This document shows positions 1 through 64,000 of a stretch of 64,000 bases of DNA, piece after piece (within the stretch, counting starts at the first letter, position 1; every line of letters begins with the position of its first letter). The stretch is from IMG/VR virus record IMGVR_UViG_3300027759_000048. The stretch is one strand, 5' to 3'. Below the pieces are notes generated by a model. It had not been told where the DNA came from and did no database searches. It saw only the letters and a program-made list of their open reading frames with translations. A program made the translations under genes and the position numbers. This stretch comes from a virus.

Positions 1-2
1 TT

Positions 3-1667
3 CCAGGACCAGATTCCAAGTTTCAAGTCTCAGTTGTAACAGACCAAAAGGCGGAAGATTGTTCAGGCAATCAAGGTTGCTACTCACCAATGGATCATGG
101 TGAAGGGGTAGAATTGGATCATCTCGGTCTTAGTTCTATGCTAAATTCTCCAGTGGCATTTTTACAGCAAATCTTTCCGGGTGGACTAGATCCCGGCACA
201 GGTGTCGTCATGCTCAAACAAGCAGGCGAACTCGGTGGTATTATTCTCGGTCAGTCAAATACGACCCGAAAGGGCAATGGCCAGTCGGCTGCTGGAAAGC
301 CCCTAGGAAGCGCACAGAAGGTCGAGCAGTTGACCGGGACCGAAAGAGATATCAACATAGCTCCCGACATAAAAGAAGTTGAAGAAAACGGCGTTAAAAT
401 CAGAAAGGTCATCGAGAAAGGAAAGCAACATAAGCTGGACTTATTAGATGGTCTTCCAGTTCACGGTGCTTTATTTGATATCGCCGGATTTAGACTGCCA
501 GAAATCAAAAACGTTCCCACAGCTAAACAGACTAATGACCAAATGATGTCTGTCCAGAACTTACAGCAAATGGCCGGACAGATTATGTCACTTGGGCAGA
601 TGATCCAAGGTCTCGCTGGTAATAAAGGTGCTGGTGGAGGCGGGGGAGGCTACGGCTCTAATTATTCTACTCCAGCATCTACAGGCAGCGGCTCAGTTCA
701 ATATGTTCCACCAGGTACAGAAAACGGCGCTGGTGGCTCAGGATATTCTGGCGGTCTAGGCAATAATATTATATCAGCCGCTGATGCTCCGTCAAATACA
801 CCACTCTATGAAATCATGGATGGGCTCACACCTAATATGAAAGCCGCTGTAAATAGTCTTTCTGTATTGCTACAGGGCTATGAGACAGAAGGTGGCGTAG
901 CATTTATGACTGGTGACGTTGTTCATGAGGACACATATCTCGGTAACGCACAGGAATTATTAGGTCAGGTTACTAATCTTAGTGATCTAATGTATGTTAT
1001 GAATAGACTACAGTGGGACGAATCCCTACGTGGTACAGAAAAGCTATCAAACGTTGTAAATGAAATCGAGACAGCTTGGGGCGTGGCTCTACAAGAAATC
1101 GATTATAACGGTAATATGATTATTACCTACGGCGCAGAAGACGCTAATAATGAAATTCAATTTACTAATGACATGACAAGTAATACCGGCAGTCCTGCTT
1201 TGGGTTACTTTGACGGCAATAATTCAGAGGACGTTTATTACTCAATCAACTCTACTGGTGCTAGTCTTGGCTTTGGTTCAGGTGCTACTAGCGGTTCTAA
1301 CTCTCCTCCATCTGGTGGCAGTAAAGGCGGCACGACAAACGCAGGACAAGTTATCGGACAGGTTCAGGGATTGCTCGGACAGATCCAGGGTCTTGCTCAG
1401 GGTATGAACCAGAACATGTTCGGCGAGTCCGCTGGCACAATGAAAGATATGTGGAAGCGTATGACAAGAGAGCAAGAGAATGACGCCAAGGGTATGCATA
1501 AGAAATTAAACCAAGATGGCGACACACAAAGAATGACGCAGATTGTAGAAGATACAGTCAAAGGCGGCAATCCAATAGCACTAGATAAATTCTTACCGGA
1601 TTCACTAGAAAGTATTCCGGAATCAGTTAGTAGTAATTTTGGTGTATCGTTTAATCCTAATCCTTAA
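3..1667 (+). CDS. Baseplate hub gp5-like N-terminal half (degenerate OB-fold plus long Gly/Gln/Met-rich region); 5'-truncated
   Basis: The frame is open from base 3, upstream of the ATG at 90. FQVSVVTDQ...DHG...P...PGTGVVML...GGIILGQ follows the layout of the T4 gp5 OB-fold (FVGVVEDR...H...P...EGTRVYG...GIVLGT). It lies directly upstream of the gp5 beta-helix ORF. No lysozyme motif seen. Confidence 0.55.
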   Translation, partial: PGPDSKFQVSVVTDQKAEDCSGNQGCYSPMDHGEGVELDHLGLSSMLNSPVAFLQQIFPGGLDPGTGVVMLKQAGELGGIILGQSNTTRKGNGQSAAGKPLGSAQKVEQLTGTERDINIAPDIKEVEENGVKIRKVIEKGKQHKLDLLDGLPVHGALFDIAGFRLPEIKNVPTAKQTNDQMMSVQNLQQMAGQIMSLGQMIQGLAGNKGAGGGGGGYGSNYSTPASTGSGSVQYVPPGTENGAGGSGYSGGLGNNIISAADAPSNTPLYEIMDGLTPNMKAAVNSLSVLLQGYETEGGVAFMTGDVVHEDTYLGNAQELLGQVTNLSDLMYVMNRLQWDESLRGTEKLSNVVNEIETAWGVALQEIDYNGNMIITYGAEDANNEIQFTNDMTSNTGSPALGYFDGNNSEDVYYSINSTGASLGFGSGATSGSNSPPSGGSKGGTTNAGQVIGQVQGLLGQIQGLAQGMNQNMFGESAGTMKDMWKRMTREQENDAKGMHKKLNQDGDTQRMTQIVEDTVKGGNPIALDKFLPDSLESIPESVSSNFGVSFNPNP

Positions 1668-1678
1668 GGTATGAAAGA

Positions 1679-2803
1679 ATGAAAAAAGAAACGCCTCCAA
1701 AATGGACGCAGCCACATAAGTCTGATGCTCGTAAAGCTCAGTCGGCTGGATCGTATCCTGACTATTTCAGTTGGAAGACACGATCTGGTCATGTGCTACA
1801 ATTAGATGATACAAAGGGCGGAGAGACTGTCACACTACAGCACCGCAGCGGCACATCTATTCAGATGGCGCACGATGGCTCATTACATATCACAGCGCAT
1901 AATGGCAAGTATGAGGTGACGTTTGGTGAAGATCGTATGACTATATCTGGCGCACAGGATATCACAGTCAAGGGTGATGCTTCGCTTAGAGTATATGGTG
2001 ACTATAATGTTACCTGCCACAAAGACTATAATCTCACAGTATTGGGTAATTTCAATCTAGCTGCTAAAAATCATAACAGACAAATTCTAGGAAATATTGA
2101 TACACAAGCAAGAAACGAGAATAAAAAGCTCATGGGTTCATCTAGTAAGATTGCCCGTGGTGCTATTGCTTATGTGTCTAAAGGTTCCACTACTATTGCT
2201 TCTCAGTCAGACTCGTTACTATTTGGCTCCGCTTCCGGTATTGGTATGGCAGTCAAAAAGGGAAATATCACACAGAATATCGAAGAAGGAAACTTTCACT
2301 CAGAGACAAAAGACGGTGAGGTTCATGTCAAGTCAAAAGGTAAGATGAACTATGAGTCCTCTGACGAAGCTATCAAGATGACAGCCGAGAAAGACTTTGG
2401 CATCGAGTCAAAGTCAAACGGCGTTCAAGTCAAAGCAGATAAAGACGTTGGCATTAGTTCAACTACTGGAGACATTCAAGCAAAATCTGCTGCTGGTAGT
2501 GTTGAGGTTAAAGCTCAACAAAAAGTTGATGTGAGAGCAACAGGTGACGCTCACTTTGGCGGAGCAAAGACAAGTATTGAAGGACAGACAATGACAACCA
2601 TCGTTGGTCAATCAAGTGTTAATGTTGATGGTCCGTCTGGTCTCAATCTTAACTCGGGCCTTGGATTATCTAATATAATGTCTGCTTTAGGATTACAGAT
2701 GGACTTTGACTTTGGACAGTTCGCATCAGATGATCCTAAGTCTCGTGGTGTTCATGCTCCAGATAAGCCTGCTGGAAATAGTGAGACTAAGAATTGGGCA
2801 TAA
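1679..2803 (+). CDS. gp5: Baseplate hub/spike gp5 C-terminal beta-helix protein
   Basis: YPDYFSWKTRSGHVLQLDDTKGGETVTLQHRSGTSIQMAHDG matches the gp5 C-terminal signature, followed by ~8-residue beta-helix repeats; next to gp25. Confidence 0.8.
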   Translation: MKKETPPKWTQPHKSDARKAQSAGSYPDYFSWKTRSGHVLQLDDTKGGETVTLQHRSGTSIQMAHDGSLHITAHNGKYEVTFGEDRMTISGAQDITVKGDASLRVYGDYNVTCHKDYNLTVLGNFNLAAKNHNRQILGNIDTQARNENKKLMGSSSKIARGAIAYVSKGSTTIASQSDSLLFGSASGIGMAVKKGNITQNIEEGNFHSETKDGEVHVKSKGKMNYESSDEAIKMTAEKDFGIESKSNGVQVKADKDVGISSTTGDIQAKSAAGSVEVKAQQKVDVRATGDAHFGGAKTSIEGQTMTTIVGQSSVNVDGPSGLNLNSGLGLSNIMSALGLQMDFDFGQFASDDPKSRGVHAPDKPAGNSETKNWA

Positions 2804-2829
2804 ATAGTATAAATGGGTAGAGGACTAAG

Positions 2830-3234
2830 ATGGCACAAGTAAACATTAGCCGACAACCAGACTATTCTGATCTTGATTTAGATTTCATGATCAATCCGAT
2901 TACTGGCGACATCAATAAGAAAAAAGGTGTCGATGCTGTAAAAAGATCAATACGCAATCTAATTTTTACTAGCTATTATGAGCGTCCGTTTAACTCGTCT
3001 CTTGGCTCAGATGTTCCTAGACTACTATTCGATAACGTCGATGTTATCACCGCTTCACTATTAGAAGATGCTTTAGGAAGACTAATAAATACTTATGAGC
3101 CTAGAGTTGAAATAACACGTTTAAATGTTTATGCTGATACTGACAATCACGGCTTCAATGTCCAGTTGGAATATGTAATATTGAATACTGAAACTCCAGC
3201 GACATTTAATCTATTCCTAGAAAAAATAAGGTAA
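2830..3234 (+). CDS. gp25: Baseplate wedge subunit gp25
   Basis: YSDLDLDF..NPITGD, AVKRSIRNLIFT..YERPF, YEPRV motifs; 134 aa. Confidence 0.95.
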   Translation: MAQVNISRQPDYSDLDLDFMINPITGDINKKKGVDAVKRSIRNLIFTSYYERPFNSSLGSDVPRLLFDNVDVITASLLEDALGRLINTYEPRVEITRLNVYADTDNHGFNVQLEYVILNTETPATFNLFLEKIR

Positions 3235-3237
3235 TCA

Positions 3238-5319
3238 ATGTCTAGAGCAAATACAACCCTCAGAGTTTCGGAACTAGATTTCAACTCTATTAGAAACAAT
3301 CTAAAGACATTTCTTGGCAGCCAGTCAGAGTTTTCTGATTATAACTTTGAAGGCTCAGGTATGTCCGTTCTACTAGACATTCTCGCTTACAACACCTATT
3401 ACAATTCATACTACTTGAACATGGTAGCTAACGAAGCGTTTCTAGATACCGCTCAGATTAGACAGAACATCATCTCACAAGCTAAGTTGATCAACTATGT
3501 GCCGACATCACCACATGCGGCAGAGGCAATGATCAATCTCCGTGTTACACCAACCGCTTCAGAAAATCAGTCACTACACACAATCACACTGGACAAATAC
3601 ACAAGACTACTTGGTGCTGATATCGAAGGCACATCATATCCATTCGTAACACTCAATTCTAATACAGCTAGTAAGTCAGGTAACTCATTCTATTTCCCTA
3701 ATGTGTGGATCAAGCAGGGTGAGGTTATCACTCAGCAATTTGGCATGTCATCTAATAACAAGACAGCAAGATTTGAGATTCCATCAGCTAACGTTGATAC
3801 TGACACACTAACAATCACAGTTCAGGAATCAGCATCTAATTCCTATACAGAAGAGTTTCTACTCTCAACTGATATCACAACAATCACAGCAAACAGCCGA
3901 GTATATTTCTTAGAAGAGAACGAGAACCTAAACTATACACTACAGTTTGGTGACGGTGTTCTTGGTTATCGTCCAAAAGATGGTAACATTGTTATCGCCA
4001 CATATGTTGATACACAGGGTTCAATGGGCAATGATGTTTCCAAGTTTAACTTAGTTGAGCCTGTCGGTGATATCTATACCGGCAATGTTCGTGTTACAAC
4101 CGTTTCAAGTTCAAGAACCGGGTCTGATAAGGAAGACATTGATAGAGTTAAACTAAGAGCACCACAGTATTACACAGCACAAAATCGTTGCGTTACTGTT
4201 CGTGACTATGAAACAATTCTAGTCAAAGAATATCAGAACATTGACGCCGTTTCTATCTGGGGTGGCGAAGACAACGATCCGCCAGTTTACGGAAAGGTTT
4301 ATATCTCTATCAAGACTAAAGGTTTCTATACACTGACAAACCTTGAGAAAGAGAATATCAAGACTAACCTAATCAAGAATAAGAACGTCGTTACTGTGAC
4401 ACCAGTTATTGTTGATCCTGATTATATCTTTGTCACAGTTCGTGGTAAAGTCTATTACAATCCAGGACTAACATCAAAGTCAGCAACAGAAATTCTACAG
4501 CTAGTTAAGCAGGCTGCTTTTGATTATGCTAATGATGAGTTGAATACCTATCGCTCAACATTCAAGAAAGCAAAACTACAAAGCTATATTGAAAAGGCAG
4601 ATCCAGCAATTACTGGTTCCGATATCTCAATCTATCTACAAAGCCGTCAGGTTATTGATACAACTAAGTCAAAGAAGTATTACTATTACTTCAAGACACC
4701 AATTGAAAGAGGAACTTACACTAATAAGCTATACTCTTTCCCACAGATTACAGTTCTCGATAGCGGTCTAGTTTCTAGAAACGTGTTCTATGAAGAGGTG
4801 CCAAACTCATTCACAGGTGTTGATGCTATTGATCTTATCACACCAGGTAGAGATTACATCTCAGCTAATGTCAGTATTACTGGCGACGGTACAGGAGCTA
4901 CCGCAGTTGCTAGTGTGGTCAATGGTAAGGTTACATCTATTGAGGTAACAAACAAAGGCATCAATTATTCCCGTGCTACTGTCACAATCACTGACGATGG
5001 ACAAGTTGGCACCGAGTCAACCGCTAAAGCAGTTCTACAAGCAAGAAACGGTATTCTTAGAACATATTACTATGATACACTTGGTAACAAGATTGTTATT
5101 AATGAAAACGCTGGTACCGTCGATTATGATACTGGTGAGGTTGTATTGAATGCTATTCAGCCAAGCGCCGTTGTTTCTAATGACTATTACGACACAGACG
5201 TTCTAACAATGAACATCGTATCTGGTACAGAAATCATTCAACCATTGAGAAACAGAATATTGACGATGGACGAAAACAATGTTCAATCTGTTACTCTCGA
5301 AATGGTTGCGGAAAAATAA
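3238..5319 (+). CDS. gp6: Baseplate wedge subunit gp6
   Basis: ELDFNSIRNNLKTFL..QSEFSDYNFEGSGMSVLLDILAYNTYY; QNRCVT..DY; WGGEDNDPPVYGKVYISIK. Confidence 0.95.
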   Translation: MSRANTTLRVSELDFNSIRNNLKTFLGSQSEFSDYNFEGSGMSVLLDILAYNTYYNSYYLNMVANEAFLDTAQIRQNIISQAKLINYVPTSPHAAEAMINLRVTPTASENQSLHTITLDKYTRLLGADIEGTSYPFVTLNSNTASKSGNSFYFPNVWIKQGEVITQQFGMSSNNKTARFEIPSANVDTDTLTITVQESASNSYTEEFLLSTDITTITANSRVYFLEENENLNYTLQFGDGVLGYRPKDGNIVIATYVDTQGSMGNDVSKFNLVEPVGDIYTGNVRVTTVSSSRTGSDKEDIDRVKLRAPQYYTAQNRCVTVRDYETILVKEYQNIDAVSIWGGEDNDPPVYGKVYISIKTKGFYTLTNLEKENIKTNLIKNKNVVTVTPVIVDPDYIFVTVRGKVYYNPGLTSKSATEILQLVKQAAFDYANDELNTYRSTFKKAKLQSYIEKADPAITGSDISIYLQSRQVIDTTKSKKYYYYFKTPIERGTYTNKLYSFPQITVLDSGLVSRNVFYEEVPNSFTGVDAIDLITPGRDYISANVSITGDGTGATAVASVVNGKVTSIEVTNKGINYSRATVTITDDGQVGTESTAKAVLQARNGILRTYYYDTLGNKIVINENAGTVDYDTGEVVLNAIQPSAVVSNDYYDTDVLTMNIVSGTEIIQPLRNRILTMDENNVQSVTLEMVAEK

Positions 5320-5322
5320 TTT

Positions 5323-8300
5323 ATGTCATTATCATCAAATAGCAAAACATCAATATTAGTTTCTGGACAGCTTCCTGCATTCGTCAGGGAAGAGCATGAT
5401 ACCTTTATCAAGTTTCTAGAATACTATTATAAAGCAATGGAGCAAGAGGGCGAGGCTCTCTATCTCTCCAAGAACATGCTACGAAACTTAGATATTGATC
5501 AGCTATATGAACACGTCCTTGAAGATCATACCAATGATCAGAATGTCAGAGATGACTACGATTACATCTCATTCCTACAGAAGATGTATGATACTTTCAT
5601 ACAGTATATTCCTGACAATGTTCTAGCCGATAGAACAAACATACTAAAACACGCCAAAGAGTTCTATCTATCATCTGGTAGTGAGAGTTCTGTTCGGTTT
5701 ATTGTTCAAGCTCTATTCAACAAAGAAGCTCAGTTCTATTATCCAAAGACCGACATTCTTCGTGCTTCTGATGGTAAGTGGTTTATTGAAAAGTCATTGA
5801 GAGTTAGAGGCGTCAAGGTTGATAACGTTTCTAATTCTATAGCAGCGACAAACTTTGGTAACACATTCATCAAAGGCATATCATCAAACGCTACTGCTAT
5901 TGTCGAGAAGGTTGATACCTACTATGACAAAGGACAGCTTATCTATGAATTGAAACTCTCTAATATCTATAAAGAGTTCTTGAATGCGGAAGAAATCTAT
6001 ACTCAGTATACCGAAGAAGGTGTTGATAAGTTTCTAACAGCAAATCTATTCTCTGGTATTATCACATCGGTTCAGATTGTATCTGGCGGCGCTGGTTATA
6101 CAGAAGGCACCACAGTTCCTATTGTTAGTAACACTGGTATTGGCGCACAGGTTATCATCTCAAAGGTTACCAAAGGAACAATTCAGGCTGCTGGTGTTGT
6201 CAAAGGCGGCGCAGGATTCCAAGTTGATGATGCTCTACTAATCTTCGGTTCAGGCTCTGGTGCGTCTGGTACCGTTGCCGACGTTGATGAAAGTGGCTTC
6301 TATCATCCAAATAGCTATAATGTTATCTGGTCAACAATCAATCTCGAAGCTAATACAGCTATCGGTAACAATAGATACTCCAATCTCAAATCATCTATTA
6401 TAGATCCAGCTAATGATTCCGCTGGCTTTGCTAATTCAATGTCATACTTTGTGTATGGTAATTGTGGACCTGCTTTCTCACTAGCAATTGCTTCTGGTGG
6501 TAACAACTACATTCCGCCAATTACAATTGCTATCTCTGCTAATTCTGTTATATCGAAGATGGGTATTATAGGCAAGATGCAGATTATCAATGGTGGTATA
6601 GGTTATACTGCTGGTGATACCATCGAATTTCTTAACCCATTAGGTAGTGCTGGCTCTGGTGCTATTGCCAACGTAACAAACGTTGCTGCTAATGGCATGA
6701 TTACAGAAGTCAAGTTTAAGCAAATGCCTGGTCACATTATTGGTGGATCAGGATATGAGCCGACCAATCTACCAGCAGCTAATGTTGTATCAGGAACAGG
6801 TACTGGTGCTAATATCGCTGTAACAGCAATCATTGGACATAACGAAGAAATCATTCAGTCAGTTTCTAACATCGGTACAATTCAAGCAATGACCGTTGTT
6901 TCTGGTGGTTATGGCTATACAGATAATCCAACACTTGATCTAACAGGACTCGGTAACGGTAACGCTAACGCACAGCTATCATACGTTACTGGTGCTTACT
7001 CATATCCAGGCAGATACATCAACGATGATGGACACATCTCTGGCTATAACTTCCTGGAAGACAGAGATTACTATCAAGAGTTCTCATACGTTGTCAAGGT
7101 TGATGAGACAATCAACAAGTATAGAGCCGCAGTAAAAGACTTATCACATCCTGCAGGCGCTAGACTATTTGGTCAATATGATATCGTCTTTGATAATGAA
7201 ACACTCACAAACACAAACGTTGAGGTTGTTTTCTCTAATACCGAGTCATCAACTTTACCACACAAAACAATGTATCAGGTACAGGGATACACTAGCGGTG
7301 TATTCTCACCAAATGTTCTAACTGGTACAGCAAATGCCGAGTTTGTTATTGGTTCGTATAGTGCTAATACATCAAATCACAATACTTCTTATTCCGCTGC
7401 CAATAATGATATTGTTATTTCTTATTTCAATCACGGATATACCCAAGGTGATTTTGTATTCTTACAATTCAAAAACTCAAACACATGGGCTAATCTTGGA
7501 AACACAAACTATACAGTAACATCAGCCAATATAAGTCATTTCTCTGTTACTAATCCATTGACTGAAAGAAGCGATGGTGTCGCCAACGTTGGTAACGTTC
7601 TTGTATATAATCCTGACGTTATGATCACACTGCCATATAGCAGACCAGAACTAAATGATAATGTCTATATTCAATTCCAGACAGTAGATTACTCACTAGC
7701 AAATGGTTACTATCAAGTTCGTGGTGTAAAGAACGCCAACACATTCAACGTTCTACATCCTAACATGACAACCGCTAACGTAGGATCTGGTGTAGCAAAT
7801 CTAATCAGTAGAAAGATTACTGTAAAAGCAAACAATCACGGATTCGCTGCTGGAGATCAGACATACGTTCTATTCCTTGGTGGTGACACAGGAAACACAC
7901 GTAATGGTTACTATACTGTATCCAGTGTTCAAGACGGTAATACATTCAATATCACTGGACAGAATGTAATCTTTGCTGGTTCAACATCCCGTGTCTATCA
8001 GAAGCTATCTAAGATTGTTATTGCTAGTCATCCAATGTCAAATGGTAATGCTGCTTATATCGCATTTACAAGCGGTGATCAGGCTAATACATCAAATGGC
8101 ATTTACTATCCAATCAAGACAGGCTCTGATGTATTTACAATCAATGTTGCTAAACCTGCTACAGGTAATAGCAATGTCAGAGTTTGGTATCAGACAAATA
8201 ACTATTCCAATATTAGATTTACTACACTCAAAACAGATAATGAACTATCACCTAATGATAATGTCTATATTGAGTTCTTCACATCTGCTACCGATTTAGC

Positions 8301-8550
8301 TAACGGTGTCTATATGATCAAGAGTGAATATAGCACCAACACATACAATATATACTATACCGCTAACGATAGTATTGCCAACTCAGCGGCAATATATGGA
8401 TCACAAGTCTTTATACCTAACACTGTAAATGAAGTGACTGGTGCGGTAATTCGCCATACAAACACTATCAATGCGGTTGCTCATTCTGGTCTTGGTATTG
8501 TATCTGGCTCGGTTATGGAAGGCACTGCCTATGTTTCGCCTTATAAATAA
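5323..8550 (+). CDS. gp7: Baseplate wedge initiator gp7-like, with C-terminal repeated 'HG..GD.V' beta domains
   Basis: QLPAFVREEHDTFIKFLEYYY; YPKTDILRASDGKW; DRDYYQEFSYVVK...HPAG; lies between gp6 and gp8. Confidence 0.85.
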   Translation: MSLSSNSKTSILVSGQLPAFVREEHDTFIKFLEYYYKAMEQEGEALYLSKNMLRNLDIDQLYEHVLEDHTNDQNVRDDYDYISFLQKMYDTFIQYIPDNVLADRTNILKHAKEFYLSSGSESSVRFIVQALFNKEAQFYYPKTDILRASDGKWFIEKSLRVRGVKVDNVSNSIAATNFGNTFIKGISSNATAIVEKVDTYYDKGQLIYELKLSNIYKEFLNAEEIYTQYTEEGVDKFLTANLFSGIITSVQIVSGGAGYTEGTTVPIVSNTGIGAQVIISKVTKGTIQAAGVVKGGAGFQVDDALLIFGSGSGASGTVADVDESGFYHPNSYNVIWSTINLEANTAIGNNRYSNLKSSIIDPANDSAGFANSMSYFVYGNCGPAFSLAIASGGNNYIPPITIAISANSVISKMGIIGKMQIINGGIGYTAGDTIEFLNPLGSAGSGAIANVTNVAANGMITEVKFKQMPGHIIGGSGYEPTNLPAANVVSGTGTGANIAVTAIIGHNEEIIQSVSNIGTIQAMTVVSGGYGYTDNPTLDLTGLGNGNANAQLSYVTGAYSYPGRYINDDGHISGYNFLEDRDYYQEFSYVVKVDETINKYRAAVKDLSHPAGARLFGQYDIVFDNETLTNTNVEVVFSNTESSTLPHKTMYQVQGYTSGVFSPNVLTGTANAEFVIGSYSANTSNHNTSYSAANNDIVISYFNHGYTQGDFVFLQFKNSNTWANLGNTNYTVTSANISHFSVTNPLTERSDGVANVGNVLVYNPDVMITLPYSRPELNDNVYIQFQTVDYSLANGYYQVRGVKNANTFNVLHPNMTTANVGSGVANLISRKITVKANNHGFAAGDQTYVLFLGGDTGNTRNGYYTVSSVQDGNTFNITGQNVIFAGSTSRVYQKLSKIVIASHPMSNGNAAYIAFTSGDQANTSNGIYYPIKTGSDVFTINVAKPATGNSNVRVWYQTNNYSNIRFTTLKTDNELSPNDNVYIEFFTSATDLANGVYMIKSEYSTNTYNIYYTANDSIANSAAIYGSQVFIPNTVNEVTGAVIRHTNTINAVAHSGLGIVSGSVMEGTAYVSPYK
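8542..8549 (+). promoter_or_regulatory. T4-type late promoter TATAAATA upstream of gp8
   Basis: Exact consensus at a gene junction. Confidence 0.75.
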
Positions 8551-8576
8551 GTAGATAATTAGAGAAGGATCAGCCT

Positions 8577-9902
8577 TTGTCATCGTCACGTTCTAAAAAT
8601 CTCGATATCTTTGTCGCCAAGCAAGTCAAAGAATCCGTATCAGAACCATCATCATCAAACGTCTATTTGACTTTTGGTCGAGCCGCTACTTGGGCAAACG
8701 ATGCTGCTCCACCTCAGGCTAACACGTCCGCAGTCAATACCAATCAAATCTGGAAGAACATGATTGGTGGCAAAAGAATTACAGGTAACAATATCAGACA
8801 TGCTATTCCACGTATCAACTGGACATCTGGTACTGTTTATGATGCTTATGACGATCTAATTGATTCCCTACAATTATTCGACTCTTCATACAACTTTTAT
8901 GTTATGACATCCGAGCATAACATATTCAAGTGTCTATCTAATAACAATGGCGCACCTTCTACGGTTATGCCAAACATTCTTGTTACAACTACACACTTTC
9001 AGACCGCAGATGGTTATAACTGGAAGTATATGTATAGTCTAACTGCGGAAGAGAAACTAAGATTTTTGACACCATCATTTATTCCAGTCAAAACTCTAGC
9101 ACAAAGCGATAACAGCCAGCAATGGATCGTTCAAGAGAATGCTATTGATGGTGCTATTCATGTTATCAATGTAACAAACGCAGGTTCTGGATACACAGCA
9201 AACGATGTTGTCGTATCAATCACAGGCGATGGTCTTTATGCTAACGCCTTTGCTGTATTGAATACATCATCAAATACTGTTCAGTCAATCGTCATTGACA
9301 ATCTAGGTTATGGCTATACATATGCTAATGTTACGCTTGGTTCGACTACAGGTGCTGGAGCATCAGCTAGAGCAATCATCAGTCCTCAGGGTGGTCACGG
9401 ATTAGATCCTATAATAGAACTTGGTGGTTCATATTTGATTATGGATGTTCAGATCAAAGATACCGAAAGCGGTGTATTGACCACACATAACGATTACAGA
9501 CAGATTTCATTGATTGAAGATCCTCGCCTATACGGTGTTACAACAATGTCATCTCTACCAGCATTCTCACAATTAACAGTTCTATCATTGAACGGTACCT
9601 CAGTTGAGTATGTCGAAGATGAGGTAGTTTATCAAGGTGCTTCATTAGCATCATCATTCTTTAGTGGGCATGTTGTAGAATGGGATTCTGGTAATAACGT
9701 TATCAAGTTATCAAATACAAATGGTATACCATCAAAAGACTTGCTTATTGGTGCTAATACAACCGCTGCCCGTTTTGTTAGTGCTATTACCAATCCAACA
9801 TTAGAACCACGTAGCGGAAATCTACTATATACAGATAACATGACTGCTATTCAAAGGGCTGATGACCAAGCCGAAGATTACAAAATCGTTCTGAATTTCT
9901 AA
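8577..9902 (+). CDS. gp8: Baseplate wedge subunit gp8 (TTG start)
   Basis: IPRINWTSGTVYD, FYVMTSEHNIFKCLSN, DGYNWKYMY, ISPQGGHG, DYRQISLIEDP, C-terminal EDYKIVLNF. Confidence 0.92.
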   Translation: MSSSRSKNLDIFVAKQVKESVSEPSSSNVYLTFGRAATWANDAAPPQANTSAVNTNQIWKNMIGGKRITGNNIRHAIPRINWTSGTVYDAYDDLIDSLQLFDSSYNFYVMTSEHNIFKCLSNNNGAPSTVMPNILVTTTHFQTADGYNWKYMYSLTAEEKLRFLTPSFIPVKTLAQSDNSQQWIVQENAIDGAIHVINVTNAGSGYTANDVVVSITGDGLYANAFAVLNTSSNTVQSIVIDNLGYGYTYANVTLGSTTGAGASARAIISPQGGHGLDPIIELGGSYLIMDVQIKDTESGVLTTHNDYRQISLIEDPRLYGVTTMSSLPAFSQLTVLSLNGTSVEYVEDEVVYQGASLASSFFSGHVVEWDSGNNVIKLSNTNGIPSKDLLIGANTTAARFVSAITNPTLEPRSGNLLYTDNMTAIQRADDQAEDYKIVLNF

Positions 9903-9917
9903 AAGGAAAAGATAAAA

Positions 9918-12900
9918 ATGGCTTATAATAGAGCAAATAATACATTGACAACTGACTTCAATGTTACTCCTTACTACGATGATTATACCATTGATAGTAA
10001 CTACTATAGAATTTTATTTAAGCCAGGCTACGCAGTCCAAGCCCGTGAACTAACACAGATCCAGTCATCCCTTCAAGAACAGATTAATCGTTTCGGCAAG
10101 CATGTATTCAAAGAAGGCTCTATTGTTATTCCTGGTGGCTTCACACTAGAAACACACGGTGGTGCTAATACAGGTTCAGGTATTCGTTACGTTAAGATTA
10201 AAGATTATGACGCATCAAACAATGACGTTACCATCAGTGACTTCGTTGGCGTTGACGTTCTAGGTGCTACATCAAACATTACCGCAGCGGTTGTTGATGT
10301 TGTATCAGGTACACAGTCAAACTCAAATACAAAGACACTATACGTTAAGTATAAGACAACATCAAGTTCAAACAACATTCAGAAAATCTTTACTGCTGGT
10401 GAAACACTATCAGCAAACGTTGGTGGTGTAACAAAGACACTTGTTGTTCTCAATACAGATCCAGTTGCTAACGTCGGCTTCGGTTCAAGATTTAAGATTG
10501 ATGAAGGTGTATTCTTTGCTAAGAACCACTTTATCTCTTTTGAAACACAGTCAGTCATTCTCGATAGATATAATCCAAATCCGTCATGTAAGGTTGGTTT
10601 CTTCGTAACAGAAGACATTATCAATGCTTCACAGGATACATCATTACTAGATCCAGCACTAGAAGCATCTAACTATGCCGCACCTGGCGCAGATCGTCTA
10701 AAGCTAACACCAACTCTAACTGTCAGACCATATGATGATCCAATCGGTGCTCCTGATTTTGTGGAATTGTTTAGTATTGAGAATGGTGTGGTTAAGTCAT
10801 ACTTTGAGAGATCACAGTATAACATCATTCAAGATGAGATGGCTAAACGTCTTTTTGATCAGTCTGGCGATTATGTTGTTCGTGGTATGGATGTTCAGAT
10901 TAGAGAACATGATGACACAGGTTCAAACTTTGGTCGTTATGCCAACGGTAACAATAGTCTATTGTTCGTCGGCGTTTCGTCTGGTCTTGGTTATGTTCAA
11001 GGTTATGAGATCAACAATCTTGATACAGCCGAACTACAGATTGAAAAAGGTCTAGCCACTTCACAGTTTAGAGAGCAAATTGCTTCCGCTACACTAGGTT
11101 CATATGTTACTGCTAATAGCACCGTAGGTTCATGGGTATTAGACAAAGCAACAGCAGTTTCTCTTTACGATACACCTCAACGCCGTATTAGTAACAATCT
11201 ATGGTCAGGTGCTACATCACCATCAGGTAGAGTTATCGGTACAGCTAACGTAGCATCATTTGAATACTCAACAGGTACACCAGGATATGATGCCAGATAT
11301 AACATCTATCTAATGGATGTCAATATGCTCGGTAGCAACAGCTTTGCTAACGTAAGAAGCGTTTATTACGATGGTTCTGCTTCTGATGGTTATGCTGATA
11401 TTGTATTGGATGCCGGCGCAGCCGTTCTTTACGAAGTGCCTAATTCACAGTTACTATACTATGTTGGTGATGAATATGTTAAGAGTGTAAGAGATATTGA
11501 TAATCCAACAATCAATGCTACAACATTCTATTTCAACAAAACAGACAGTATCTCACCAATTGCTGCTAATGGCACATTCACATACTCTATTGCTGGCACT
11601 GGTGAAACATTCCCATATGGTTCAACGACACTTTCTGCCGCACAAGAATCCGAACTAAGATTAACACTAGACACCTCAGCTAATATTACAATGACAGGTA
11701 CTGTTAATGGTACTGGTGGAACATCCGCACTCAGCGGTGTAGGTACAGCTTTCACAAGATTAAACGTTGGTGACAAAATTGAATTTGTCGGCAACACAAG
11801 AACATATTACATTTCAGCAATCACTAACGATACCAGCTTGACAGTTGTTGGTGGATTACCTACCGGTCTATCAGGTAACACATTCTTTAAAGCATATAAA
11901 ACTGGTGATATTATTGATCTTACTGGTAAAGGTTCAGCCGCAGGTGTATCTAGAACAGTAGTGGCAACACCAACATCATTGACTTTTGATCTTAAAGAAA
12001 CATTTCCGACTACATTAAATGCTACATTGACATATAAGTTAGCTAGAACAGCGGCTAAGGAAATTGAAAAGCTCAAGAGAGCAAGCCGTTACGTTAGAAT
12101 TAATTGTAACACGAACGCAAGAGGAACAACTGGTCCATACGATCTAGGCTTCTCTGATGTTTATCAAGTTAAGAGCATTAGACTTGGTACAGGAGGAACA
12201 TATCCAACATCTAATACTGCTGGCACAGATGTTACAACATTGTTCAAGTTTGATAACGGTCAACGTGATAGTTACTATGATCATGGCACAATTACACCAA
12301 CTGGTATTGGTCTATCTGCTACTGATCGTCTTCTAGTTGAACTAGATTACTTTGAGCCAAACTTTACATCCCGTGCTGGTTACTTCTCAATTGACTCCTA
12401 TCCAATTGAGGATAATGATGCTCTATATGATTCCTCAGTAGATATCAGAACAGAAAATGTTTCTATCTACAAGTCACCAGTAAATGGTAAAGAGTATAAT
12501 CTCAGAAACTATCTTGACTTTAGACCAGTAAAGACAAACTCTGCCGATGGCACAAGTCCTACAGGTACAACACCTGCGACGGCAACAGAGAATCCAGCTA
12601 GGTCATTTGCTTATCAGAACTCAACAAATGGTTTGAGAATACCTGCTTCATCAAGTCAGATTATATATGACTATACAACATACATGGGTCGTAAGGACTT
12701 GCTTGTTGTAGATAAGGATAAGAGATTCCAAGTCATCACTGGCATACCAAGCAATTTCCCAATCACACCAGAAGCAATTCCTGGTACAATGACTATTGCT
12801 GTTCTCAACATTGTGCCATATCCATCATTGTCACCAGCTTATGCTTCATCAATCAATCGCTATGATCTAGCAACATCCACTAAGAAGATGTCAAACGCTA

Positions 12901-15900
12901 GATTTACTATGCGTGACATTGGTACATTGAAACAGCGTATCGTCAATCTAGAATACTACACAGCATTGTCCGTTCTAGAAAAGGCTGCTTCTGATCTACT
13001 CATCTTAGATGGTGATGGTCTTGATCGTTTCAAGAATGGTATCTTTACCGATTCATTCCGTGATCAGTCATTAGCAGCAACATACAACAACGATCATCAT
13101 ATCTGTGTCGATCCTGATGAAAAAGTTCTTCGTCCACTATACACCATGGACTCATTTGGTTATGATTATGTTAGTGGAACAAACGTTGTAAAGAATGATG
13201 ATCTTGTTACACTAAACTATTCAGAAGAATTATTGTGGAATCAGTCATGGGTTACATCTGACAGAAACATCGAACGCCGTGACTGGTTGTTCGTTGGTCA
13301 GGTTAGATTGTTCCCTGAGCAAGACGTTTGGGTTGACGTTTCTACCGCTCCTGACGAACAAATTAATCTTGGCACATGGACACAGACAAACGTTCTAACC
13401 AATCAGTCAGTATTGACAAGCACCGAATGGAATGCTTGGAAAAAGTATGTTGTTGGTTATCGTGTCTATACAGGCAACGGCTCAAATAGAAATGCGTATA
13501 ACTATGGCAATCTCTATAGAACATACGATGAAGCAAGAGATGTTGCTAACTCACTAAATCCACCAGGTAACGGTCGTGGTGTTTCTGTTGAGACAGTTTA
13601 CAACAATGTTCGTACCGGTACAGAGCATTGGGTTTCTGATGTTACTCAGACAGCGGAAAGCGGATATAAGATTATCAATACTGAATCAATTCCTTATATT
13701 CGTCCTCAGGTAATCACTGTTGCTTGTACCTCAATGAAGCCATTCACAAGAGTTTGGACATTCTTTGATAACGAGCCAATGGCATCATATACACGTCCAA
13801 TCTCCAACACACAATATACAGCTATTACTGATGGTGTTGAAAATTCACCAGCCGAAGATTTGTTGATCCAGGGTGGTCCGGCGGAAGGCTCAGAACTTGT
13901 TACTGATGCTAATGGTACACTATACTTCCAAATGCGTCTACCTAATGAGAAGAGATTCCGTTGTGGTAGCCGTGCGCTTGTAGTTGCTGATACATTTATT
14001 CCTGTAAATGAAGCGTCTGTTTCACCACTCGGAGCAAGTGACGATCTATCAACTGGTGGTAGAGCATTCTTCTATGCTTCTGGTACCGCAGTAACAAAAC
14101 AAAGAACAATTTACTCTTCAAGACACGTTGATTATTACGACAAAGAACTTGAAGAAACATATAGTGACAGTGCCTTCCAAGACATTGCTGCTCCACCTCC
14201 ACCTCCACCAAGAGGTAAGCATTGTTCCGCTTACTCATTCTTGGCTCAGGCGCCAAATGGTGAAGAGGGTATGTTCCTAACAAGTGTTGATCTCTTTATT
14301 TCTCGTATCAGAGATAAAGGTATCTGGTTTGAAATTCGTGAAATGTCTGCTGGTGGAACTATTACAAGAAATCAAGTTCCATTCTCCGAAGTATGGTATG
14401 AGAATGTTGATGATATTCCGATATCCACAGATGGTAAGACAAATGCTCTAAACGTCAAGTTCAAAGCACCACTCTTCTTGTATCACAATACAATGTATGC
14501 GTTTATCATACATCCTATTGATAGTAACCCAGATACATACTTCTGGACTGCTAAGTTGGGTCAAGATGATCTCAACGGCAAAGGACAGTATAACAACCGT
14601 CGTAACACTGGGGCATTCTATCAGACAAACAATAACATCAACTGGGATATTATTGCTGACGTTGACTTGACCTGTAAGTTCTACAGAGCAAACTTCGTTA
14701 CTAATACAGAAGGCGAAGCTATTCTTGGTAATAAGCCAGTTGAAAATCTAATACTCAAGAGTAGATCAAAGAGCTTGAAACCAAGACAAGGTGATGTATT
14801 CACCACTGGTTCTAAACTAGTTCTTTCATCTAACGGAACAATTCAGACAACAGATATTCTAAAGGGTGTTACATCATTAGCTAACTCTTCCGTATCTGCT
14901 ATCAACGGTTCAACATATTCAATGTCTAACACTGGATATACTGTTGGTGAAACAATCAACGTCTTTGCTGCTAACAATGTCTATCGTGGCATTTCAGCAA
15001 ACGTTACCTCTGTTTCATACGGTCGTGGTGTTCTAAACTACTATGTTGATGGTCCGACAACAAACTCAGCCATCACATACAGCATAGCACAGCTAACAAA
15101 CTCTGATGGTAACTTCTCAGCTAATGACTATATCTTTAGTGTCGCCGCACCAGATTACAACGGTGTAATTGGTCAGATAAGAAACTACAGATATTCCGCA
15201 ATCTCATTTGAGCCTGCGACAATGAACTTCAAAGATACCGATCTAAAGTTTGCTATGCGTTCTTACTCAAATACAAGTGTAGAAGGTTCTTATGTTTCCG
15301 TTCAACCATCAGAAACATATTACTACGATGCCGAGCAAGCACTACACTCAAAGAGCAATGAAACATCGGCTCTAGGCGGTGCTCGTTCTAATCAAGTTAG
15401 AGCAACATTCCTAACTGGTAAGATTGGCGTTTCTCCTGTTCTTGATATGGGCAGAACACATTCAATCTACCTAGATAACATTATTAGTGCTAACTCTGGT
15501 GGCGAAACTGCTGCCTCTGGTGGTGAGCTAATAAATAGATACATCTCCAAGACTGTAACTCTAGCAGAGGGACAAGACGCAGAGGACATTCAAGTTGTTC
15601 TAACTGCTTATCGTCCACCTAATACAGACGTTAAAGTTTGGATCAAGATACTTCATCGTGAAGACTCAACATTGTTTGATAACGCACCATGGATTGAAAT
15701 GTCAAGATCATCAGCCGATGAGTATTCTTCACTAGCAAACAGAAACGACTACAAAGAATACACATATGGATTTGCTACAGCTAACTTGACAGGTCCTAAT
15801 GGCGAAGTTCGATATACTAATGCTGCTGGTATCACATTCACTGGCTACAAGTATTTCGCTATCAAGATTGGTCTTGTCAATACACTAAACAATACCGCTG

Positions 15901-15947
15901 TCTATCCACGTGTTGGTGATTTGAGAACAATCGCACTACAGATATAA
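9918..15947 (+). CDS. VrlC-like large virion structural protein (DUF4815-type)
   Basis: FNVTPYYDDY...YYRILFKPGYAVQARELTQIQS; APGADRLK; RFTMRDIG.L..RI.NLEYYT; RFKNGIFTDSF; C-terminal PRVGDLRTIAL. Confidence 0.88.
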   Translation: MAYNRANNTLTTDFNVTPYYDDYTIDSNYYRILFKPGYAVQARELTQIQSSLQEQINRFGKHVFKEGSIVIPGGFTLETHGGANTGSGIRYVKIKDYDASNNDVTISDFVGVDVLGATSNITAAVVDVVSGTQSNSNTKTLYVKYKTTSSSNNIQKIFTAGETLSANVGGVTKTLVVLNTDPVANVGFGSRFKIDEGVFFAKNHFISFETQSVILDRYNPNPSCKVGFFVTEDIINASQDTSLLDPALEASNYAAPGADRLKLTPTLTVRPYDDPIGAPDFVELFSIENGVVKSYFERSQYNIIQDEMAKRLFDQSGDYVVRGMDVQIREHDDTGSNFGRYANGNNSLLFVGVSSGLGYVQGYEINNLDTAELQIEKGLATSQFREQIASATLGSYVTANSTVGSWVLDKATAVSLYDTPQRRISNNLWSGATSPSGRVIGTANVASFEYSTGTPGYDARYNIYLMDVNMLGSNSFANVRSVYYDGSASDGYADIVLDAGAAVLYEVPNSQLLYYVGDEYVKSVRDIDNPTINATTFYFNKTDSISPIAANGTFTYSIAGTGETFPYGSTTLSAAQESELRLTLDTSANITMTGTVNGTGGTSALSGVGTAFTRLNVGDKIEFVGNTRTYYISAITNDTSLTVVGGLPTGLSGNTFFKAYKTGDIIDLTGKGSAAGVSRTVVATPTSLTFDLKETFPTTLNATLTYKLARTAAKEIEKLKRASRYVRINCNTNARGTTGPYDLGFSDVYQVKSIRLGTGGTYPTSNTAGTDVTTLFKFDNGQRDSYYDHGTITPTGIGLSATDRLLVELDYFEPNFTSRAGYFSIDSYPIEDNDALYDSSVDIRTENVSIYKSPVNGKEYNLRNYLDFRPVKTNSADGTSPTGTTPATATENPARSFAYQNSTNGLRIPASSSQIIYDYTTYMGRKDLLVVDKDKRFQVITGIPSNFPITPEAIPGTMTIAVLNIVPYPSLSPAYASSINRYDLATSTKKMSNARFTMRDIGTLKQRIVNLEYYTALSVLEKAASDLLILDGDGLDRFKNGIFTDSFRDQSLAATYNNDHHICVDPDEKVLRPLYTMDSFGYDYVSGTNVVKNDDLVTLNYSEELLWNQSWVTSDRNIERRDWLFVGQVRLFPEQDVWVDVSTAPDEQINLGTWTQTNVLTNQSVLTSTEWNAWKKYVVGYRVYTGNGSNRNAYNYGNLYRTYDEARDVANSLNPPGNGRGVSVETVYNNVRTGTEHWVSDVTQTAESGYKIINTESIPYIRPQVITVACTSMKPFTRVWTFFDNEPMASYTRPISNTQYTAITDGVENSPAEDLLIQGGPAEGSELVTDANGTLYFQMRLPNEKRFRCGSRALVVADTFIPVNEASVSPLGASDDLSTGGRAFFYASGTAVTKQRTIYSSRHVDYYDKELEETYSDSAFQDIAAPPPPPPRGKHCSAYSFLAQAPNGEEGMFLTSVDLFISRIRDKGIWFEIREMSAGGTITRNQVPFSEVWYENVDDIPISTDGKTNALNVKFKAPLFLYHNTMYAFIIHPIDSNPDTYFWTAKLGQDDLNGKGQYNNRRNTGAFYQTNNNINWDIIADVDLTCKFYRANFVTNTEGEAILGNKPVENLILKSRSKSLKPRQGDVFTTGSKLVLSSNGTIQTTDILKGVTSLANSSVSAINGSTYSMSNTGYTVGETINVFAANNVYRGISANVTSVSYGRGVLNYYVDGPTTNSAITYSIAQLTNSDGNFSANDYIFSVAAPDYNGVIGQIRNYRYSAISFEPATMNFKDTDLKFAMRSYSNTSVEGSYVSVQPSETYYYDAEQALHSKSNETSALGGARSNQVRATFLTGKIGVSPVLDMGRTHSIYLDNIISANSGGETAASGGELINRYISKTVTLAEGQDAEDIQVVLTAYRPPNTDVKVWIKILHREDSTLFDNAPWIEMSRSSADEYSSLANRNDYKEYTYGFATANLTGPNGEVRYTNAAGITFTGYKYFAIKIGLVNTLNNTAVYPRVGDLRTIALQI

Positions 15948-15955
15948 GGTGATGA

Positions 15956-16747
15956 ATGGAAATTGAATTTGATCTACAGAATGATTTTAGAGAAATACAC
16001 GAATACGATTTTGGCAATGGACCAGTACCAGCACACCAACACCCACGTGGAGGTGGCTGGGTAGCAAACACAGCAAAGGTAGATGATACCTGCTTTGTTG
16101 GTCCATATGCCAGAGTTTTTGAGAATGCCTTTGTTACTGATGCTGCTATCATCAACGATGGTGCTAGTGTATTTGGAAATGCTTCTGTAACCAATCGTGC
16201 CAAAGTCTATGGTGATGCTATGATATTTGATCACGCATCTATTAGAGACAACGCTAGAGTAAGTGGTTTCAGTAAAGTGTTTGGTAACGCTAGAGTTATG
16301 GATAACGCACAAGTCTATGAAAATGCGGAAATCTATGATAATGCTATTATTTGTAACAATGCTGAGGTGTATGATAATAGCAAAGTTTATCGCAATGGAA
16401 TAGTATATGAATGTATCAAGCTATACGGTCATACTATTGTAACGAAGAAACCGCTTTTAGGATTAGGCTTTGATTATCCTGTGACCCTCACTGATCATCA
16501 CGTATTGCTTGGCTGTACCGTTGTTCCGCCAACCATACTAAAGAAGCTCGGTAGACGAATTATTACAATGGTTGGTTACGATAAAGAGCAAGCAGAGTTG
16601 TGGCTAAGTATAGTTGATAAGTTGATAGAGGTTCACGGCTGTACCGATATCGAATCGGAATTGACACCTGAGACAGAAAGAAACGTTATTCTCAATCTCA
16701 TAACAGAAAGAAATGCAGGAAGTGACAGAGACATTAGGACCCGATAG
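15956..16747 (+). CDS. Left-handed beta-helix (hexapeptide repeat) protein
   Basis: Tandem A-x-V-(F/Y)-(G/D/E)-N hexapeptides after HPRGGGWVA. Confidence 0.8.
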   Translation: MEIEFDLQNDFREIHEYDFGNGPVPAHQHPRGGGWVANTAKVDDTCFVGPYARVFENAFVTDAAIINDGASVFGNASVTNRAKVYGDAMIFDHASIRDNARVSGFSKVFGNARVMDNAQVYENAEIYDNAIICNNAEVYDNSKVYRNGIVYECIKLYGHTIVTKKPLLGLGFDYPVTLTDHHVLLGCTVVPPTILKKLGRRIITMVGYDKEQAELWLSIVDKLIEVHGCTDIESELTPETERNVILNLITERNAGSDRDIRTR

Positions 16748-16940
16748 AAGAACCGACAAGCCAGGTATCTATAGAACCGCTGAGGGATTTCTTATAAATA
16801 AGGATAATGAAGCATTAGCCGCTTATAAGAAACGTAAAAGAAGAGAACAAGCGGTTGACAGAATACAAAATCAAATTGACGAGTTACGAACCGATATCAA
16901 CGAGATCAAAGACTTACTAAAAGGACTAGCGAGAAGATAA
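16713..16940 (+). CDS. Small coiled-coil protein typically found after VrlC-like genes
   Basis: GFLINKD..AL..YK and a C-terminal DINEIKDLL coiled coil; exact start uncertain. Confidence 0.65.
   Translation: MQEVTETLGPDRRTDKPGIYRTAEGFLINKDNEALAAYKKRKRREQAVDRIQNQIDELRTDINEIKDLLKGLARR
16793..16800 (+). promoter_or_regulatory. Late promoter TATAAATA upstream of fiber 16942
   Basis: Exact consensus. Confidence 0.65.
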
Positions 16941-16941
16941 A

Positions 16942-17784
16942 ATGGCAATAGCAAACGTCGCACTCACAGATACATTTGATTACTGGCGAACAACAACTAA
17001 CCAGATAATTACTGTTCTTAATGGTAAGCTAGTTTATTGTAACACCACTAATGCCAATACCGTATCTATTCCTACAAGTATCTCTGGATCAAGTAATCTA
17101 TACGTCAATATCATTACATCAACCTCATTGAATGATTCCGCAACAGCAAATGTTGCTTCCGCATTTACAGCTAACACATTACAAGGACTTGCTATTTCAT
17201 ATGCTGCGGCAGCTAATAGCAATGCTCAATTCTCTGTTACCGCTGCTAACAACTATGCTTCCATTCTAGCTGCTAACAATGCTGTCGGCGCTAACGCATG
17301 GGCAAACACTCTAGCATTCTCTACAGGTGTAACAGCAACAGGTTGGGCTAATAACGTTGGAGCCGCTGGTAACAGCTATACAAATTACGTTGGAACATCA
17401 GCTAACAGCTTTGCTAATATCACATATGCTCCTAAGATCAGTCCTACATTCACAGGAACAGTCACAATCAATGCCAATATTGCTAATCAAATATTGACAG
17501 ATGGTGCTACAATCAACTGGGACACATCTCTCGGTTCAGTTGCTACAGTCACACTTGGTGGCAATAGAGCAATCGCTGCCCCAACAAATCTAAAGATCGG
17601 TTCATACATTCTTCATATTATACAAGATGGCTCTGGTAACAGAACCGTTACATGGAATTCAGTATTCAAGTGGCCTGCTGGTGTTGCGCCAGTATTGACT
17701 ACAACTGCTAATCGTCGTGATCTATTCTCATTCGTCTGTGATGGAACAAATCTATACGGTTCTTATCTACCTGACGTGAGGTAA
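16942..17784 (+). CDS. Short fiber/adaptor protein
   Basis: N-terminal VALTDTFDYWRTTTNQI anchor; Ala/Asn stalk; C-terminal LTDGATINWD...QDGSGNRTVTW..FKWP domain. Confidence 0.7.
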   Translation: MAIANVALTDTFDYWRTTTNQIITVLNGKLVYCNTTNANTVSIPTSISGSSNLYVNIITSTSLNDSATANVASAFTANTLQGLAISYAAAANSNAQFSVTAANNYASILAANNAVGANAWANTLAFSTGVTATGWANNVGAAGNSYTNYVGTSANSFANITYAPKISPTFTGTVTINANIANQILTDGATINWDTSLGSVATVTLGGNRAIAAPTNLKIGSYILHIIQDGSGNRTVTWNSVFKWPAGVAPVLTTTANRRDLFSFVCDGTNLYGSYLPDVR

Positions 17785-17787
17785 TTA

Positions 17788-18912
<1,125 letters not shown>

Positions 18913-18922
18913 GAGGAAAGAA

Positions 18923-19450
18923 ATGAACATTCATTACCGAATAATCAAGGTTGATCCAGCGGCACATGGAATAGTCGTTCGTTACTTTACCGACAAAGTA
19001 ACTGAAACCGATCTTGCTAATTCACTCAATCCCGACGGATCAGTGATACTAAACGCTGATGGATATCCAGTATCTACAAGAACAGATGTTATGATGAGTA
19101 TTTTTGATACACCTGCTCCAAGCAACGAGGAAATTGAAAAGCGCATTTTGATGAATGCTCCTGTCGATTGGTTGAAGTTGCAGGAAGATATCAAAGATCC
19201 TGGTGTTGATACTAAGATGATGGATATTAGAAATCTAACAGGTGAAAGTAAATCAGTCACCTTGGATGAATTGAAAGAAATGAGACAGATTATTGTCAAA
19301 CAAGAAAGAGATGAGCGTAGCGTCGAGAATGCATATGCTACTGTCACTAATCTGTTGGATTCATTGAAAGTCATAGCTGCTGAAGATCCTCATTCTATAA
19401 AAGGATTCTATGATACTTTAGAAGAGATTAAAAAGATCGCCGAAAGCTAA
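18923..19450 (+). CDS. Hypothetical protein, possibly a fiber/adhesin chaperone
   Basis: GAGG RBS; 175-aa ORF after the adhesin; function inferred from position only. Confidence 0.55.
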   Translation: MNIHYRIIKVDPAAHGIVVRYFTDKVTETDLANSLNPDGSVILNADGYPVSTRTDVMMSIFDTPAPSNEEIEKRILMNAPVDWLKLQEDIKDPGVDTKMMDIRNLTGESKSVTLDELKEMRQIIVKQERDERSVENAYATVTNLLDSLKVIAAEDPHSIKGFYDTLEEIKKIAES

Positions 19451-19501
19451 TACCTATTCTTTCTGGGAGTGATAAACATATAGTCATTGGGTCCTAGGAC
19501 A

Positions 19502-19515
19502 GATAAATATAAATA
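19502..19515 (+). promoter_or_regulatory. Overlapping late promoter motifs GATAAATA/TATAAATA at the head of the fiber block
   Basis: Intergenic, exact consensus. Confidence 0.8.
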
Positions 19516-19540
19516 GTAGGAACTATAAGAAAGAGACCCA

Positions 19541-19882
19541 ATGGCAGAATATGTAGAACTTTACATAGATCAAGGAAGCGACTTTTCTACCACAGTCAAT
19601 CTAAATGATGATAACACAAATCTTCCTCAAAACGTCTATGGTTATGTAGTAACCAGTTCCCTTAGAAGATCATTGCTGTCACCTAATACGTCAGCAAATC
19701 TTACCTGCACTGTCTATGACGCATCAAACGGTGAATTTCTTATCACAATGACTGCTGGTCAAACGGCTAACCTACGATCAGGTTCATATCTTTTTGATGT
19801 AAAAGTTCGTGATACACTATCATCGACAACATCTAGATTAATTGAAGGTGTGATATTTGTAGCACCCTCTATTACCAGGTAG
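19541..19882 (+). CDS. Small virion structural protein (BppU-like beta-sandwich)
   Basis: LYIDQGSDFS...MTAGQTANL..G.Y.FDV...RLIEG.I.V.P pattern; own late promoter. Confidence 0.7.
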   Translation: MAEYVELYIDQGSDFSTTVNLNDDNTNLPQNVYGYVVTSSLRRSLLSPNTSANLTCTVYDASNGEFLITMTAGQTANLRSGSYLFDVKVRDTLSSTTSRLIEGVIFVAPSITR

Positions 19883-19885
19883 CGC

Positions 19886-22800
19886 ATGTCAATCAAGATC
19901 ACAACCGGCGGTGGTGACAAGCTAAATGTCACAACCACACCTAAGAATAGAATTACATTAACAACTGGCGGTGGCGGCTCAATGGCCGGTGCGGCTCTTA
20001 TCACTGATCTTCCTCCAATTTGGTACCATGCCAACGGTGCTGCTAACGTAGCAAACTATGCCTACGCTTCATCTAATTCTAATTGGGTTGTTCAAAATCT
20101 AATCTATAGCACAGTTAATGTCAGCTATACAATGGGCAATGCTGCCTATGTTTGCTTGAATGCTGCTTATGGTACTGTCAATGCTGTCTATGCTTCATCT
20201 AATTCCAATTGGCAAGTTCAAAATGTAGTTTACTCTACTGTAAATGCTAACTACGTTATGGCTAATGCGAGTTATGTTGCGCTCAACACGGCATATGATA
20301 CCGTCAACGCCGTATATGCTTCAGGAAACTCTAACTGGGTTGTCCAGAATGCTCTTTATACATTAGCTAATACCATCTATGACTCTTCTGTTTCTAACTG
20401 GACAGTTCAGAATGCAATATATTCAACAGCAAATGCTGCCTATGTTATGGGTAATGCAGCGTATGCCACGATTAATGCTAACTACGCTTCATCTAATTCT
20501 AATTGGGTCGTTCAAAACGCATTATATTCTACCACCAATTCTAACTATGTTATGGGCAATGCCGCATATGCTACTATCAATGCGGTGTATGCTTCATCAA
20601 ACTCAAACTGGACAGTCCAGAACGCAGTATTTGGATTAGCAAACACAATATACGCATCATCCAACTCCAATTGGACTGTGCAGAATGCTCTATTCACACT
20701 AGCAAACACAATCTATGCTTCATCTAATTCAAACTGGACAGTCCAGAACTTAGTATATGCCACAGTCAATGCCAACTATGTCATGGCAAATGCTGGCTAT
20801 ACCACACTAAATGCTGCTTATGACACAGTTAATGCCGTTTACGCATCATCTAACTCTAATTGGACAGTTCAAAACCTAGTTTATGCTACCGTAAATGCTA
20901 ATTATGTTATGGGTAATGCTTCTTACGAGGCACTAAATGCTGCTTATGATACAGTTAATGCCACTTATGCTTCTAGCAACTCTAACTGGGTCGTTCAAAA
21001 CGCTCTTTACGATCTAACAAATACTGTTTATGCTTCATCTAATTCCAATTGGGTTGTCCAAAATGCTGTTTATGACCTTACCAATACCATTTACGCATCA
21101 TCTAACTCTAACTGGGTTGTTCAAAATCTAGTTTACGCTACAGTCAATGCTGCTTATACACTAGCCAATGCTGCTTATTCTAATGCTAACTCACTAGCAA
21201 TTGCTGCTAATGCTTGGTCCAATCATGTTGGTCTATCTGCCAATAGCTATGCTGGCTTTATGGCCAATAGCTCTAACATCTATACCGAAGCAACCTATGT
21301 AAAACTAATCGCACCGTCACAATTGATTGATGGCGACATTGGTATCACTGGTAATCTTACAATCTCAGGTGCTGTAACATACGCCAATACAAGACAGCTA
21401 CAAGTCGGCGATAATATCATCACATTGAATGCTGATTTGCCAATGGATGTGATGGCAATTGATAATGCTGGTCTTGAAGTCAATAGAGGCAATCACAACT
21501 CTAATGCCGCTCTATTGTGGATGGAAGTTGATGGTAAGTGGGCAATCACAGGTAACGTTTCACAAACAATCAATACCTTCATATCATCAAACACTGATCT
21601 CGGTAAAGTATTAGATACAGTCAACGCTAATTATGCCTCTGCCAATTCTAACTGGACTGTCCAGAACTTAGTATATGCCACAGTAAACGCAAACTACGTT
21701 ATGTCTAATGCTGCTTATGTAGCATTGAACTCAGCCTATGATACAGTCAACGCCAATTACGCATCATCAAATTCAAACTGGGTTGTTCAAAATCTAGTAT
21801 ATGCTACTGTTAATGCTTCATACGTTATGGGTAATGCTTCTTATGAGGCACTTAATGCTGCTTACGGAACAGTCAATGCTGTATATGCTTCATCTAATTC
21901 CAACTGGACAGTTCAAAATCTAGTATATGCTACTGTTAATGCCAACTATGTCATGGCAAACGCAGGATACAATACACTCAATGCTGCCTACGATACTGTC
22001 AATGTCACTTATGCTTCTGCCAATTCAAACTGGCAGGTACAGAATGCTATCTACGATTTAACTAACACAGTTTACGCATCAAGCAACTCTAATTGGGTTG
22101 TCCAGAATGCTGTCTATGATTTAGCTAATACAATCTACGCTTCTAGCAATTCCAACTGGACAGTTCAGAACCTAGTTTACGCTACTGTAAATGCCAACTA
22201 TGTTATGGCAAATGCCAACTATGATCTAACGAATGCTGCTTACGCTTCTGGTAATTCCAACTGGCAAGTTCAAAATGCTCTATACGATCTTACCAATACT
22301 GTATATGCTTCTTCCAACTCTAACTGGGTTGTCCAGAATGCTATCTACGATTTAACAAATACAGTTTACGCTTCGTCTAATTCCAATTGGACTGTTCAGA
22401 ATCTCGTATATGCGACAGTAAATGCTTCTTACACACTAGCGAATGCTGCTTATGCTAATGCTAATGCTGTGTCTATTGGAGCAAACACATGGGCTAATAC
22501 AGTCGGTTTATCAGCCAATAGCTATGCTGGCTTTATGGTCAATAGCTCCAATTCATATGCTGATGCAACATATCTAAAACTAACATCACCGTCACAGACA
22601 ATCACTGGTGATCTGTCTATCACTGGTAACGTTTTCTTACTTGGCAATGCAACATCTATTGCTGCTAACAACGTTGTTATCAACGATCCAGTAATCTATC
22701 TTGCTGCTAACAATGATCAAGGCGATGTTTTAGATATTGGTTTTATTGGTAACTATAGCAACGGAACAGCAAATCTTCATACTGGTCTTTATAGAGATCA

Positions 22801-25800
22801 TGCTAATAAGCAGTATTACCTCTTTGTTGAACATGCCGGTCCAGATCCATCAACAACAAACGAACTTATTCCATATGCAAATGGAATGATCAATGCGGTT
22901 CTCAACACTGATCTAATCACAAGCAACATCTATCTTGGCGGCGCTAACGCTATTCATACAATTACTGGCGCCTTTGATAAAGCAAATGCTGCTTATAACA
23001 ATGCTAATGTTGGATTTGCTGCGGCTAATGCTTACTCAAATGCTACTGGTACTGCTGGTAACAACTATGCCTCTATTCTAGCAGCAAACAACGCAGTTGG
23101 AGCTAACAACTGGGCTAATACAGTCGGTATTGCTGGTAATAACTACACCGATCACGTCGGTCTATCTGTCAATATCTATACATCAATACTAGCTGCCAAT
23201 AATGCTGTCGGTGCTAATGCTTGGGCAAATACAGTAGGAACTGCTGGAAACAACTACACAGACCACGTTACTCTTTCTGGTAATACCTACGCTTCTATAC
23301 TAGCTGCTAACAATGCTATTGGTGCTAACAACTGGGCTAACACTGTAGGCACAGCAGGTAATAATTATACTAACTATGTCGGCGCTTCAGCTAACAGCTA
23401 TGCTACTGCGACATACGCTACACTATCAAACGTAGCACAGGTATACCAGACAACAAACATTTCGTTTGATACTGCTAACGCTGCTTATGCCGCTGCTAAC
23501 AATGTGGCTCCACAGGTTACACCATCATACAATACTGCTAACAATGCTTATCTAACAGCAAACGCAGCATTTGGTCATTCCAATCTTACCTATGATGCTG
23601 TCAATTCTGTATTCACTGTAGCCAACGCTGCTTATAACAGTGCTAATGTGGGTCTTGCTTCAGCTAATGCTTGGACAAACACAGTTGGAGCATCTGCTAA
23701 TTCTTATGCTCTTACTACAGCAACCAATATTGGAACTGCTGGTAATAACTATACTAACTATGTTGGCGCATCTGCTAACGCATTCGCTGATGCCACATAC
23801 TATAAGAAGACTGGTGGATTGATCTCTGGTGATGTAGGTATCACTGGTAATCTAACAATCTCTGGCACAACAACATATGCTAACACTCAGCAACTACAGA
23901 TTGGGGATAATATCCTTACTCTTAATGCTGATTTACCAATGTCAGTTATGCCAATTGACAATGCTGGTCTTGAAGTCAATCGTGGTAATCTAAGTTCCAA
24001 TGCTGCTTTACTCTGGATTGAAACCGCTGGACAGTGGAGTATTTCAGGTAATATAGCACAAACAGTTACCACATACATTGCTTCCAATACACTAGTTGAA
24101 CAATATGCCTCTGCTGGTAATGCTTATACACAGCAAGTAGGAGCCGCTGGTAATAACTATACTAACTATGTTGGTGCTTCTGTCAATGCTTATGCTACCG
24201 CTACCTATGCGACACAATCAAATGTTGCTATCATATACAACACATCTAACGTAGCATTTGATACAGCTAACGCCGCTTATGCTTCTGCCAATAACGTAGC
24301 ACCTCAAGTAGAGCCAGCTTTTAGAACTGCTAACAATGCTTATCTAACTGCTAATGCTGCCTTTGCTAAAGCAAACGTTGGTGGAGCTAATGTTGCTTCT
24401 ACACCGCCAACAAGTCCTACAAATGGACAGCTATGGTGGGATACTGTTACTGGTAGATTGTTTATCTATTATAATGATGGTAATACCTCACAGTGGGTAG
24501 AAACAACACCTACACCAGAAATTGATACTGGATATTATCATCTAACAAATGTAGCATTCAATACTGTAAATGTTGCTTATGCTTCTATCAATTCCAATTG
24601 GACAGTAACAAACACTGTTTATGATGTTGCCAATGCCGCATTTGCTTCAGCTAACAATGTTGCTCCTCAGATTCACCCAAGTTATACAACAGCAAATCTA
24701 GCATTCTTTAATAGTAATGCGGCATTCAGACACGCCAACGCAGCATTTGATTCAGCTAACAATGTAGCGCCGCAAGTAACACCTAGCTATAACACAGCTA
24801 ACAATGCTTACAATACTGCCAATGCAGCTTTTGATAAAGCAAACAATGCTCTTGCTAATACAACTGGTGTTACATTTGCCGGCAATCTAAAGTTCTCTGG
24901 TTCAGCAACCGCTAACAATGGATTCTTTTCATTACACGATTACAGAGGTTCATTCTCTGATGGTATCGTAGTTGATTATGTAAACGGTAGAGGTCGTATC
25001 AGTGTCGGTGCTAACGATGCTATGACATTCTACAATGGTGGTGTTGGAACTATACCAATTCTAACATTGTCACAGTATGGCTTCATTGGAATTGGTAATA
25101 CAAATCCAACTTATCCAGTTACCATATCTGGAAACGGCGCACCGATAACCACACTTGCTGGTGCCATCTTCAGTGCAGAGAGTTCAGAAAACGGACCAGT
25201 TCAGCTAAACATTCGCAATGCTGGCACAAGTCCTGCATCATCTGGTGACCTTGTTGTTACCGCTGATGATGGTAATGATGTCAGCAACTTTATCAATTTT
25301 GGTATCAACGGTTCTAACTATGCACAACCTGGTTGGACAATCAATGGTGCAAGAGACGGTTATCTCTATACATCAAATAGCAATCTAGCAATTGGTACTG
25401 CTAACTCAACTGCTCTTAAATCACTATCATTCTTCGTCGGTGGCACACTTGCTGGTAATGAAGTATTACGCATTCAAGATAGTGCAAGCGGTGCCAATAT
25501 CGGTGTCGGTAGAACTGATCCAAATTATAAACTTGATATTGTTGGAACAGTTAATGCTTCTAACATTCTCATCAATGGCGTTCCAATTGGCACAGCTTCG
25601 GTTAAGGTTCAGAACACCGCACCAATTCTTCCTGCTGGCGGTAATCTGTGGTGGGATAATGATTCAGGTAAACTTTATATCTACTACATTGATCAAGATT
25701 CGGCGCAATGGGTTGAGGCTGCTCCAGAAGCACCTGGTATTGATCTTAGTATTCTAATACCAACTAATCAGTTGGCCAACGCAGCTTATAATACTGCTAA

Positions 25801-26287
25801 TGCTGCCTTTGATAAAGCTAATAATAGTGGTGCTAATGTAGGACAAACTGCTCCTACTGTTGATCTCACAGTCGGTAAACTTTGGTGGAACTCTGACCTT
25901 GGTAAGATGTTCGTTTACTATACTGATCCAGCGAATACAAGTTCATGGGTTGAAATATCACCTTCTGTATCATCAATTGAAGGCGCTATCGTTACAGGTT
26001 ATATCAATCCTGTTTATGATGTTGCTAATGCTGCTTTCGATGCTACTAACAATAAGGTACAAATCAGTAGTATTGCGCCTGTCAATCCAACAGCAGGAAC
26101 ATTGTGGTGGAATAAAGATTATGGTAGATTACTTGTTTACTATACAGATGTGGATTCATCTCAGTGGGTTGATACATCACCATCCTACGACACATCACCT
26201 ATATATAATACAGCGAACGCCGCATACGATAAAGCGAATAGTGGATCATCATTGTCACTTGCTTATGCTGTAGCACTTGGAATGTAA
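19886..26287 (+). CDS. Giant fiber/scaffold protein (2133 aa): heptad arrays, knob domains and four 'WW..YY.D..WV' modules
   Basis: About 21 YASSNSNWxVQN repeats; duplicated GDIGITGNLTISG..GDNI.TLNADLP knob; GIGNTNP fiber motifs; C-terminal AYAVALGM. Confidence 0.85.
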   Translation: MSIKITTGGGDKLNVTTTPKNRITLTTGGGGSMAGAALITDLPPIWYHANGAANVANYAYASSNSNWVVQNLIYSTVNVSYTMGNAAYVCLNAAYGTVNAVYASSNSNWQVQNVVYSTVNANYVMANASYVALNTAYDTVNAVYASGNSNWVVQNALYTLANTIYDSSVSNWTVQNAIYSTANAAYVMGNAAYATINANYASSNSNWVVQNALYSTTNSNYVMGNAAYATINAVYASSNSNWTVQNAVFGLANTIYASSNSNWTVQNALFTLANTIYASSNSNWTVQNLVYATVNANYVMANAGYTTLNAAYDTVNAVYASSNSNWTVQNLVYATVNANYVMGNASYEALNAAYDTVNATYASSNSNWVVQNALYDLTNTVYASSNSNWVVQNAVYDLTNTIYASSNSNWVVQNLVYATVNAAYTLANAAYSNANSLAIAANAWSNHVGLSANSYAGFMANSSNIYTEATYVKLIAPSQLIDGDIGITGNLTISGAVTYANTRQLQVGDNIITLNADLPMDVMAIDNAGLEVNRGNHNSNAALLWMEVDGKWAITGNVSQTINTFISSNTDLGKVLDTVNANYASANSNWTVQNLVYATVNANYVMSNAAYVALNSAYDTVNANYASSNSNWVVQNLVYATVNASYVMGNASYEALNAAYGTVNAVYASSNSNWTVQNLVYATVNANYVMANAGYNTLNAAYDTVNVTYASANSNWQVQNAIYDLTNTVYASSNSNWVVQNAVYDLANTIYASSNSNWTVQNLVYATVNANYVMANANYDLTNAAYASGNSNWQVQNALYDLTNTVYASSNSNWVVQNAIYDLTNTVYASSNSNWTVQNLVYATVNASYTLANAAYANANAVSIGANTWANTVGLSANSYAGFMVNSSNSYADATYLKLTSPSQTITGDLSITGNVFLLGNATSIAANNVVINDPVIYLAANNDQGDVLDIGFIGNYSNGTANLHTGLYRDHANKQYYLFVEHAGPDPSTTNELIPYANGMINAVLNTDLITSNIYLGGANAIHTITGAFDKANAAYNNANVGFAAANAYSNATGTAGNNYASILAANNAVGANNWANTVGIAGNNYTDHVGLSVNIYTSILAANNAVGANAWANTVGTAGNNYTDHVTLSGNTYASILAANNAIGANNWANTVGTAGNNYTNYVGASANSYATATYATLSNVAQVYQTTNISFDTANAAYAAANNVAPQVTPSYNTANNAYLTANAAFGHSNLTYDAVNSVFTVANAAYNSANVGLASANAWTNTVGASANSYALTTATNIGTAGNNYTNYVGASANAFADATYYKKTGGLISGDVGITGNLTISGTTTYANTQQLQIGDNILTLNADLPMSVMPIDNAGLEVNRGNLSSNAALLWIETAGQWSISGNIAQTVTTYIASNTLVEQYASAGNAYTQQVGAAGNNYTNYVGASVNAYATATYATQSNVAIIYNTSNVAFDTANAAYASANNVAPQVEPAFRTANNAYLTANAAFAKANVGGANVASTPPTSPTNGQLWWDTVTGRLFIYYNDGNTSQWVETTPTPEIDTGYYHLTNVAFNTVNVAYASINSNWTVTNTVYDVANAAFASANNVAPQIHPSYTTANLAFFNSNAAFRHANAAFDSANNVAPQVTPSYNTANNAYNTANAAFDKANNALANTTGVTFAGNLKFSGSATANNGFFSLHDYRGSFSDGIVVDYVNGRGRISVGANDAMTFYNGGVGTIPILTLSQYGFIGIGNTNPTYPVTISGNGAPITTLAGAIFSAESSENGPVQLNIRNAGTSPASSGDLVVTADDGNDVSNFINFGINGSNYAQPGWTINGARDGYLYTSNSNLAIGTANSTALKSLSFFVGGTLAGNEVLRIQDSASGANIGVGRTDPNYKLDIVGTVNASNILINGVPIGTASVKVQNTAPILPAGGNLWWDNDSGKLYIYYIDQDSAQWVEAAPEAPGIDLSILIPTNQLANAAYNTANAAFDKANNSGANVGQTAPTVDLTVGKLWWNSDLGKMFVYYTDPANTSSWVEISPSVSSIEGAIVTGYINPVYDVANAAFDATNNKVQISSIAPVNPTAGTLWWNKDYGRLLVYYTDVDSSQWVDTSPSYDTSPIYNTANAAYDKANSGSSLSLAYAVALGM
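20050..22470 (+). repeat. Two coding tandem arrays (about 12 + 9 units of 21, 35 or 42 aa) with heptad pattern aromatic-x-x-x-N-x-x
   Basis: Read from the translation; DNA copies differ at synonymous positions; boundaries approximate. Confidence 0.9.
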
Positions 26288-26296
26288 GGAACCAAA

Positions 26297-29239
26297 ATGG
26301 CAAAGAAGTTAATTAAATCATATGTTTTCACACCGGGAGCGGCGGGAGTGGGATCCGTTGTTATTCCAGGCAAGGTGTCTATTGAAGATTTGTTGCTAGT
26401 TACTAACGTAACAAGAAACGTCATTATCTATAACTTCGGTGCTCCTGAATTTATTGGAACAACAGTTGTCTATACTGCCGCTGATACTGCTTTGTTCACA
26501 AATCTTCTTCAGAAAGAAGCTGGTTATACAACTATTACTCTTGCTTACAATACATCAACCCATAGTGCTACAGACAAACTACAAGTATTCGTAGAAGATT
26601 CAAAAGACGGTGTTAAGATTAGACCATGGGCATTTGGTACTGACGCCATTGAACGTATTCGTGTAGCAAATCCACAGTCAATGATTGACGCCGACTTTGA
26701 ATACGGTCTACAGCCTACGAAGTGGGCAGGTTACGGCACAATTCGTGGTTATCCTTCAACATACGAATTGCCAGGTATCGATCTAACAGTAACCACAGTT
26801 ACCACAGACTTCAATGCTACAAGTTCAACAAACAGTGTAATTACAGCAACATTCGATTCTGCTCATGGTATGGTCGCAGGTCAAGTTATTTGTATGACAA
26901 GTTTGAATCCTGCTGTTGTTGGTTTCAGTAGAGCGGCAGGTAACTTTATCATCAACTCAGTGCCATCTTCTACATCCGTCACATACTTTGCTAAAGGTAT
27001 TGTAGGAACATTCAACGGTCAAAATTTGTTTATCACCTCTACACTAGCAAAAAGAGGTGCTCTCTACTCGGTATCAGAAATCGTTGTTAAAGATGCCACA
27101 TCATCTGGTGCGATTCCTTCTGTTATGACGATCAATTTTAATGCTCCTCATGGACTTCTACCAGGTACACAGATATATGCTAACGTTGGATCTGGTAACT
27201 ATGCCAACCTAGCAACTGGTCCGTTTGTTATTACAAGCGTACCGTCACAAAACTCTTTCATCTATACTGCCAGAACAGGAGCAGCAGTTGCTTCTCCAGC
27301 TTTGATGAATGTTTATGCGTTCAACTCATCATCTATTGTCCATCGACCACAAGACGGTGGTGTTGTTCTTGAAACAGGAACACCGACATATGGTGCTGTC
27401 GCAGTTCGTCAGACTAAAAAGTATTTCCGTTATCAATCTGGTAAAGGTTATTTCTGGTCAACTGGTACATTGTTTAAACCAAACTATGACGTTCAATCTA
27501 TTACCTCCAGTGGTCTAGGCATTGGTTCTACTGTAACAGTAACCACAGATAATATCGATCATGGTTTACAACCTGGTGCGATTATTAGATTAAACAGTGT
27601 ATTGACATCTGGTTATAACGGAACATATACCGTCACTAGTATCGTAAGTGACTATTCTTTCACCTTTACTGCTACACAAAATCTTGGTGCCACTAGTGCG
27701 GTGCTTGATATTGATTGTAGAGTTTATATTGACAGATGGACTGGCGCTTGTGTTAGAGCCGGTATGTTTGACGATCAGAACGGTATTTTCTGGGAGTTCG
27801 ATGGTAATAGACTTTATGTGGTTAGAAGATCATCCACGGCACAGGTTACTGGTACAGTTTCAGCAACATTAAACAGCAGTCTTATTACAGGAACAAGCAC
27901 AAGATTTACTCAGCAACTTAAAGCTGGTGATAAGGTCATGATTAGAGGTATGACACACTTTATTTCATATGTTGCGGATGATATAACCGCATACATTACA
28001 CCAGATTATCGTGGTGTTACTGCTACAGGTATTAAAGCAAGTATGATTAGAGAGTTGAGAATTCCTCAGAATGAATTTAACGTTGATACTATCGACGGTA
28101 ACGGTCCTAGTGGATACAACATCGATCTAAACAAAATGCAGATGATGGCTATTCAGTTCTCATGGTACGGCGCTGGCTTCATTGATTACATGGTTCGTGG
28201 TTCAGATGGTAACTTCTTAACAGCACATCGTATCAAAAACAATAACGTCAATGACGAATCCTATATGCGTTCTGGTAACTTGCCTGTTCGTTATTCTATC
28301 GAGAATGACTGTCCAGTTAGTTTCTTGACTACTGCTATGAATGCTACACAGAATACTATTCCAATCAAAGAAACTAAGTTCTTTCCTAATACGGGCATCG
28401 TTTATATTGACAATGAAATCATTAGTTATAATGGTAAGAGCACTACATCTGGTACAGGTAATCTGACGAATGCTGTTAGAAACTTTACTATGTCACAGTA
28501 TCAATCCGGATCATCATATAATCTAACAGCGGGAGCTAACGTTGCTCACTCAGCCGCTAACGGCGTTATTATGATTCAGACAACTTGTAGTCCGACACTC
28601 AATCACTGGGGTTCTGCTCTTATTCTTGACGGTGGGTTTGACTCGGAACGTGGTTACATCTTCAACTATCAAAGAATTAACATGCCGCTTACAACTACAG
28701 CGCAGACGGCGTTCGTTATTCGTCTTGCTCCATCAGTTGAAAACTCACAGATTGGTCCATTGGGTTCTAAGACATTGCTCAATCGTTCTCAGTTGCTACT
28801 AGAAGAAGTCGGTGTTGCTGTCTCCGGCGGTTCATCATCACCTTTAGTTGGTAACATTATTATTGAAGGTATTCTCAATCCTAAGAACTTTAGTAATGCT
28901 ACATGGACAGCATTGAACACAGAGTCCGTGGGTGGACAGCCAAGTTTCGCTCAGGTTTCTCAGACTGTTATTTGGTCAACTATCGGTGCTGGTCCATCTT
29001 CTGGTGTTCAGTATGCTATTCCTGGTGAGCAGGTGTTCGCTTTCGCTGGTCAGGCAACTACATCAGGCGCTGTTAGTGATCGTCTTGACATCGGTAAACT
29101 AAAAGAGTTGACGGGTGCTCCACTTGGTGGTGACTTTAAGTATCCTGACGGCTCTGATATTCTAGCAATCAATATTAGAACGACATCAGGTACAGCGAAC
29201 GCCGCACTTGTTTTGCGATGGTCAGAAGCACAGGCATAA
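26297..29239 (+). CDS. Large virion structural/fiber-associated protein
   Basis: MAKKLIKSYVFTP start; PQSMIDADFEYGLQPTKW; RQTKKYFRYQSGKG; FSWYGAG; HG-initiated beta repeats. Confidence 0.75.
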   Translation: MAKKLIKSYVFTPGAAGVGSVVIPGKVSIEDLLLVTNVTRNVIIYNFGAPEFIGTTVVYTAADTALFTNLLQKEAGYTTITLAYNTSTHSATDKLQVFVEDSKDGVKIRPWAFGTDAIERIRVANPQSMIDADFEYGLQPTKWAGYGTIRGYPSTYELPGIDLTVTTVTTDFNATSSTNSVITATFDSAHGMVAGQVICMTSLNPAVVGFSRAAGNFIINSVPSSTSVTYFAKGIVGTFNGQNLFITSTLAKRGALYSVSEIVVKDATSSGAIPSVMTINFNAPHGLLPGTQIYANVGSGNYANLATGPFVITSVPSQNSFIYTARTGAAVASPALMNVYAFNSSSIVHRPQDGGVVLETGTPTYGAVAVRQTKKYFRYQSGKGYFWSTGTLFKPNYDVQSITSSGLGIGSTVTVTTDNIDHGLQPGAIIRLNSVLTSGYNGTYTVTSIVSDYSFTFTATQNLGATSAVLDIDCRVYIDRWTGACVRAGMFDDQNGIFWEFDGNRLYVVRRSSTAQVTGTVSATLNSSLITGTSTRFTQQLKAGDKVMIRGMTHFISYVADDITAYITPDYRGVTATGIKASMIRELRIPQNEFNVDTIDGNGPSGYNIDLNKMQMMAIQFSWYGAGFIDYMVRGSDGNFLTAHRIKNNNVNDESYMRSGNLPVRYSIENDCPVSFLTTAMNATQNTIPIKETKFFPNTGIVYIDNEIISYNGKSTTSGTGNLTNAVRNFTMSQYQSGSSYNLTAGANVAHSAANGVIMIQTTCSPTLNHWGSALILDGGFDSERGYIFNYQRINMPLTTTAQTAFVIRLAPSVENSQIGPLGSKTLLNRSQLLLEEVGVAVSGGSSSPLVGNIIIEGILNPKNFSNATWTALNTESVGGQPSFAQVSQTVIWSTIGAGPSSGVQYAIPGEQVFAFAGQATTSGAVSDRLDIGKLKELTGAPLGGDFKYPDGSDILAINIRTTSGTANAALVLRWSEAQA

Positions 29240-29248
29240 AGGAAGAAA

Positions 29249-29998
29249 ATGGCAGCTTTAGACTTTCCAGTATCACCAGCTAATAATCAGATATACACTC
29301 TTAATGGAGTTCAGTATTACTATAATGGTGATATTGGTGCTTGGCTAACTAATCTAATTACCAATCCAGTCAATGCGAATACGACTAATACACAGATACT
29401 ATTCAATGATGCTGGCTATACTAACGGTTCAATTGGATTAGTTTTCAATAAGTATTCCAATACATTTACGACTGGTAGCATTGTTGCTTCAGGTAATATC
29501 TGGGCTACTGGTAATGTCACTGTTTCTGGTAATGTCACTTCCAATGGTATCATATCAACATTAGATAAGATTGGTGTTGGTACTACTGGTCTAGCTGTAA
29601 ATCAAAAGTTTCTGGTATATGGTGGACGTTCGGGTCTAATAGCAAATGCCGAGACATACTCAATTGGTGTCAGATATTCAATAGCGGCGGGCAACGATTA
29701 CTATTACATCGGAGCAACATCAGGAGCATCACCAAATCTAGTTTTCTCGAATGCTGGTGGTGCTGAAAGAGTTAGAATTTCTACTGATGGTAACGTTGGT
29801 ATTGGTAATACAAACCCAAGTCTAAAGCTAGAGGTTGCTGGCAATATGTCAGTAGATGCTTTCGTTGAATGCTCTGCTAACATCTCAACAAGCTATACAA
29901 TCACTGAAGGTCGTAACGCTATGTCGGCTGGACCTATCACACTAAATAGTGGTGTAACAGTAACAGTTCCATCAGGTTCAACCTGGACAGTAGTGTAA
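29249..29998 (+). CDS. Fiber adaptor 1 (plug N-terminus; C-terminal AGPITL..VTVPSGSTWTVV module)
   Basis: MAALDFPVSPANNQIY; ERVRISTDGNVGIGNTNP. Confidence 0.75.
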   Translation: MAALDFPVSPANNQIYTLNGVQYYYNGDIGAWLTNLITNPVNANTTNTQILFNDAGYTNGSIGLVFNKYSNTFTTGSIVASGNIWATGNVTVSGNVTSNGIISTLDKIGVGTTGLAVNQKFLVYGGRSGLIANAETYSIGVRYSIAAGNDYYYIGATSGASPNLVFSNAGGAERVRISTDGNVGIGNTNPSLKLEVAGNMSVDAFVECSANISTSYTITEGRNAMSAGPITLNSGVTVTVPSGSTWTVV

Positions 29999-30008
29999 GG
30001 AAAGATAG

Positions 30009-30713
30009 ATGCCTGTTAGTATTAGTGGATCTGGACTAATTACCGGTCTCTCTTCTGGTGGTATTGCAAATGGATCAATATCAGCCAGTGCGTTGGATTC
30101 TTCGGTCCCGCTTGGATTAAAGTCAATTCAAATTTTTGAAACTGCTGGAAATTTTACATGGACAAGACCTGCTGGCATAAAAAGAATTAGAGTTTATGTG
30201 ACTGGTGGTGGAGCAGGTGGCGGTTCACATAACCAAGACGATGCTCAAGGTGGTGGCGGAGCCGGTGGCACAGCAATCAAATTAATTGATGTTAGTTCTG
30301 TTTCATCTGTCGCTGTTACCATTGGTTCTGGTGGTACAGGATCAGTAGGCAACACAAATACAGGCGGATCCGACGGCGGAACATCATCATTTGGTGCATA
30401 TTGTACCGCAACAGGAGGTTCAAGACCTGTAAACTGGGCGGGCGGCGGTCGTGGTGGTTCTGCTAGTGGAGGTGATATAAACTTATACGGTGCAGATGGT
30501 CACGGAGGCAATATCGACGGCGGCGGTAATGAAGAAACAGGTGGTAATGGAGGCAACTCTTTTTGGGGAGGCTCTGGAGCTGGCGGATCATACTGGATTG
30601 CTCGTGGAACATCAAGAGGATGGGGTTGTGGTGGTGCAGGCACTCACGCCACTTCAAGCGATTCTGGTTCAAATGGTGTGTCTGGAGTTGTTGTTGTGGA
30701 GGAATACTATTAA
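30009..30713 (+). CDS. Glycine-rich tip protein
   Basis: FTWTRPAGIKRIRVYVTGGGAGGG...GVVVVEEY. Confidence 0.75.
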   Translation: MPVSISGSGLITGLSSGGIANGSISASALDSSVPLGLKSIQIFETAGNFTWTRPAGIKRIRVYVTGGGAGGGSHNQDDAQGGGGAGGTAIKLIDVSSVSSVAVTIGSGGTGSVGNTNTGGSDGGTSSFGAYCTATGGSRPVNWAGGGRGGSASGGDINLYGADGHGGNIDGGGNEETGGNGGNSFWGGSGAGGSYWIARGTSRGWGCGGAGTHATSSDSGSNGVSGVVVVEEYY

Positions 30714-31018
30714 TGAAAGCGTTAATATTTGACAATGTGGTAGTAGACCTAGCTCCCACTGAATTTGAAGTTCACAATAATCTATATTGGATTGATGCTG
30801 ACGAAAATGTTAAGGTGGGATGGAAATTAGTTAATGGTAATTTAGTTGAACCAGCACAACCAAATTACAACTATAAGCAGCTAAGAAGTTTATCATATCC
30901 ACAAATGATAGATTTTATTGACGCATACTACTGGGCTCAAAAGGGTGATAGCACAAAGATGGACGAATATATTGCTAAGTGTGACGCTGTTAAAGAAAAG
31001 TATCCAAAGGGTGAATAA
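30713..31018 (+). CDS. Tail-fiber assembly chaperone-like protein
   Basis: Likely start is the ATG in the TAATG overlap at 30713; YKQLR..SYP...D...VKEKYPK C-terminus is shared with 36505..36804. Confidence 0.7.
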   Translation: MKALIFDNVVVDLAPTEFEVHNNLYWIDADENVKVGWKLVNGNLVEPAQPNYNYKQLRSLSYPQMIDFIDAYYWAQKGDSTKMDEYIAKCDAVKEKYPKGE

Positions 31019-31605
31019 TGCCGATTAAACTAAACTCATCAGGTGGTGGTTCAATAACGATTGATGTGCCAAACATGTCAACAGCCAACACACTTACATT
31101 GCCTGCTATTACAGGTAACGTTATCACCTCTGCGGATTCTAATACTATTACACAACCTATGATTAGTAGATCAGGTTTCTATGGTGGATTTGGTCCTGCT
31201 TTTAGTGCTTATAACATCGGTGGTCAAAGCGTATCTGCTGGTGTATATACAAAGCTACAGATTAATACTGAGGAATTTGATACAGCAAATTGTTACGATA
31301 ACACAACAAACTATAGATTTACACCTAACGTCGCTGGATACTATCTTTTTACATTTAACGCTGAGAATGGTGCCGCTACCGCTCGACTAACAACATATTT
31401 GTATAAAAATGGATCTGCATTTAAAAATGGTGTCGATTCAATAGGAAACGGAACAAATAGTAATAGTTCCAATGGATCTGCTCTTGCTTATGCCAATGGC
31501 ACTTCAGATTATTTTGAACTATATGCTCAGGGAAATAATGCTCAAAGCATACAACCAGGCTCAGCGGTTACATTTTTTCAAGCATTCTTAGTGAGGCCTG
31601 CATAA
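31018..31605 (+). CDS. C1q/TNF-like tip protein
   Basis: PAFSAY...FDTANCYD..NYRFTPNVAGYYLF...LYKNG...DYFELY. Confidence 0.7.
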   Translation: MPIKLNSSGGGSITIDVPNMSTANTLTLPAITGNVITSADSNTITQPMISRSGFYGGFGPAFSAYNIGGQSVSAGVYTKLQINTEEFDTANCYDNTTNYRFTPNVAGYYLFTFNAENGAATARLTTYLYKNGSAFKNGVDSIGNGTNSNSSNGSALAYANGTSDYFELYAQGNNAQSIQPGSAVTFFQAFLVRPA

Positions 31606-33164
31606 TGTCAACTATCAAATCAATCAACCTACAGCATCCAGGTAGCGTAAGAACAAATATCGTTTTAGATACCGGCGGTAACATGTCTTCGAACACTGTT
31701 ACTTGTAACGCTGCGGCAGTCAATAGTATTACAGCTAACGTCAGTGCCTCAAGTCTTAGATATAATAATGTGACCTACATTTCACAGTGTGGCGCAGGTT
31801 GTATGATGTTATTTCAGAATGGTAGAGTATATACAGCATCAGGTACCAGTGGTGGTACTGGAAATTATGCGACAGGTAGAGGATTGAACGGTCAAGTACC
31901 TGTGTATGGTCTAGACAAATTTAAGGCTGTTGCTTTTCCAAACGAAACCACAAATCCGATTCAATGCGGTACCGACGGGTTTAATAGATCGTGGGCACTA
32001 TTCGCCAATGGCAATCTTTATACATGGGGACTAAACAATAACGGTCAAATGGGAGTAGGCAATACAACTGCCTACGGATTCCCGACACTTTCTACAACAA
32101 ACGTTAGTAATGTTTATGATCATCCAACAACATCCCAGAGATATCCAGACTACAATAGACTGATAATCAGAAAAAGAGATGGTTATCTATACACAACTGG
32201 TTACAATGGTATTGGTCAGTTAGGCGTCGGTGATACAACAAATAGAAGTTCATGGACTCAGATCACAGCATTAGGTACAGATATTCTCAATGTATGGAAT
32301 ATGGGATCTTATTGGGGTAATACCGTTGTTCAAAAAACTGATTTTACTATTTGGGTATGTGGTTATAATGGTTATGGTCAATTAGGTAACGGAAACACAA
32401 CAACTCCTCAAAGTTCATTTATTAATGTTACATCAGCGTGGGGTGGTGGTTCGGGTTATATCTTGACAAAGGTGATTGGTGGGTTTGGTGGTTGGAACGG
32501 CGGCGATTTCGGTCAATCCTGGTTGGGAATGTTGCTTGATAATGGCACAACTACTATCTTCAGAACTTGTGGTAGAAACGGTGAAAGTCAGCTTGGTGAT
32601 ACCACAACCACAGATCGTTCAACACCAATAACACCAAATGTTGGTGCAGGTCGTATCGCCGATGTTGCTTCTTTTGGTGATGGGCAGGGTGGTTGTCTTG
32701 TATTGAAACCAGATGGTAGTTTATATACATGGGGTTATAATGGTTATGGTCAGCTAGGTAATGGCACCACAACAAATAATCCTACACCAACTATAAATCA
32801 AACTGGTGTAGCTGCCATATTATCAAACGGATGCACAAATTATGTTCAATCATTGACATCTGCCACGTTCATTAGAAAAACAGCAGATAACGGTCTTTAC
32901 TGCACAGGTTATAACGGTAATGGTGAACTAGGCGTTGGTGACACAACGAATAGAACCACATACACCAAAGTTTTGTTACCTGGTGACTTTGTGGTATCTA
33001 ATCTCGGATGGATGGCCACAACATATCCCGTTCATAGTTTTATGGCACAATCTACTGATGGTAGATTTTATGTTTGGGGTTACAATTCTCAAAATAGTTT
33101 AGCTGCCGATTCTACTATTACAGCATTAGTGCCTTATCAAATTACACCATTTCTTGGAGGGTGA
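31605..33164 (+). CDS. RCC1/BLIP-II-like beta-propeller protein
   Basis: Repeated (W/T/C)G.NG.GQLG.G.TT motifs. Confidence 0.85.
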   Translation: MSTIKSINLQHPGSVRTNIVLDTGGNMSSNTVTCNAAAVNSITANVSASSLRYNNVTYISQCGAGCMMLFQNGRVYTASGTSGGTGNYATGRGLNGQVPVYGLDKFKAVAFPNETTNPIQCGTDGFNRSWALFANGNLYTWGLNNNGQMGVGNTTAYGFPTLSTTNVSNVYDHPTTSQRYPDYNRLIIRKRDGYLYTTGYNGIGQLGVGDTTNRSSWTQITALGTDILNVWNMGSYWGNTVVQKTDFTIWVCGYNGYGQLGNGNTTTPQSSFINVTSAWGGGSGYILTKVIGGFGGWNGGDFGQSWLGMLLDNGTTTIFRTCGRNGESQLGDTTTTDRSTPITPNVGAGRIADVASFGDGQGGCLVLKPDGSLYTWGYNGYGQLGNGTTTNNPTPTINQTGVAAILSNGCTNYVQSLTSATFIRKTADNGLYCTGYNGNGELGVGDTTNRTTYTKVLLPGDFVVSNLGWMATTYPVHSFMAQSTDGRFYVWGYNSQNSLAADSTITALVPYQITPFLGG

Positions 33165-33517
33165 CAATGGTTTATATCAAACGTATCTTTGAAAATGTCG
33201 TTCAACTCGCTGGCCAAGAAGCGACACCTCAGATGATAAAAGAGGGATGGTTTGCTTATGATGGTGAGATTCCTCCAGGACAAAACTTCAAACTGGTGAA
33301 CGGTGTTCTAGAAGCATACACACCAGAGATATCTCCATTGATGCAATTTGAACTATATAAGAAATTTCTAAACGATACAGATTTCAAACTATTGCCTGGT
33401 TATGATCCTAAAGAAGGTGAAAGTCTAGATGATCTTATCTCAGAGAGAAAGATCGCTAGAGAGTTTATCAGAAGCTATCAAAGAGATGTAGCAAACACTC
33501 TTACCAACTTACTATAA
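33161..33517 (+). CDS. Small chaperone-like protein (start may be ATG 33167)
   Basis: GGAGG RBS 6 nt before ATG 33167; FLNDTDFK.L..Y...R..AR..IR tail-assembly-chaperone-like motif. Confidence 0.6.
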   Translation: MTMVYIKRIFENVVQLAGQEATPQMIKEGWFAYDGEIPPGQNFKLVNGVLEAYTPEISPLMQFELYKKFLNDTDFKLLPGYDPKEGESLDDLISERKIAREFIRSYQRDVANTLTNLL

Positions 33518-33520
33518 ATA
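33513..33520 (+). promoter_or_regulatory. Late promoter TATAAATA upstream of adaptor 2
   Basis: Exact consensus, 7 nt before the ATG. Confidence 0.65.
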
Positions 33521-33527
33521 GGATCAG

Positions 33528-34460
33528 ATGGCACTTACATTTCCTACAACACCAACTAACGGTCAAATATATCTAGACACTATTACGGGTAATAGATACA
33601 TCTATAACTCTAATACTGGCGCTTGGGCGTTTTCGTCTAACAATGTTGGTATGTCGGTTTCATCTACACCTCCTGGTAATATCGGGCCAGGCTCTATGTG
33701 GTTCAATAGAGAGATTGGTAGAACATTCGTATATTACAATGATGGCGATTCATCTCAGTGGATTGAGACTGTTCCTTCTGGTTCAATTGATACGACAACA
33801 ATCGCATCATATGTCAATCCAATCTATGCTTCACTAAACACCAACTGGACATACACTAACACAGCATACACGTTTGCCAATATTGCCGTAAACACAGCTA
33901 ACACAGCATTTCCGAATACACCAAACGTTTCATATAACGGTAGCTTCTATGTTCCTAATGGTGCTGTCAGTATCGGAACTAATTCATATCCCGTTGGTAA
34001 GTTTCATGTATTAGCCGCAAACGGCGAGATATCTAGATTTACAGCAACCGGCGCTTCTGGTGGTTATCATGTATCATATTTTGATAACTCGACACCATGG
34101 TATTTTGGTTCAGCTAAAGCAACTATCGCTGGCGGTAATATAAACGATTTGTATTTTGGTTCAGGCTCAGGCACAACAAACAATCTTATCTTTGGTACTG
34201 GTGGCACTGACCGCATAAGAATAAGTAGTGCGGGACATGTTCTTCCAGGATTATCCAACACATACGATCTTGGTGCTTCAACTGCCAGATGGCGTAATAT
34301 CTTCACAGGCGACTTACATCTTGCTAACGAGTTTGGTAACTGGACCATTGTCGAAGGTGAAGATGAACTATTTCTCTATAACAATAAGAAAAGTAAGGTA
34401 TATAAGTTCAATCTTACAGAGGTTGATCCTGCTACGGCACCACCTAAGAAAGATGTCTAA
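33528..34460 (+). CDS. Fiber adaptor 2 (plug plus socket; C-terminal GNWTIVEGEDELFL module)
   Basis: MALTFPTTPTNGQIY; GSMWFN..IGRTFVYYNDGDSSQWIE; YDLGAS..RWRNIFTGDLHL. Confidence 0.75.
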   Translation: MALTFPTTPTNGQIYLDTITGNRYIYNSNTGAWAFSSNNVGMSVSSTPPGNIGPGSMWFNREIGRTFVYYNDGDSSQWIETVPSGSIDTTTIASYVNPIYASLNTNWTYTNTAYTFANIAVNTANTAFPNTPNVSYNGSFYVPNGAVSIGTNSYPVGKFHVLAANGEISRFTATGASGGYHVSYFDNSTPWYFGSAKATIAGGNINDLYFGSGSGTTNNLIFGTGGTDRIRISSAGHVLPGLSNTYDLGASTARWRNIFTGDLHLANEFGNWTIVEGEDELFLYNNKKSKVYKFNLTEVDPATAPPKKDV

Positions 34461-35035
34461 TGGCAATCAATCTAGGAAATGGTAGCAGTATAGAAGGTGG
34501 TAGTGGTGCTTTCAGAGTAAGAAACACATCTGGTTCTACAGTATTTGAACAAGGCATTACAACTTCTAGCGGCACATCATTTGGTTATTATAATAGCGGC
34601 AATATTCCTATGTTTATTGCTGGTAGAGCAACCGATTCTGGATGGATATCTGTTGCTGATGGTGCCTGGCGCAAGGTCAATGACTACTGTACCAATGTCA
34701 GCATCAACGTAGGTTCTTGTTACGATACTTCTACAACAAGATTTACCGCTCCCATTTCAGGACCATATTTCTTAATGTTTTCAGCATACACCTATGCTGG
34801 AAACTATTACCATCCTGTTATCGGCGTCAATGGTTCTCCAGGCGCCAGACACGGTACAGATACAAAGTATAGAATTAGAGGTCATGGTTATTTGTCTAAT
34901 TATCAAACAGACGCACAAATAGAAGAGGTTATTTGGTTACAAGCAGGTGACTATTCTGAAGTGTTTTGGGCGACCTCGGGCACAGCATATCATTATTCGC
35001 CATATAGTTTATTTGCAGGAGTTTATGTAGGCTAA
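34460..35035 (+). CDS. C1q-like tip protein A
   Basis: NVGSCYDTSTTRFTAPISGPYFL...LQAGDYSEV. Confidence 0.75.
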   Translation: MAINLGNGSSIEGGSGAFRVRNTSGSTVFEQGITTSSGTSFGYYNSGNIPMFIAGRATDSGWISVADGAWRKVNDYCTNVSINVGSCYDTSTTRFTAPISGPYFLMFSAYTYAGNYYHPVIGVNGSPGARHGTDTKYRIRGHGYLSNYQTDAQIEEVIWLQAGDYSEVFWATSGTAYHYSPYSLFAGVYVG

Positions 35036-35631
35036 TGGGTATCGATGTTGGTGGCACACTACTAACGGGTGGAACATCTTTTACAGCTAGAGATTCTAGT
35101 GATAATCGATTATACACACAATCATCCGCTGGTCTTGTTTTATCTCCGCTCGATAGTGGTGGTAATACTGTATTACCAATGTTCAATGTTGGCTTCAATT
35201 CAACGAACGATTGGACAGACATGGGTGCTGCCTCTACTTGGGTTACTATTCCCTGGACATACACAGGCGGCAATGGATACTATAATGTAGGAAGCTGTTA
35301 TAACACATCAACATATAGATTTACTGCGCCATGGACCGGTATGTATTTGTTTTCATCTACAACATATTCGTATTGTGTTAATGGTAATACTAACAATTAT
35401 TTTCACCTGATGTTTTGGGTTAATGGTGGAGGATCTAATCGTCGACCGGGTGGTGCAATCTATAGAATGAGACAATATGGTTTTCCTGGTAGCTATGCAC
35501 ACGACGGAGATATGTGTGAACCAATATATTTGACAGCGGGTGACTATGTTGATGTCAAATATTATTTTAACGTCACTTTGCGTATATATGGACCATATTC
35601 AACGTTTAGTGGTGTATTTCTAGGAAATTAA
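35035..35631 (+). CDS. C1q-like tip protein B
   Basis: NVGSCYNTSTYRFTAPWTGMYLF...LTAGDYVDV. Confidence 0.75.
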   Translation: MGIDVGGTLLTGGTSFTARDSSDNRLYTQSSAGLVLSPLDSGGNTVLPMFNVGFNSTNDWTDMGAASTWVTIPWTYTGGNGYYNVGSCYNTSTYRFTAPWTGMYLFSSTTYSYCVNGNTNNYFHLMFWVNGGGSNRRPGGAIYRMRQYGFPGSYAHDGDMCEPIYLTAGDYVDVKYYFNVTLRIYGPYSTFSGVFLGN

Positions 35632-35632
35632 A

Positions 35633-36196
35633 ATGCCATTAGATATAGCAGGAGCCACAATTCAGTCTAGCAATACGGCATTGAGTATAATAGCCAATAG
35701 TCTGACTGGACTTAACATTGACGCATCAAATAGAGTAATACTTAGCAATAGACCTAGTTTCTTTGTTGAATCTACTCCGGCTGCCTGGAACAACTTTACT
35801 AATGGTAATTGGGCAGTAATGCCGTTCAATACAGTTATATGGAATAATGGATCTTGTTATAGCACTAGCACTAACGCATTTACAGCACCTGTTTCTGGTG
35901 TATATTACTTTACCTCAAGTCTATACTTTTATAAGAACACATCAACAAATTCTGATTCATATGTTCATCCTGGATTTTGGGTAAACGGAAGTTCAGGAGC
36001 AAGAGCGGCCGGGGCAGGACATGAGCATAGAATTAGAGGTAGAACAAACGCATCAAGTAGCTACTCTCACGACACACAGATAAATAACATTTATAGATTG
36101 ACCGCAGGAGATTTCGTTCAGTTGTATGTATATGGTGGTGGAGCATTACAGTGGTATGCTACCCAAAACTTCTTTAGCGGCGCACTTATAGGATAA
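35633..36196 (+). CDS. C1q-like tip protein C
   Basis: NNGSCYSTSTNAFTAPVSGVYYF...LTAGDFVQL. Confidence 0.75.
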   Translation: MPLDIAGATIQSSNTALSIIANSLTGLNIDASNRVILSNRPSFFVESTPAAWNNFTNGNWAVMPFNTVIWNNGSCYSTSTNAFTAPVSGVYYFTSSLYFYKNTSTNSDSYVHPGFWVNGSSGARAAGAGHEHRIRGRTNASSSYSHDTQINNIYRLTAGDFVQLYVYGGGALQWYATQNFFSGALIG

Positions 36197-36208
36197 GGAG
36201 AATAAAAA

Positions 36209-36481
36209 ATGGCTATGACTATTACAGTGTCACTTAATGATGTTGATGAAAAATGTATCAGATCGTTTGCGGCAGATCCAGAAGACTGGGTCAATAACTT
36301 TGTTCAGGCTAGGGTCTTTGCGGCAAAGCAAGAAATCTATCAGGCAGAGGTTCGTCGCATGACAGCCGATCCTAATATTCCTACTATTCCGGCAGATGTT
36401 GATTTAGTAGTATCTCAGGCTAATATTAAATACGCTAATTCTCAGCCAGAGTTGCCTCCGATGGGATCGCCTACCAACTAA
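36209..36481 (+). CDS. Small hypothetical protein accompanying the C1q-like genes
   Basis: AAGGAG RBS; DPEDWVNN...IPTIPAD. Confidence 0.65.
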   Translation: MAMTITVSLNDVDEKCIRSFAADPEDWVNNFVQARVFAAKQEIYQAEVRRMTADPNIPTIPADVDLVVSQANIKYANSQPELPPMGSPTN

Positions 36482-36504
36482 ATAGGAACAAAAGAGGAAA
36501 AACT

Positions 36505-36804
36505 ATGAGAGATTTATCAAAAGCAATTATGTCACTATATCCAGGAGCACAGTGGGTTCTCAATGGTGAGGAATACTCTGGGCTAGACTGGCTACCAGGT
36601 AATGAAAAACCAAAGCCAACTCAGAAAGAGTTAGAAGATGAATGTGACCGTCTTCATCAGATTTGGTTGAACAATCAGTATCAGAGAGATAGAGCAAAGG
36701 CATATCCGTCATTCGCCGATCAGTTTGATACACTATATCACGGTGGTTATGATGCTTGGAAGGCATCTGTTGACGAAGTAAAGAACAAGTTTCCAAAACC
36801 ATAA
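36505..36804 (+). CDS. XkdW-like/tail-fiber chaperone
   Basis: AIMSLYPGAQW...KPT..EL...YQRDRAKAYPS..DQFD...VKNKFPK. Confidence 0.7.
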   Translation: MRDLSKAIMSLYPGAQWVLNGEEYSGLDWLPGNEKPKPTQKELEDECDRLHQIWLNNQYQRDRAKAYPSFADQFDTLYHGGYDAWKASVDEVKNKFPKP

Positions 36805-36812
36805 GGTAAGTA

Positions 36813-37619
36813 ATGGCTCTTAATTTTCCAAATACACCGACCAATGGTCAAGTATATACGGATGTGTCAACCGGCAATCGCTGGGCATGGGACTCAGCTA
36901 ATACTTGTTGGAAATCTACATCTGCGTTTACACAATCGATTACTATTGCGGCTTCTGCTCCAGGCAGTCCTGTAGTCGGACAGTTGTGGTGGAATCAGGA
37001 ATATGGGCGTCTATTAGTCTATTACAACGATGGTACATCCACACAGTGGGTTGATGCTTCACCGTCTGACTATACAAGCACACAGGCATTCAATCAGTCT
37101 AACAATGCTTATATTTTGGCTAATGCTTCTTTCAATATGGCTAATGCGGCATATATTACATCCAATTTGGCAATTGCGACTGCCAATACTGTAACCCCAG
37201 CTTTCAATAGAGCCAACACAGCCTTACAAAATACAACCGGTACTTTTAGTGGAACTCTGACTGTCACCGGCAACATTATTATGGGTGGTGGAACATCGGT
37301 CGGCTATCTGACAATACCGCAGAATGCTCAGACTTCGGCATATATTCTTGTGGCTAGCGACACTGGCAAACACATATCTATCACTACTGGTGGTGTTACT
37401 GTCAATGCGTCGGTTTTCAGTATTGGTGATACTGTTGTTATATACAATAATTCTGGATCAAATCAGACCATCACACAAGGAACAAACGTTACGTTACGTT
37501 TAAGCGGAACAGCCACAACTGGTAATAGAACATTAGCACAATATGGAACAGCAACGTTATTGTGTGTTACTGGTGGCGCTAATCCAGTATTTGTTGTTTC
37601 AGGATCGGGATTATCATAG
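36813..37619 (+). CDS. Fiber adaptor 3 (plug plus socket; C-terminal IPQNAQTSAY..LAQYGTATL module)
   Basis: MALNFPNTPTNGQVY; GQLWWNQEYGRLLVYYNDGTSTQWVD. Confidence 0.75.
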   Translation: MALNFPNTPTNGQVYTDVSTGNRWAWDSANTCWKSTSAFTQSITIAASAPGSPVVGQLWWNQEYGRLLVYYNDGTSTQWVDASPSDYTSTQAFNQSNNAYILANASFNMANAAYITSNLAIATANTVTPAFNRANTALQNTTGTFSGTLTVTGNIIMGGGTSVGYLTIPQNAQTSAYILVASDTGKHISITTGGVTVNASVFSIGDTVVIYNNSGSNQTITQGTNVTLRLSGTATTGNRTLAQYGTATLLCVTGGANPVFVVSGSGLS

Positions 37620-37620
37620 T

Positions 37621-38385
37621 ATGACTGGTATTTTAGGAGCTATGGTAGGGGCTGGACGAGGAAGAACGAATATTGATTATTTCGTTTTAGGTGGCGGCGG
37701 TGCTGGAGCTAAAGGTATCGGTGGTGTCACTTACGGCGGAGGCGGAGGTGGCGGTGGTTATTACACAGGAACAGGACTCGAAGTATTTTTAGGCACCACT
37801 TATCAAGTAACAGTTGGTTTGGGTGGTGTAGGATCACAGGCATCAGCCACTGGCTTGTCAGGTAACCCATCCACATTTGCGAGTTTTGTGGCAGGTGGTG
37901 GTGTGGGCGGAACAAATGGTGGTCAAGGTGGTTCGTGTGGTTCACCTCAAACATTTACCGGCGCTGCTCGTAGTGGAATCACTGGTGGTGCTGGTGCTGG
38001 TTGTGGTGGCAATGGTTCTAGTACCACTGGTGGTGCTGGTGTCGCATCAACATATGGTGGATCTAATCAGACATATGGTGGTGGTGGCGGTGGATCAAAC
38101 GACGGTTCTAATGGTCCTGGTCAAGATGGTGGTGGTAATGGCGGCGCACAAGGAAACGCTCCAACAAGTGGCGCTCCTAACAGAGGTGGTGGTGGTGGTT
38201 CAACGAGAATTGAGAATGGTAATCCTGGCGGCTCTGGTGGATCTGGTGTAATTTTATTAAGAATACTTTTAGCGAGAACAGCAACATTCTCCGCAGGTGT
38301 TACTCAGACAAGTACCTCAGATGCTACTTATAGATACTATACAATAACTGCGGCGGGCGTTACCGATACAGTAACATTTGGTTAA
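37621..38385 (+). CDS. Glycine-rich tip protein
   Basis: Likely start ATG 37621, right after the upstream stop; IDYFVLGGGGAG...GGSGVILLR. Confidence 0.75.
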   Translation: MTGILGAMVGAGRGRTNIDYFVLGGGGAGAKGIGGVTYGGGGGGGGYYTGTGLEVFLGTTYQVTVGLGGVGSQASATGLSGNPSTFASFVAGGGVGGTNGGQGGSCGSPQTFTGAARSGITGGAGAGCGGNGSSTTGGAGVASTYGGSNQTYGGGGGGSNDGSNGPGQDGGGNGGAQGNAPTSGAPNRGGGGGSTRIENGNPGGSGGSGVILLRILLARTATFSAGVTQTSTSDATYRYYTITAAGVTDTVTFG

Positions 38386-38409
38386 AATAATAAAAGGCAA
38401 CAGCAAGAA

Positions 38410-39399
38410 ATGGCTATTATAGACTTTCCATCAAACCCAACTAATGGGCAGACATATAACCAGAATGGTGTTAGCTATTATTACAATGCTGCTATTGGCG
38501 CATGGTTGACTCAAATCACATCTACAGAGTTATCATCAACCGCTGCTAACAATCAGGTATTGTTCGTTGATGGTGGCTTATCAAACGGAACATCTGGACT
38601 AGTCTATACTAAAGCAGCGAATACATTGTTTGCTAATGGTGTCGTCGCTAATACAATGGTTACTGACCGCCTTCATGTGAATGTTCTTTCTGGCAGCGGA
38701 CTGAACCCAACGAATAACGCTATCGTTGCTGCCTTTGATAGAGCTAATAACTCACTACAAAACACCAGCTTTACTCTAAATGGTGACTTAACTGTAAGCG
38801 GCACGGTTAACACAAACATCAATATCAATGCTACTAGACTAAGATCAAACATCATTCAAAGTTCTACAGGCACAGACTTTATGATTGATGGTTATCCTAG
38901 AATGCCAGGACAGATCATTCAGGTTGTCAATACATATTATAGAACTCCAACGTCTCTATCAATTCCAGCTAGTTACAACACATATACAGATGTTCCTGGT
39001 ATATCAGCAACTATCACTCCTAGAAGTTCTAGTAGTAAAATCTATATGACGGTTAGATGGTTTGGTGAATGGAATGGCGCAGGATTGACTTGGGAAGCTA
39101 TGTTCAACATCAAAAGAAACGGCACCGTTGTCGGACTACCTGATCCTAATGGAACAAATACCCTGGGTATTCATATGGCTGCTTTATCTTATTATGCAGG
39201 AGGCGACGCCGACAGCACGCCAGAAACTTGTTTTTTTGATTATTATGATTCTCCAGCAACGACATCAGCATTGACATATCAATTAGCAATTGCTTCATTT
39301 ACTGCCGGTACAATGTTTATCAATAGATGCGTTAATGCTTCGGCGGGTAACAGTTATGAAAGAGGCACAAGTTCAATCACACTATTTGAGATATCATAA
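38410..39399 (+). CDS. Fiber with plug N-terminus and 'GQIIQVV...SSITLFEI' tip domain
   Basis: MAIIDFPSNPTNGQTY; ITPRSSSSKI...DSPATTSALTY. Confidence 0.75.
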   Translation: MAIIDFPSNPTNGQTYNQNGVSYYYNAAIGAWLTQITSTELSSTAANNQVLFVDGGLSNGTSGLVYTKAANTLFANGVVANTMVTDRLHVNVLSGSGLNPTNNAIVAAFDRANNSLQNTSFTLNGDLTVSGTVNTNININATRLRSNIIQSSTGTDFMIDGYPRMPGQIIQVVNTYYRTPTSLSIPASYNTYTDVPGISATITPRSSSSKIYMTVRWFGEWNGAGLTWEAMFNIKRNGTVVGLPDPNGTNTLGIHMAALSYYAGGDADSTPETCFFDYYDSPATTSALTYQLAIASFTAGTMFINRCVNASAGNSYERGTSSITLFEIS

Positions 39400-39418
39400 C
39401 AGATAGGAAAACAGTTTT

Positions 39419-39748
39419 ATGGCACTTAATTTTCCAAACTCACCTACTAATGGACAAGTCTATGTTGACGGCACATCAGGAAGTCGTTATGTCTATGATG
39501 CGGCTAATGGTAGATGGAACTCAAATACATACGTTCAATCTATTCTAGGTGGTTTCTATGCTGGTAACAATGGTGAAGTTGGGCAAGCGCCGTCACTAGG
39601 TGATATCTTTAGATTACACACTAACACACTAACATCAAACGTTACGATCTATTCAGGCAACAATGCTATATGTGCCGGTCCCCTAAATATCACAGGAAAT
39701 AATACTACACTAACTATTCAGTCGGGATCTAGGGTGGTAATCGTATAA
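39419..39748 (+). CDS. Minimal fiber adaptor (plug fused directly to the AGPL..TIQSGSRVVIV module)
   Basis: MALNFPNSPTNGQVY; C-terminus paralogous to 29249..29998. Confidence 0.7.
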   Translation: MALNFPNSPTNGQVYVDGTSGSRYVYDAANGRWNSNTYVQSILGGFYAGNNGEVGQAPSLGDIFRLHTNTLTSNVTIYSGNNAICAGPLNITGNNTTLTIQSGSRVVIV

Positions 39749-41013
39749 TGTCAACTTTATCCGTATCAAATATCACCACACCATCTAATACGACACCGCT
39801 CGTTCTTTCATCAGCGAATAGTCAGGCTGCTTTTGTTAGAGTAGAGGCAGCTAACAATGATATTGTCTTTGGTGGAACAACTAAGTTTCTAGGAACATTC
39901 TCATCAGCAGGTCTTCAATCAAATAGTATAAATGTTGCTTTTGATGTTGCTAATGCTTCATTCAATATTGCTAACACAGTATCGGCCGCCGTAGTATCAG
40001 CTTCTTTCAATACAGCTAATGCGGCATATGGTTTAGCTAATACATCTTCAGCTTCTCTCGGCTCTAACTGGGCTGTCACTAATACTGTCTATGGTGTAGC
40101 CAACGCAGCTTTCGCCTCTGCTAATAACGTAGCGCCACAAGTCACACCAGCTTTCAATACAGCTAATGCAGCATACAGCTACGCTAATGCGGCATTCTCA
40201 TCTCTCAGTGCCTCTATCAATTCCAACTGGACAGTCACCAATACTGTCTATGGCGTTGCTAATACTGCTTTACCAAATACAAGTAGTGTTACGCTTGCAG
40301 GTGCTTTGACATTATCGACAACAGGTGTACCTCAGATAATCAATTCAAGCGATAGTAACACTTACAAAGTAGCATTGCGTAATAATGGCACAACCGTAGG
40401 ATTTTTTGGTGCGTCTTCTAGCAATCCGTTTATTGTTGCTAATAGCAGCGTGGCGACTTTGTTTAGTGTCGATAGTGTGGGCAACTTTGCTACAACAGGA
40501 ACACTGACTACATCATCTCGTGGTATTGCTAAAGCATCTATGCCTTCTGGTTCTATTCTACAAGTTCAACAGACATGGTGGGATGGAGTCGCAACTCTTG
40601 CTGTAAGTTCTTTTACCAATCATCCAAATCTATCAGTATCAATCACGCCAACATCCGCAACCAGTAAAGTATTAGTTATGATTTCAATGCAGGCTGTCGT
40701 CTATAACGTAACAATGCAGGCGAGATTTACTAGAAATGACACACCTATTGGAATTGCTGCCGCAGCAAGTTCAAGAGTTCTTTCTACCTTTGGTGGTCTC
40801 CAGACAATTGGCGATGGTAACCACCAGTTTACCCCATGGAATTATCAGTATCTCGATTCACCAGCATCAACATCCGCTTTGACATATAGAATACAATTAA
40901 AAATGCAGGGTGGTTCAACAGCATATCTTAACCGTTCAGTCAATGATGCCGATAACACCGACTGGGCGCAAAGAACAACATCATCTATAACAGTTATGGA
41001 AATAGCACAGTAA
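39748..41013 (+). CDS. Fiber with 'GSILQV...SSITVMEIAQ' tip domain
   Basis: MSTLSVSNI start; ANNVAPQVTP stalk; ITPTSATSKVL...DSPASTSALTY. Confidence 0.75.
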   Translation: MSTLSVSNITTPSNTTPLVLSSANSQAAFVRVEAANNDIVFGGTTKFLGTFSSAGLQSNSINVAFDVANASFNIANTVSAAVVSASFNTANAAYGLANTSSASLGSNWAVTNTVYGVANAAFASANNVAPQVTPAFNTANAAYSYANAAFSSLSASINSNWTVTNTVYGVANTALPNTSSVTLAGALTLSTTGVPQIINSSDSNTYKVALRNNGTTVGFFGASSSNPFIVANSSVATLFSVDSVGNFATTGTLTTSSRGIAKASMPSGSILQVQQTWWDGVATLAVSSFTNHPNLSVSITPTSATSKVLVMISMQAVVYNVTMQARFTRNDTPIGIAAAASSRVLSTFGGLQTIGDGNHQFTPWNYQYLDSPASTSALTYRIQLKMQGGSTAYLNRSVNDADNTDWAQRTTSSITVMEIAQ

Positions 41014-41046
41014 TATGAAGAGAATAAATATCCTAAAGGGTAATCA

Positions 41047-42708
41047 ATGTCAATTCTAAGAGTAGCAAACGTTCAGTTTAACGCCTCAGGCACCAGACGT
41101 ATCGATTACGATTCTGTGGCTGATGATGGTATCATTAAAGTATCAGCGGCTGCCATTAGACTACCTGTAGGTGATACTGCTTCTCGTCCTAATTCACAAG
41201 CTGGTATGATACGCTACAATAGTGATACAGGTTACGTTGAGTTTGGTGGTAATACTAACTGGATTCCTGTTGCTTCTAATGCTGCTTTTAATGTTGCCAA
41301 CGCTGCCTTTGCCTCAGCTAACAATGTTGCTCCGCAAGTAACACCTGCTTTTCTAACTGCTAACAATGCTTATGCTTCAATCAATTCTAATTGGACAGTA
41401 ACGAACGCCATATACGGTATAGCAAATACATCATTGACAACTAGTAATTATTTGACATATTCCTTTCCAAGAAGAGGCCTTAGTGTAAATCAAGGTAGTG
41501 ATTCAAACACTTATTACTATCTAATTGGTACCATTGGTAATAATAATGGTAATTTTCATGTTAGAGGAAATATAGGCGGACACGATGGTCCTGCTGGAGG
41601 AACACAAGGTGCTGCCTCTGTTGTAATTTCAATATTTTCAAGAGTTGGTAATATTCCTGTTCAAGGTCTTATCAATGGATCCATAGGTAACCAAGACCTT
41701 CAAGTTTATAAAGATTCAGGTAACAATGTCTATATATACGTTAAAAGTACCGCATATTCTCTAATTGATCTTCAATACAGCGATGCTGCTGGAGCGACTT
41801 CTTATTACTCTCCAACTGGATCTCAGACTACTCCAGTCTCTCTTGGATACACATTAACGTGGGCGGCCGCCAATAATCAAGGCAATTCAACCACATCTAC
41901 TGCAATCCAAGGAACTCTTAGTGCATCAAATCTTGGTGTTGGTAATACTACACCAGGTGCCGCAAAACTTCACATAACTGCCGCCAACACAATTGGTGGT
42001 ATCGGTTATGCAGATTTCTTGAGAGTAACAAACAACTCATATCCCGCTGTTACAAATCCTGTTAAAACTTTTAGACTGAACCAATCTGGTAGTTTTGAGA
42101 TTATCAATAACGCATATACTCAAGTTATTGCCGCTCTTGATGATACCGGTAACTTAGTTACTTCAGGAAATATAACATCATCTTCTCGTGGCATTGCAAA
42201 AGCATCAATGCCTGCTGGATCGGTATTACAAGCAGCATCTACTACAAAAACAGACACTTTTAGTACCGCAGTCAATATTTCCGCCTCAGGCGGTAGTTAT
42301 ACATCTACAGGCACAACTGTTACAGGATTATCGGTTACAATAACGCCTACTAGTTCTACAAGTAAAATTTTAGTCATGGTTAATTTGAATGGTATGGGAA
42401 CACCCGGTGTTGCTCAATTGTATTGTTTATTATACAGAGATTCTACATTAATCGGAAATCCATCTCCGGTTAGTGCTAGACCCGGTGTAATGGCAAGAAC
42501 TCATTCTGAAAATGGTGTCATTGTAGTAGGAACTTGTTCTTTTTCTCATCTGGATTCTCCGGCGACCACATCAGCAGTAACATATTCAGTAAAAGTTGGG
42601 GGTGAAAACTCCGGAACGGTTTATGTGAATAGATCATATTCTGATGGCGACTCTACTAATGGAGCTAGAATGTCCAGCACAATCACCGTTATGGAGATCG
42701 CTCAGTAA
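41047..42708 (+). CDS. Fiber with 'GSVLQA...STITVMEIAQ' tip domain
   Basis: LPVGDTASRP...GMIRYNSD; tip paralogous to 39748..41013. Confidence 0.75.
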   Translation: MSILRVANVQFNASGTRRIDYDSVADDGIIKVSAAAIRLPVGDTASRPNSQAGMIRYNSDTGYVEFGGNTNWIPVASNAAFNVANAAFASANNVAPQVTPAFLTANNAYASINSNWTVTNAIYGIANTSLTTSNYLTYSFPRRGLSVNQGSDSNTYYYLIGTIGNNNGNFHVRGNIGGHDGPAGGTQGAASVVISIFSRVGNIPVQGLINGSIGNQDLQVYKDSGNNVYIYVKSTAYSLIDLQYSDAAGATSYYSPTGSQTTPVSLGYTLTWAAANNQGNSTTSTAIQGTLSASNLGVGNTTPGAAKLHITAANTIGGIGYADFLRVTNNSYPAVTNPVKTFRLNQSGSFEIINNAYTQVIAALDDTGNLVTSGNITSSSRGIAKASMPAGSVLQAASTTKTDTFSTAVNISASGGSYTSTGTTVTGLSVTITPTSSTSKILVMVNLNGMGTPGVAQLYCLLYRDSTLIGNPSPVSARPGVMARTHSENGVIVVGTCSFSHLDSPATTSAVTYSVKVGGENSGTVYVNRSYSDGDSTNGARMSSTITVMEIAQ

Positions 42709-44390
42709 TGTCAACCCTTAGCGTTCAAACCATCAGAGACATTCGTAGTATGGATTTCAGCAACACAGAGTTCGCTGGTGCGTATAATGCTTCTAATGCT
42801 GCGTTCAATTCTGCCAATCTTTCTTATAACGCACAAAATGTTGTGTTTGCTGTTGCTAATGCTTCTTATAACTCCGTCAATTCTAATTGGACAGTTACTA
42901 ATACTGTATATGGTGTTGCTAACGCTGCCTTTGCTTCAGCTAACAATGTAGCACCACAAGTAACACCTGCGTTTAATACAGCCAACTTAGCCTATGCTAA
43001 AGCTAACTCAGCATTACCAAACACAACTAATGCTGTGTTTCAAGGCAATCTAACAATCACCGGCGCATTGACTATCGGTCAGAATACAGTAACAATCACA
43101 GAAACCTCGCTAAATGTAGCTAATGGATTGTTTGTTACCAAAGATTACATGACAATACCAACCGGTAATACTGCTCAGAGACCGTCAGGCGCAATGCCAG
43201 GTATGATGAGATTTAACACAGAAACGGGTTATCTCGAACAATATTCACAAGGTTCGTGGTCGAGTATTTCAACACCACCAGTGATTTCAAATGTAACACC
43301 ATCATCATTTAGCGGTGAAACTGGTACCACATTTACTATCAATGGATCAAATTTTGACGGATCACCTGTAGTAAAATTTATCACTAATGGTGGCACAGAA
43401 TACTTCGCATCAGTAACAACTAGAGTTAGTGCTTCTCAATTAACAGCAACTACTCCACAAGATTTTACTATTGCTAATGAACCTCTCAAAGTAAAAGTTA
43501 TTAATGCTAGTGGTTTGTCTTTTGTATTGGATTCAGCTATTGATTGTGGTGGTGTTCCTGCCTGGGCTAATTCATCTGGTTCATTAGGATCCACAATAGG
43601 TGGTATAGGTTCTGGTGTTTTGGCAACAGCAAATGCGACTGATCCAGATATTGGTGCTACTTTATCATATTCATTAACCTCAGGATCTCTACCAGCAGGT
43701 TGTTATCTAGGTTCATCAAACGGTAACATCTTTGGTACAACAACATTTTCAGAAAGCAATACTACATATAGTTTTACATTAACAGCAACAGATAATGCCG
43801 GCAATCAAACACCACGCAGTTTCTCTTTCTTGGTGGAAAGAGGTGTAGAATCTGGTGGGGGATTGGGATATCTATCGCAATTTGCGGACAAAACCGTTGC
43901 TAATAATATTACAAACACTGGCATGACACTCTATTATGCTAATGCTCAAGCGGCAAGTCCGAATAGTCCAACAAATTGGTTAAATTATAGTTATGGCAAT
44001 TTCGCAATTCATACAGGTCATGATGGTGTTAAACCAACATATCTGTGTTTCAACTTAACAGGCGGAACGCCTCGTGCTCTAAATAGATTTCGCTGGGTTA
44101 AACATGCTAATGCTTGTGGTAATATTGATTTTTATGGATCAAATCAAAACATTACTAGCGGTAACTATCAAACTATTGGTAATTGGACATATCTAGGTCG
44201 TGGTCATATGGGTGGTTCAGGTTCAGAGGGTGATGGTACCGTAAAAACAGCAGCCTTCAATTCAAGTCGATATGGTTATCGTTGGTATATGGTTCTTGTT
44301 AGAGATATTGGTGGTTCACTTGCTTATCCGTCTGAGGGTAACATGGGTGGTTATGCTATGTATGGAGCAACATTCGATTATGTTGCTTAA
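42708..44390 (+). CDS. Fiber with Ig-like (IPT/TIG and He_PIG-like) domains and a putative discoidin-like C-terminal domain
   Basis: IPTGNTAQRP..GMMRFN; PVISNVTPSS...FTINGSNF; ATDPD...YSLTSGSLPAG; YRWYMVLV. Confidence 0.7.
   Translation: MSTLSVQTIRDIRSMDFSNTEFAGAYNASNAAFNSANLSYNAQNVVFAVANASYNSVNSNWTVTNTVYGVANAAFASANNVAPQVTPAFNTANLAYAKANSALPNTTNAVFQGNLTITGALTIGQNTVTITETSLNVANGLFVTKDYMTIPTGNTAQRPSGAMPGMMRFNTETGYLEQYSQGSWSSISTPPVISNVTPSSFSGETGTTFTINGSNFDGSPVVKFITNGGTEYFASVTTRVSASQLTATTPQDFTIANEPLKVKVINASGLSFVLDSAIDCGGVPAWANSSGSLGSTIGGIGSGVLATANATDPDIGATLSYSLTSGSLPAGCYLGSSNGNIFGTTTFSESNTTYSFTLTATDNAGNQTPRSFSFLVERGVESGGGLGYLSQFADKTVANNITNTGMTLYYANAQAASPNSPTNWLNYSYGNFAIHTGHDGVKPTYLCFNLTGGTPRALNRFRWVKHANACGNIDFYGSNQNITSGNYQTIGNWTYLGRGHMGGSGSEGDGTVKTAAFNSSRYGYRWYMVLVRDIGGSLAYPSEGNMGGYAMYGATFDYVA
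42709..42733 (+). repeat. 25-bp direct repeat, copy 1 (TGTCAACCCTTAGCGTTCAAACCAT)
   Basis: Identical to 44412..44436. Confidence 0.9.
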
Positions 44391-44411
44391 CACAGTAAAA
44401 GGAACAAACGT

Positions 44412-44436
44412 TGTCAACCCTTAGCGTTCAAACCAT
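44412..44436 (+). repeat. 25-bp direct repeat, copy 2, within an 11-codon mini-ORF (44411..44446)
   Basis: Identical to 42709..42733. Confidence 0.9.
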
Positions 44437-44446
44437 AGAGAGATAA

Positions 44447-46024
44447 ATGGCATTAGATTTTCCACCATCACCTTCCGACGGACAGATATTTGTAGATCCT
44501 ACATCAGGAAGTAAATATATCTATGTAGCTGCTACAACAAAATGGCAGTCAATCCAACACGTCGGTGTGATAGTAGCATATGGCTTTGATAAAGCTAATG
44601 CCGCATTCATAACTGCTAATGCCGCTTATGGCGCTGCTAACAATGTTGGACCGCAGCTTGCTCCAGCATTCAATACCGCTAATGCTGCTTTTGCTGTTGC
44701 CAACTCTGCTTTACCAAACGTAAGCAATACTGTGTTCGAGGGTAATCTAAGAATTACAGGCACATTATCAATCGGTACAAACACTGTAGTAATTACTGAT
44801 AACTCTATATCAGCACAATCTATCATTGTTGCAGGTTCACCTATTCCTTCTGGTGTAACATCCAATCTTGCTTTTGATACCGCTAATGCCGCATTTGCTT
44901 CAGCTAACAATGTTGCTCCTCAAATTGCTCCTGCTTTCAATACTGCTAATGCTGCCTTTGCTTCAGCTAACAATGTTGCACCACAAGTAACACCTGCTTT
45001 TCTAACTGCCAACTTAGCGTTTGCGGCTGCTAACAGTGCTAACATATACTCTAATAGTACCTATGTTAAACTAACATCATCAAGTCAGACAATTACCGGC
45101 GACCTTGCTATCACTGGCAATTTATCACTATTAGGTAATGTAACAACATTACGATCAAACAATCTGATTGTTAATGACTCGCTAATCTATCTTGCTGCCA
45201 ACAACGATCTTTCTGATATTATAGACATCGGCTTTGTTGGTAACTATAGCAACGGAACAGCCAATCTACATACAGGTCTTTTCAGAGATCATGCTACCAA
45301 ACAATATTTTCTATTCAACAATCTAGGTGGACCTGAACCAGAAACAATAAACGATATAATTCCATATGCGAACGGTATGATCAATGCTGTTCTTAATGCT
45401 GATGTCATCACAAGTAACCTTACACTTGGCGGTGCTAATGCTATAAATTGGATTACGGCAGCTTATACATCTTCCAATGCTGATTATGCTACAAGCAATG
45501 CGGCTTTTAATACTACTAATGCTGCTTTTGGTAGAGCTAACACCGCTTTACAGAATACCAGTGGTACACTTGCTGGCAGTTTAACTATTACAGGTAGTTT
45601 AGGTATTGGAACAGGCGCTTCCGCTAATACGGGTGAAATTAGAGCAACAAATAACATTACCGCTTACTATTCCGATGAACGTTTAAAGAATATCATATCA
45701 ACTATTCAATCACCGTTAGAGAAAGTAAATCAACTATCAGGCGTCATATACACTAACAATGATGTGGCTGCCTCATTTGGTTATACAGATATGTCGGAGC
45801 AAGTCGGACTACTTGCCGGACAAGTGCAAAAAGTTTTACCTCAGATTGTTAAGTCTGCACCATTTGATACTGAGTTTATAGATGGTGTAGAGGTGTCAAA
45901 GTCAGGTCAGAATTATAAGACTGTTCAATATGAAAAAGTAATACCGCTGTTAGTTGAAGCAATCAAAGAGCAGCAGAAACAGATTGAGGAACTAAAGACA
46001 CTAATCTCAAGAGAAGTTAAATGA
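44447..46024 (+). CDS. Tail fiber with plug N-terminus and C-terminal intramolecular chaperone (peptidase S74-like)
   Basis: MALDFPPSPSDGQIF; YYSDERLKNI...GLLAGQVQKVLP...VQYEKVIPLLVEAIKEQQKQIEELK. Confidence 0.85.
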   Translation: MALDFPPSPSDGQIFVDPTSGSKYIYVAATTKWQSIQHVGVIVAYGFDKANAAFITANAAYGAANNVGPQLAPAFNTANAAFAVANSALPNVSNTVFEGNLRITGTLSIGTNTVVITDNSISAQSIIVAGSPIPSGVTSNLAFDTANAAFASANNVAPQIAPAFNTANAAFASANNVAPQVTPAFLTANLAFAAANSANIYSNSTYVKLTSSSQTITGDLAITGNLSLLGNVTTLRSNNLIVNDSLIYLAANNDLSDIIDIGFVGNYSNGTANLHTGLFRDHATKQYFLFNNLGGPEPETINDIIPYANGMINAVLNADVITSNLTLGGANAINWITAAYTSSNADYATSNAAFNTTNAAFGRANTALQNTSGTLAGSLTITGSLGIGTGASANTGEIRATNNITAYYSDERLKNIISTIQSPLEKVNQLSGVIYTNNDVAASFGYTDMSEQVGLLAGQVQKVLPQIVKSAPFDTEFIDGVEVSKSGQNYKTVQYEKVIPLLVEAIKEQQKQIEELKTLISREVK

Positions 46025-46662
46025 CCATAAAGGCATCAGGTTCATCTTTGTCTATGAGCGAGATTAACGCTGAATTTGCTTTAGGTAACAATCTCAATTC
46101 TCATAGAGGCATCGGTTGGTACTTGGATAATGTTCAAAAAGGAACTTTTTCTTCTGGAGCTATATCTTTCAGCGACTTTTATTCTAAGAGAAAAACCACT
46201 CCAGTAACCGCAGGAAGTGCAACGGTTTCTGCAAGTGGTAACTATACTGTTCCTCTATATGAAACACTAACGGTTACTGTATATGGTGGAAGAGGTGGAC
46301 AATCCGGCACACAAGATAGTGGTTGCGCTGGTTTACAGGGTTCTGGTAATGGCGGTACAGGAGGTGCAAGTAGTTTTGGAGCATTTGCTTCAGCGGCTGG
46401 AGGAGCTGGTGGTAGCGGAAATTTAGTTTCTGGATCTCAACCGTCTTCAGTAACAGTTTTCACCAATCCACTAAACGGTGGAACTGGACCAGCGACAGGT
46501 GCTGTTGTTGCTGTAACTTGTGGCGGTGGTGGCAGTGGGGGTAGCGGAGCCCCACAATATCGAACAGTACCTTCTGGTTGTAGCACCGTTTGTTCCCTTG
46601 TTAGTTATGCAGCAGCGGGTGCTGCTGGAGCTACCGGATCCGTAGTTATAAGTTGGACTTAG
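46021..46662 (+). CDS. Tip adhesin partner of the S74 fiber (Gly-rich, Cys-containing)
   Basis: MTIKASGSSLSMSEINAEF...GAISFSDFYSK N-terminus; VYGGRGG...GSVVISW; ATGA overlap with the fiber gene. Confidence 0.75.
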   Translation: MTIKASGSSLSMSEINAEFALGNNLNSHRGIGWYLDNVQKGTFSSGAISFSDFYSKRKTTPVTAGSATVSASGNYTVPLYETLTVTVYGGRGGQSGTQDSGCAGLQGSGNGGTGGASSFGAFASAAGGAGGSGNLVSGSQPSSVTVFTNPLNGGTGPATGAVVAVTCGGGGSGGSGAPQYRTVPSGCSTVCSLVSYAAAGAAGATGSVVISWT

Positions 46663-46666
46663 TATA

Positions 46667-47878
46667 ATGAACAAATATTTTTGTATGGCACCATTTAAAA
46701 GTTTAGAGATTAGACCCGAAGGAAAATGCACAGCCTGTCCTATATTTCGTGAAGATGGAATAATTAGAAACAGTGATGCGACAAATAGTTATATCCAAAA
46801 TTCCGATATATCTACTATCTGGAATAGTCCATGGTTAAATGATCTTAGACAAAGATTTACTAATGAAGAGAAAAGACCTGAGTGTCAGCTATGTTGGGAC
46901 AAAGAAGATGCTGGTGTAGTTAGTTTGCGACAACAGTTTAACAATGATTATGATTTGAAAAAAGTTGAAGAGCCTGTTATAGATGAGTTGATGATAAGGT
47001 TTTCAAACGAATGCAATTCTGCCTGTAGAGTTTGTTACTCTTGGTATAACAGTAGTCTCTGGGAAAAAGAGTTCTCAGAAACAGGAAGACACAACACCAA
47101 ACACAAAGATCATAATTCCTGGTTTGACAGAAGTAAAGTTAATAAGATTAATGAGAAGAATTGGGAAGACTGGAAAAAACATTTAGGTTCTGTCCAAAAA
47201 CTATTCATATCAGGCGGAGAGCCTTTGATCATGAAAGAGAGCATTAAGGTTATAGACTATCTTGTGGAAAGCGGAAATAGTAAGAACATCAATCTAAGAT
47301 TAGTCACAAACGGAACCGTCACTGACGAATTTCTGTTTGAAAAGTTGAATACGTTTAAAAGCGTAGACCTGAACTTCAGCATAGATGACATCGGTGAAAG
47401 ATATGACTACGAAAGATGGCCATGTAAATTTGATGCTGTTATGAAAAACTTAAAAGAGATTCATGATAGTAACAAATACTCCAACATTAACTTTTCGTTC
47501 AATACAGTTATAAGCGTTTTCAATATACTACATCTAAAAGACATACTGGAAAAGTTTAAAGAATTTCCTAAGTGGAATGTAAGTTTTGATTACATTTCTC
47601 AGTATCCTCAACATGTCAGCATAGCTAGTGTTCCTGAAAATTTAAAATTAGAAATCAAAAACTATTTGGATACTTTTGATTGGACTGATACCAATTGGAA
47701 GAAAGAAGATTACGATTATAAATCTGGTATCATTGATTTTCTATCTGTTAATAAGAGCGACTTACAACTCAGCGAATACGTTGATCTCTTAGACAGTGGG
47801 CTCAAAATTGACGACGAAAGACGACATCAAGATTGGAGAAAAACGTTTTCTAAACTAAATGATCTACTAGACATCTAG
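46667..47878 (+). CDS. Radical SAM protein with N-terminal SPASM/twitch-like domain
   Basis: CNSACRVC (CxxxCxxC), SGGEPL, VTNGT, FSID; N-terminal CMAPF..C..C...IWNS...RPECQLCW. Confidence 0.9.
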   Translation: MNKYFCMAPFKSLEIRPEGKCTACPIFREDGIIRNSDATNSYIQNSDISTIWNSPWLNDLRQRFTNEEKRPECQLCWDKEDAGVVSLRQQFNNDYDLKKVEEPVIDELMIRFSNECNSACRVCYSWYNSSLWEKEFSETGRHNTKHKDHNSWFDRSKVNKINEKNWEDWKKHLGSVQKLFISGGEPLIMKESIKVIDYLVESGNSKNINLRLVTNGTVTDEFLFEKLNTFKSVDLNFSIDDIGERYDYERWPCKFDAVMKNLKEIHDSNKYSNINFSFNTVISVFNILHLKDILEKFKEFPKWNVSFDYISQYPQHVSIASVPENLKLEIKNYLDTFDWTDTNWKKEDYDYKSGIIDFLSVNKSDLQLSEYVDLLDSGLKIDDERRHQDWRKTFSKLNDLLDI

Positions 47879-47884
47879 AAAACT

Positions 47885-48979
47885 ATGTTTAGATTTTCGC
47901 AATTATCATTGATAACTGTTGATATATCTAGTAGATGTCAGGCATCATGTCCTATGTGTCGTCGGAATATACATGGTGGATCTTTACATCCTGATCTGAT
48001 ACTGTCCGATTGGTCTTTAGAAGATTTTAAAAGTATCATCAATGAAGATGTTTTGAATCAGATTACCTATTTCTCTTTTTGTGGCAATAGTGGAGATCCG
48101 GCAATCAATAAAAACTTAGTAGATATGTGTCAGCATATAACAGACATAAATCCTAACGTTATAGTATCAATCAGCACCAATGGGAGTCTTCAAAAAGAAG
48201 ATTGGTGGAAACGATTAGCAAAGGCATTGCCTCCAGTTCATACTGTTCTTTTTGGTATCGACGGTTTAGAGGATACACATCATCTTTATAGAATTGGAAC
48301 CGACTACAACAAAATTATAGATAATGCTAAAGCGTTCATATCTGCGGGCGGATTCGCCGTTTGGCAATTCATTAAATTTAAACATAACGAACATCAGTTT
48401 GAGGAGGCTCGAGGAAGAGCCAAAGAATTAGGATTTCGAAACTTTATAATAAAGGAATCATCTAGGTTTGATAGTGCAAAAGAGTTTAAGGTCGTTGATG
48501 ATAAGAATGACACTCTCTATTACTTAGAAGCACCTAGTAATAACAGTCTGTTTTATCCAACAGAAGACATGGTTCTAAACTACAAGCATTATGCTCAAAT
48601 AGCAGACATCCGATGTTCCGCAAAAGAGACGAAACAACTCTATATAGATTCTTTAAAGAAGATTCGACCCTGTTGTTTCTTTGATGGACTAAATCCTCTT
48701 ACTGAAAACGAATATATATATTCAGAAATGAGACAAGTTTCGGATCAGCAAAATCTAGATTTGATTGACAGTTTGGGAGAAGTGGATTGTTCTAAAAAGT
48801 CAATAAAGGATATCATTGACAGCGAAACGTGGCAGATTGACTGGAACAAGCACTGGTGTGGGAACAACAAACTATTAACCTGCGTTAGAAACTGTGGACA
48901 ATGGAAGAAAGACGATCTGCCGGAAACCCTAGCACAGTGTTTTTACAATGAGGTGATAAGCGTCGATAGTTTTATATGA
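47885..48979 (+). CDS. Radical SAM protein with C-terminal SPASM/twitch-like domain
   Basis: CQASCPMC, CGNSGDP, STNGS, FGIDG; C-terminal IRC...LYID...PCC...CVRNCG. Confidence 0.9.
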   Translation: MFRFSQLSLITVDISSRCQASCPMCRRNIHGGSLHPDLILSDWSLEDFKSIINEDVLNQITYFSFCGNSGDPAINKNLVDMCQHITDINPNVIVSISTNGSLQKEDWWKRLAKALPPVHTVLFGIDGLEDTHHLYRIGTDYNKIIDNAKAFISAGGFAVWQFIKFKHNEHQFEEARGRAKELGFRNFIIKESSRFDSAKEFKVVDDKNDTLYYLEAPSNNSLFYPTEDMVLNYKHYAQIADIRCSAKETKQLYIDSLKKIRPCCFFDGLNPLTENEYIYSEMRQVSDQQNLDLIDSLGEVDCSKKSIKDIIDSETWQIDWNKHWCGNNKLLTCVRNCGQWKKDDLPETLAQCFYNEVISVDSFI

Positions 48980-48985
48980 AGGCTA

Positions 48986-48993
48986 TATAAATA
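48986..48993 (+). promoter_or_regulatory. Late promoter TATAAATA upstream of gp13
   Basis: Exact consensus, intergenic. Confidence 0.8.
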
Positions 48994-49018
48994 AGTAAAC
49001 AACAAATAAGAGAGTCAG

Positions 49019-49768
49019 ATGTCGCTCAACAAACCTGCTAACAAAGAAGAACTAAAAGAGTTTTGCCTCCGTCAGCTCGGCCATCCGGTTGTTCAAATCA
49101 ACGTGGATGATGAGCAGGTCAATGACGCCGTAGAACTTGCCTTTGAGTATTGGAATGAATTCCACTTTAACGGTACCGAACGCACATACGTTAAGCATCA
49201 GGTTACTAATACAGACAAGGCTAACAAATACATTACCGTTAGTGACAGTCTAATCGGCGCTACAAGAGTTTTTAGAGTTGGTCAAAACAAGATGGGTATG
49301 AATATGTTTGACCTTCGCTATCAGTTGCGTCTCAATGATCTTTGGGACTTATCATCCACATCATATGTCAATTACTCTCTCACAATGCAGCATCTAGCCA
49401 CACTCGATCTAGTGTTTACCGGTGAGCAGCCAATTCGTTTCAATCGCTTGACTGATAAGCTCTATGTTGATTGGGATTGGGAGAACGATATTCAAGCCGG
49501 TGAGTTTATGGTCGTTGAAGGATTCGTTATTACTGATCCTGATACATATACACAGGTATGGAATGATCGTATGCTCAAGAAACTCACCACAGCATACATC
49601 AAGAAACAATGGGGCACCAATATGTCCAAGTTCGACAAGATGCAATTGCCAGGCGGTGTCACTATGCGTGGTGTTGATATCTATAACGAAGCCGTCAATG
49701 ACATTGAAAAGGTTGAACAAAACATTCGTGAGACATATGAAGCCCCTCCAGGATTCTTGGTAGGCTAA
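49019..49768 (+). CDS. gp13: Neck protein gp13
   Basis: ELKEFCLRQLGHPVVQINVDDEQ; KKQWGTNMSKF..QLPGGV. Confidence 0.95.
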   Translation: MSLNKPANKEELKEFCLRQLGHPVVQINVDDEQVNDAVELAFEYWNEFHFNGTERTYVKHQVTNTDKANKYITVSDSLIGATRVFRVGQNKMGMNMFDLRYQLRLNDLWDLSSTSYVNYSLTMQHLATLDLVFTGEQPIRFNRLTDKLYVDWDWENDIQAGEFMVVEGFVITDPDTYTQVWNDRMLKKLTTAYIKKQWGTNMSKFDKMQLPGGVTMRGVDIYNEAVNDIEKVEQNIRETYEAPPGFLVG

Positions 49769-50664
49769 TGGCTCTCAATCGATACTTTAACAACTTTCCT
49801 CAGCAAAATCGTTTAAACAATGAGCATCGTCTTATGGAGGATGTTATTGTAGAGTCCATTGAGATCATGGGACATGGTGTATATTATATTCCTAGAGATT
49901 CCTACGATAGTGGTGATATGATCTTTGGTGAGTATAAGAACTCAAAGTTTTCTAAAGCATATACAATGGAAGCCTATCTCGCTAACGTCGAAGGCTTTGA
50001 AGGCGATGGTGATTTCTTTAGTAAGTTTGGATTAGAGATTAGAGACACATCTAACTTTGTCATCTCTCGCCGATCATTTGTCAAAGGTCTTCCTACAACA
50101 TTACGCACCAGACCACAAGAAGGGGATCTAATCTACGTTCCTCTAATGCATCGTCTATTTGAGATCAAGTTCATCGAAAAGAAACTTATGTTCTATTCTC
50201 TCGGTAACAGAGAGCCATACATCTATGAAATGCGCTGCGAACTATTCAGATTTAGTCAAGAAGAGATTGATACAGGTATTGAAGAGATTGATAAGATTGA
50301 ACAAGATAACGCATACACACAAAAACTAAATCTAGGTCTTACAGGCTTCAATAACTTCTTTGATAACGAGGTTGTCTATCAGAGTCCTGACGGAACATGG
50401 GCTAACAATACAGCAAATGGTGAGATTAGAGATTGGTATAAAGCCAATGGCACAATGTTTGTTGTTGGTATTGGTGGTCAATTCTCATCAAATGGTGCTA
50501 ATGGACTATATGGTAATACCTCAGGTGCTCAATTTAATGTGTTATCAGTTGATGACGAAAGAAACGACTACGTTAAGTTTGATATCTTTAACAACGAAGA
50601 CTTTGATACTGGCGCTGATCTAATACTAGACTTGTCAGAAACTAATCCGTTTGGAACGCCATAA
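49768..50664 (+). CDS. gp14: Neck protein gp14
   Basis: ESIEIMG..VYYIPR; FSKFGLEIRD; RPQEGDLIY; ETNPFG. Confidence 0.95.
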   Translation: MALNRYFNNFPQQNRLNNEHRLMEDVIVESIEIMGHGVYYIPRDSYDSGDMIFGEYKNSKFSKAYTMEAYLANVEGFEGDGDFFSKFGLEIRDTSNFVISRRSFVKGLPTTLRTRPQEGDLIYVPLMHRLFEIKFIEKKLMFYSLGNREPYIYEMRCELFRFSQEEIDTGIEEIDKIEQDNAYTQKLNLGLTGFNNFFDNEVVYQSPDGTWANNTANGEIRDWYKANGTMFVVGIGGQFSSNGANGLYGNTSGAQFNVLSVDDERNDYVKFDIFNNEDFDTGADLILDLSETNPFGTP

Positions 50665-51668
50665 TGCTCGGTAATGCTCACTACTATCATCAGCTAACAA
50701 AGAAAGCAGTCATCCTCTTTGGAAGACTATTTGATGATATTAGTATCATTCGTAAGAATGAACAGACAGGAAAAGAAGTCAACCGCTTTCTTGTTCCGAT
50801 CATCTATGCTCCTAAAGAGAAGATGGTTACCCGTGTCTTTTCCGATCCAGATTTGACTCGACAACTACAGGCATTGCTTCCACGCATGTCATTTGAGATT
50901 GCTGGTCTGACCTACGATGCTTCACGCAAGCAGAATAGCCTTTTAAAAGCGTCTAAACCGGTCACTGGCGGGTCAACTGCATCTTCAGCATATATGGGTG
51001 CTCCCTACGATCTAAACTTTCAATTAAACGTTTATGCCAGAAACATCGACGACGGAACACAAATCGTTGAACAAATTCTTCCGTTCTTCAATCCTGACTT
51101 TACAGTATCAGCCGCTATGGTTCCTGATCTAGGGTTCATCAAAGATATTCCGATAGTTCTCAATAATGTGACAAACAACATTGAATACGAAGGAAACTTT
51201 GACTCGGTGAGATATGTCTATTGGACACTAAACTTTACGATGAAACTACACTATTATGGTCCAATTACAACACCGAAGATTATTCGTACCGTTTATGCTA
51301 ACATTCATAATGATAACAATCTAAATCCTAGATTTATCACAAATATGCTTATTGGCAATGCTAATGGTACATTCAAGATAGAAGACACAGTTTTTCAAGG
51401 CGATAGTTATAGAAACGCTACCGCACAGGGTATCGTTCTCAGTTTTAGAGAAGATAGTGGTCTATTGACTATCGGCGCTACTCAAGGCACATTCATAGTC
51501 AATACTAATATTCACGCCGTCTCAACTAATGCTAACGGAAAGCTAGTTTCATTCTATGAACCACCGTCAAAGATGGTAGAGATCAAGATTGAACCTGATC
51601 CGATAAACGCACAGATCGGCGACGATTACGGTTATACGACTACAATTACCGAATGGCCTGACGCATAA
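50664..51668 (+). CDS. gp15: Tail sheath stabilizer/completion protein gp15
   Basis: VPIIYAPKEK; LPRMSFE; QIVEQILPFFNP; WTLNFTMK..YYGP. Confidence 0.95.
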   Translation: MLGNAHYYHQLTKKAVILFGRLFDDISIIRKNEQTGKEVNRFLVPIIYAPKEKMVTRVFSDPDLTRQLQALLPRMSFEIAGLTYDASRKQNSLLKASKPVTGGSTASSAYMGAPYDLNFQLNVYARNIDDGTQIVEQILPFFNPDFTVSAAMVPDLGFIKDIPIVLNNVTNNIEYEGNFDSVRYVYWTLNFTMKLHYYGPITTPKIIRTVYANIHNDNNLNPRFITNMLIGNANGTFKIEDTVFQGDSYRNATAQGIVLSFREDSGLLTIGATQGTFIVNTNIHAVSTNANGKLVSFYEPPSKMVEIKIEPDPINAQIGDDYGYTTTITEWPDA

Positions 51669-51696
51669 ATAGAAGAAAGAATTAGGATAAAGGCAA

Positions 51697-52626
51697 ATGG
51701 CACAGAAAATTATTAATGTAGGAACAGTAGCAAATGACGGTACCGGCGATACAATTCGTGGTGCTTTCACTAACGTCAATGCTAACTTTACCGAAGTCTA
51801 TGGTAATATCTCTAGTTTATCGGTAATATTAGCTGGTGTGGATCTGAACCAAAACACAACAATTCAGGCATCATACAATGTTGCTAATGCTGCCTTTGCG
51901 TTTTCCAATTCTGTCAATACACTAGCTTACAACATTGGCACAAGCGGCAATCTATTTGCTGTTAGTGTTGGTGCTTCTAGTAATGCTTATGCTGTCGTAG
52001 TTGGAGCGGCATCTAATTCATACGCCTCTTCTGTAGGTGCTGCTGGTAACAACTATGCCTCTATTCTTGCTGCTAACAATGCTGTTGGAGCTAACGGTTG
52101 GGCTAACGCTGTAGCAGTAACAACATATGGTTGGGCAAACTCAACATTTACCACATTATCAAATACAGCAATTGTTTATAATACAACAAACGCAGCATTC
52201 TCTAGAGCAAACACATCATTACAGAATACATCAGGTACACTTGGTGGTAACATTACTATTACAGGTACTGTTACATCAACAGCAGGTTTTTCTGATACAC
52301 TAGGACCAGTTAGAGAAAGATTTCCAGTTAGTGCTGTTTCTAACTCAGCTATTGTGGTTCCACATTCTATTATTATTGCTAACAATCCAAATACTATCTT
52401 CATTAGCATTCCAGATGATAATGTGTTTCTATCTCCTGCTAATATCGGTTCAGCAATCTATATCTATCAGTATGGTTCAGGTACAACAAAGATTATCGCT
52501 AATGACGCCGCTGTTACAGTCAATTCATCAAACAACTGGGCAAACCTTGCTGGACAATATCTAACAGCAACAGCGGTAAAGGTTTTAGCTAATACCTGGA
52601 TACTAACAGGAGACTTGAGAGCGTAA
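51697..52626 (+). CDS. Short fiber with a gp9/gp10-like N-terminus
   Basis: INVGTVANDGTGDTIRGAF..VNANFTEVY; C-terminal LAGQY..ATAVKV..NTWILTGDL. Confidence 0.75.
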   Translation: MAQKIINVGTVANDGTGDTIRGAFTNVNANFTEVYGNISSLSVILAGVDLNQNTTIQASYNVANAAFAFSNSVNTLAYNIGTSGNLFAVSVGASSNAYAVVVGAASNSYASSVGAAGNNYASILAANNAVGANGWANAVAVTTYGWANSTFTTLSNTAIVYNTTNAAFSRANTSLQNTSGTLGGNITITGTVTSTAGFSDTLGPVRERFPVSAVSNSAIVVPHSIIIANNPNTIFISIPDDNVFLSPANIGSAIYIYQYGSGTTKIIANDAAVTVNSSNNWANLAGQYLTATAVKVLANTWILTGDLRA

Positions 52627-52635
52627 GGATACATT

Positions 52636-53085
52636 ATGGGTGTTGAGAAAAATCTGTCAGATGCTTTGGGCATCGAACACTTGCCTGTTCCTAAAGAAGA
52701 GGTCAAGAGTGAAGTTATTGAATATGAACCAGTAAGCGATGAAGATGGAGATGAAGATTACCGACTAGTTCGTAATACTTTACGCAATCTCATTGAAAAG
52801 GGCAACGATGCCCTTGAAGACATTTCTACTATCGCCAGACAGAATGAATCCGCACGAGGATTCGAGGTCGTTGCTAATCTTATCAAGACTGTTGGCGAAA
52901 CGTCAAAAGATTTATACAATCTACAAAAGATGAAGCGTGATCTGAAAGAACCAGATCCAGCGGCTGATCCACGTAAGAAGAATGCCGAAAGCATTAACGT
53001 GGAGCAGGCGGTATTCGTAGGTTCAGCGGCAGAGTTATTATCTGCTATCAAGAAACAGAAAGAAGATGGCAAGGACTCCGTTTAG
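52636..53085 (+). CDS. gp16: Terminase small subunit gp16
   Basis: DYRLVRNTL..LIEKG...ARGFEV..LIK; VFVGSAAEL; upstream of gp17. Confidence 0.92.
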   Translation: MGVEKNLSDALGIEHLPVPKEEVKSEVIEYEPVSDEDGDEDYRLVRNTLRNLIEKGNDALEDISTIARQNESARGFEVVANLIKTVGETSKDLYNLQKMKRDLKEPDPAADPRKKNAESINVEQAVFVGSAAELLSAIKKQKEDGKDSV

Positions 53086-54745
53086 TTATCAAAACAATCC
53101 GAATCTGCCTAATGAGCAGTATCGCCATTCGTTTACCCAAGCAGAACTTGATGAATATATCAAGTGTGCTGACGATCCCGTTTACTTTGCCAAGACTTAC
53201 ATCAAAATCATCAACGTCGATAAAGGTCTCATACCATTTGCTATGTGGGACTTTCAGGAACGTATGTTACAGACGTTCCATGATAATCGTTTCTCTATCT
53301 GTAAGCTACCACGACAGGTTGGTAAGTCAACTACAAGTGTGGCATATATTCTTCATCAGGTTCTATTCAACGAAAACTTTGTTGTCGCTATTCTAGCTAA
53401 CCGTGCTCCAACTGCCCGTGAGTTGTTACAGAAACTTAAACTTGCTTTTGAGTATCTACCTATGTTCTTGAAGCAAGGCATCAAAGAATGGAACAAAGGT
53501 TCTATCTATCTTGCTAACGGTTCAAGAGTTCTAGCTGACTCAACATCAGGCTCCTCAGTTCGTGGTTTCTCATTTAACATAATCTTTCTTGATGAGTTTG
53601 CGTTCGTTCCAAACAACATTGCTGAAGAGTTCTTTAATTCAACTTATCCTACTATTTCATCTGGTAAAACATCTAAGGTCGTTATCGTTTCTACACCAAA
53701 TGGAATGAATCTTTTCTACAAGATGTGGCAGAAAGCTATTGACAAGACTAGCACATATCAGCCTATTGAGATCCACTGGTCAATGGTGCCGGGCAGAGAT
53801 GAAGCATGGGCGGCAGAAACTATACGAAACACTAGCCAACGTCAGTTTGACCAAGAGTTTGGTTGTGAGTTCTTAGGTTCATCTAACACACTAATCAGTG
53901 GTGCCAAACTTGCTTCACTACACTGGAAAGAACCAATCACTCGTATGGAGTGTATGGATATCTTTGAGCAACCAGAACACAAACACACATATGTATTGTG
54001 TGCCGATGTTGCTGAAGGGCAGGGACTAGATTACTCCACATTCTCTATCTTTGACGTTACACAAATCCCATATCGCCAGGTAGCTAAATATAGAAATAAC
54101 GAAATTAGCCCGATGCTTCTACCGGCAGTTATCTACTCAGCGGCAAGAAAGTATAATGACGCTTTCGTTCTTATCGAAATCAATTCTATTGGTCTACAGG
54201 TCGCAGACATTCTACACTATGAACTGGCATATGAAAATCTGCTAAAGTTTCAGTTAAAGGGTAAACAGGGTATGCAGGCCTCAGGTGGGTTTGCTGCTGG
54301 TAAGAATAAACTAGCATTTGGTCTCAAAATCACAGCCCAGTCAAAGATGATTGGTTGTGCTAACCTCAAGACGCTAGTTGAGAGTGATAAACTAATACTT
54401 AACGATGAGGATACAATTACAGAGCTATATTCCTTCTCATCAACAAAGAAGACCTTTGCGGCAGAAGAAGGAGCAAACGATGACCTAGCTATGACGCTGG
54501 TTCATTTTGGCTGGTTAACAGCCCAGAAATTGTTCAAAGAAACCGTTTCTAATGACATACGTTATGTTCTACAGAAAGAAATTGCTTATCTTGAAGATGT
54601 AGAAAATGTGCCATTTGGTTTCATTGATAACGGATTAGATGAGGTTGTGGACGAGATAGATGCTAGTGGTGATCGATGGGTTCGTGAAAGAGAACAGCTA
54701 TACCCGTTTGATGATCTTGGATATAAGTGGGACGGTCGGCTATAG
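53066..54745 (+). CDS. gp17: Terminase large subunit gp17
   Basis: PRQVGKST Walker A, IFLDEFAF Walker B, STPNG, DVAEG..LDYS, DDLAM. Confidence 0.97.
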   Translation: MARTPFSYQNNPNLPNEQYRHSFTQAELDEYIKCADDPVYFAKTYIKIINVDKGLIPFAMWDFQERMLQTFHDNRFSICKLPRQVGKSTTSVAYILHQVLFNENFVVAILANRAPTARELLQKLKLAFEYLPMFLKQGIKEWNKGSIYLANGSRVLADSTSGSSVRGFSFNIIFLDEFAFVPNNIAEEFFNSTYPTISSGKTSKVVIVSTPNGMNLFYKMWQKAIDKTSTYQPIEIHWSMVPGRDEAWAAETIRNTSQRQFDQEFGCEFLGSSNTLISGAKLASLHWKEPITRMECMDIFEQPEHKHTYVLCADVAEGQGLDYSTFSIFDVTQIPYRQVAKYRNNEISPMLLPAVIYSAARKYNDAFVLIEINSIGLQVADILHYELAYENLLKFQLKGKQGMQASGGFAAGKNKLAFGLKITAQSKMIGCANLKTLVESDKLILNDEDTITELYSFSSTKKTFAAEEGANDDLAMTLVHFGWLTAQKLFKETVSNDIRYVLQKEIAYLEDVENVPFGFIDNGLDEVVDEIDASGDRWVREREQLYPFDDLGYKWDGRL

Positions 54746-54764
54746 TTCTGAAAAACACCAAAAC

Positions 54765-54805
54765 GATAAATATTGGTTGAAATGGATTTTAACACCATTC
54801 CAACC
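54765..54805 (+). promoter_or_regulatory. Late promoter variant GATAAATA plus leader hairpin upstream of gp18
   Basis: GGTTG-A-AATGG (54775-85) pairs with CCATT-C-CAACC (54795-805). Confidence 0.6.
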
Positions 54806-54821
54806 TACAAAGGAGTAAAAG

Positions 54822-56567
54822 ATGGCATATTCACTTTCCCCAGGCGTGACATGGTCCGAAATTGATCTTACGACCGTTGTTCCTGCCGCATCTACTACAG
54901 AAGGGGCATTTGCCGGAAACTTTGATTGGGGTCCTATTGACGAGGTTACTACAATTGCTAATGAGGTTGAACTAGTTCGCTGGTTCGGTCAACCATCAGA
55001 TAATACAGCAGTTTCATTCTTCACCGCAGCTAACTTCTTGGCTTATGGTGATAACCTCAGAGTAGTTCGCTCAGCCAATACATTCGCCGCTAAATGCGCT
55101 ACATCTGGTAACACAGCAGCCCTAGTTAAAAATCGTGACGATTGGGATACCAATTGGGACGTATTCGCTACCAATAGCCCTGCATACGGCATGTTCGCTG
55201 CTCGTTATGCTGGTACACTCGGCAACGAGATTAAAGTTTGCGTGTTTGCTAAAGCAAATGTTAGTTCTTCTGACGCCGATTGGGCAAATTGGGAACAAGC
55301 TGCACAGTTCAATGGTCCTCCAGGAACATCAAAGTATGTTGCCGACCGTGGTGGTGCTAACGACGAAATGCACATTATCGTTCTTGATACCAAAGGTACA
55401 TTCACTGGTGGTATTGCAAACTCAGTTCTTGAAAGATACTCAAACCTTTCAAAAGCAGTTGACGCTACTAATGATGACGGTTCTTCAAACTACTATGCTA
55501 GTGTTATTGCGGACCGTTCAGCATTCCTATGGCCAATCAACCATGCGATTTCTAACACAACTGTTCCTGTTGTTCAAACCTCAACATGGGGTAACACAGC
55601 ATCAGGTGTTCAATTCTCGCAGTCAAATGCTTCATTCAACTTTACATTAGCAGGCGGTGTTCTAGCTACTCCAACTGATGGACAGCTTCAGAATTCCTAT
55701 GTTAAGTTTTCTGATACCGATGCTTACGACACATCATTAATCATGATGGGCGGTTCTTCAAACACCGTTTCTAAGTATATTATCGATAACATTGCTGCTC
55801 CTGGTGGTTCATTTGGTCGTGGCGACGTTGTTGTATTCGTTTCACCACAATACACAGACGTTGTTGATCAACCTGGCTCAGAAGTAACAAAGTCACTTGT
55901 TACAAGAAACTTCTTTGGTTCATCTTCATATGCCTTCATGGACTCAGGATGGAAGAAGCAGTTTGACAAGTATAACAACAAGTATCGTTGGATTCCTCTC
56001 AATGGTGACGTTGCTGGTCTCTGTGCCCGCACCGATCAGACAAGAGATGCTTGGTTCTCACCAGCCGGTCTTAACCGTGGTCAGATCAAGAATGTTACAA
56101 AACTTTCTTGGCAGCCAACAAAGGCTGACAGAGATAACCTCTACAAGAACAACATCAATCCAGTTGTTACATTCAAAGGCGAAGGCACTGTTCTCTATGG
56201 TGATAAAACACTACAGACAAAGCCATCAGCATTTGATCGTATCAATGTTCGTAGATTGTTTATCGTTCTTGAAAAGTCAATCTCAAAGGCAGCTAAGTAT
56301 TCACTCTTTGAGTTCAACGATGAATTTACAAGATCACAATTCGTTGCTCTTGTAGAACCATTCCTACGAGACGTTAAAGGTCGTCGTGGTATCTATGACT
56401 TCCGTGTAGTTTGTGACGAAACAAACAATACACCACAAGTCATCGATAGTAATCAATTCATCGGGGACATTTATGTCAAGCCAGCCCGTTCTATCAACTT
56501 TATTCATCTTAACTTTGTGGCTGTTAGAACTGGTGTTGCCTTCTCCGAAATTGTTGGCAAATTCTAA
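54822..56567 (+). CDS. gp18: Tail sheath protein gp18
   Basis: SPGV..SEIDLT; WFSPAGLNRG; FDRINVRRLF; KPARSINFI.LNFVA. Confidence 0.97.
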   Translation: MAYSLSPGVTWSEIDLTTVVPAASTTEGAFAGNFDWGPIDEVTTIANEVELVRWFGQPSDNTAVSFFTAANFLAYGDNLRVVRSANTFAAKCATSGNTAALVKNRDDWDTNWDVFATNSPAYGMFAARYAGTLGNEIKVCVFAKANVSSSDADWANWEQAAQFNGPPGTSKYVADRGGANDEMHIIVLDTKGTFTGGIANSVLERYSNLSKAVDATNDDGSSNYYASVIADRSAFLWPINHAISNTTVPVVQTSTWGNTASGVQFSQSNASFNFTLAGGVLATPTDGQLQNSYVKFSDTDAYDTSLIMMGGSSNTVSKYIIDNIAAPGGSFGRGDVVVFVSPQYTDVVDQPGSEVTKSLVTRNFFGSSSYAFMDSGWKKQFDKYNNKYRWIPLNGDVAGLCARTDQTRDAWFSPAGLNRGQIKNVTKLSWQPTKADRDNLYKNNINPVVTFKGEGTVLYGDKTLQTKPSAFDRINVRRLFIVLEKSISKAAKYSLFEFNDEFTRSQFVALVEPFLRDVKGRRGIYDFRVVCDETNNTPQVIDSNQFIGDIYVKPARSINFIHLNFVAVRTGVAFSEIVGKF

Positions 56568-56594
56568 TAAATAAAGGAAAAGGAGAAAACTCAA

Positions 56595-57152
56595 ATGGCT
56601 TTTAATGTCAATCAATTTAGAGCAACACTAGTAAACGACGGCGCTCGTCCAAGTTTATTTGAAGTTGTAATGGCTCTACCACCAATTCTTGGTGCTGCGC
56701 CATTGACCCCAGATGTCATCTTCAGAGTGAGGGCAACCTCACTCCCAGGTGATGGTGTTTCATCAATCAGTGTTCCTTATTTCGGTCGTGAAATCAAGAT
56801 CGCCGGAACAAGAACATTCCCAGATTGGTCATTCACAATCATCAATGATGAAAACTTTGTTGCCCGTAGAAACTTAGAAACATGGCTAAACCTAATCAAT
56901 GGTCACGTTTCTAACCTTCGTGCTCCACAGGCTCTAGCAGCGTTCTCATATCAATCAGACGCATTAGTAACACAGTTTAGTAAAGCTGGTCCTCCAATCA
57001 AGTCATACAAGATTGTTGGTTGCTTTCCTACTGATGTTGCTCCAATTGAACTTGATTGGGGACTAGGCGATCAGATCGAAGAATACGGTGTTACACTCGC
57101 CTATCAATGGTGGGAAGCACTCGACGGTTCTACAGATATTTCTGGCGCTTAA
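56595..57152 (+). CDS. gp19: Tail tube protein gp19
   Basis: GARPSLFEV; VPYFGREIKIAGTRTF.DW; IEEYGVTLAYQWW. Confidence 0.95.
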   Translation: MAFNVNQFRATLVNDGARPSLFEVVMALPPILGAAPLTPDVIFRVRATSLPGDGVSSISVPYFGREIKIAGTRTFPDWSFTIINDENFVARRNLETWLNLINGHVSNLRAPQALAAFSYQSDALVTQFSKAGPPIKSYKIVGCFPTDVAPIELDWGLGDQIEEYGVTLAYQWWEALDGSTDISGA

Positions 57153-57159
57153 TAGCTAG

Positions 57160-57200
57160 ACTAAATACTAGACATTCCATGGGGCTACGGTCCCATGGAA
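57160..57200 (+). promoter_or_regulatory. Late promoter variant ACTAAATA plus C(UACG)G tetraloop hairpin upstream of gp20
   Basis: TTCCATGGGGC-TACG-GTCCCATGGAA (57175-57200): 11-bp stem with one G-U pair. Confidence 0.7.
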
Positions 57201-57228
57201 CTTTCATCATGTTCAAGGAGTAACGACC

Positions 57229-59115
57229 ATTCGTTTATTTGGCTTTCAGATAGGTGCCGACGATCAGGATAAGAAACCAGATCAATACGGTCAACCAACA
57301 CAAAAGACATTTGCTATACCGCAGACAGACGATGGTGCTGTTACGGTTGCAGGTGCTGGCTATTATGGTACATATGTTGATCTCGATGGTACGTTTAGAA
57401 ACGAAACACAACTTATCACAAAGTATCGTGAACTTGCTATTCAACCTGAAATGGAAACTGCTATTGACGAAATCGTCAATGAAGCAATCGTTATTGAGGA
57501 CTCTGGCACATCCGTAGAAATCAATATGGATGAAGTCAAAGCTCCACCTGCTATTAAGAAAAAGATCGAAGACGAATTTAACCTACTACTAAAGATGTTG
57601 AACTTCGGTAACATGGGTCACGACATCTTTCGTCGTTGGTATGTTGATGGTAGATTATACTATCACCTTGTTATCGATGAGCTTAATCCAGCAATGGGTG
57701 TTCAGGAGATCAAGTATATTGATCCTCGTCGTATTCGCAAGATACGTGAAATCCAAAAGATGCGTGATCCTCAAACAGGTATTGAGTTGATCAAAAAGAC
57801 AATTGAATACTATCTCTATAATGAAAAAGGTATGGTCGGCGCTGGTGCTAATCTTGGTGCTAAGATTGCCGTCGATTCCGTTGTCAACGTAAACTCAGGT
57901 ATCATGGATCCAAAACAGACCATGGTGCTTTCATACTTACACAAAGCAATCAAACCATTTAACAATCTACGCATGGTAGAGGACGCAACTGTTATCTATC
58001 GTCTAAGCCGTGCTCCTGAGCGTAGAGTTTTCTATATCGACGTTGGTAACATGCCAACAGTTAAAGCGGAACAGTATGTCCGTGATATCATGGTTAAGTA
58101 TCGTAACAAACTAGTTTACGATAGTAATACTGGTGAGATCAAAGACGACCGCAAACATCTATCAATGCTAGAAGATTTCTGGTTGCCACGCCGTGAAGGT
58201 TCTAAAGGAACTGAAATCTCTACACTAGAAGGCGCACGTAATCTAGGTGAAATGGAAGACGTTAAGTATTTCCAAAGTAAACTATACAAGTCACTCAATG
58301 TTCCTATTGGTCGTCTAGAACCTCAGCAAGGCTTCTCACTTGGTCGTTCAACAGAAATTACCAGAGACGAAATCAAGTTCAATAAGTTTGTTCAAAGACT
58401 ACGCAATAAGTTTTCATCACTCTTTGATGATCTTCTTCGTGTTCAACTCATTCTCAAGAATGTATGTACCGAAGAAGAGTGGAAAGAGTTTAAAGAAGAC
58501 ATTTGGTATGACTATAAGAAAGACAATAACTTTGATGAACTAAAAGACGCCGAACTATTATCAATGCGTCTCGATACACTTATTAAAGTTGATCCATTCG
58601 TTGGTAAGTATTACAGTGTTGAATGGGTTCGTAAGAACATTCTACAGCAAACCGACGAAGATATGGAAGAGATCAACGCACAGATGGAACAAGAGAATGC
58701 TGTTCTAGCACAGCAACAGCAACAAGCAATGGTTGATCAGCAGGTTCAACAACAGCAAGATATGCAGAACCAAATTGAGTTTGGTGCTCAACAGCAAATT
58801 GCTCAGGCTATAACACAAAAAGAAGTTGACAAGATTACTGGACCAGATCAAGGTCAAGGTAAATCAGAAAAAGCAAATCAAAGCCATGAAACTAAAATCA
58901 TGGATAAGAAGATTGAACTAGAACGTATCAAGGCAAGCAAAGGCGCTCCTAAGAAACCAGAGAAGAAGCCTGCTGCTAAGAAGAAGACTGTGGCAGAAGA
59001 AGCCAAAGATATGGGACTAGTGTATATCGGCAACGGTCGTTATGCTGATCGTTCTGGTAGTGTTACACATCTAAATGAAAATGGTATATTGTTACCATAC
59101 ATAAATAAGGATTAA
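57229..59115 (+). CDS. gp20: Portal protein gp20, predicted ATT start
   Basis: Conserved N-terminus (RLFGFQI...DDGA...YVDLDG...LITKYR) lies in frame upstream of ATG 57451; AAGGAG is 8 nt before ATT 57229; YRLSRAPERRVFYIDVGN and EDFWLPRREG motifs. Confidence 0.93.
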   Translation: MRLFGFQIGADDQDKKPDQYGQPTQKTFAIPQTDDGAVTVAGAGYYGTYVDLDGTFRNETQLITKYRELAIQPEMETAIDEIVNEAIVIEDSGTSVEINMDEVKAPPAIKKKIEDEFNLLLKMLNFGNMGHDIFRRWYVDGRLYYHLVIDELNPAMGVQEIKYIDPRRIRKIREIQKMRDPQTGIELIKKTIEYYLYNEKGMVGAGANLGAKIAVDSVVNVNSGIMDPKQTMVLSYLHKAIKPFNNLRMVEDATVIYRLSRAPERRVFYIDVGNMPTVKAEQYVRDIMVKYRNKLVYDSNTGEIKDDRKHLSMLEDFWLPRREGSKGTEISTLEGARNLGEMEDVKYFQSKLYKSLNVPIGRLEPQQGFSLGRSTEITRDEIKFNKFVQRLRNKFSSLFDDLLRVQLILKNVCTEEEWKEFKEDIWYDYKKDNNFDELKDAELLSMRLDTLIKVDPFVGKYYSVEWVRKNILQQTDEDMEEINAQMEQENAVLAQQQQQAMVDQQVQQQQDMQNQIEFGAQQQIAQAITQKEVDKITGPDQGQGKSEKANQSHETKIMDKKIELERIKASKGAPKKPEKKPAAKKKTVAEEAKDMGLVYIGNGRYADRSGSVTHLNENGILLPYINKD

Positions 59116-59118
59116 GAT

Positions 59119-59937
59119 TTGTCTAAAGGTCTTGCTAGTGTTAAGACACTAACAGCAAAACAGATTGCGGATAAGTGGAAGCTACCTTTATCAGTAGTGG
59201 CAAAGAAGATTGCTGCTGGAGTCAAGGTAGAGAAAGAACACACTACAAGCACAAGACAAGCTAACGAGATTGCAAGAGACCATCTTGGTGAAAGACCAGA
59301 TTACTATGATAAACTTGACAAGATGGAAAAAACAAAGATTGTAAAAGAGAATACAACTGTTACTGCTGGTATTGGTGGTTTAGGATTCAATACAGGAACA
59401 CCTGCAATTGATGCCGACAATCAATACATAGATACTAATTCCATGTCATATGAAGATTGGAATGGTGCTATACTAAAGATGATCAAAGACAAACATCATA
59501 ATCATCTTATTGATATGGGCTTTACATCATATTCACCTAATGATATACAGACCGCTTCTAACAAAATTGTTAAAGAAGCAAAACATCCATTACAAGCTAA
59601 CTATGATAAGTATAGAAAAGGTGAACTAAACGAACTTGGTGAGTATGATAACAAAGGTGGTATGTCAGGTTACGAAGGTACATCAGGTCCTATAGGCAAC
59701 AAACCCGACTTGATTGTGGATAGAGGCGGTGAAAAGGGTCAAACAAAATACGGTCAACAATTCAAAGAGGAAACTAAAATGGACAATAAAGAACTTATCA
59801 ACGAGGCTCTTGATTGTATCCTTGAAGATAATCTTCCAGAAATGAAAGATAATCTTATGAAGGCTCTACAAGAGAAAGCTATGGAAAAGTTGGAAGAGCG
59901 TAAGAAAGAAATCGCTGCCAACTACTTTGCACAGTAA
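59119..59937 (+). CDS. Prohead internal protein: DUF5661-like N-terminal domain fused to a gp67-like C-terminus (TTG start)
   Basis: GVKVEKEHT...EIARDHL.E.PDYYDKL; C-terminal ..KAMEKLEERKKEIAANYF; directly after the portal gene. Confidence 0.7.
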   Translation: MSKGLASVKTLTAKQIADKWKLPLSVVAKKIAAGVKVEKEHTTSTRQANEIARDHLGERPDYYDKLDKMEKTKIVKENTTVTAGIGGLGFNTGTPAIDADNQYIDTNSMSYEDWNGAILKMIKDKHHNHLIDMGFTSYSPNDIQTASNKIVKEAKHPLQANYDKYRKGELNELGEYDNKGGMSGYEGTSGPIGNKPDLIVDRGGEKGQTKYGQQFKEETKMDNKELINEALDCILEDNLPEMKDNLMKALQEKAMEKLEERKKEIAANYFAQ

Positions 59938-59947
59938 GGATTAGACA

Positions 59948-61234
59948 ATGAAGACCATCAAGCAATTTCGTGAAGAATACGATAGTGAAATTTTGGCGAT
60001 TACTGCGCCAGATGAACTTATGCTTGAAGGTCGTGAAAACAGTGTGATCAAGGCTGCCGATAAAGCAGTACCATCACCAAGTGTTATGCCAACTATGCTT
60101 ATGTTTAGAAGAGTAGCATATAGACAGTATCCTGGTAAACAGGTTGTTGCTCTTTACTATTCTAAACTAGTCAATAAGTATCTATCTATACCTTTTGGTC
60201 CTGATGGTAATCTAAATCTAAGTGAAGCGGTTGTTCTTGACGAAGGAGCAATTCGTGACATTGCTACAAATGCCGCTGCTGGACACATAGTAGGAACAGT
60301 TGGTGGCTTGCCTGGCGCTATAGTAGGAACTGCCGTTGGTGCTGGTGTTGGTGCTTACAAGGCATACAAGAAATCAAAAGAGAAGAAAGACATGAAAGAA
60401 GATTGGTCTGATGCGAAATATAAGAACCCTGAAGGTGGTCTAACTAAAGCTGGTGTCATGAGATATCGTCGTGAGAATCCAGGTTCAAAGTTGCAGACTG
60501 CCGTTACTACTAAGCCTTCAAAGTTGAAGAAAGGTAGTAAAGCAGCCAATCGTCGTAAATCATTCTGTGCCCGTATGGGTGGAATGAAAAAGAGATTAAC
60601 CTCTGCTAAGACAGCAAGAGATCCAGATTCACGTATCAATAAAGCATTGCGTAAGTGGAACTGTGAGGAATCATTCAAAGCAAAACTCGCTGAGAAGAGA
60701 CAAGAAAGACTTGATGAGTTTGCACCTTTAGCCGCTGCAGGAGCTATGGGAAGAGCCGCACTTAGTGCAGTTGGTGGATGGGCTTTAGATAAAGTCAAAT
60801 CATTTGTTACAGGCGGATCAGGTCAAGGCGGTGCGGCAGGCGGTGATAGTTCTTCATCTAAATCACGCCGTGGTGAATTGTTAAGAGCAAAGCCTAACAC
60901 ACAAACACAGAGCACATGGAAAGCTGCTAGACCTGGTAATGAAACAACTCAATCCAGACAAAAGGCAGCACTAGAGAAACAACTTAGTGCTACACCTAAG
61001 AAACAAGTTGCTGAGAACAAGATTTCGGATATACAAAACATGCTCAATGAGGGTGATGAAACTATGGATCTTTCTATCAACGGAAGAACAGTTACCCTAA
61101 ATAATAGTATGGCAAAAAAGATTATAAGAGTTTATGAGTCCGTCAATACTAAGAACAAGAAGATTGTTGAAAGTATGCTAAACGAAGACCTCGACTCTTT
61201 CAAGAAACTACTAAACTTTTCAATAAAGGCATAA
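59948..61234 (+). CDS. Putative prohead core/internal polyprotein containing a DUF6321-like basic domain
   Basis: MKTIKQFREE start; KNPEGGL..G...ENPGSKL...RRKSFCARM...INKALRKWNC; several hydrophobic-x-E sites. Confidence 0.65.
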   Translation: MKTIKQFREEYDSEILAITAPDELMLEGRENSVIKAADKAVPSPSVMPTMLMFRRVAYRQYPGKQVVALYYSKLVNKYLSIPFGPDGNLNLSEAVVLDEGAIRDIATNAAAGHIVGTVGGLPGAIVGTAVGAGVGAYKAYKKSKEKKDMKEDWSDAKYKNPEGGLTKAGVMRYRRENPGSKLQTAVTTKPSKLKKGSKAANRRKSFCARMGGMKKRLTSAKTARDPDSRINKALRKWNCEESFKAKLAEKRQERLDEFAPLAAAGAMGRAALSAVGGWALDKVKSFVTGGSGQGGAAGGDSSSSKSRRGELLRAKPNTQTQSTWKAARPGNETTQSRQKAALEKQLSATPKKQVAENKISDIQNMLNEGDETMDLSINGRTVTLNNSMAKKIIRVYESVNTKNKKIVESMLNEDLDSFKKLLNFSIKA

Positions 61235-61237
61235 TCG

Positions 61238-61726
61238 ATGGCAACAGTATTAACAACTCAAACATTGGTCGATACCAATAGACATACAGTGATTAAGGTT
61301 GTTGGTGTCGGTGGCACTGATGCCAATGTATCTCTAGTTAAAGCAGCTAATTTAGCATACGCAATCAATGCTACAGGTCAGGTTAGTTCAACTAATCCTA
61401 AGCGTCTTAATAGAGTTGCTATCAAGCGTGTTTGGGGTCAAGGTCAAATGACTGCGGCTAAGGCAGTAACACTACAATGGGGTGGCAACTCCAATAGTGC
61501 TATCGTTACATTTGGTACAGGTTCATTTGATTATAACTTTGATTCCTCAAGCACCCAAGGAACAATTGAAATTCCCGATCAAGCAAACTGCACAGGCGAT
61601 ATTGTATTCTCCAGCACAGCAGGCGCTACAGATACCTGGACACTCTTTATTGATCTAAAGAAAGATGGTCGTGACTTTGATCAAGGTCAGGCCAGAGATC
61701 CTCTAGCTTTTAACAACGGATTGTAA
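61238..61726 (+). CDS. Hypothetical head-region protein
   Basis: Q.LVDTNRHTVIK...GDIVFSS...TLFIDLKK; AAGG RBS. Confidence 0.65.
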   Translation: MATVLTTQTLVDTNRHTVIKVVGVGGTDANVSLVKAANLAYAINATGQVSSTNPKRLNRVAIKRVWGQGQMTAAKAVTLQWGGNSNSAIVTFGTGSFDYNFDSSSTQGTIEIPDQANCTGDIVFSSTAGATDTWTLFIDLKKDGRDFDQGQARDPLAFNNGL

Positions 61727-61727
61727 T

Positions 61728-62483
61728 ATGTCAAGACAACTAATCGAATCCATCATTTCAAATAACATGCTTGAAGCCAATGATATGGTTGAAGCAAAAC
61801 TTGCTGAGATTAGAGAACGCAAGATTTACGAAATGAAGCGTATGTTTGCTGCCAAGATGCATGAAGGCGTTGGTGGTCTGACTAAAGCTGAGGTTGAAGC
61901 AAGAAGAAAAGCTGGCTATAAAAAAGCATCCGAAGTTCTTGGTGATCCTAGAAAAGAAATGACACCAATCGCAGGACATCGATTCAAGAAGATTAAAAAA
62001 AAAGTAGTTGAAGCTGTAGAAGTTCAACCTGATCCAGAAGGTAAAGTTAGAGGCGGATCTGGTAAAGTTCAAAAAGGTACTTTTAGAAGAAAAGCTGAGA
62101 CAGTTGCAATAAAAGCTGGAAGAAAGATAGGTGGTGCTGCCGGTGAGGTTATTAATCGTGTTAATGCAGCCAGACAATTTTGGAAACAGTATAAACAAGA
62201 AAGAGCATCAGCTAAACCGTCTGATGACGATTATAGAAAAGCTGCCGGTGCTGAACCAAGTCAGCCAAAAGCGACAACTAAGAGACCTGGAATGCTAAAA
62301 AGAAATATCAATACTTTCATGGGTCGTGAACCTGGTCATGTTGATGATAGAACGCCTGAAGAGAAGCTAAATCAAAAAGGCGGTCGTGTTGGTAAGGTAG
62401 CAAGAGCAGTTGCTGGTGCCGCCGGTCGTTCTGTTGGATCAGTTGTATCCGATCTTGAAAGTATCGGAACTAAACATTTATAA
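61728..62483 (+). CDS. gp67-like N-terminus fused to a basic region (putative internal head protein)
   Basis: LIESIISNNMLEA..MVEAKL...KI.EMK..FA; Lys/Arg-rich remainder. Confidence 0.6.
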   Translation: MSRQLIESIISNNMLEANDMVEAKLAEIRERKIYEMKRMFAAKMHEGVGGLTKAEVEARRKAGYKKASEVLGDPRKEMTPIAGHRFKKIKKKVVEAVEVQPDPEGKVRGGSGKVQKGTFRRKAETVAIKAGRKIGGAAGEVINRVNAARQFWKQYKQERASAKPSDDDYRKAAGAEPSQPKATTKRPGMLKRNINTFMGREPGHVDDRTPEEKLNQKGGRVGKVARAVAGAAGRSVGSVVSDLESIGTKHL

Positions 62484-62486
62484 ATA
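62479..62486 (+). promoter_or_regulatory. Late promoter TATAAATA upstream of gp21
   Basis: Exact consensus. Confidence 0.75.
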
Positions 62487-62504
62487 CACCTATAGGGTAA
62501 ACAA

Positions 62505-63152
62505 ATGAAACTTATTAGAGAAGAAATACAAGACGTTCAATACTTAGTAGAAGCCGATGGTAAAGGTGGCAAGAACCACTTTATCACTGGCATCTTCATG
62601 CAGGCTGAAAAGCAGAACCGTAACGGTCGTGTATATCCTATGAATGTGCTTTCAAAAGAAGCATCAAGATATAACACCGAGTATGTTGCTAAGAACAGAG
62701 CATTTGGTGAACTAGGTCATCCAGAGAATCCTCAAATCAATCTAGACAGAGTTTCGCATATGATCACCAAGTTATATGCTGATGGTACTAACTTTATTGG
62801 TAAAGCAAAGATTATGGATACTCCTAATGGTAAGATTGTTAAGAGCTTACTAGATGGTGGTGCAAGTCTTGGTGTGTCGACCAGAGGCGTAGGGTCTCTT
62901 CGTCCACACAATGGATATCAACAAGTCCAAGACGATTTCAAGTTGGCTACAGCGGCAGACATTGTAGCAGATCCAAGCGCACCAGACGCATTTGTGCAGG
63001 GCATTATGGAAGGCAAAGAGTGGGTTTTTGAGAATGGTAAGTGGAAAGAGCAAGAATATTATCATGCTAAGAAACTTATATCAGAAGCCTCAAAGAGTGA
63101 AATTGAGTCAGTGGCTCTACGAATTTTTGAAAATTACATTTCAAAACTTTGA
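62505..63152 (+). CDS. gp21: Prohead protease gp21
   Basis: GIFMQAE.QNRNGRVYP; GELGHP; GVSTRGVGS; DIVADPSAPDAFV. Confidence 0.97.
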   Translation: MKLIREEIQDVQYLVEADGKGGKNHFITGIFMQAEKQNRNGRVYPMNVLSKEASRYNTEYVAKNRAFGELGHPENPQINLDRVSHMITKLYADGTNFIGKAKIMDTPNGKIVKSLLDGGASLGVSTRGVGSLRPHNGYQQVQDDFKLATAADIVADPSAPDAFVQGIMEGKEWVFENGKWKEQEYYHAKKLISEASKSEIESVALRIFENYISKL

Positions 63153-63156
63153 AAAT

Positions 63157-63164
63157 ACTAAATA
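63157..63164 (+). promoter_or_regulatory. Late promoter variant ACTAAATA upstream of gp22
   Basis: Intergenic near-consensus. Confidence 0.65.
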
Positions 63165-63190
63165 AAGAAAGATAAAGGAGTATCTATCAA

Positions 63191-64000
63191 ATGGCATCAC
63201 TAACAGAAACAGCAAAGGCTGTTCTTGAAGGTAAAAGCAAGATCGAGGAAGGATATGGCATCAATTATCCATCAGTGGGTAATGGTTCTGTTTCTAACCC
63301 AAATCCTGTTGATCCTTCAACAGCATCAACAGCTAATGCTAAGACACTAAAACCAAAGTCAAAATCATCTGAAGCCGATCCAAAGCATAATGAAGCTAAG
63401 GACCTCGGTGGTCAGACACCTACTTCACTTCCATCTGGCAACCTTGGTGCTGCCGCTGCTGGTGGTGAGAAGAGAGACACCTCAATCAAGGGTTCTGGCG
63501 CAAATGCTGAACCTGCTAAGAAGCTATCTGCCGTCGCTGAAGAGATGGAAGATGACGGTGAGGTAGTTGAAGAGAATAGAGAACTTTCTCTCGCCGAACG
63601 TGTTAAGGCTCTTAAAGAAGCCCGTAAGCACAAGGCTGAAAAAGAAGAGGAAGACGAGAAAGAAGAGAAGCATGAAGGCAAAATGGAAAAGTGCGATGAA
63701 GACATCGAACTTTCCGAAGAGCTTGAAGACTTTATTCAAGAAGGCATCGAAGCCGGTCTTTCAGAAGAAGAAATTCTAGCTGCTATTGATGAGAACTTTG
63801 AATTTGTTTCAGAAGAAGCAGAAGAAGAGACAGTAGCAGAAGCCCTAGAGACCTATGAAGTCGATATGGCTGAACACGTTAATGCCCTTCTCGAAGGCGA
63901 AGACCTTTCAGAAGAGTTCCAAGCTAAAGCTACAACAATCTTTGAAGCTGCTGTTAAGGCAAAGCTAGAAGAGGAAGTTGCTCTACTAGAACAGGCTTAT
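63191..64000 (+). CDS. gp22: Prohead core scaffold gp22 (3'-truncated; absent from the ORF track)
   Basis: AAGGAG RBS, ATG 63191, open to the window end; acidic; LLEGEDLSEEFQAKATTIFEAAVKAK. Confidence 0.92.
   Translation, partial: MASLTETAKAVLEGKSKIEEGYGINYPSVGNGSVSNPNPVDPSTASTANAKTLKPKSKSSEADPKHNEAKDLGGQTPTSLPSGNLGAAAAGGEKRDTSIKGSGANAEPAKKLSAVAEEMEDDGEVVEENRELSLAERVKALKEARKHKAEKEEEDEKEEKHEGKMEKCDEDIELSEELEDFIQEGIEAGLSEEEILAAIDENFEFVSEEAEEETVAEALETYEVDMAEHVNALLEGEDLSEEFQAKATTIFEAAVKAKLEEEVALLEQAY

Follow-up and report, generated by a model that had tools for sequence, protein, structure and literature searches.

How might a single phage come to display a dozen unrelated binding tips? The question is raised by a stretch of 64,000 nucleotides from a T4-like marine phage (the window; IMG/VR virus record IMGVR_UViG_3300027759_000048), in which a giant fibre gene is followed by a long run of fibre and tip genes (Table 1). 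The original prediction was that six of these genes open with the same short module, MA(L/I)xFPxxPxxGQ... (the 'plug'), that six copies of a second module, PxxPxxGxLWW..G..hYY.D..QWV (the 'socket'), lie inside proteins of the locus, four in the giant fibre and one in each of two plug-bearing proteins, and that the one docks into the other. All twelve modules are present where it placed them. The plug forms residues 1–39 of its six ORFs (1–40 in one of them), M1, F, P, P, Q, G and W being invariant among the six window copies. HMMs built from the six copies of each module score 62–84 bits on each window copy, and broader HMMs, run over the whole 81-kb record, find exactly 6 plugs and 6 sockets, the remaining rows being two weak cross-matches of the socket profile to plugs. 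This 12-module pattern is far beyond chance.

Table 1. Features of the fibre locus, in window coordinates
Feature	Position	Strand	Remarks
Giant fibre	19886..26287	+	2133 aa, without plug; probable root or stalk
Socket 1	24395..24529	+	giant fibre aa 1504-1548; 81 bits
Socket 2	25610..25744	+	giant fibre aa 1909-1953; module HMM
Socket 3	25844..25981	+	giant fibre aa 1987-2032; module HMM
Socket 4	26066..26197	+	giant fibre aa 2061-2104; 29 aa from its C-terminus
980-aa virion structural protein	26297..29239	+	phrog_5838, 822 bits; without plug or socket
Plug protein A	29249..29998	+	249 aa; plug aa 1-39
Plug-less tips after protein A	30009..33164	+	Gly_rich_2 (30009-30713), C1q (31018-31605), RCC1 (31605-33164)
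Plug+socket protein PS1	33528..34460	+	310 aa; plug aa 1-39, socket aa 45-89 (nt 33660-33794), long helix
Three consecutive C1q-like tips after PS1	34460..36196	+	34460, 35035, 35633
Plug+socket protein PS2	36813..37619	+	268 aa; plug aa 1-40, socket aa 46-90 (nt 36948-37082)
Gly_rich_2 tip after PS2	37621..38385	+	likely true start ATG 37621, not 37543
Plug protein B	38410..39399	+	329 aa; tip matches phrog_6942, tail fibre
Plug protein C	39419..39748	+	109 aa; plug and short fibre-end motif
Three plug-less fibre genes after protein C	39748..44390	+	39748, 41047, 42708
Plug protein D	44447..46024	+	525 aa; plug, coiled coil, Peptidase_S74 intramolecular chaperone

In the C-terminal third of the giant fibre, four sockets break up a shaft that is rich in Asn and Ala and resembles a coiled coil; the protein, which opens with MSIKITTGGG..., gave no match to an anchor family in Pfam or PHROGs. 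The tip types foreseen for the locus were largely recovered—C1q (31018, 34460, 35035, 35633), Gly_rich_2 (30009, 37543), RCC1 (31605) and the SSITxxEI ending—with the exception of the one described as 'discoidin-like', which was not. The ending reads ...SSIT(V/L)(M/F)EI in 38410 and 39748, and occurs as a variant, ...SSTITVMEI, in 41047. The plug-less genes 39748, 41047 and 42708 share an N-terminus of their own type, MS(T/I)L(S/R)V; 41047 includes a Pgp3-C-like domain and 42708 an Ig (He_PIG/TIG) domain. Searches of Pfam and NCBIfam with the giant fibre and the plug proteins were uninformative, Megablast brought up no close relative among reference phages, and literature searches turned up no earlier description of a plug or socket motif in cyanophage fibres. 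PHROGs, searched with both modules, returned only phrog_3304, for the socket; this family matches the giant fibre in four stretches (1.5e-30), with the socket at positions 112–170 of its 177-position profile. It is annotated 'L-shaped tail fiber protein assembly' (S-CAM7 gp131, for example), an untested annotation, and since the S-CAM7 gene lies directly upstream of the neck gene gp13, the name tells us nothing about mechanism.

Plug and socket turn out to be related, a point absent from the original prediction. Aligned profile to profile (hhalign), they match with a probability of 88–90% and E 2e-6 to 3e-6, and on this sequence evidence they are two subtypes of one small module, 35–45 aa long, a three- to four-stranded antiparallel beta-meander. 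Sockets follow the pattern G.LW[WYF]....G..h.YY.D...QWV[ED], and plugs MA[LI][DN]FP..P..[GN][QD]. The two keep to their places: in ~160 related loci, every one of the 122 N-terminal modules is plug-type and all except one of the 215 internal modules are socket-type. The plug profile alone matches 17,450 protein clusters, some of them tandem-repeat proteins. Plug searches brought up no Klebsiella or E. coli phage. Among the best 150 matches the plug begins at residues 1–4 in 110; in another 38, outside the fibre clusters and bacterial secreted proteins included, plug-like cores occur as internal tandem repeats.

What do the modules look like? In an AF2 model of residues 1–140 of PS1, strands fall at 14–16, 23–27 and 32–36 in the plug, and at 43–45, 57–60, 65–71 and 76–80 in the socket, with block-mean pLDDT mostly 75–83 over residues 1–80 (69 for residues 31–40). 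The best structural match of the socket (VIA) is domain D4 of the CBA120 tailspike TSP3 (5W6F, 583–623; Z 5.1, rmsd 1.5 Å, 39 aa), although a Z of 5 over 39 residues may reflect merely a common small fold; the next PDB likenesses are the trimerisation domains of collagens XV and XVIII. TSP3 D4 is a three-stranded antiparallel sheet, and three chains pack about the axis of the fibre as a beta-prism II, a fold first described in a mannose-binding lectin (PMC6517402). Sequence gave no such lead: PDB profile searches (A2, A7) returned no significant match to TSP3, and across four profiles nothing was significant (best, AP-2 appendage, E 0.024; phiKZ gp184, E 0.037; WW domains, E >0.5), while Foldseek found no match in the PDB at E<=0.001 for either model. 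Three tandem sockets folded as one chain reached pLDDT 69.5 and pTM 0.57, with weak, propeller-blade-like matches only. Sockets are flanked by coiled coil or collagen, and it is these flanks that imply a trimeric context; by analogy with TSP3 D4, three socket chains would most likely form a beta-prism-II-like knot.

That this fold was first described in a lectin brings one alternative to mind, namely that the modules are small beta-prism II- or WW-like binders of glycans or other ligands that add avidity, N-terminal conservation marking a recognition tag for assembly or a chaperone. The weak pattern matches to WW domains and the tandem arrays in bacterial secreted proteins would suit this, but we consider it very improbable. 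Of all regions of a fibre, those that bind receptors change most quickly; in these proteins the plug, at the virion-proximal end, is the best conserved, and it is the C-terminal tips that swap: the PS1-type plug+socket N-terminus is 58–99% identical in 37 of 41 matches, attached to C1q, Gly_rich_2 or other C-termini, and C1q in relatives is fused to this very N-terminus. Nor does ligand binding predict matching counts or adjacent socket and plug genes, both of which are described below.

A more serious alternative, unlikely in our estimation though well short of negligible, is that the modules are structural only. Sockets would be self-trimerising beta-prism knots that keep coiled-coil or collagen shafts in register and stiffen them, plugs, as the N-terminal form of this knot, would attach their fibres elsewhere—to the baseplate, the collar or the 980-aa protein—and module counts would simply mirror the number of fibre genes. 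Both modules could be of this kind because they are homologous and because the best match of the socket is a self-trimerising knot, with collagen trimerisation domains next. Sockets do lie between coiled-coil segments, and plug-like cores do form long tandem repeats in unrelated proteins. The original prediction was staked against the modules proving to be self-trimerising shaft repeats, and the homology and the beta-prism-knot resemblance come close to that outcome. What this alternative leaves unexplained is best seen from how the modules are distributed among phages.

In 14 of 22 phage records there are as many sockets as plugs, where permutation leads one to expect 3.4 (p<1e-5); among genomes with at least three modules the numbers are five and 1.3 (p=0.004), although the genomes are kin and were found through the modules themselves, several as fragments, so the counts are not independent samples. 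Equal counts include 6:6 (the window), 5:5, 4:4, 4:4 and 5:5 (G027), and a purely structural role offers no reason for exact equality at 4, 5 and 6. Counts were predicted to co-vary across relatives; they do so in most records and in the window lineage, and not in the eight records where they are unequal. As a general rule, therefore, strict one-to-one matching fails. Six genomes have more sockets than plugs (S-B68 8:2, MA10 14:9, S-CREM2 7:3, S-CRM01 8:6, G018 ~11:7 and G024 5:4), often as tandem arrays with a period of ~47 aa, and this surplus, which suits the structural alternative, means that sockets serve as shaft elements as well. A rule that plugs never exceed sockets was considered too, and is ruled out by S-TIP28 (1:2) and S-CAM7 (2:3). 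Relatives found through the 980-aa protein are of little use for such statistics, since none of their records holds more than a single strong match to an N-terminal plug.

Within the window lineage the correspondence is finer. The giant fibre has as many sockets as there are plug-only genes in the window (4/4) and in three relatives (3/3 in L091, 2/2 in G016, 2/2 in G017), and single sockets and single plug-only genes, ~20 kb apart, are gained and lost together. Socket 1 has orthologues in L091 and L093 and is absent in G017; socket 2 has them in L089 and G017 and is absent in L093; socket 3 is present in all five relatives. One socket-to-plug pairing accounts for every presence/absence pattern in the lineage; by these data socket 1 would go with 44447, socket 2 with 39419, socket 3 with 38410 and socket 4 with 29249. 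From this pairing the fourth plug of G017 was predicted to be of the 39419 type, and then found to be so. If the modules are structural only, this success is left without explanation, and so is the way in which given sockets come and go together with given, distant plug genes. An IMG/VR search with the 109-aa protein C itself returned one locus only.

A further change concerns the end of the giant fibre. In relatives the fibre ends in a fused tip whose last 49 aa are 63–69% identical to the C-terminus of protein A (29249; E 1e-18). The window's giant fibre is without this tip and ends in socket 4 instead. To judge from these alignments the tip appears to have moved, by a fission-like relocation, from the fibre to a separate plug protein, as docking would allow; exchange of a fused tip for a socket and a plug-headed tip gene is another thing the structural alternative does not explain. 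It does fit the idea that docking occurs end to end only: the plug would be the fission remnant of a tandem array, stacked co-axially upon the final socket of the protein encoded before it to form linear, segmented fibres like those of T4, and internal sockets would be unoccupied shaft knots. Socket 4 lies just 29 aa from the fibre end and its proposed partner carries the former tip. In three loci a socket at the extreme C-terminus is followed by a plug-headed gene (L018, 273–307 of 310; L040, 154–188 of 191; L044, 332–366 of 369), socket-type and plug-type modules alternate within single chains in some other proteins, and Vibrio phage D181, with its nested order of socket-only (1204 aa), plug+socket (677 aa) and plug-only (726 aa) proteins, can be read as a linear chain, as can one set in S-CRM01. 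But many sockets with a plug gene downstream lie far from the C-terminus (L045, 88–129 of 603; TSW001, ~305–347 of 884; and S-TIP28), and sockets 1–3 of the window co-vary with plug genes despite the 100–630 aa of fibre beyond them, and so we think it rather improbable that docking is confined to fibre ends.

Gene order elsewhere fits docking, with socket-only, plug+socket and plug-only genes nested as in D181. Of 117 plug genes, 43 start no more than 300 nt downstream of a socket gene. S-CRM01 has a socket in gene 016, three sockets behind a plug in gene 011, and plugs alone in genes 012, 013 and 015; G027 has a 188-aa socket protein, one of 909 aa that combines four sockets with a plug, and four plug-only genes. 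Socket-bearing roots, moreover, have anchors of their own. Four IMG/VR phages encode socket proteins with Mtd_N and collagen. The other case is S-TIP28, a T7-like podovirus, whose fibre consists of a Phage_T7_tail anchor—the only recognisable T7-type tail anchor we found—then a socket (aa 136–176 of 753), then a tailspike body, and whose next gene is a plug-headed pectate-lyase tailspike; a 115-aa protein of this phage, gp55, also has a plug. If modules are structural only, the route of that second tailspike to the podovirus tail is unexplained.

Structure prediction of plugs with sockets had been proposed as a check, and one pair was run. Three copies of giant fibre residues 1975–2133 with three of residues 1–60 of 29249 scored 0.60, against 0.33 for the best control. 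Of 80 solved complexes 58 attained the mark used, as did 2 of 110 mismatched pairs, but just 7 of the 80 and both passing mismatches scored 0.60 or under, and this job, unlike the calibration, had shallow alignments and several copies per chain. Separate runs had at least 61% of their contacts in common, with a partner pLDDT of 58. The prediction passes its controls and supports docking weakly.

On balance we favour docking, and hold it to be probable, if far from certain, that plugs and sockets mount the many tips of this phage on its giant fibre. The positional specialisation of the modules in the sampled loci, their co-variation in count and in presence or absence, and fitting gene order and architectures all support it. 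A socket would be situated inside the trimeric shaft, coiled coil or collagen, of a fibre with its own virion anchor; plugs stand at the extreme N-terminus of fibre or tip proteins in which no other anchor can be recognised. Non-covalent binding would join the plugs at the head of one trimer to the socket knot of another fibre. The giant fibre, with its four sockets, and the two plug+socket adaptors, PS1 and PS2, would thus carry the six plug proteins and the separate tips in one branched or segmented assembly able to bind multiple receptors. Its precise shape is another matter. The two-tier tree first proposed, four plugs on the stalk and two on secondary sockets, fits the data no better than other trees or end-to-end joints do; and should the four plug-only proteins take up the four stalk sockets, there is no obvious socket to anchor PS1 and PS2.

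If docking is true, it accounts for one phage displaying a dozen unrelated tips, and it supplies a rule that can be read from sequence—socket-only root, plug+socket adaptor, plug-only leaf—by which fibre architecture could be predicted from genomes and metagenomes. The idea is directly testable, since the cultured phages S-TIP28, S-CRM01 and Vibrio phage D181 carry simple versions. A grander reading, possible but doubtful, is that this one self-homologous connector family is a general 'Lego stud' for the tail fibres of marine and freshwater phages, spanning cyanomyoviruses, T7-like cyanopodoviruses, and Vibrio and Aeromonas phages, in which subtype pairing encodes the topology of a branched adhesin tree and tips are added by joint gain of a socket and a plug-headed gene. 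Were that so, nature would have provided a docking code that is portable and of use both in the evolution of host range and in engineering.

How does this compare with what is known? Probably it is a new docking pair for a familiar logic of anchor and branch. In the KP32, K11, KP34, K1-5 and G7C systems the primary receptor-binding protein (RBP) attaches to the tail by an N-terminal anchor, behind which comes a docking element, and the secondary RBP of the KP32 type has a short (~29 aa) conserved N-terminal peptide that is needed for its incorporation into virions (PMC13352976). The six plug proteins are likewise united by an N-terminal module in proteins with no other recognisable anchor, and S-TIP28 reproduces the KP32/K1-5 layout, with a socket where the Klebsiella phages carry their branching domain (PMC13352976). 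The N-terminal residues Leu2, Asp3, Phe5 and Asn6 of the KP32 peptide (PMC13352976) resemble MALDFP superficially, and we claim no relation. The docking elements themselves differ: those of the KP32 type are T4gp10-like XD2/XD3 domains of ~240 aa, of which Pfam, PHROGs and NCBIfam find no match in the giant fibre, PS1 or PS2, whereas here the element is a 45-aa beta-meander, plug and socket are homologous to each other, and one stalk can have four or more sockets. If docking is true, the validated principle of branching domain and conserved peptide extends to a second connector, much smaller and far more widespread.

The branched tailspike complex of CBA120, one of the Ackermannviridae, follows a similar logic. 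Several of its RBPs, TSP1–4, are layered on one baseplate-anchored protein, and its secondary RBPs can bear docking sites, as PS1 and PS2 would here. Its docking rests on gp10-like XD domains on TSP2 and TSP4 and yields four branches, compared with six plug proteins and about a dozen separate tips in an assembly that, here, we infer. The D4 domain of TSP3 (PDB 5W6F/6NW9, ~583–627) is like the socket in contributing a three-stranded antiparallel sheet per chain, and unlike it in standing at the C-terminal end of a tailspike and being known for no docking; the two are 18% identical. T4 offers the other precedent, gp34-gp35-gp36-gp37, in which consecutive, separately encoded genes yield one non-covalent fibre, and the arrangement seen in some relatives, with a socket at the C-terminus and a plug at the start of the next gene, resembles such a joint. 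The T4 joints have no sequence relationship to the modules, however, and T4 fibres are linear and use dedicated connector proteins, whereas every joint here, internal ones included, would be made by one module family.

The inventory behind the original prediction holds. Six ORFs (29249, 33528, 36813, 38410, 39419 and 44447) all start with the ~39-aa plug module, MA(L/I)xFPxxPxxGQxY...G..Y.Y....W, and six copies of the ~45-aa socket, PxxPxxGxLWW....G..h.YY.D...QWV(E/D)..P, are present where they had been placed: four in the giant fibre, which has no plug, and one each in two plug-bearing proteins that we call PS1 and PS2. Broader profiles, run over the whole source record (81 kb, IMG/VR; CheckV completeness 46%), find exactly six plugs and exactly six sockets. 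The window reads along the minus strand of that record. The variety of tips stood up too: C1q (four), Gly_rich_2 (two), RCC1, Pgp3-C-like, Ig domains and S74 chaperone. Matches to the fibre modules by tblastn fall nearly all in Synechococcus and Prochlorococcus myoviruses (Kyanoviridae), with others in one T7-like cyanopodovirus and in Vibrio and Aeromonas phages.

Features of the fibre region (nucleotides, window coordinates; residues, position in the protein)
Feature	Nucleotides	Residues (aa)	Placement
Genes matching T4-type baseplate hub/wedge PHROGs (gp5/6/7/8-like)	1679-9902		
Fibre-like genes, all on one strand	19886-46662		unbroken block
Giant fibre (2133 aa)	19886-26287		
Sockets 1-4, giant fibre		1504, 1909, 1987, 2061	internal
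PS1 (plug and socket)	33528-34460		
Socket of PS1, ORF 33528		45	internal
Three C1q-like genes in a row (191, 198, 187 aa)	34460-36196		after PS1
PS2 (plug and socket)	36813-37619		
Socket of PS2, ORF 36813		46	internal
Two genes with Cys-rich motifs	46667-48979		directly after fibre block

Several other features of the block deserve mention. A C-terminal motif, SSIT(V/L)(M/F)EI, is common to 38410 and 39748 and occurs as the variant SSTITVMEI in 41047, so that three proteins share a C-terminal class despite differing N-termini. The plug-less genes 39748, 41047 and 42708 have a second class of N-terminus (MSTLSVSNI, MSILRVANV and MSTLSVQTI). In relatives, one protein joins a PS1-type plug-and-socket N-terminus to one C1q or Gly_rich_2 domain; the window phage, with its row of three C1q-like genes, may build its C1q head as a heterotrimer, through a second kind of non-covalent joint. 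Comparable plug-less triplets come after 29249 and 39419. ORF 37543 overlaps the 3' end of 36813 by 77 nt. Because an in-frame ATG at 37621 (product MTGILGAMVGAG...) lies two bases past the 36813 stop, and the Gly_rich_2 match (aa 39-240 of the 37543 ORF) is well downstream of it, 37621 is the more likely start. The Cys-rich motifs of the gene pair that follows the block are typical of radical-SAM/SPASM enzymes—ORF 47885 has CQASCPMC close to its N-terminus—and hint that a virion or fibre protein is modified after translation.

Plug and socket can be aligned with each other (P..P..G-x-hydrophobic-aromatic ... G..aromatic-x-Y ... W), and profile-profile comparison of six-copy and 54/70-sequence profiles puts the probability at 88-90%, with E between 2e-6 and 3e-6; judged by these alignments, they are two subtypes of a single module. 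Modelled with AF2, 33528 aa 1-140 (mean pLDDT 66; averages over 10-residue blocks mostly 75-83 in both modules, 69 at residues 31-40) has each module as a short antiparallel beta-meander, with a long helix after them. Sequence searches with both modules against solved structures found nothing significant. The socket's best structural match, with a Z low in absolute terms (5.1; rmsd 1.5 A over 39 residues), is to CBA120 TSP3, at its C-terminal D4 subdomain, a three-stranded sheet that, from three chains, forms a beta-prism II around the trimer axis (PMC6517402); the next best, again with low Z, are the trimerisation domains of collagens XV/XVIII. Sockets break up Asn/Ala-rich coiled-coil-like segments in the giant fibre, and in other phages are placed after collagen repeats. 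On these models, the most economical reading of the socket is a three-chain knot within a trimeric shaft.

Two further likenesses were seen. The only near-significant PDB sequence match of the plug profile (E 0.037) is phiKZ gp184 residues 69-102 (PDB 8Y6V chain I; VIA Z 4.4, 29% identity), a small, monomeric beta module wedged between gp86 and a hexamer at the inner capsid vertex; it shows that a module of such a kind can serve as a protein-protein insert. The socket of S-CRM01 gene 016 (L178:9740-10504, aa 38-67) has a sub-threshold match to the 39-position Pfam model DUF7360 (E 0.0039), which may be a relative.

Self-trimerising knots are what the original prediction had named as counting against it, and the resemblance favours a rival, that the modules are purely structural. 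So does the plug profile's reach: against 1.84 billion representatives it matches 17,450 clusters at E<=1e-3, and among the best 150 the module lies at residue 1-4 in 110 and in internal tandem arrays in 38, some of them in bacterial proteins with signal peptides. These arrays make the fold a fibre repeat of a generic kind, of which the N-terminal MA(L/I)(D/N)FP form is a specialisation.

When about 160 related loci were scanned with HMMs of both modules, 122 of 122 N-terminal modules were plug-type and 214 of 215 internal ones socket-type. A plug-headed gene is very often the next one after a socket-bearing gene: plug genes lie within 300 nt of a socket-bearing gene upstream in 43 of 117 cases, and within 2 kb in 76, a spacing biased upward by the selection of loci around sockets. 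Counts of the two modules also co-vary across related phages, as had been proposed for checking: they are equal in 14 of 22 whole records, where permuting plug counts gives 3.4 (p<1e-5), and in five genomes with at least three modules, where 1.3 are expected (p=0.004), these p-values being only indicative because the genomes are related and were found through the same modules. Equal socket:plug counts occur in the window (6:6), the related locus L091 (5:5), the relatives G016 (4:4) and, both 100% complete, G017 (4:4) and G027 (5:5), and in several 2:2 and 1:1 phages, including S-CAM4, S-WAM2, S-RSM4, Vibrio D181 and Aeromonas TSW001. Sockets outnumber plugs in S-B68 (8:2), MA10 (14:9), S-CREM2 (7:3), S-CRM01 (8:6), G018 (about 11:7) and G024 (5:4). 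Such genomes often include tandem socket arrays, and this surplus, which shows that sockets have a structural role independent of plugs, again speaks for the structural rival. Plugs outnumber sockets in S-CAM7 (2:3) and S-TIP28 (1:2).

In S-TIP28, gp55 (L189:1269-1616; 115 aa, annotated 'structural protein') has a plug at its start, MSFPSNPSLGDQYTEAGTTYEWFG..., hence two plug proteins for one detectable socket. The 177-aa S-CAM7 gp131 (L188, 92000-92533; phrog_3304) has a C-terminal socket and lies just upstream of the neck gene gp13, with only the small hypothetical gp132 between, a site that corresponds roughly to that of fibritin (wac) in T4 gene order; by this analogy, some sockets may sit on collar or whisker proteins.

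In the window's own lineage, PS1 and PS2 each add one plug and one socket, so count equality reduces to giant-fibre sockets against plug-only genes: 4/4 in the window, 3/3 in L091, 2/2 in G016 and 2/2 in G017. With socket orthology checked by alignment (the chimeric middle socket of L091 was assigned by position), a single pairing fits every pattern: socket 1 with the 44447-type plug, 2 with 39419, 3 with 38410 and 4 with 29249. Once counts are equal, chance alone would yield a consistent pairing about 1/6 of the time, by a hand combinatorial estimate. The three coordinated changes involve loci about 20 kb apart. The pairing also gave a prediction for G017 ahead of inspection: its fourth plug, wrapped round to the contig start, should be 39419-type, and it is (MALNFPTSPVDKQIYINTNTGAQYVYDAANTRW...).

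In L091, L093 (the same phage as G016) and G017, the giant fibre carries a tip domain of its own at the C-terminal end; the window and L089 have socket 4 and a further 29 residues there instead. The final 49 residues of the missing tip recur at the C-terminus of 29249 (63-69% identity, E 1e-18), a fission-like move that this likeness supports but does not decide, since the motif is widespread among fibres (phrog_5342, phrog_34255). The plug-and-socket N-terminus of PS1 is 58-99% identical in 37 of 41 database matches, whose C-termini are C1q, Gly_rich_2 and others: on sequence, the pattern typical of fibres that keep their attachment end and can exchange their tips. The PS1 orthologue in L093:9232-9462 (G016:C1:7597-7863) has an in-frame TAG soon after the socket, which could reflect a pseudogene, a sequencing error or a recoded stop.

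Elsewhere the modules are nested. Vibrio phage D181 has, in a row, socket-only (1204 aa), plug-and-socket (677 aa) and plug-only (726 aa) genes. S-CRM01 has a socket-only gene 016 with a Collar domain, gene 011 with a plug and three sockets, and plug-only 012, 013 and 015, and a second set of 584 aa (socket), 381 aa (plug and socket) and 215 aa (plug). In G027, a socket protein of 188 aa is accompanied by one of 909 aa that combines a plug with four sockets, and by the products of four plug-only genes. Socket-bearing roots have independent virion anchors: four IMG/VR phages have Mtd_N with collagen, and the T7-like podovirus S-TIP28 has Phage_T7_tail. The S-TIP28 fibre runs from T7 anchor (6-103) through socket (136-176) and endosialidase N-extension to beta-helix, and the next gene is a pectate-lyase-like tailspike headed by a plug. 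The arrangement matches that of dual-RBP podoviruses such as KP32, in which deleting the RBP1 branching domain or a conserved 29-aa peptide of RBP2 abolishes RBP2 incorporation (PMC13352976).

Giant-fibre aa 1975-2133 (sockets 3 and 4) and 29249 aa 1-60, three copies of each, were predicted as a complex. The score was 0.60, against 0.33 for the best of three controls, and was graded weak support: among solved complexes 58 of 80 reach the mark, and among mismatched pairs 2 of 110, yet only 7 of the 80, and both passing mismatches, score 0.60 or less. Partner pLDDT was 58 and contact agreement between runs at least 61%; the inputs had shallow custom alignments and several copies per chain, and the calibration had neither. 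The output named no interface. Such a model moves the odds of docking only slightly.

Taken together, counts, lineage pairing, gene order and anchors speak for docking, and knot-like modules and surplus tandem sockets against it. The latter facts, generic repeat included, are compatible with docking, because a knot can be shaft element and docking site at once and several sockets can share a single plug species; they also keep the purely structural rival alive. Unless we misjudge the balance, plugs probably dock on sockets in some geometry, purely structural knots are less likely, and other readings share what remains. The two-tier tree first proposed is one of several possible topologies: if the four plug-only proteins occupy sockets 1-4, PS1 and PS2 have no anchoring socket, and if those two are seated on the stalk, pairing is not literally one-to-one. 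A C-terminal socket is followed by a plug gene at three related loci (L018, L040, L044), and end-to-end joints there may exist alongside lateral branches (S-TIP28, internal sockets).

A search of the available literature found no description of a plug/socket connector, and its only database label, phrog_3304 ('L-shaped tail fiber protein assembly'), is uninformative. The idea is open to testing in cultured phages. In function the system resembles the anchor-branch systems of KP32, K11, KP34, K1-5, G7C and CBA120. These are defined by a T4gp10-like branching domain; Pfam, PHROGs and NCBIfam gave no match to one in the giant fibre, PS1 or PS2, so the plug/socket system is not a member of that family. 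Its connector, compared with theirs, is smaller, self-homologous and multiplied along a single stalk.

Follow-up and report, generated by a model that had tools for sequence, protein, structure and literature searches.

The portal protein gene (gp20) of an uncultured T4-like phage clade almost certainly starts at AUU

Escherichia coli uses AUU as the initiation codon of infC (IF3) and pcnB (poly(A) polymerase) (PMC3592434, PMC5499595). Compared with AUG, the AUU codon yields 6-8 times less in a reporter or standard context, a deficit that is 4-fold in the context of infC (PMC3592434). IF3 discriminates against messages starting with AUU, which are also poor competitors when the temperature is low, nutrients are limiting or ppGpp is present (PMC5499595). 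For phages, ATT is listed as an alternative start codon in the Phage Annotation Guide (PMC8785237). Prohead assembly is nucleated by the portal protein, gp20 in T4, of which each head needs 12 copies (PMC9958956). Nothing specific on an ATT-started g20 portal gene in T4-like phages was found in the literature searched.

The DNA analysed here is a stretch of 64 kb (the window). It represents the minus strand of an IMG/VR viral record 81 kb long and ~46% complete. No close cultured relative was found by DNA. The window contains an open reading frame matching the Pfam family Portal_T4 (PF07230) over residues 60-489, with an E value of 3.2e-175 and 583 bits against a cut-off of 22.9. The solved T4 gp20 structures 6uzc, 9lu6 and 3ja7 match with E values of 1e-113 to 8e-114, and residues 48-493 of the query align with residues 61-512 of T4 gp20. 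Past the T4-homologous region there is a C-terminal extension of ~135 residues rich in Q and K. In a tblastn search, the Pelagibacter phages Mosig and HTVC008M, the Methylophilales phage Melnitz and many cyanophages matched with 51-57% identity; the top identity to any cultured phage is 56-58%. Judged by these matches, the reading frame is a member of the T4-type portal protein (gp20; PF07230) family. The order terminase, sheath, tube, portal, head-core, prohead protease (Table 1) is the same in Mosig, Melnitz, S-MbCM7 and HTVC008M. The window thus shares with T4 gp20 and the cultured Kyanoviridae-type homologues (Mosig, Melnitz, HTVC008M and cyanophages) the protein family, the sheath-tube-portal synteny and an N-terminus of the type M-x-x-LFGF.

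Table 1. Features of the portal gene region, in window coordinates.
Feature	Position	Strand	Basis or remark
Large terminase gene	53066-54745	+	Pfam
Tail sheath gene	54822-56567	+	Pfam
Tail tube gene	56595-57152	+	Pfam; stop codon at 57150-57152
Late-promoter-like CTAAATA (T4/cyanophage-type xTAAATA)	57161-57167	+	Between the tube stop codon and the hairpin
Hairpin, 11-bp stem TTCCATGGGGC / GTCCCATGGAA, UACG (UNCG) loop	57175-57200	+	RNA MFE and centroid fold
Mini-ORF ATG TTC AAG GAG TAA (MFKE, then stop)	57209-57223	+	Overlaps the Shine-Dalgarno site; out of the portal frame; significance uncertain
Shine-Dalgarno AAGGAG	57215-57220	+	Read from sequence; 8 nt 5' of the start
ATT (AUU), almost certain initiation codon of the portal gene	57229-57231	+	Comparative evidence
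Portal protein gene, gp20 type	57229-59115	+	628 codons plus TAA stop
Internal Met codon used as start by gene callers	57451-57453	+	Gives a 554-aa product
Head-core genes		+	Pfam; 3' of the portal gene
Prohead protease gene	62505-63152	+	Pfam

On the plus strand, the TAG at 57169-57171 is in frame with the ATG at 57451, and none of the 93 codons separating the two is ATG, GTG or TTG. The reading frame taken from 57229 encodes IRLFGFQIGADD...DDGAVTV...YVDLDGTFRNETQLITKYRELAIQPE before it reaches the Met at 57451. The AAGGAG is separated from the ATT by the 8-nt spacer TAACGACC, inside the range of 5-10 nt at which such sites function. The N-terminus would accordingly read (M)RLFGFQIGADDQDK from an AUU start and METAIDEIV from ATG 57451. 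A start-less leader of such length is unique to the portal among the gene-sized plus-strand ORFs of the window. The others have a canonical start at most 29 codons past the upstream stop, except one short overlapping ORF with 38 codons. Being the only such case, the portal leader points to more than chance. The original prediction, drawn from the sequence by eye, had held that the frame lacks ATG, GTG and TTG between TAG and ATG 57451 and that AAGGAG sits 8 nt before the ATT; codon reading confirmed both. It had also proposed that initiation takes place at this ATT and that the 74 codons from there are the portal N-terminus. The comparative evidence below strongly supports the one, and homology and selection bear out the other.

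The tblastn matches to Kyanoviridae-type portals start at query residue 2-3, counted from the ATT. The annotated portals of the matched cultured phages begin with MAELFGF, MSQLFGF or (GTG)AEFFGF, and the window N-terminus counted in the same way is (ATT)RLFGFQI. The motifs LFGF, DDGA and LITKYREL are conserved as far as the cultured phages. In the four cultured relatives whose start regions were read, the gene starts with ATG, or with GTG in HTVC008M, whereas the window has ATT. Among members of the ATT-bearing clade, dN/dS over codons 2-74 is 0.04-0.08 and equally low over the remainder of the gene, and synonymous sites are saturated (dS >1). Since dN/dS stays this low at such divergence, the N-terminal 74 codons are, on this measure, translated and under constraint.

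The start region was then aligned in related genomes. Searching IMG/VR with the protein as guide gave 80 related loci, in which the codon aligned to the ATT was read. The three closest (L005, L006 and L021, 87-89% identical in protein) carry ATT preceded by AAGGAG or CAGGAG. In the contigs next in relatedness the identical aligned codon is GTG (11 contigs) or TTG (2-3 contigs), with AAGGA at the same spacing, and more distant contigs have ATG 2-5 codons 5' of LFGF. DNA patterns open at the start gave the same codon. With the start codon and the preceding base left as N, 18 of 18 IMG/VR contigs, coming from many samples, had ATT. With seven bases left open at the start, so did 4 of 4 contigs of the metagenome collection. 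Three further assemblies (ENA, JGI 3300061645 and JGI 3300046777), locally ~98% identical to the window, all have ATT as well. In total, ATT is found in the window and in 25/25 other contigs recovered for the sub-clade from IMG/VR, JGI, ENA and NCBI metagenomes, and no ATG revertant occurs among these 25. A G/T error at 57231, by which an ATG had been misread as ATT, is excluded, given that ~25 independent contigs agree.

The frame upstream of the ATT leaves few other places to start. Most ATT contigs, including L005, L006 and L021, have an in-frame stop 4-5 codons 5' of the ATT, and in these three the next canonical start comes only at codon 68-74. The open codons between the stop and the ATT are GGA GTA GGG ACC, or ACA GGA GTA ACG ACA in L021. 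Among the codons common to all ATT contigs between the upstream stop and FFGF, ATT alone is one position off AUG. The other near-cognate codon, ACG, present in L021 and the window (57223), occupies the position at which distant relatives have their ATG. It was rejected as a start, since it comes only 2 nt past the Shine-Dalgarno site and most ATT contigs have GGG there. Likewise, ATA 57250 (or ATC) at codon 8 would lie 29 nt from the Shine-Dalgarno site, and the conserved LFGF would be lost. This Ile codon 8 varies between ATA, ATC and ATT among sequences in which codon 1 is always ATT. In these alignments the ATT behaves as a constrained signal, unlike an ordinary Ile codon. Taken together, the portal gene almost certainly begins at the rare and weak start codon ATT 57229, and its first residue would be fMet.

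A tree of 84 portals (quick IQ-TREE) places all ATT sequences in one clade with an SH-aLRT support of 98. This clade is nested in a larger one of 26 sequences (support 100), whose other members start with GTG (11) or TTG (2). The single exception is L018, basal in the larger clade, with an ATG start and a 22-residue basic N-terminal extension. The avoidance of ATG for the portal by all but L018 suggests a sustained preference for weak starts. The AUU would have had a single origin: the start codon in the surrounding clade was non-AUG (GUG/UUG) beforehand, and a substitution in it gave AUU. It would then have been retained through long divergence along with a strengthened Shine-Dalgarno site.

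The predicted duplex of the portal AAGGAG with the anti-Shine-Dalgarno sequence is -8.0 kcal/mol, which ranks 5 of 46 genes in the window, in the class of the sheath and tube genes. By this rank, a weak codon is paired with a top-tier ribosome-binding site. Predicted values in the ATT clade range from -8.0 to -8.8 kcal/mol (-6.9 in L021); those of the GTG/TTG sisters are -5.3 to -5.6 kcal/mol (-7.5 in one of them, L015), and the median of the ATG-start relatives is -5.9 kcal/mol. The ATT clade is thus ~2.5-3 kcal/mol stronger than its sister clade. The motif is kept as (A/C/G)AGGAG in the ATT clade, versus AAGGA in almost all GTG/TTG sisters. The strong site looks like compensation for the weak codon more than plain throttling. 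As ATT arose once in the tree, its association with a stronger Shine-Dalgarno site and with an upstream ATG (see below) counts as a single event.

Further elements precede the portal. The motif [ACT]TAAATA, which we take to match the T4-type late promoter TATAAATA, has 25 copies on the plus strand of the window and one on the minus strand, mostly 14-70 nt 5' of gene starts. The sheath and tube genes also have copies of their own (54766 and 56567). In nearly all members of the clade, whether they start with ATT, GTG or TTG, a (C/A)TAAATA lies 7-14 nt 5' of the hairpin. All clade members have a hairpin at this position; the stem sequences differ, and double-sided compensatory changes are found in 4 of 8 consensus pairs. 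These features point to a late promoter of the portal's own (CTAAATA), and the hairpin probably forms the 5' end of the portal mRNA as a stem-loop and probably stabilises it. A role of the hairpin as a terminator attenuating read-through from the tube gene was rejected: it was not flagged as an intrinsic terminator, it is without a T tail, and the promoter motif lies 5' of it.

The best account of these data can be put as follows. The portal mRNA of this uncultured myovirus probably begins at its own late promoter and carries the stable 5' hairpin. The 30S subunit would be positioned by the AAGGAG, and the initiator tRNA would read the near-cognate AUU at 57229. Initiation of this 12-copy protein, which nucleates prohead assembly, would most likely be moderately reduced and sensitive to IF3. 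For this explanation as a whole, comprising the AUU start, the Shine-Dalgarno positioning, the portal's own promoter and hairpin, the single origin and the reduced IF3-sensitive initiation, we estimate a probability of roughly 0.88 from the sequence comparisons.

How far the AUU lowers the output, and what regulatory use it may have, is judged here by analogy with E. coli. It had been argued at the outset that the AUU limits a 12-copy portal encoded downstream of the high-copy sheath and tube genes. Reduced or conditional initiation would be a reasonable purpose, because the portal is needed in 12 copies per head and nucleates proheads. The positional part fares less well. With its own CTAAATA motif and hairpin the portal is no simple passenger on sheath and tube transcripts, and its Shine-Dalgarno site is among the strongest. 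The strong site and the probable promoter weaken the idea of a simple throttle and suggest that the loss is partly compensated. Coupling to host IF3 levels is plausible from the E. coli work. A special tRNA or IF3 encoded by the phage to serve the AUU was rejected, as no tRNA gene was found in the window and no IF3 homologue (IF3_C) was matched in the 81-kb record at its ~46% completeness.

The reading that comes closest in strength leaves the AUU start in place and differs only on what it means. An ATG (or GTG) may have drifted to ATT and become frozen, with the stronger Shine-Dalgarno site compensating and without any regulatory role. The single origin of ATT fits such an accident. So does the gain in Shine-Dalgarno strength over the sister clade, into the class of the abundant sheath and tube, and GTG and TTG were already tolerated among the sisters. 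Against it, one T-to-G change would suffice to restore ATG, yet none of the 25 other contigs has reverted in spite of saturated synonymous sites, and the wider clade, L018 excepted, also avoids ATG for this gene. We regard a frozen, compensated substitution as a serious alternative for what the AUU means, with somewhat less than an even chance of being right, though not as a challenge to AUU as the start.

At the other extreme, the AUU, the top-strength Shine-Dalgarno site and the 5' hairpin could together form a sensor that gates portal synthesis by the physiology of the freshwater host. Initiation at AUU tracks the IF3-to-ribosome ratio, ppGpp and temperature, and through these portal synthesis would be gated. 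If so, the timing and the number of heads started would be set in this way, since the portal nucleates every prohead. This extension of the E. coli analogy appears unlikely.

A third mechanism, termination followed by reinitiation, is suggested by the mini-ORF. In every ATT-clade contig an ATG lies 17-20 nt before the ATT, and it is absent from the close GTG/TTG sisters. The mini-ORF would be translated from ATG 57209 to the TAA at 57221-57223, and ribosomes would restart at the AUU 5 nt on, as in thrS-infC, where the infC AUU gains about two-fold by coupling (PMC3592434). Across the clade the mini-ORF stop lies at most 11 nt from the ATT or overlaps it. However, no Shine-Dalgarno site serves the mini-ORF ATG, which lies 9 nt past a very stable hairpin. 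Frame, length and stop position of the mini-ORF vary between contigs, as in L005 (ATG TTT TAA) and L021 (a 9-codon ORF overlapping the ATT). ATG..GGAG strings also precede the ordinary ATG starts of more distant relatives, and the AUU has a well-spaced AAGGAG of its own. Reinitiation is judged unlikely.

A true start at ATG 57451, with the 74 upstream codons as an untranslated leader or a decaying remnant, is very improbable. This ATG is the first canonical start in frame, and the dodecamer structure 3ja7 was solved from a T4 gp20 construct that, going by the offsets in the alignment, is without the first ~70 residues (455 residues versus 524 at full length). But such a start would cut 15 positions from the front of the Pfam Portal_T4 domain and lose the constrained codons 2-74 and the motifs that are shared with the cultured phages. 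The sequence 5' of the ATG, AACTTGCTATTCAACCTGAA, holds no Shine-Dalgarno site. Met75 is not conserved either, as close relatives read QPE-M/V/T/A-E.

Just as hard to credit are a sequencing or assembly error for ATG, with ATT identical in 25 other contigs of independent assemblies; frameshifting or readthrough from an upstream ATG (57209 in the window), which is in frame but separated by a stop in L005 and out of frame elsewhere, so that the frame relation varies between contigs; and the scar of a decayed homing endonuclease gene that took away the original ATG, to which L043 lends some colour by an unannotated 215-aa ORF that lies between tube and portal and overlaps the portal ATG, but which would have to leave the distance from tube to portal about equal (122-138 nt with ATT, 120-140 nt among the GTG/TTG sisters) and preserve both the order and the relative placement of promoter motif, hairpin and Shine-Dalgarno site. 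The matching spacing and order argue that no foreign DNA was inserted at the ATT. Pfam and PHROG scans of the inserted ORFs of L043 and L040 gave no match.

The portal AUU resembles those of infC and pcnB in several respects. In all of them a conserved AUU follows a Shine-Dalgarno site, the protein is wanted in limited amounts, and the AUU is phylogenetically conserved rather than sporadic. They differ in that the portal is a late structural gene of a phage without an autoregulatory loop, IF3 being a host protein, and in having a top-tier Shine-Dalgarno site and a 5' hairpin ahead of its AUU. Among the Ile-codon starts of phages (ATT, ATC and ATA; PMC8785237) it is likewise a rare non-canonical start, and in the window it is confined to the portal gene. 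AUU starts are known but uncommon, and on the comparisons made here the portal is a further, well-documented case of the infC/pcnB type. Its codon can be traced to a sister clade using GTG and TTG.

The practical consequences lie in annotation. The gene was expected to be truncated by gene callers, and it is: the protein collection lists a 554-aa product that begins at ATG 57451, and three independent assemblies call the portal at this ATG, so that gene callers blind to ATT leave a false intergenic gap of 298 nt after the tube gene. The portal gene (g20) is a standard phylogenetic marker, and it is recorded 74 residues too short across an uncultured T4-like clade. The value of the finding is thus practical, for the annotation of a widely used marker gene, and moderate to low for mechanism. 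For the phages themselves, the locus is a clean natural case of an essential virion gene whose Ile-codon start has persisted while synonymous sites diverged to saturation. The history of this start can be traced from a GTG/TTG-using clade to ATT, and the Shine-Dalgarno site became stronger with the change. The principle of weak starts is already known; this clade may provide material for asking whether such starts tune the dose of assembly initiators.

The motif [ACT]TAAATA occurs 25 times on the plus strand of the window and once on the minus strand, and across the whole window the majority of copies lie 14–70 nt upstream of gene starts. The exact form TATAAATA is found six times, always on the plus strand and always at a gene boundary. 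[ACT]TAAATA, which we take to be comparable to the T4-type late promoter TATAAATA, is probably the late-promoter motif of this phage.

Features in the window and in a related locus
Feature	Location	Remarks
[ACT]TAAATA, examples	window 8543, 16794, 19509, 33514, 48987, 54766, 56567, 57161, 59101, 62480	
DUF5661-containing gene	window 59119-59937	next after portal; start codon TTG
Unannotated ORF, 215 aa	L043:279-926 (IMGVR_UViG_3300043446_000101)	inserted between tube and portal genes

The loop of the hairpin predicted at the 5′ end of the portal mRNA reads UACG in the window (57186-57189). Nearly all of the close relatives compared (L104-L106, L005 and others) carry UUCG. Both are UNCG tetraloops; in more distant members of the clade the loop is GAAA or longer.

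In L043, a relative with an ATG start, the stop codon of the inserted ORF overlaps the portal ATG (ATGA). The ORF, which had no match in Pfam or PHROGs, may be a mobile gene of homing-endonuclease-like type that sits on the portal start. L018 (IMGVR_UViG_3300042988_000042), basal in the GTG/TTG/ATT clade, also starts its portal with ATG, and a basic N-terminal extension of 22 residues (MMAKHPKKSKRSRSADSEQLDEQ) precedes the LYGF motif (L018:1432-1500). A further locus, L040, holds about 550 nt of additional DNA between the tube and portal genes, at the same site as the L043 insertion.

At its C-terminus the window portal extends about 135 residues past the region homologous to T4 gp20 (58700-59115, residues about 495–628). 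In the extension, low-complexity Gln-rich and Lys-rich stretches precede a short tail that appears to be globular (…GLVYIGNGRYADRSGSVTHLNENG…). At the gene junction (59101-59121), the promoter-like motif of the DUF5661-containing gene, CATAAATA, falls within the final portal codons. The Shine-Dalgarno site of this gene is AAGGA, and its start codon is a further weak start in the head module.
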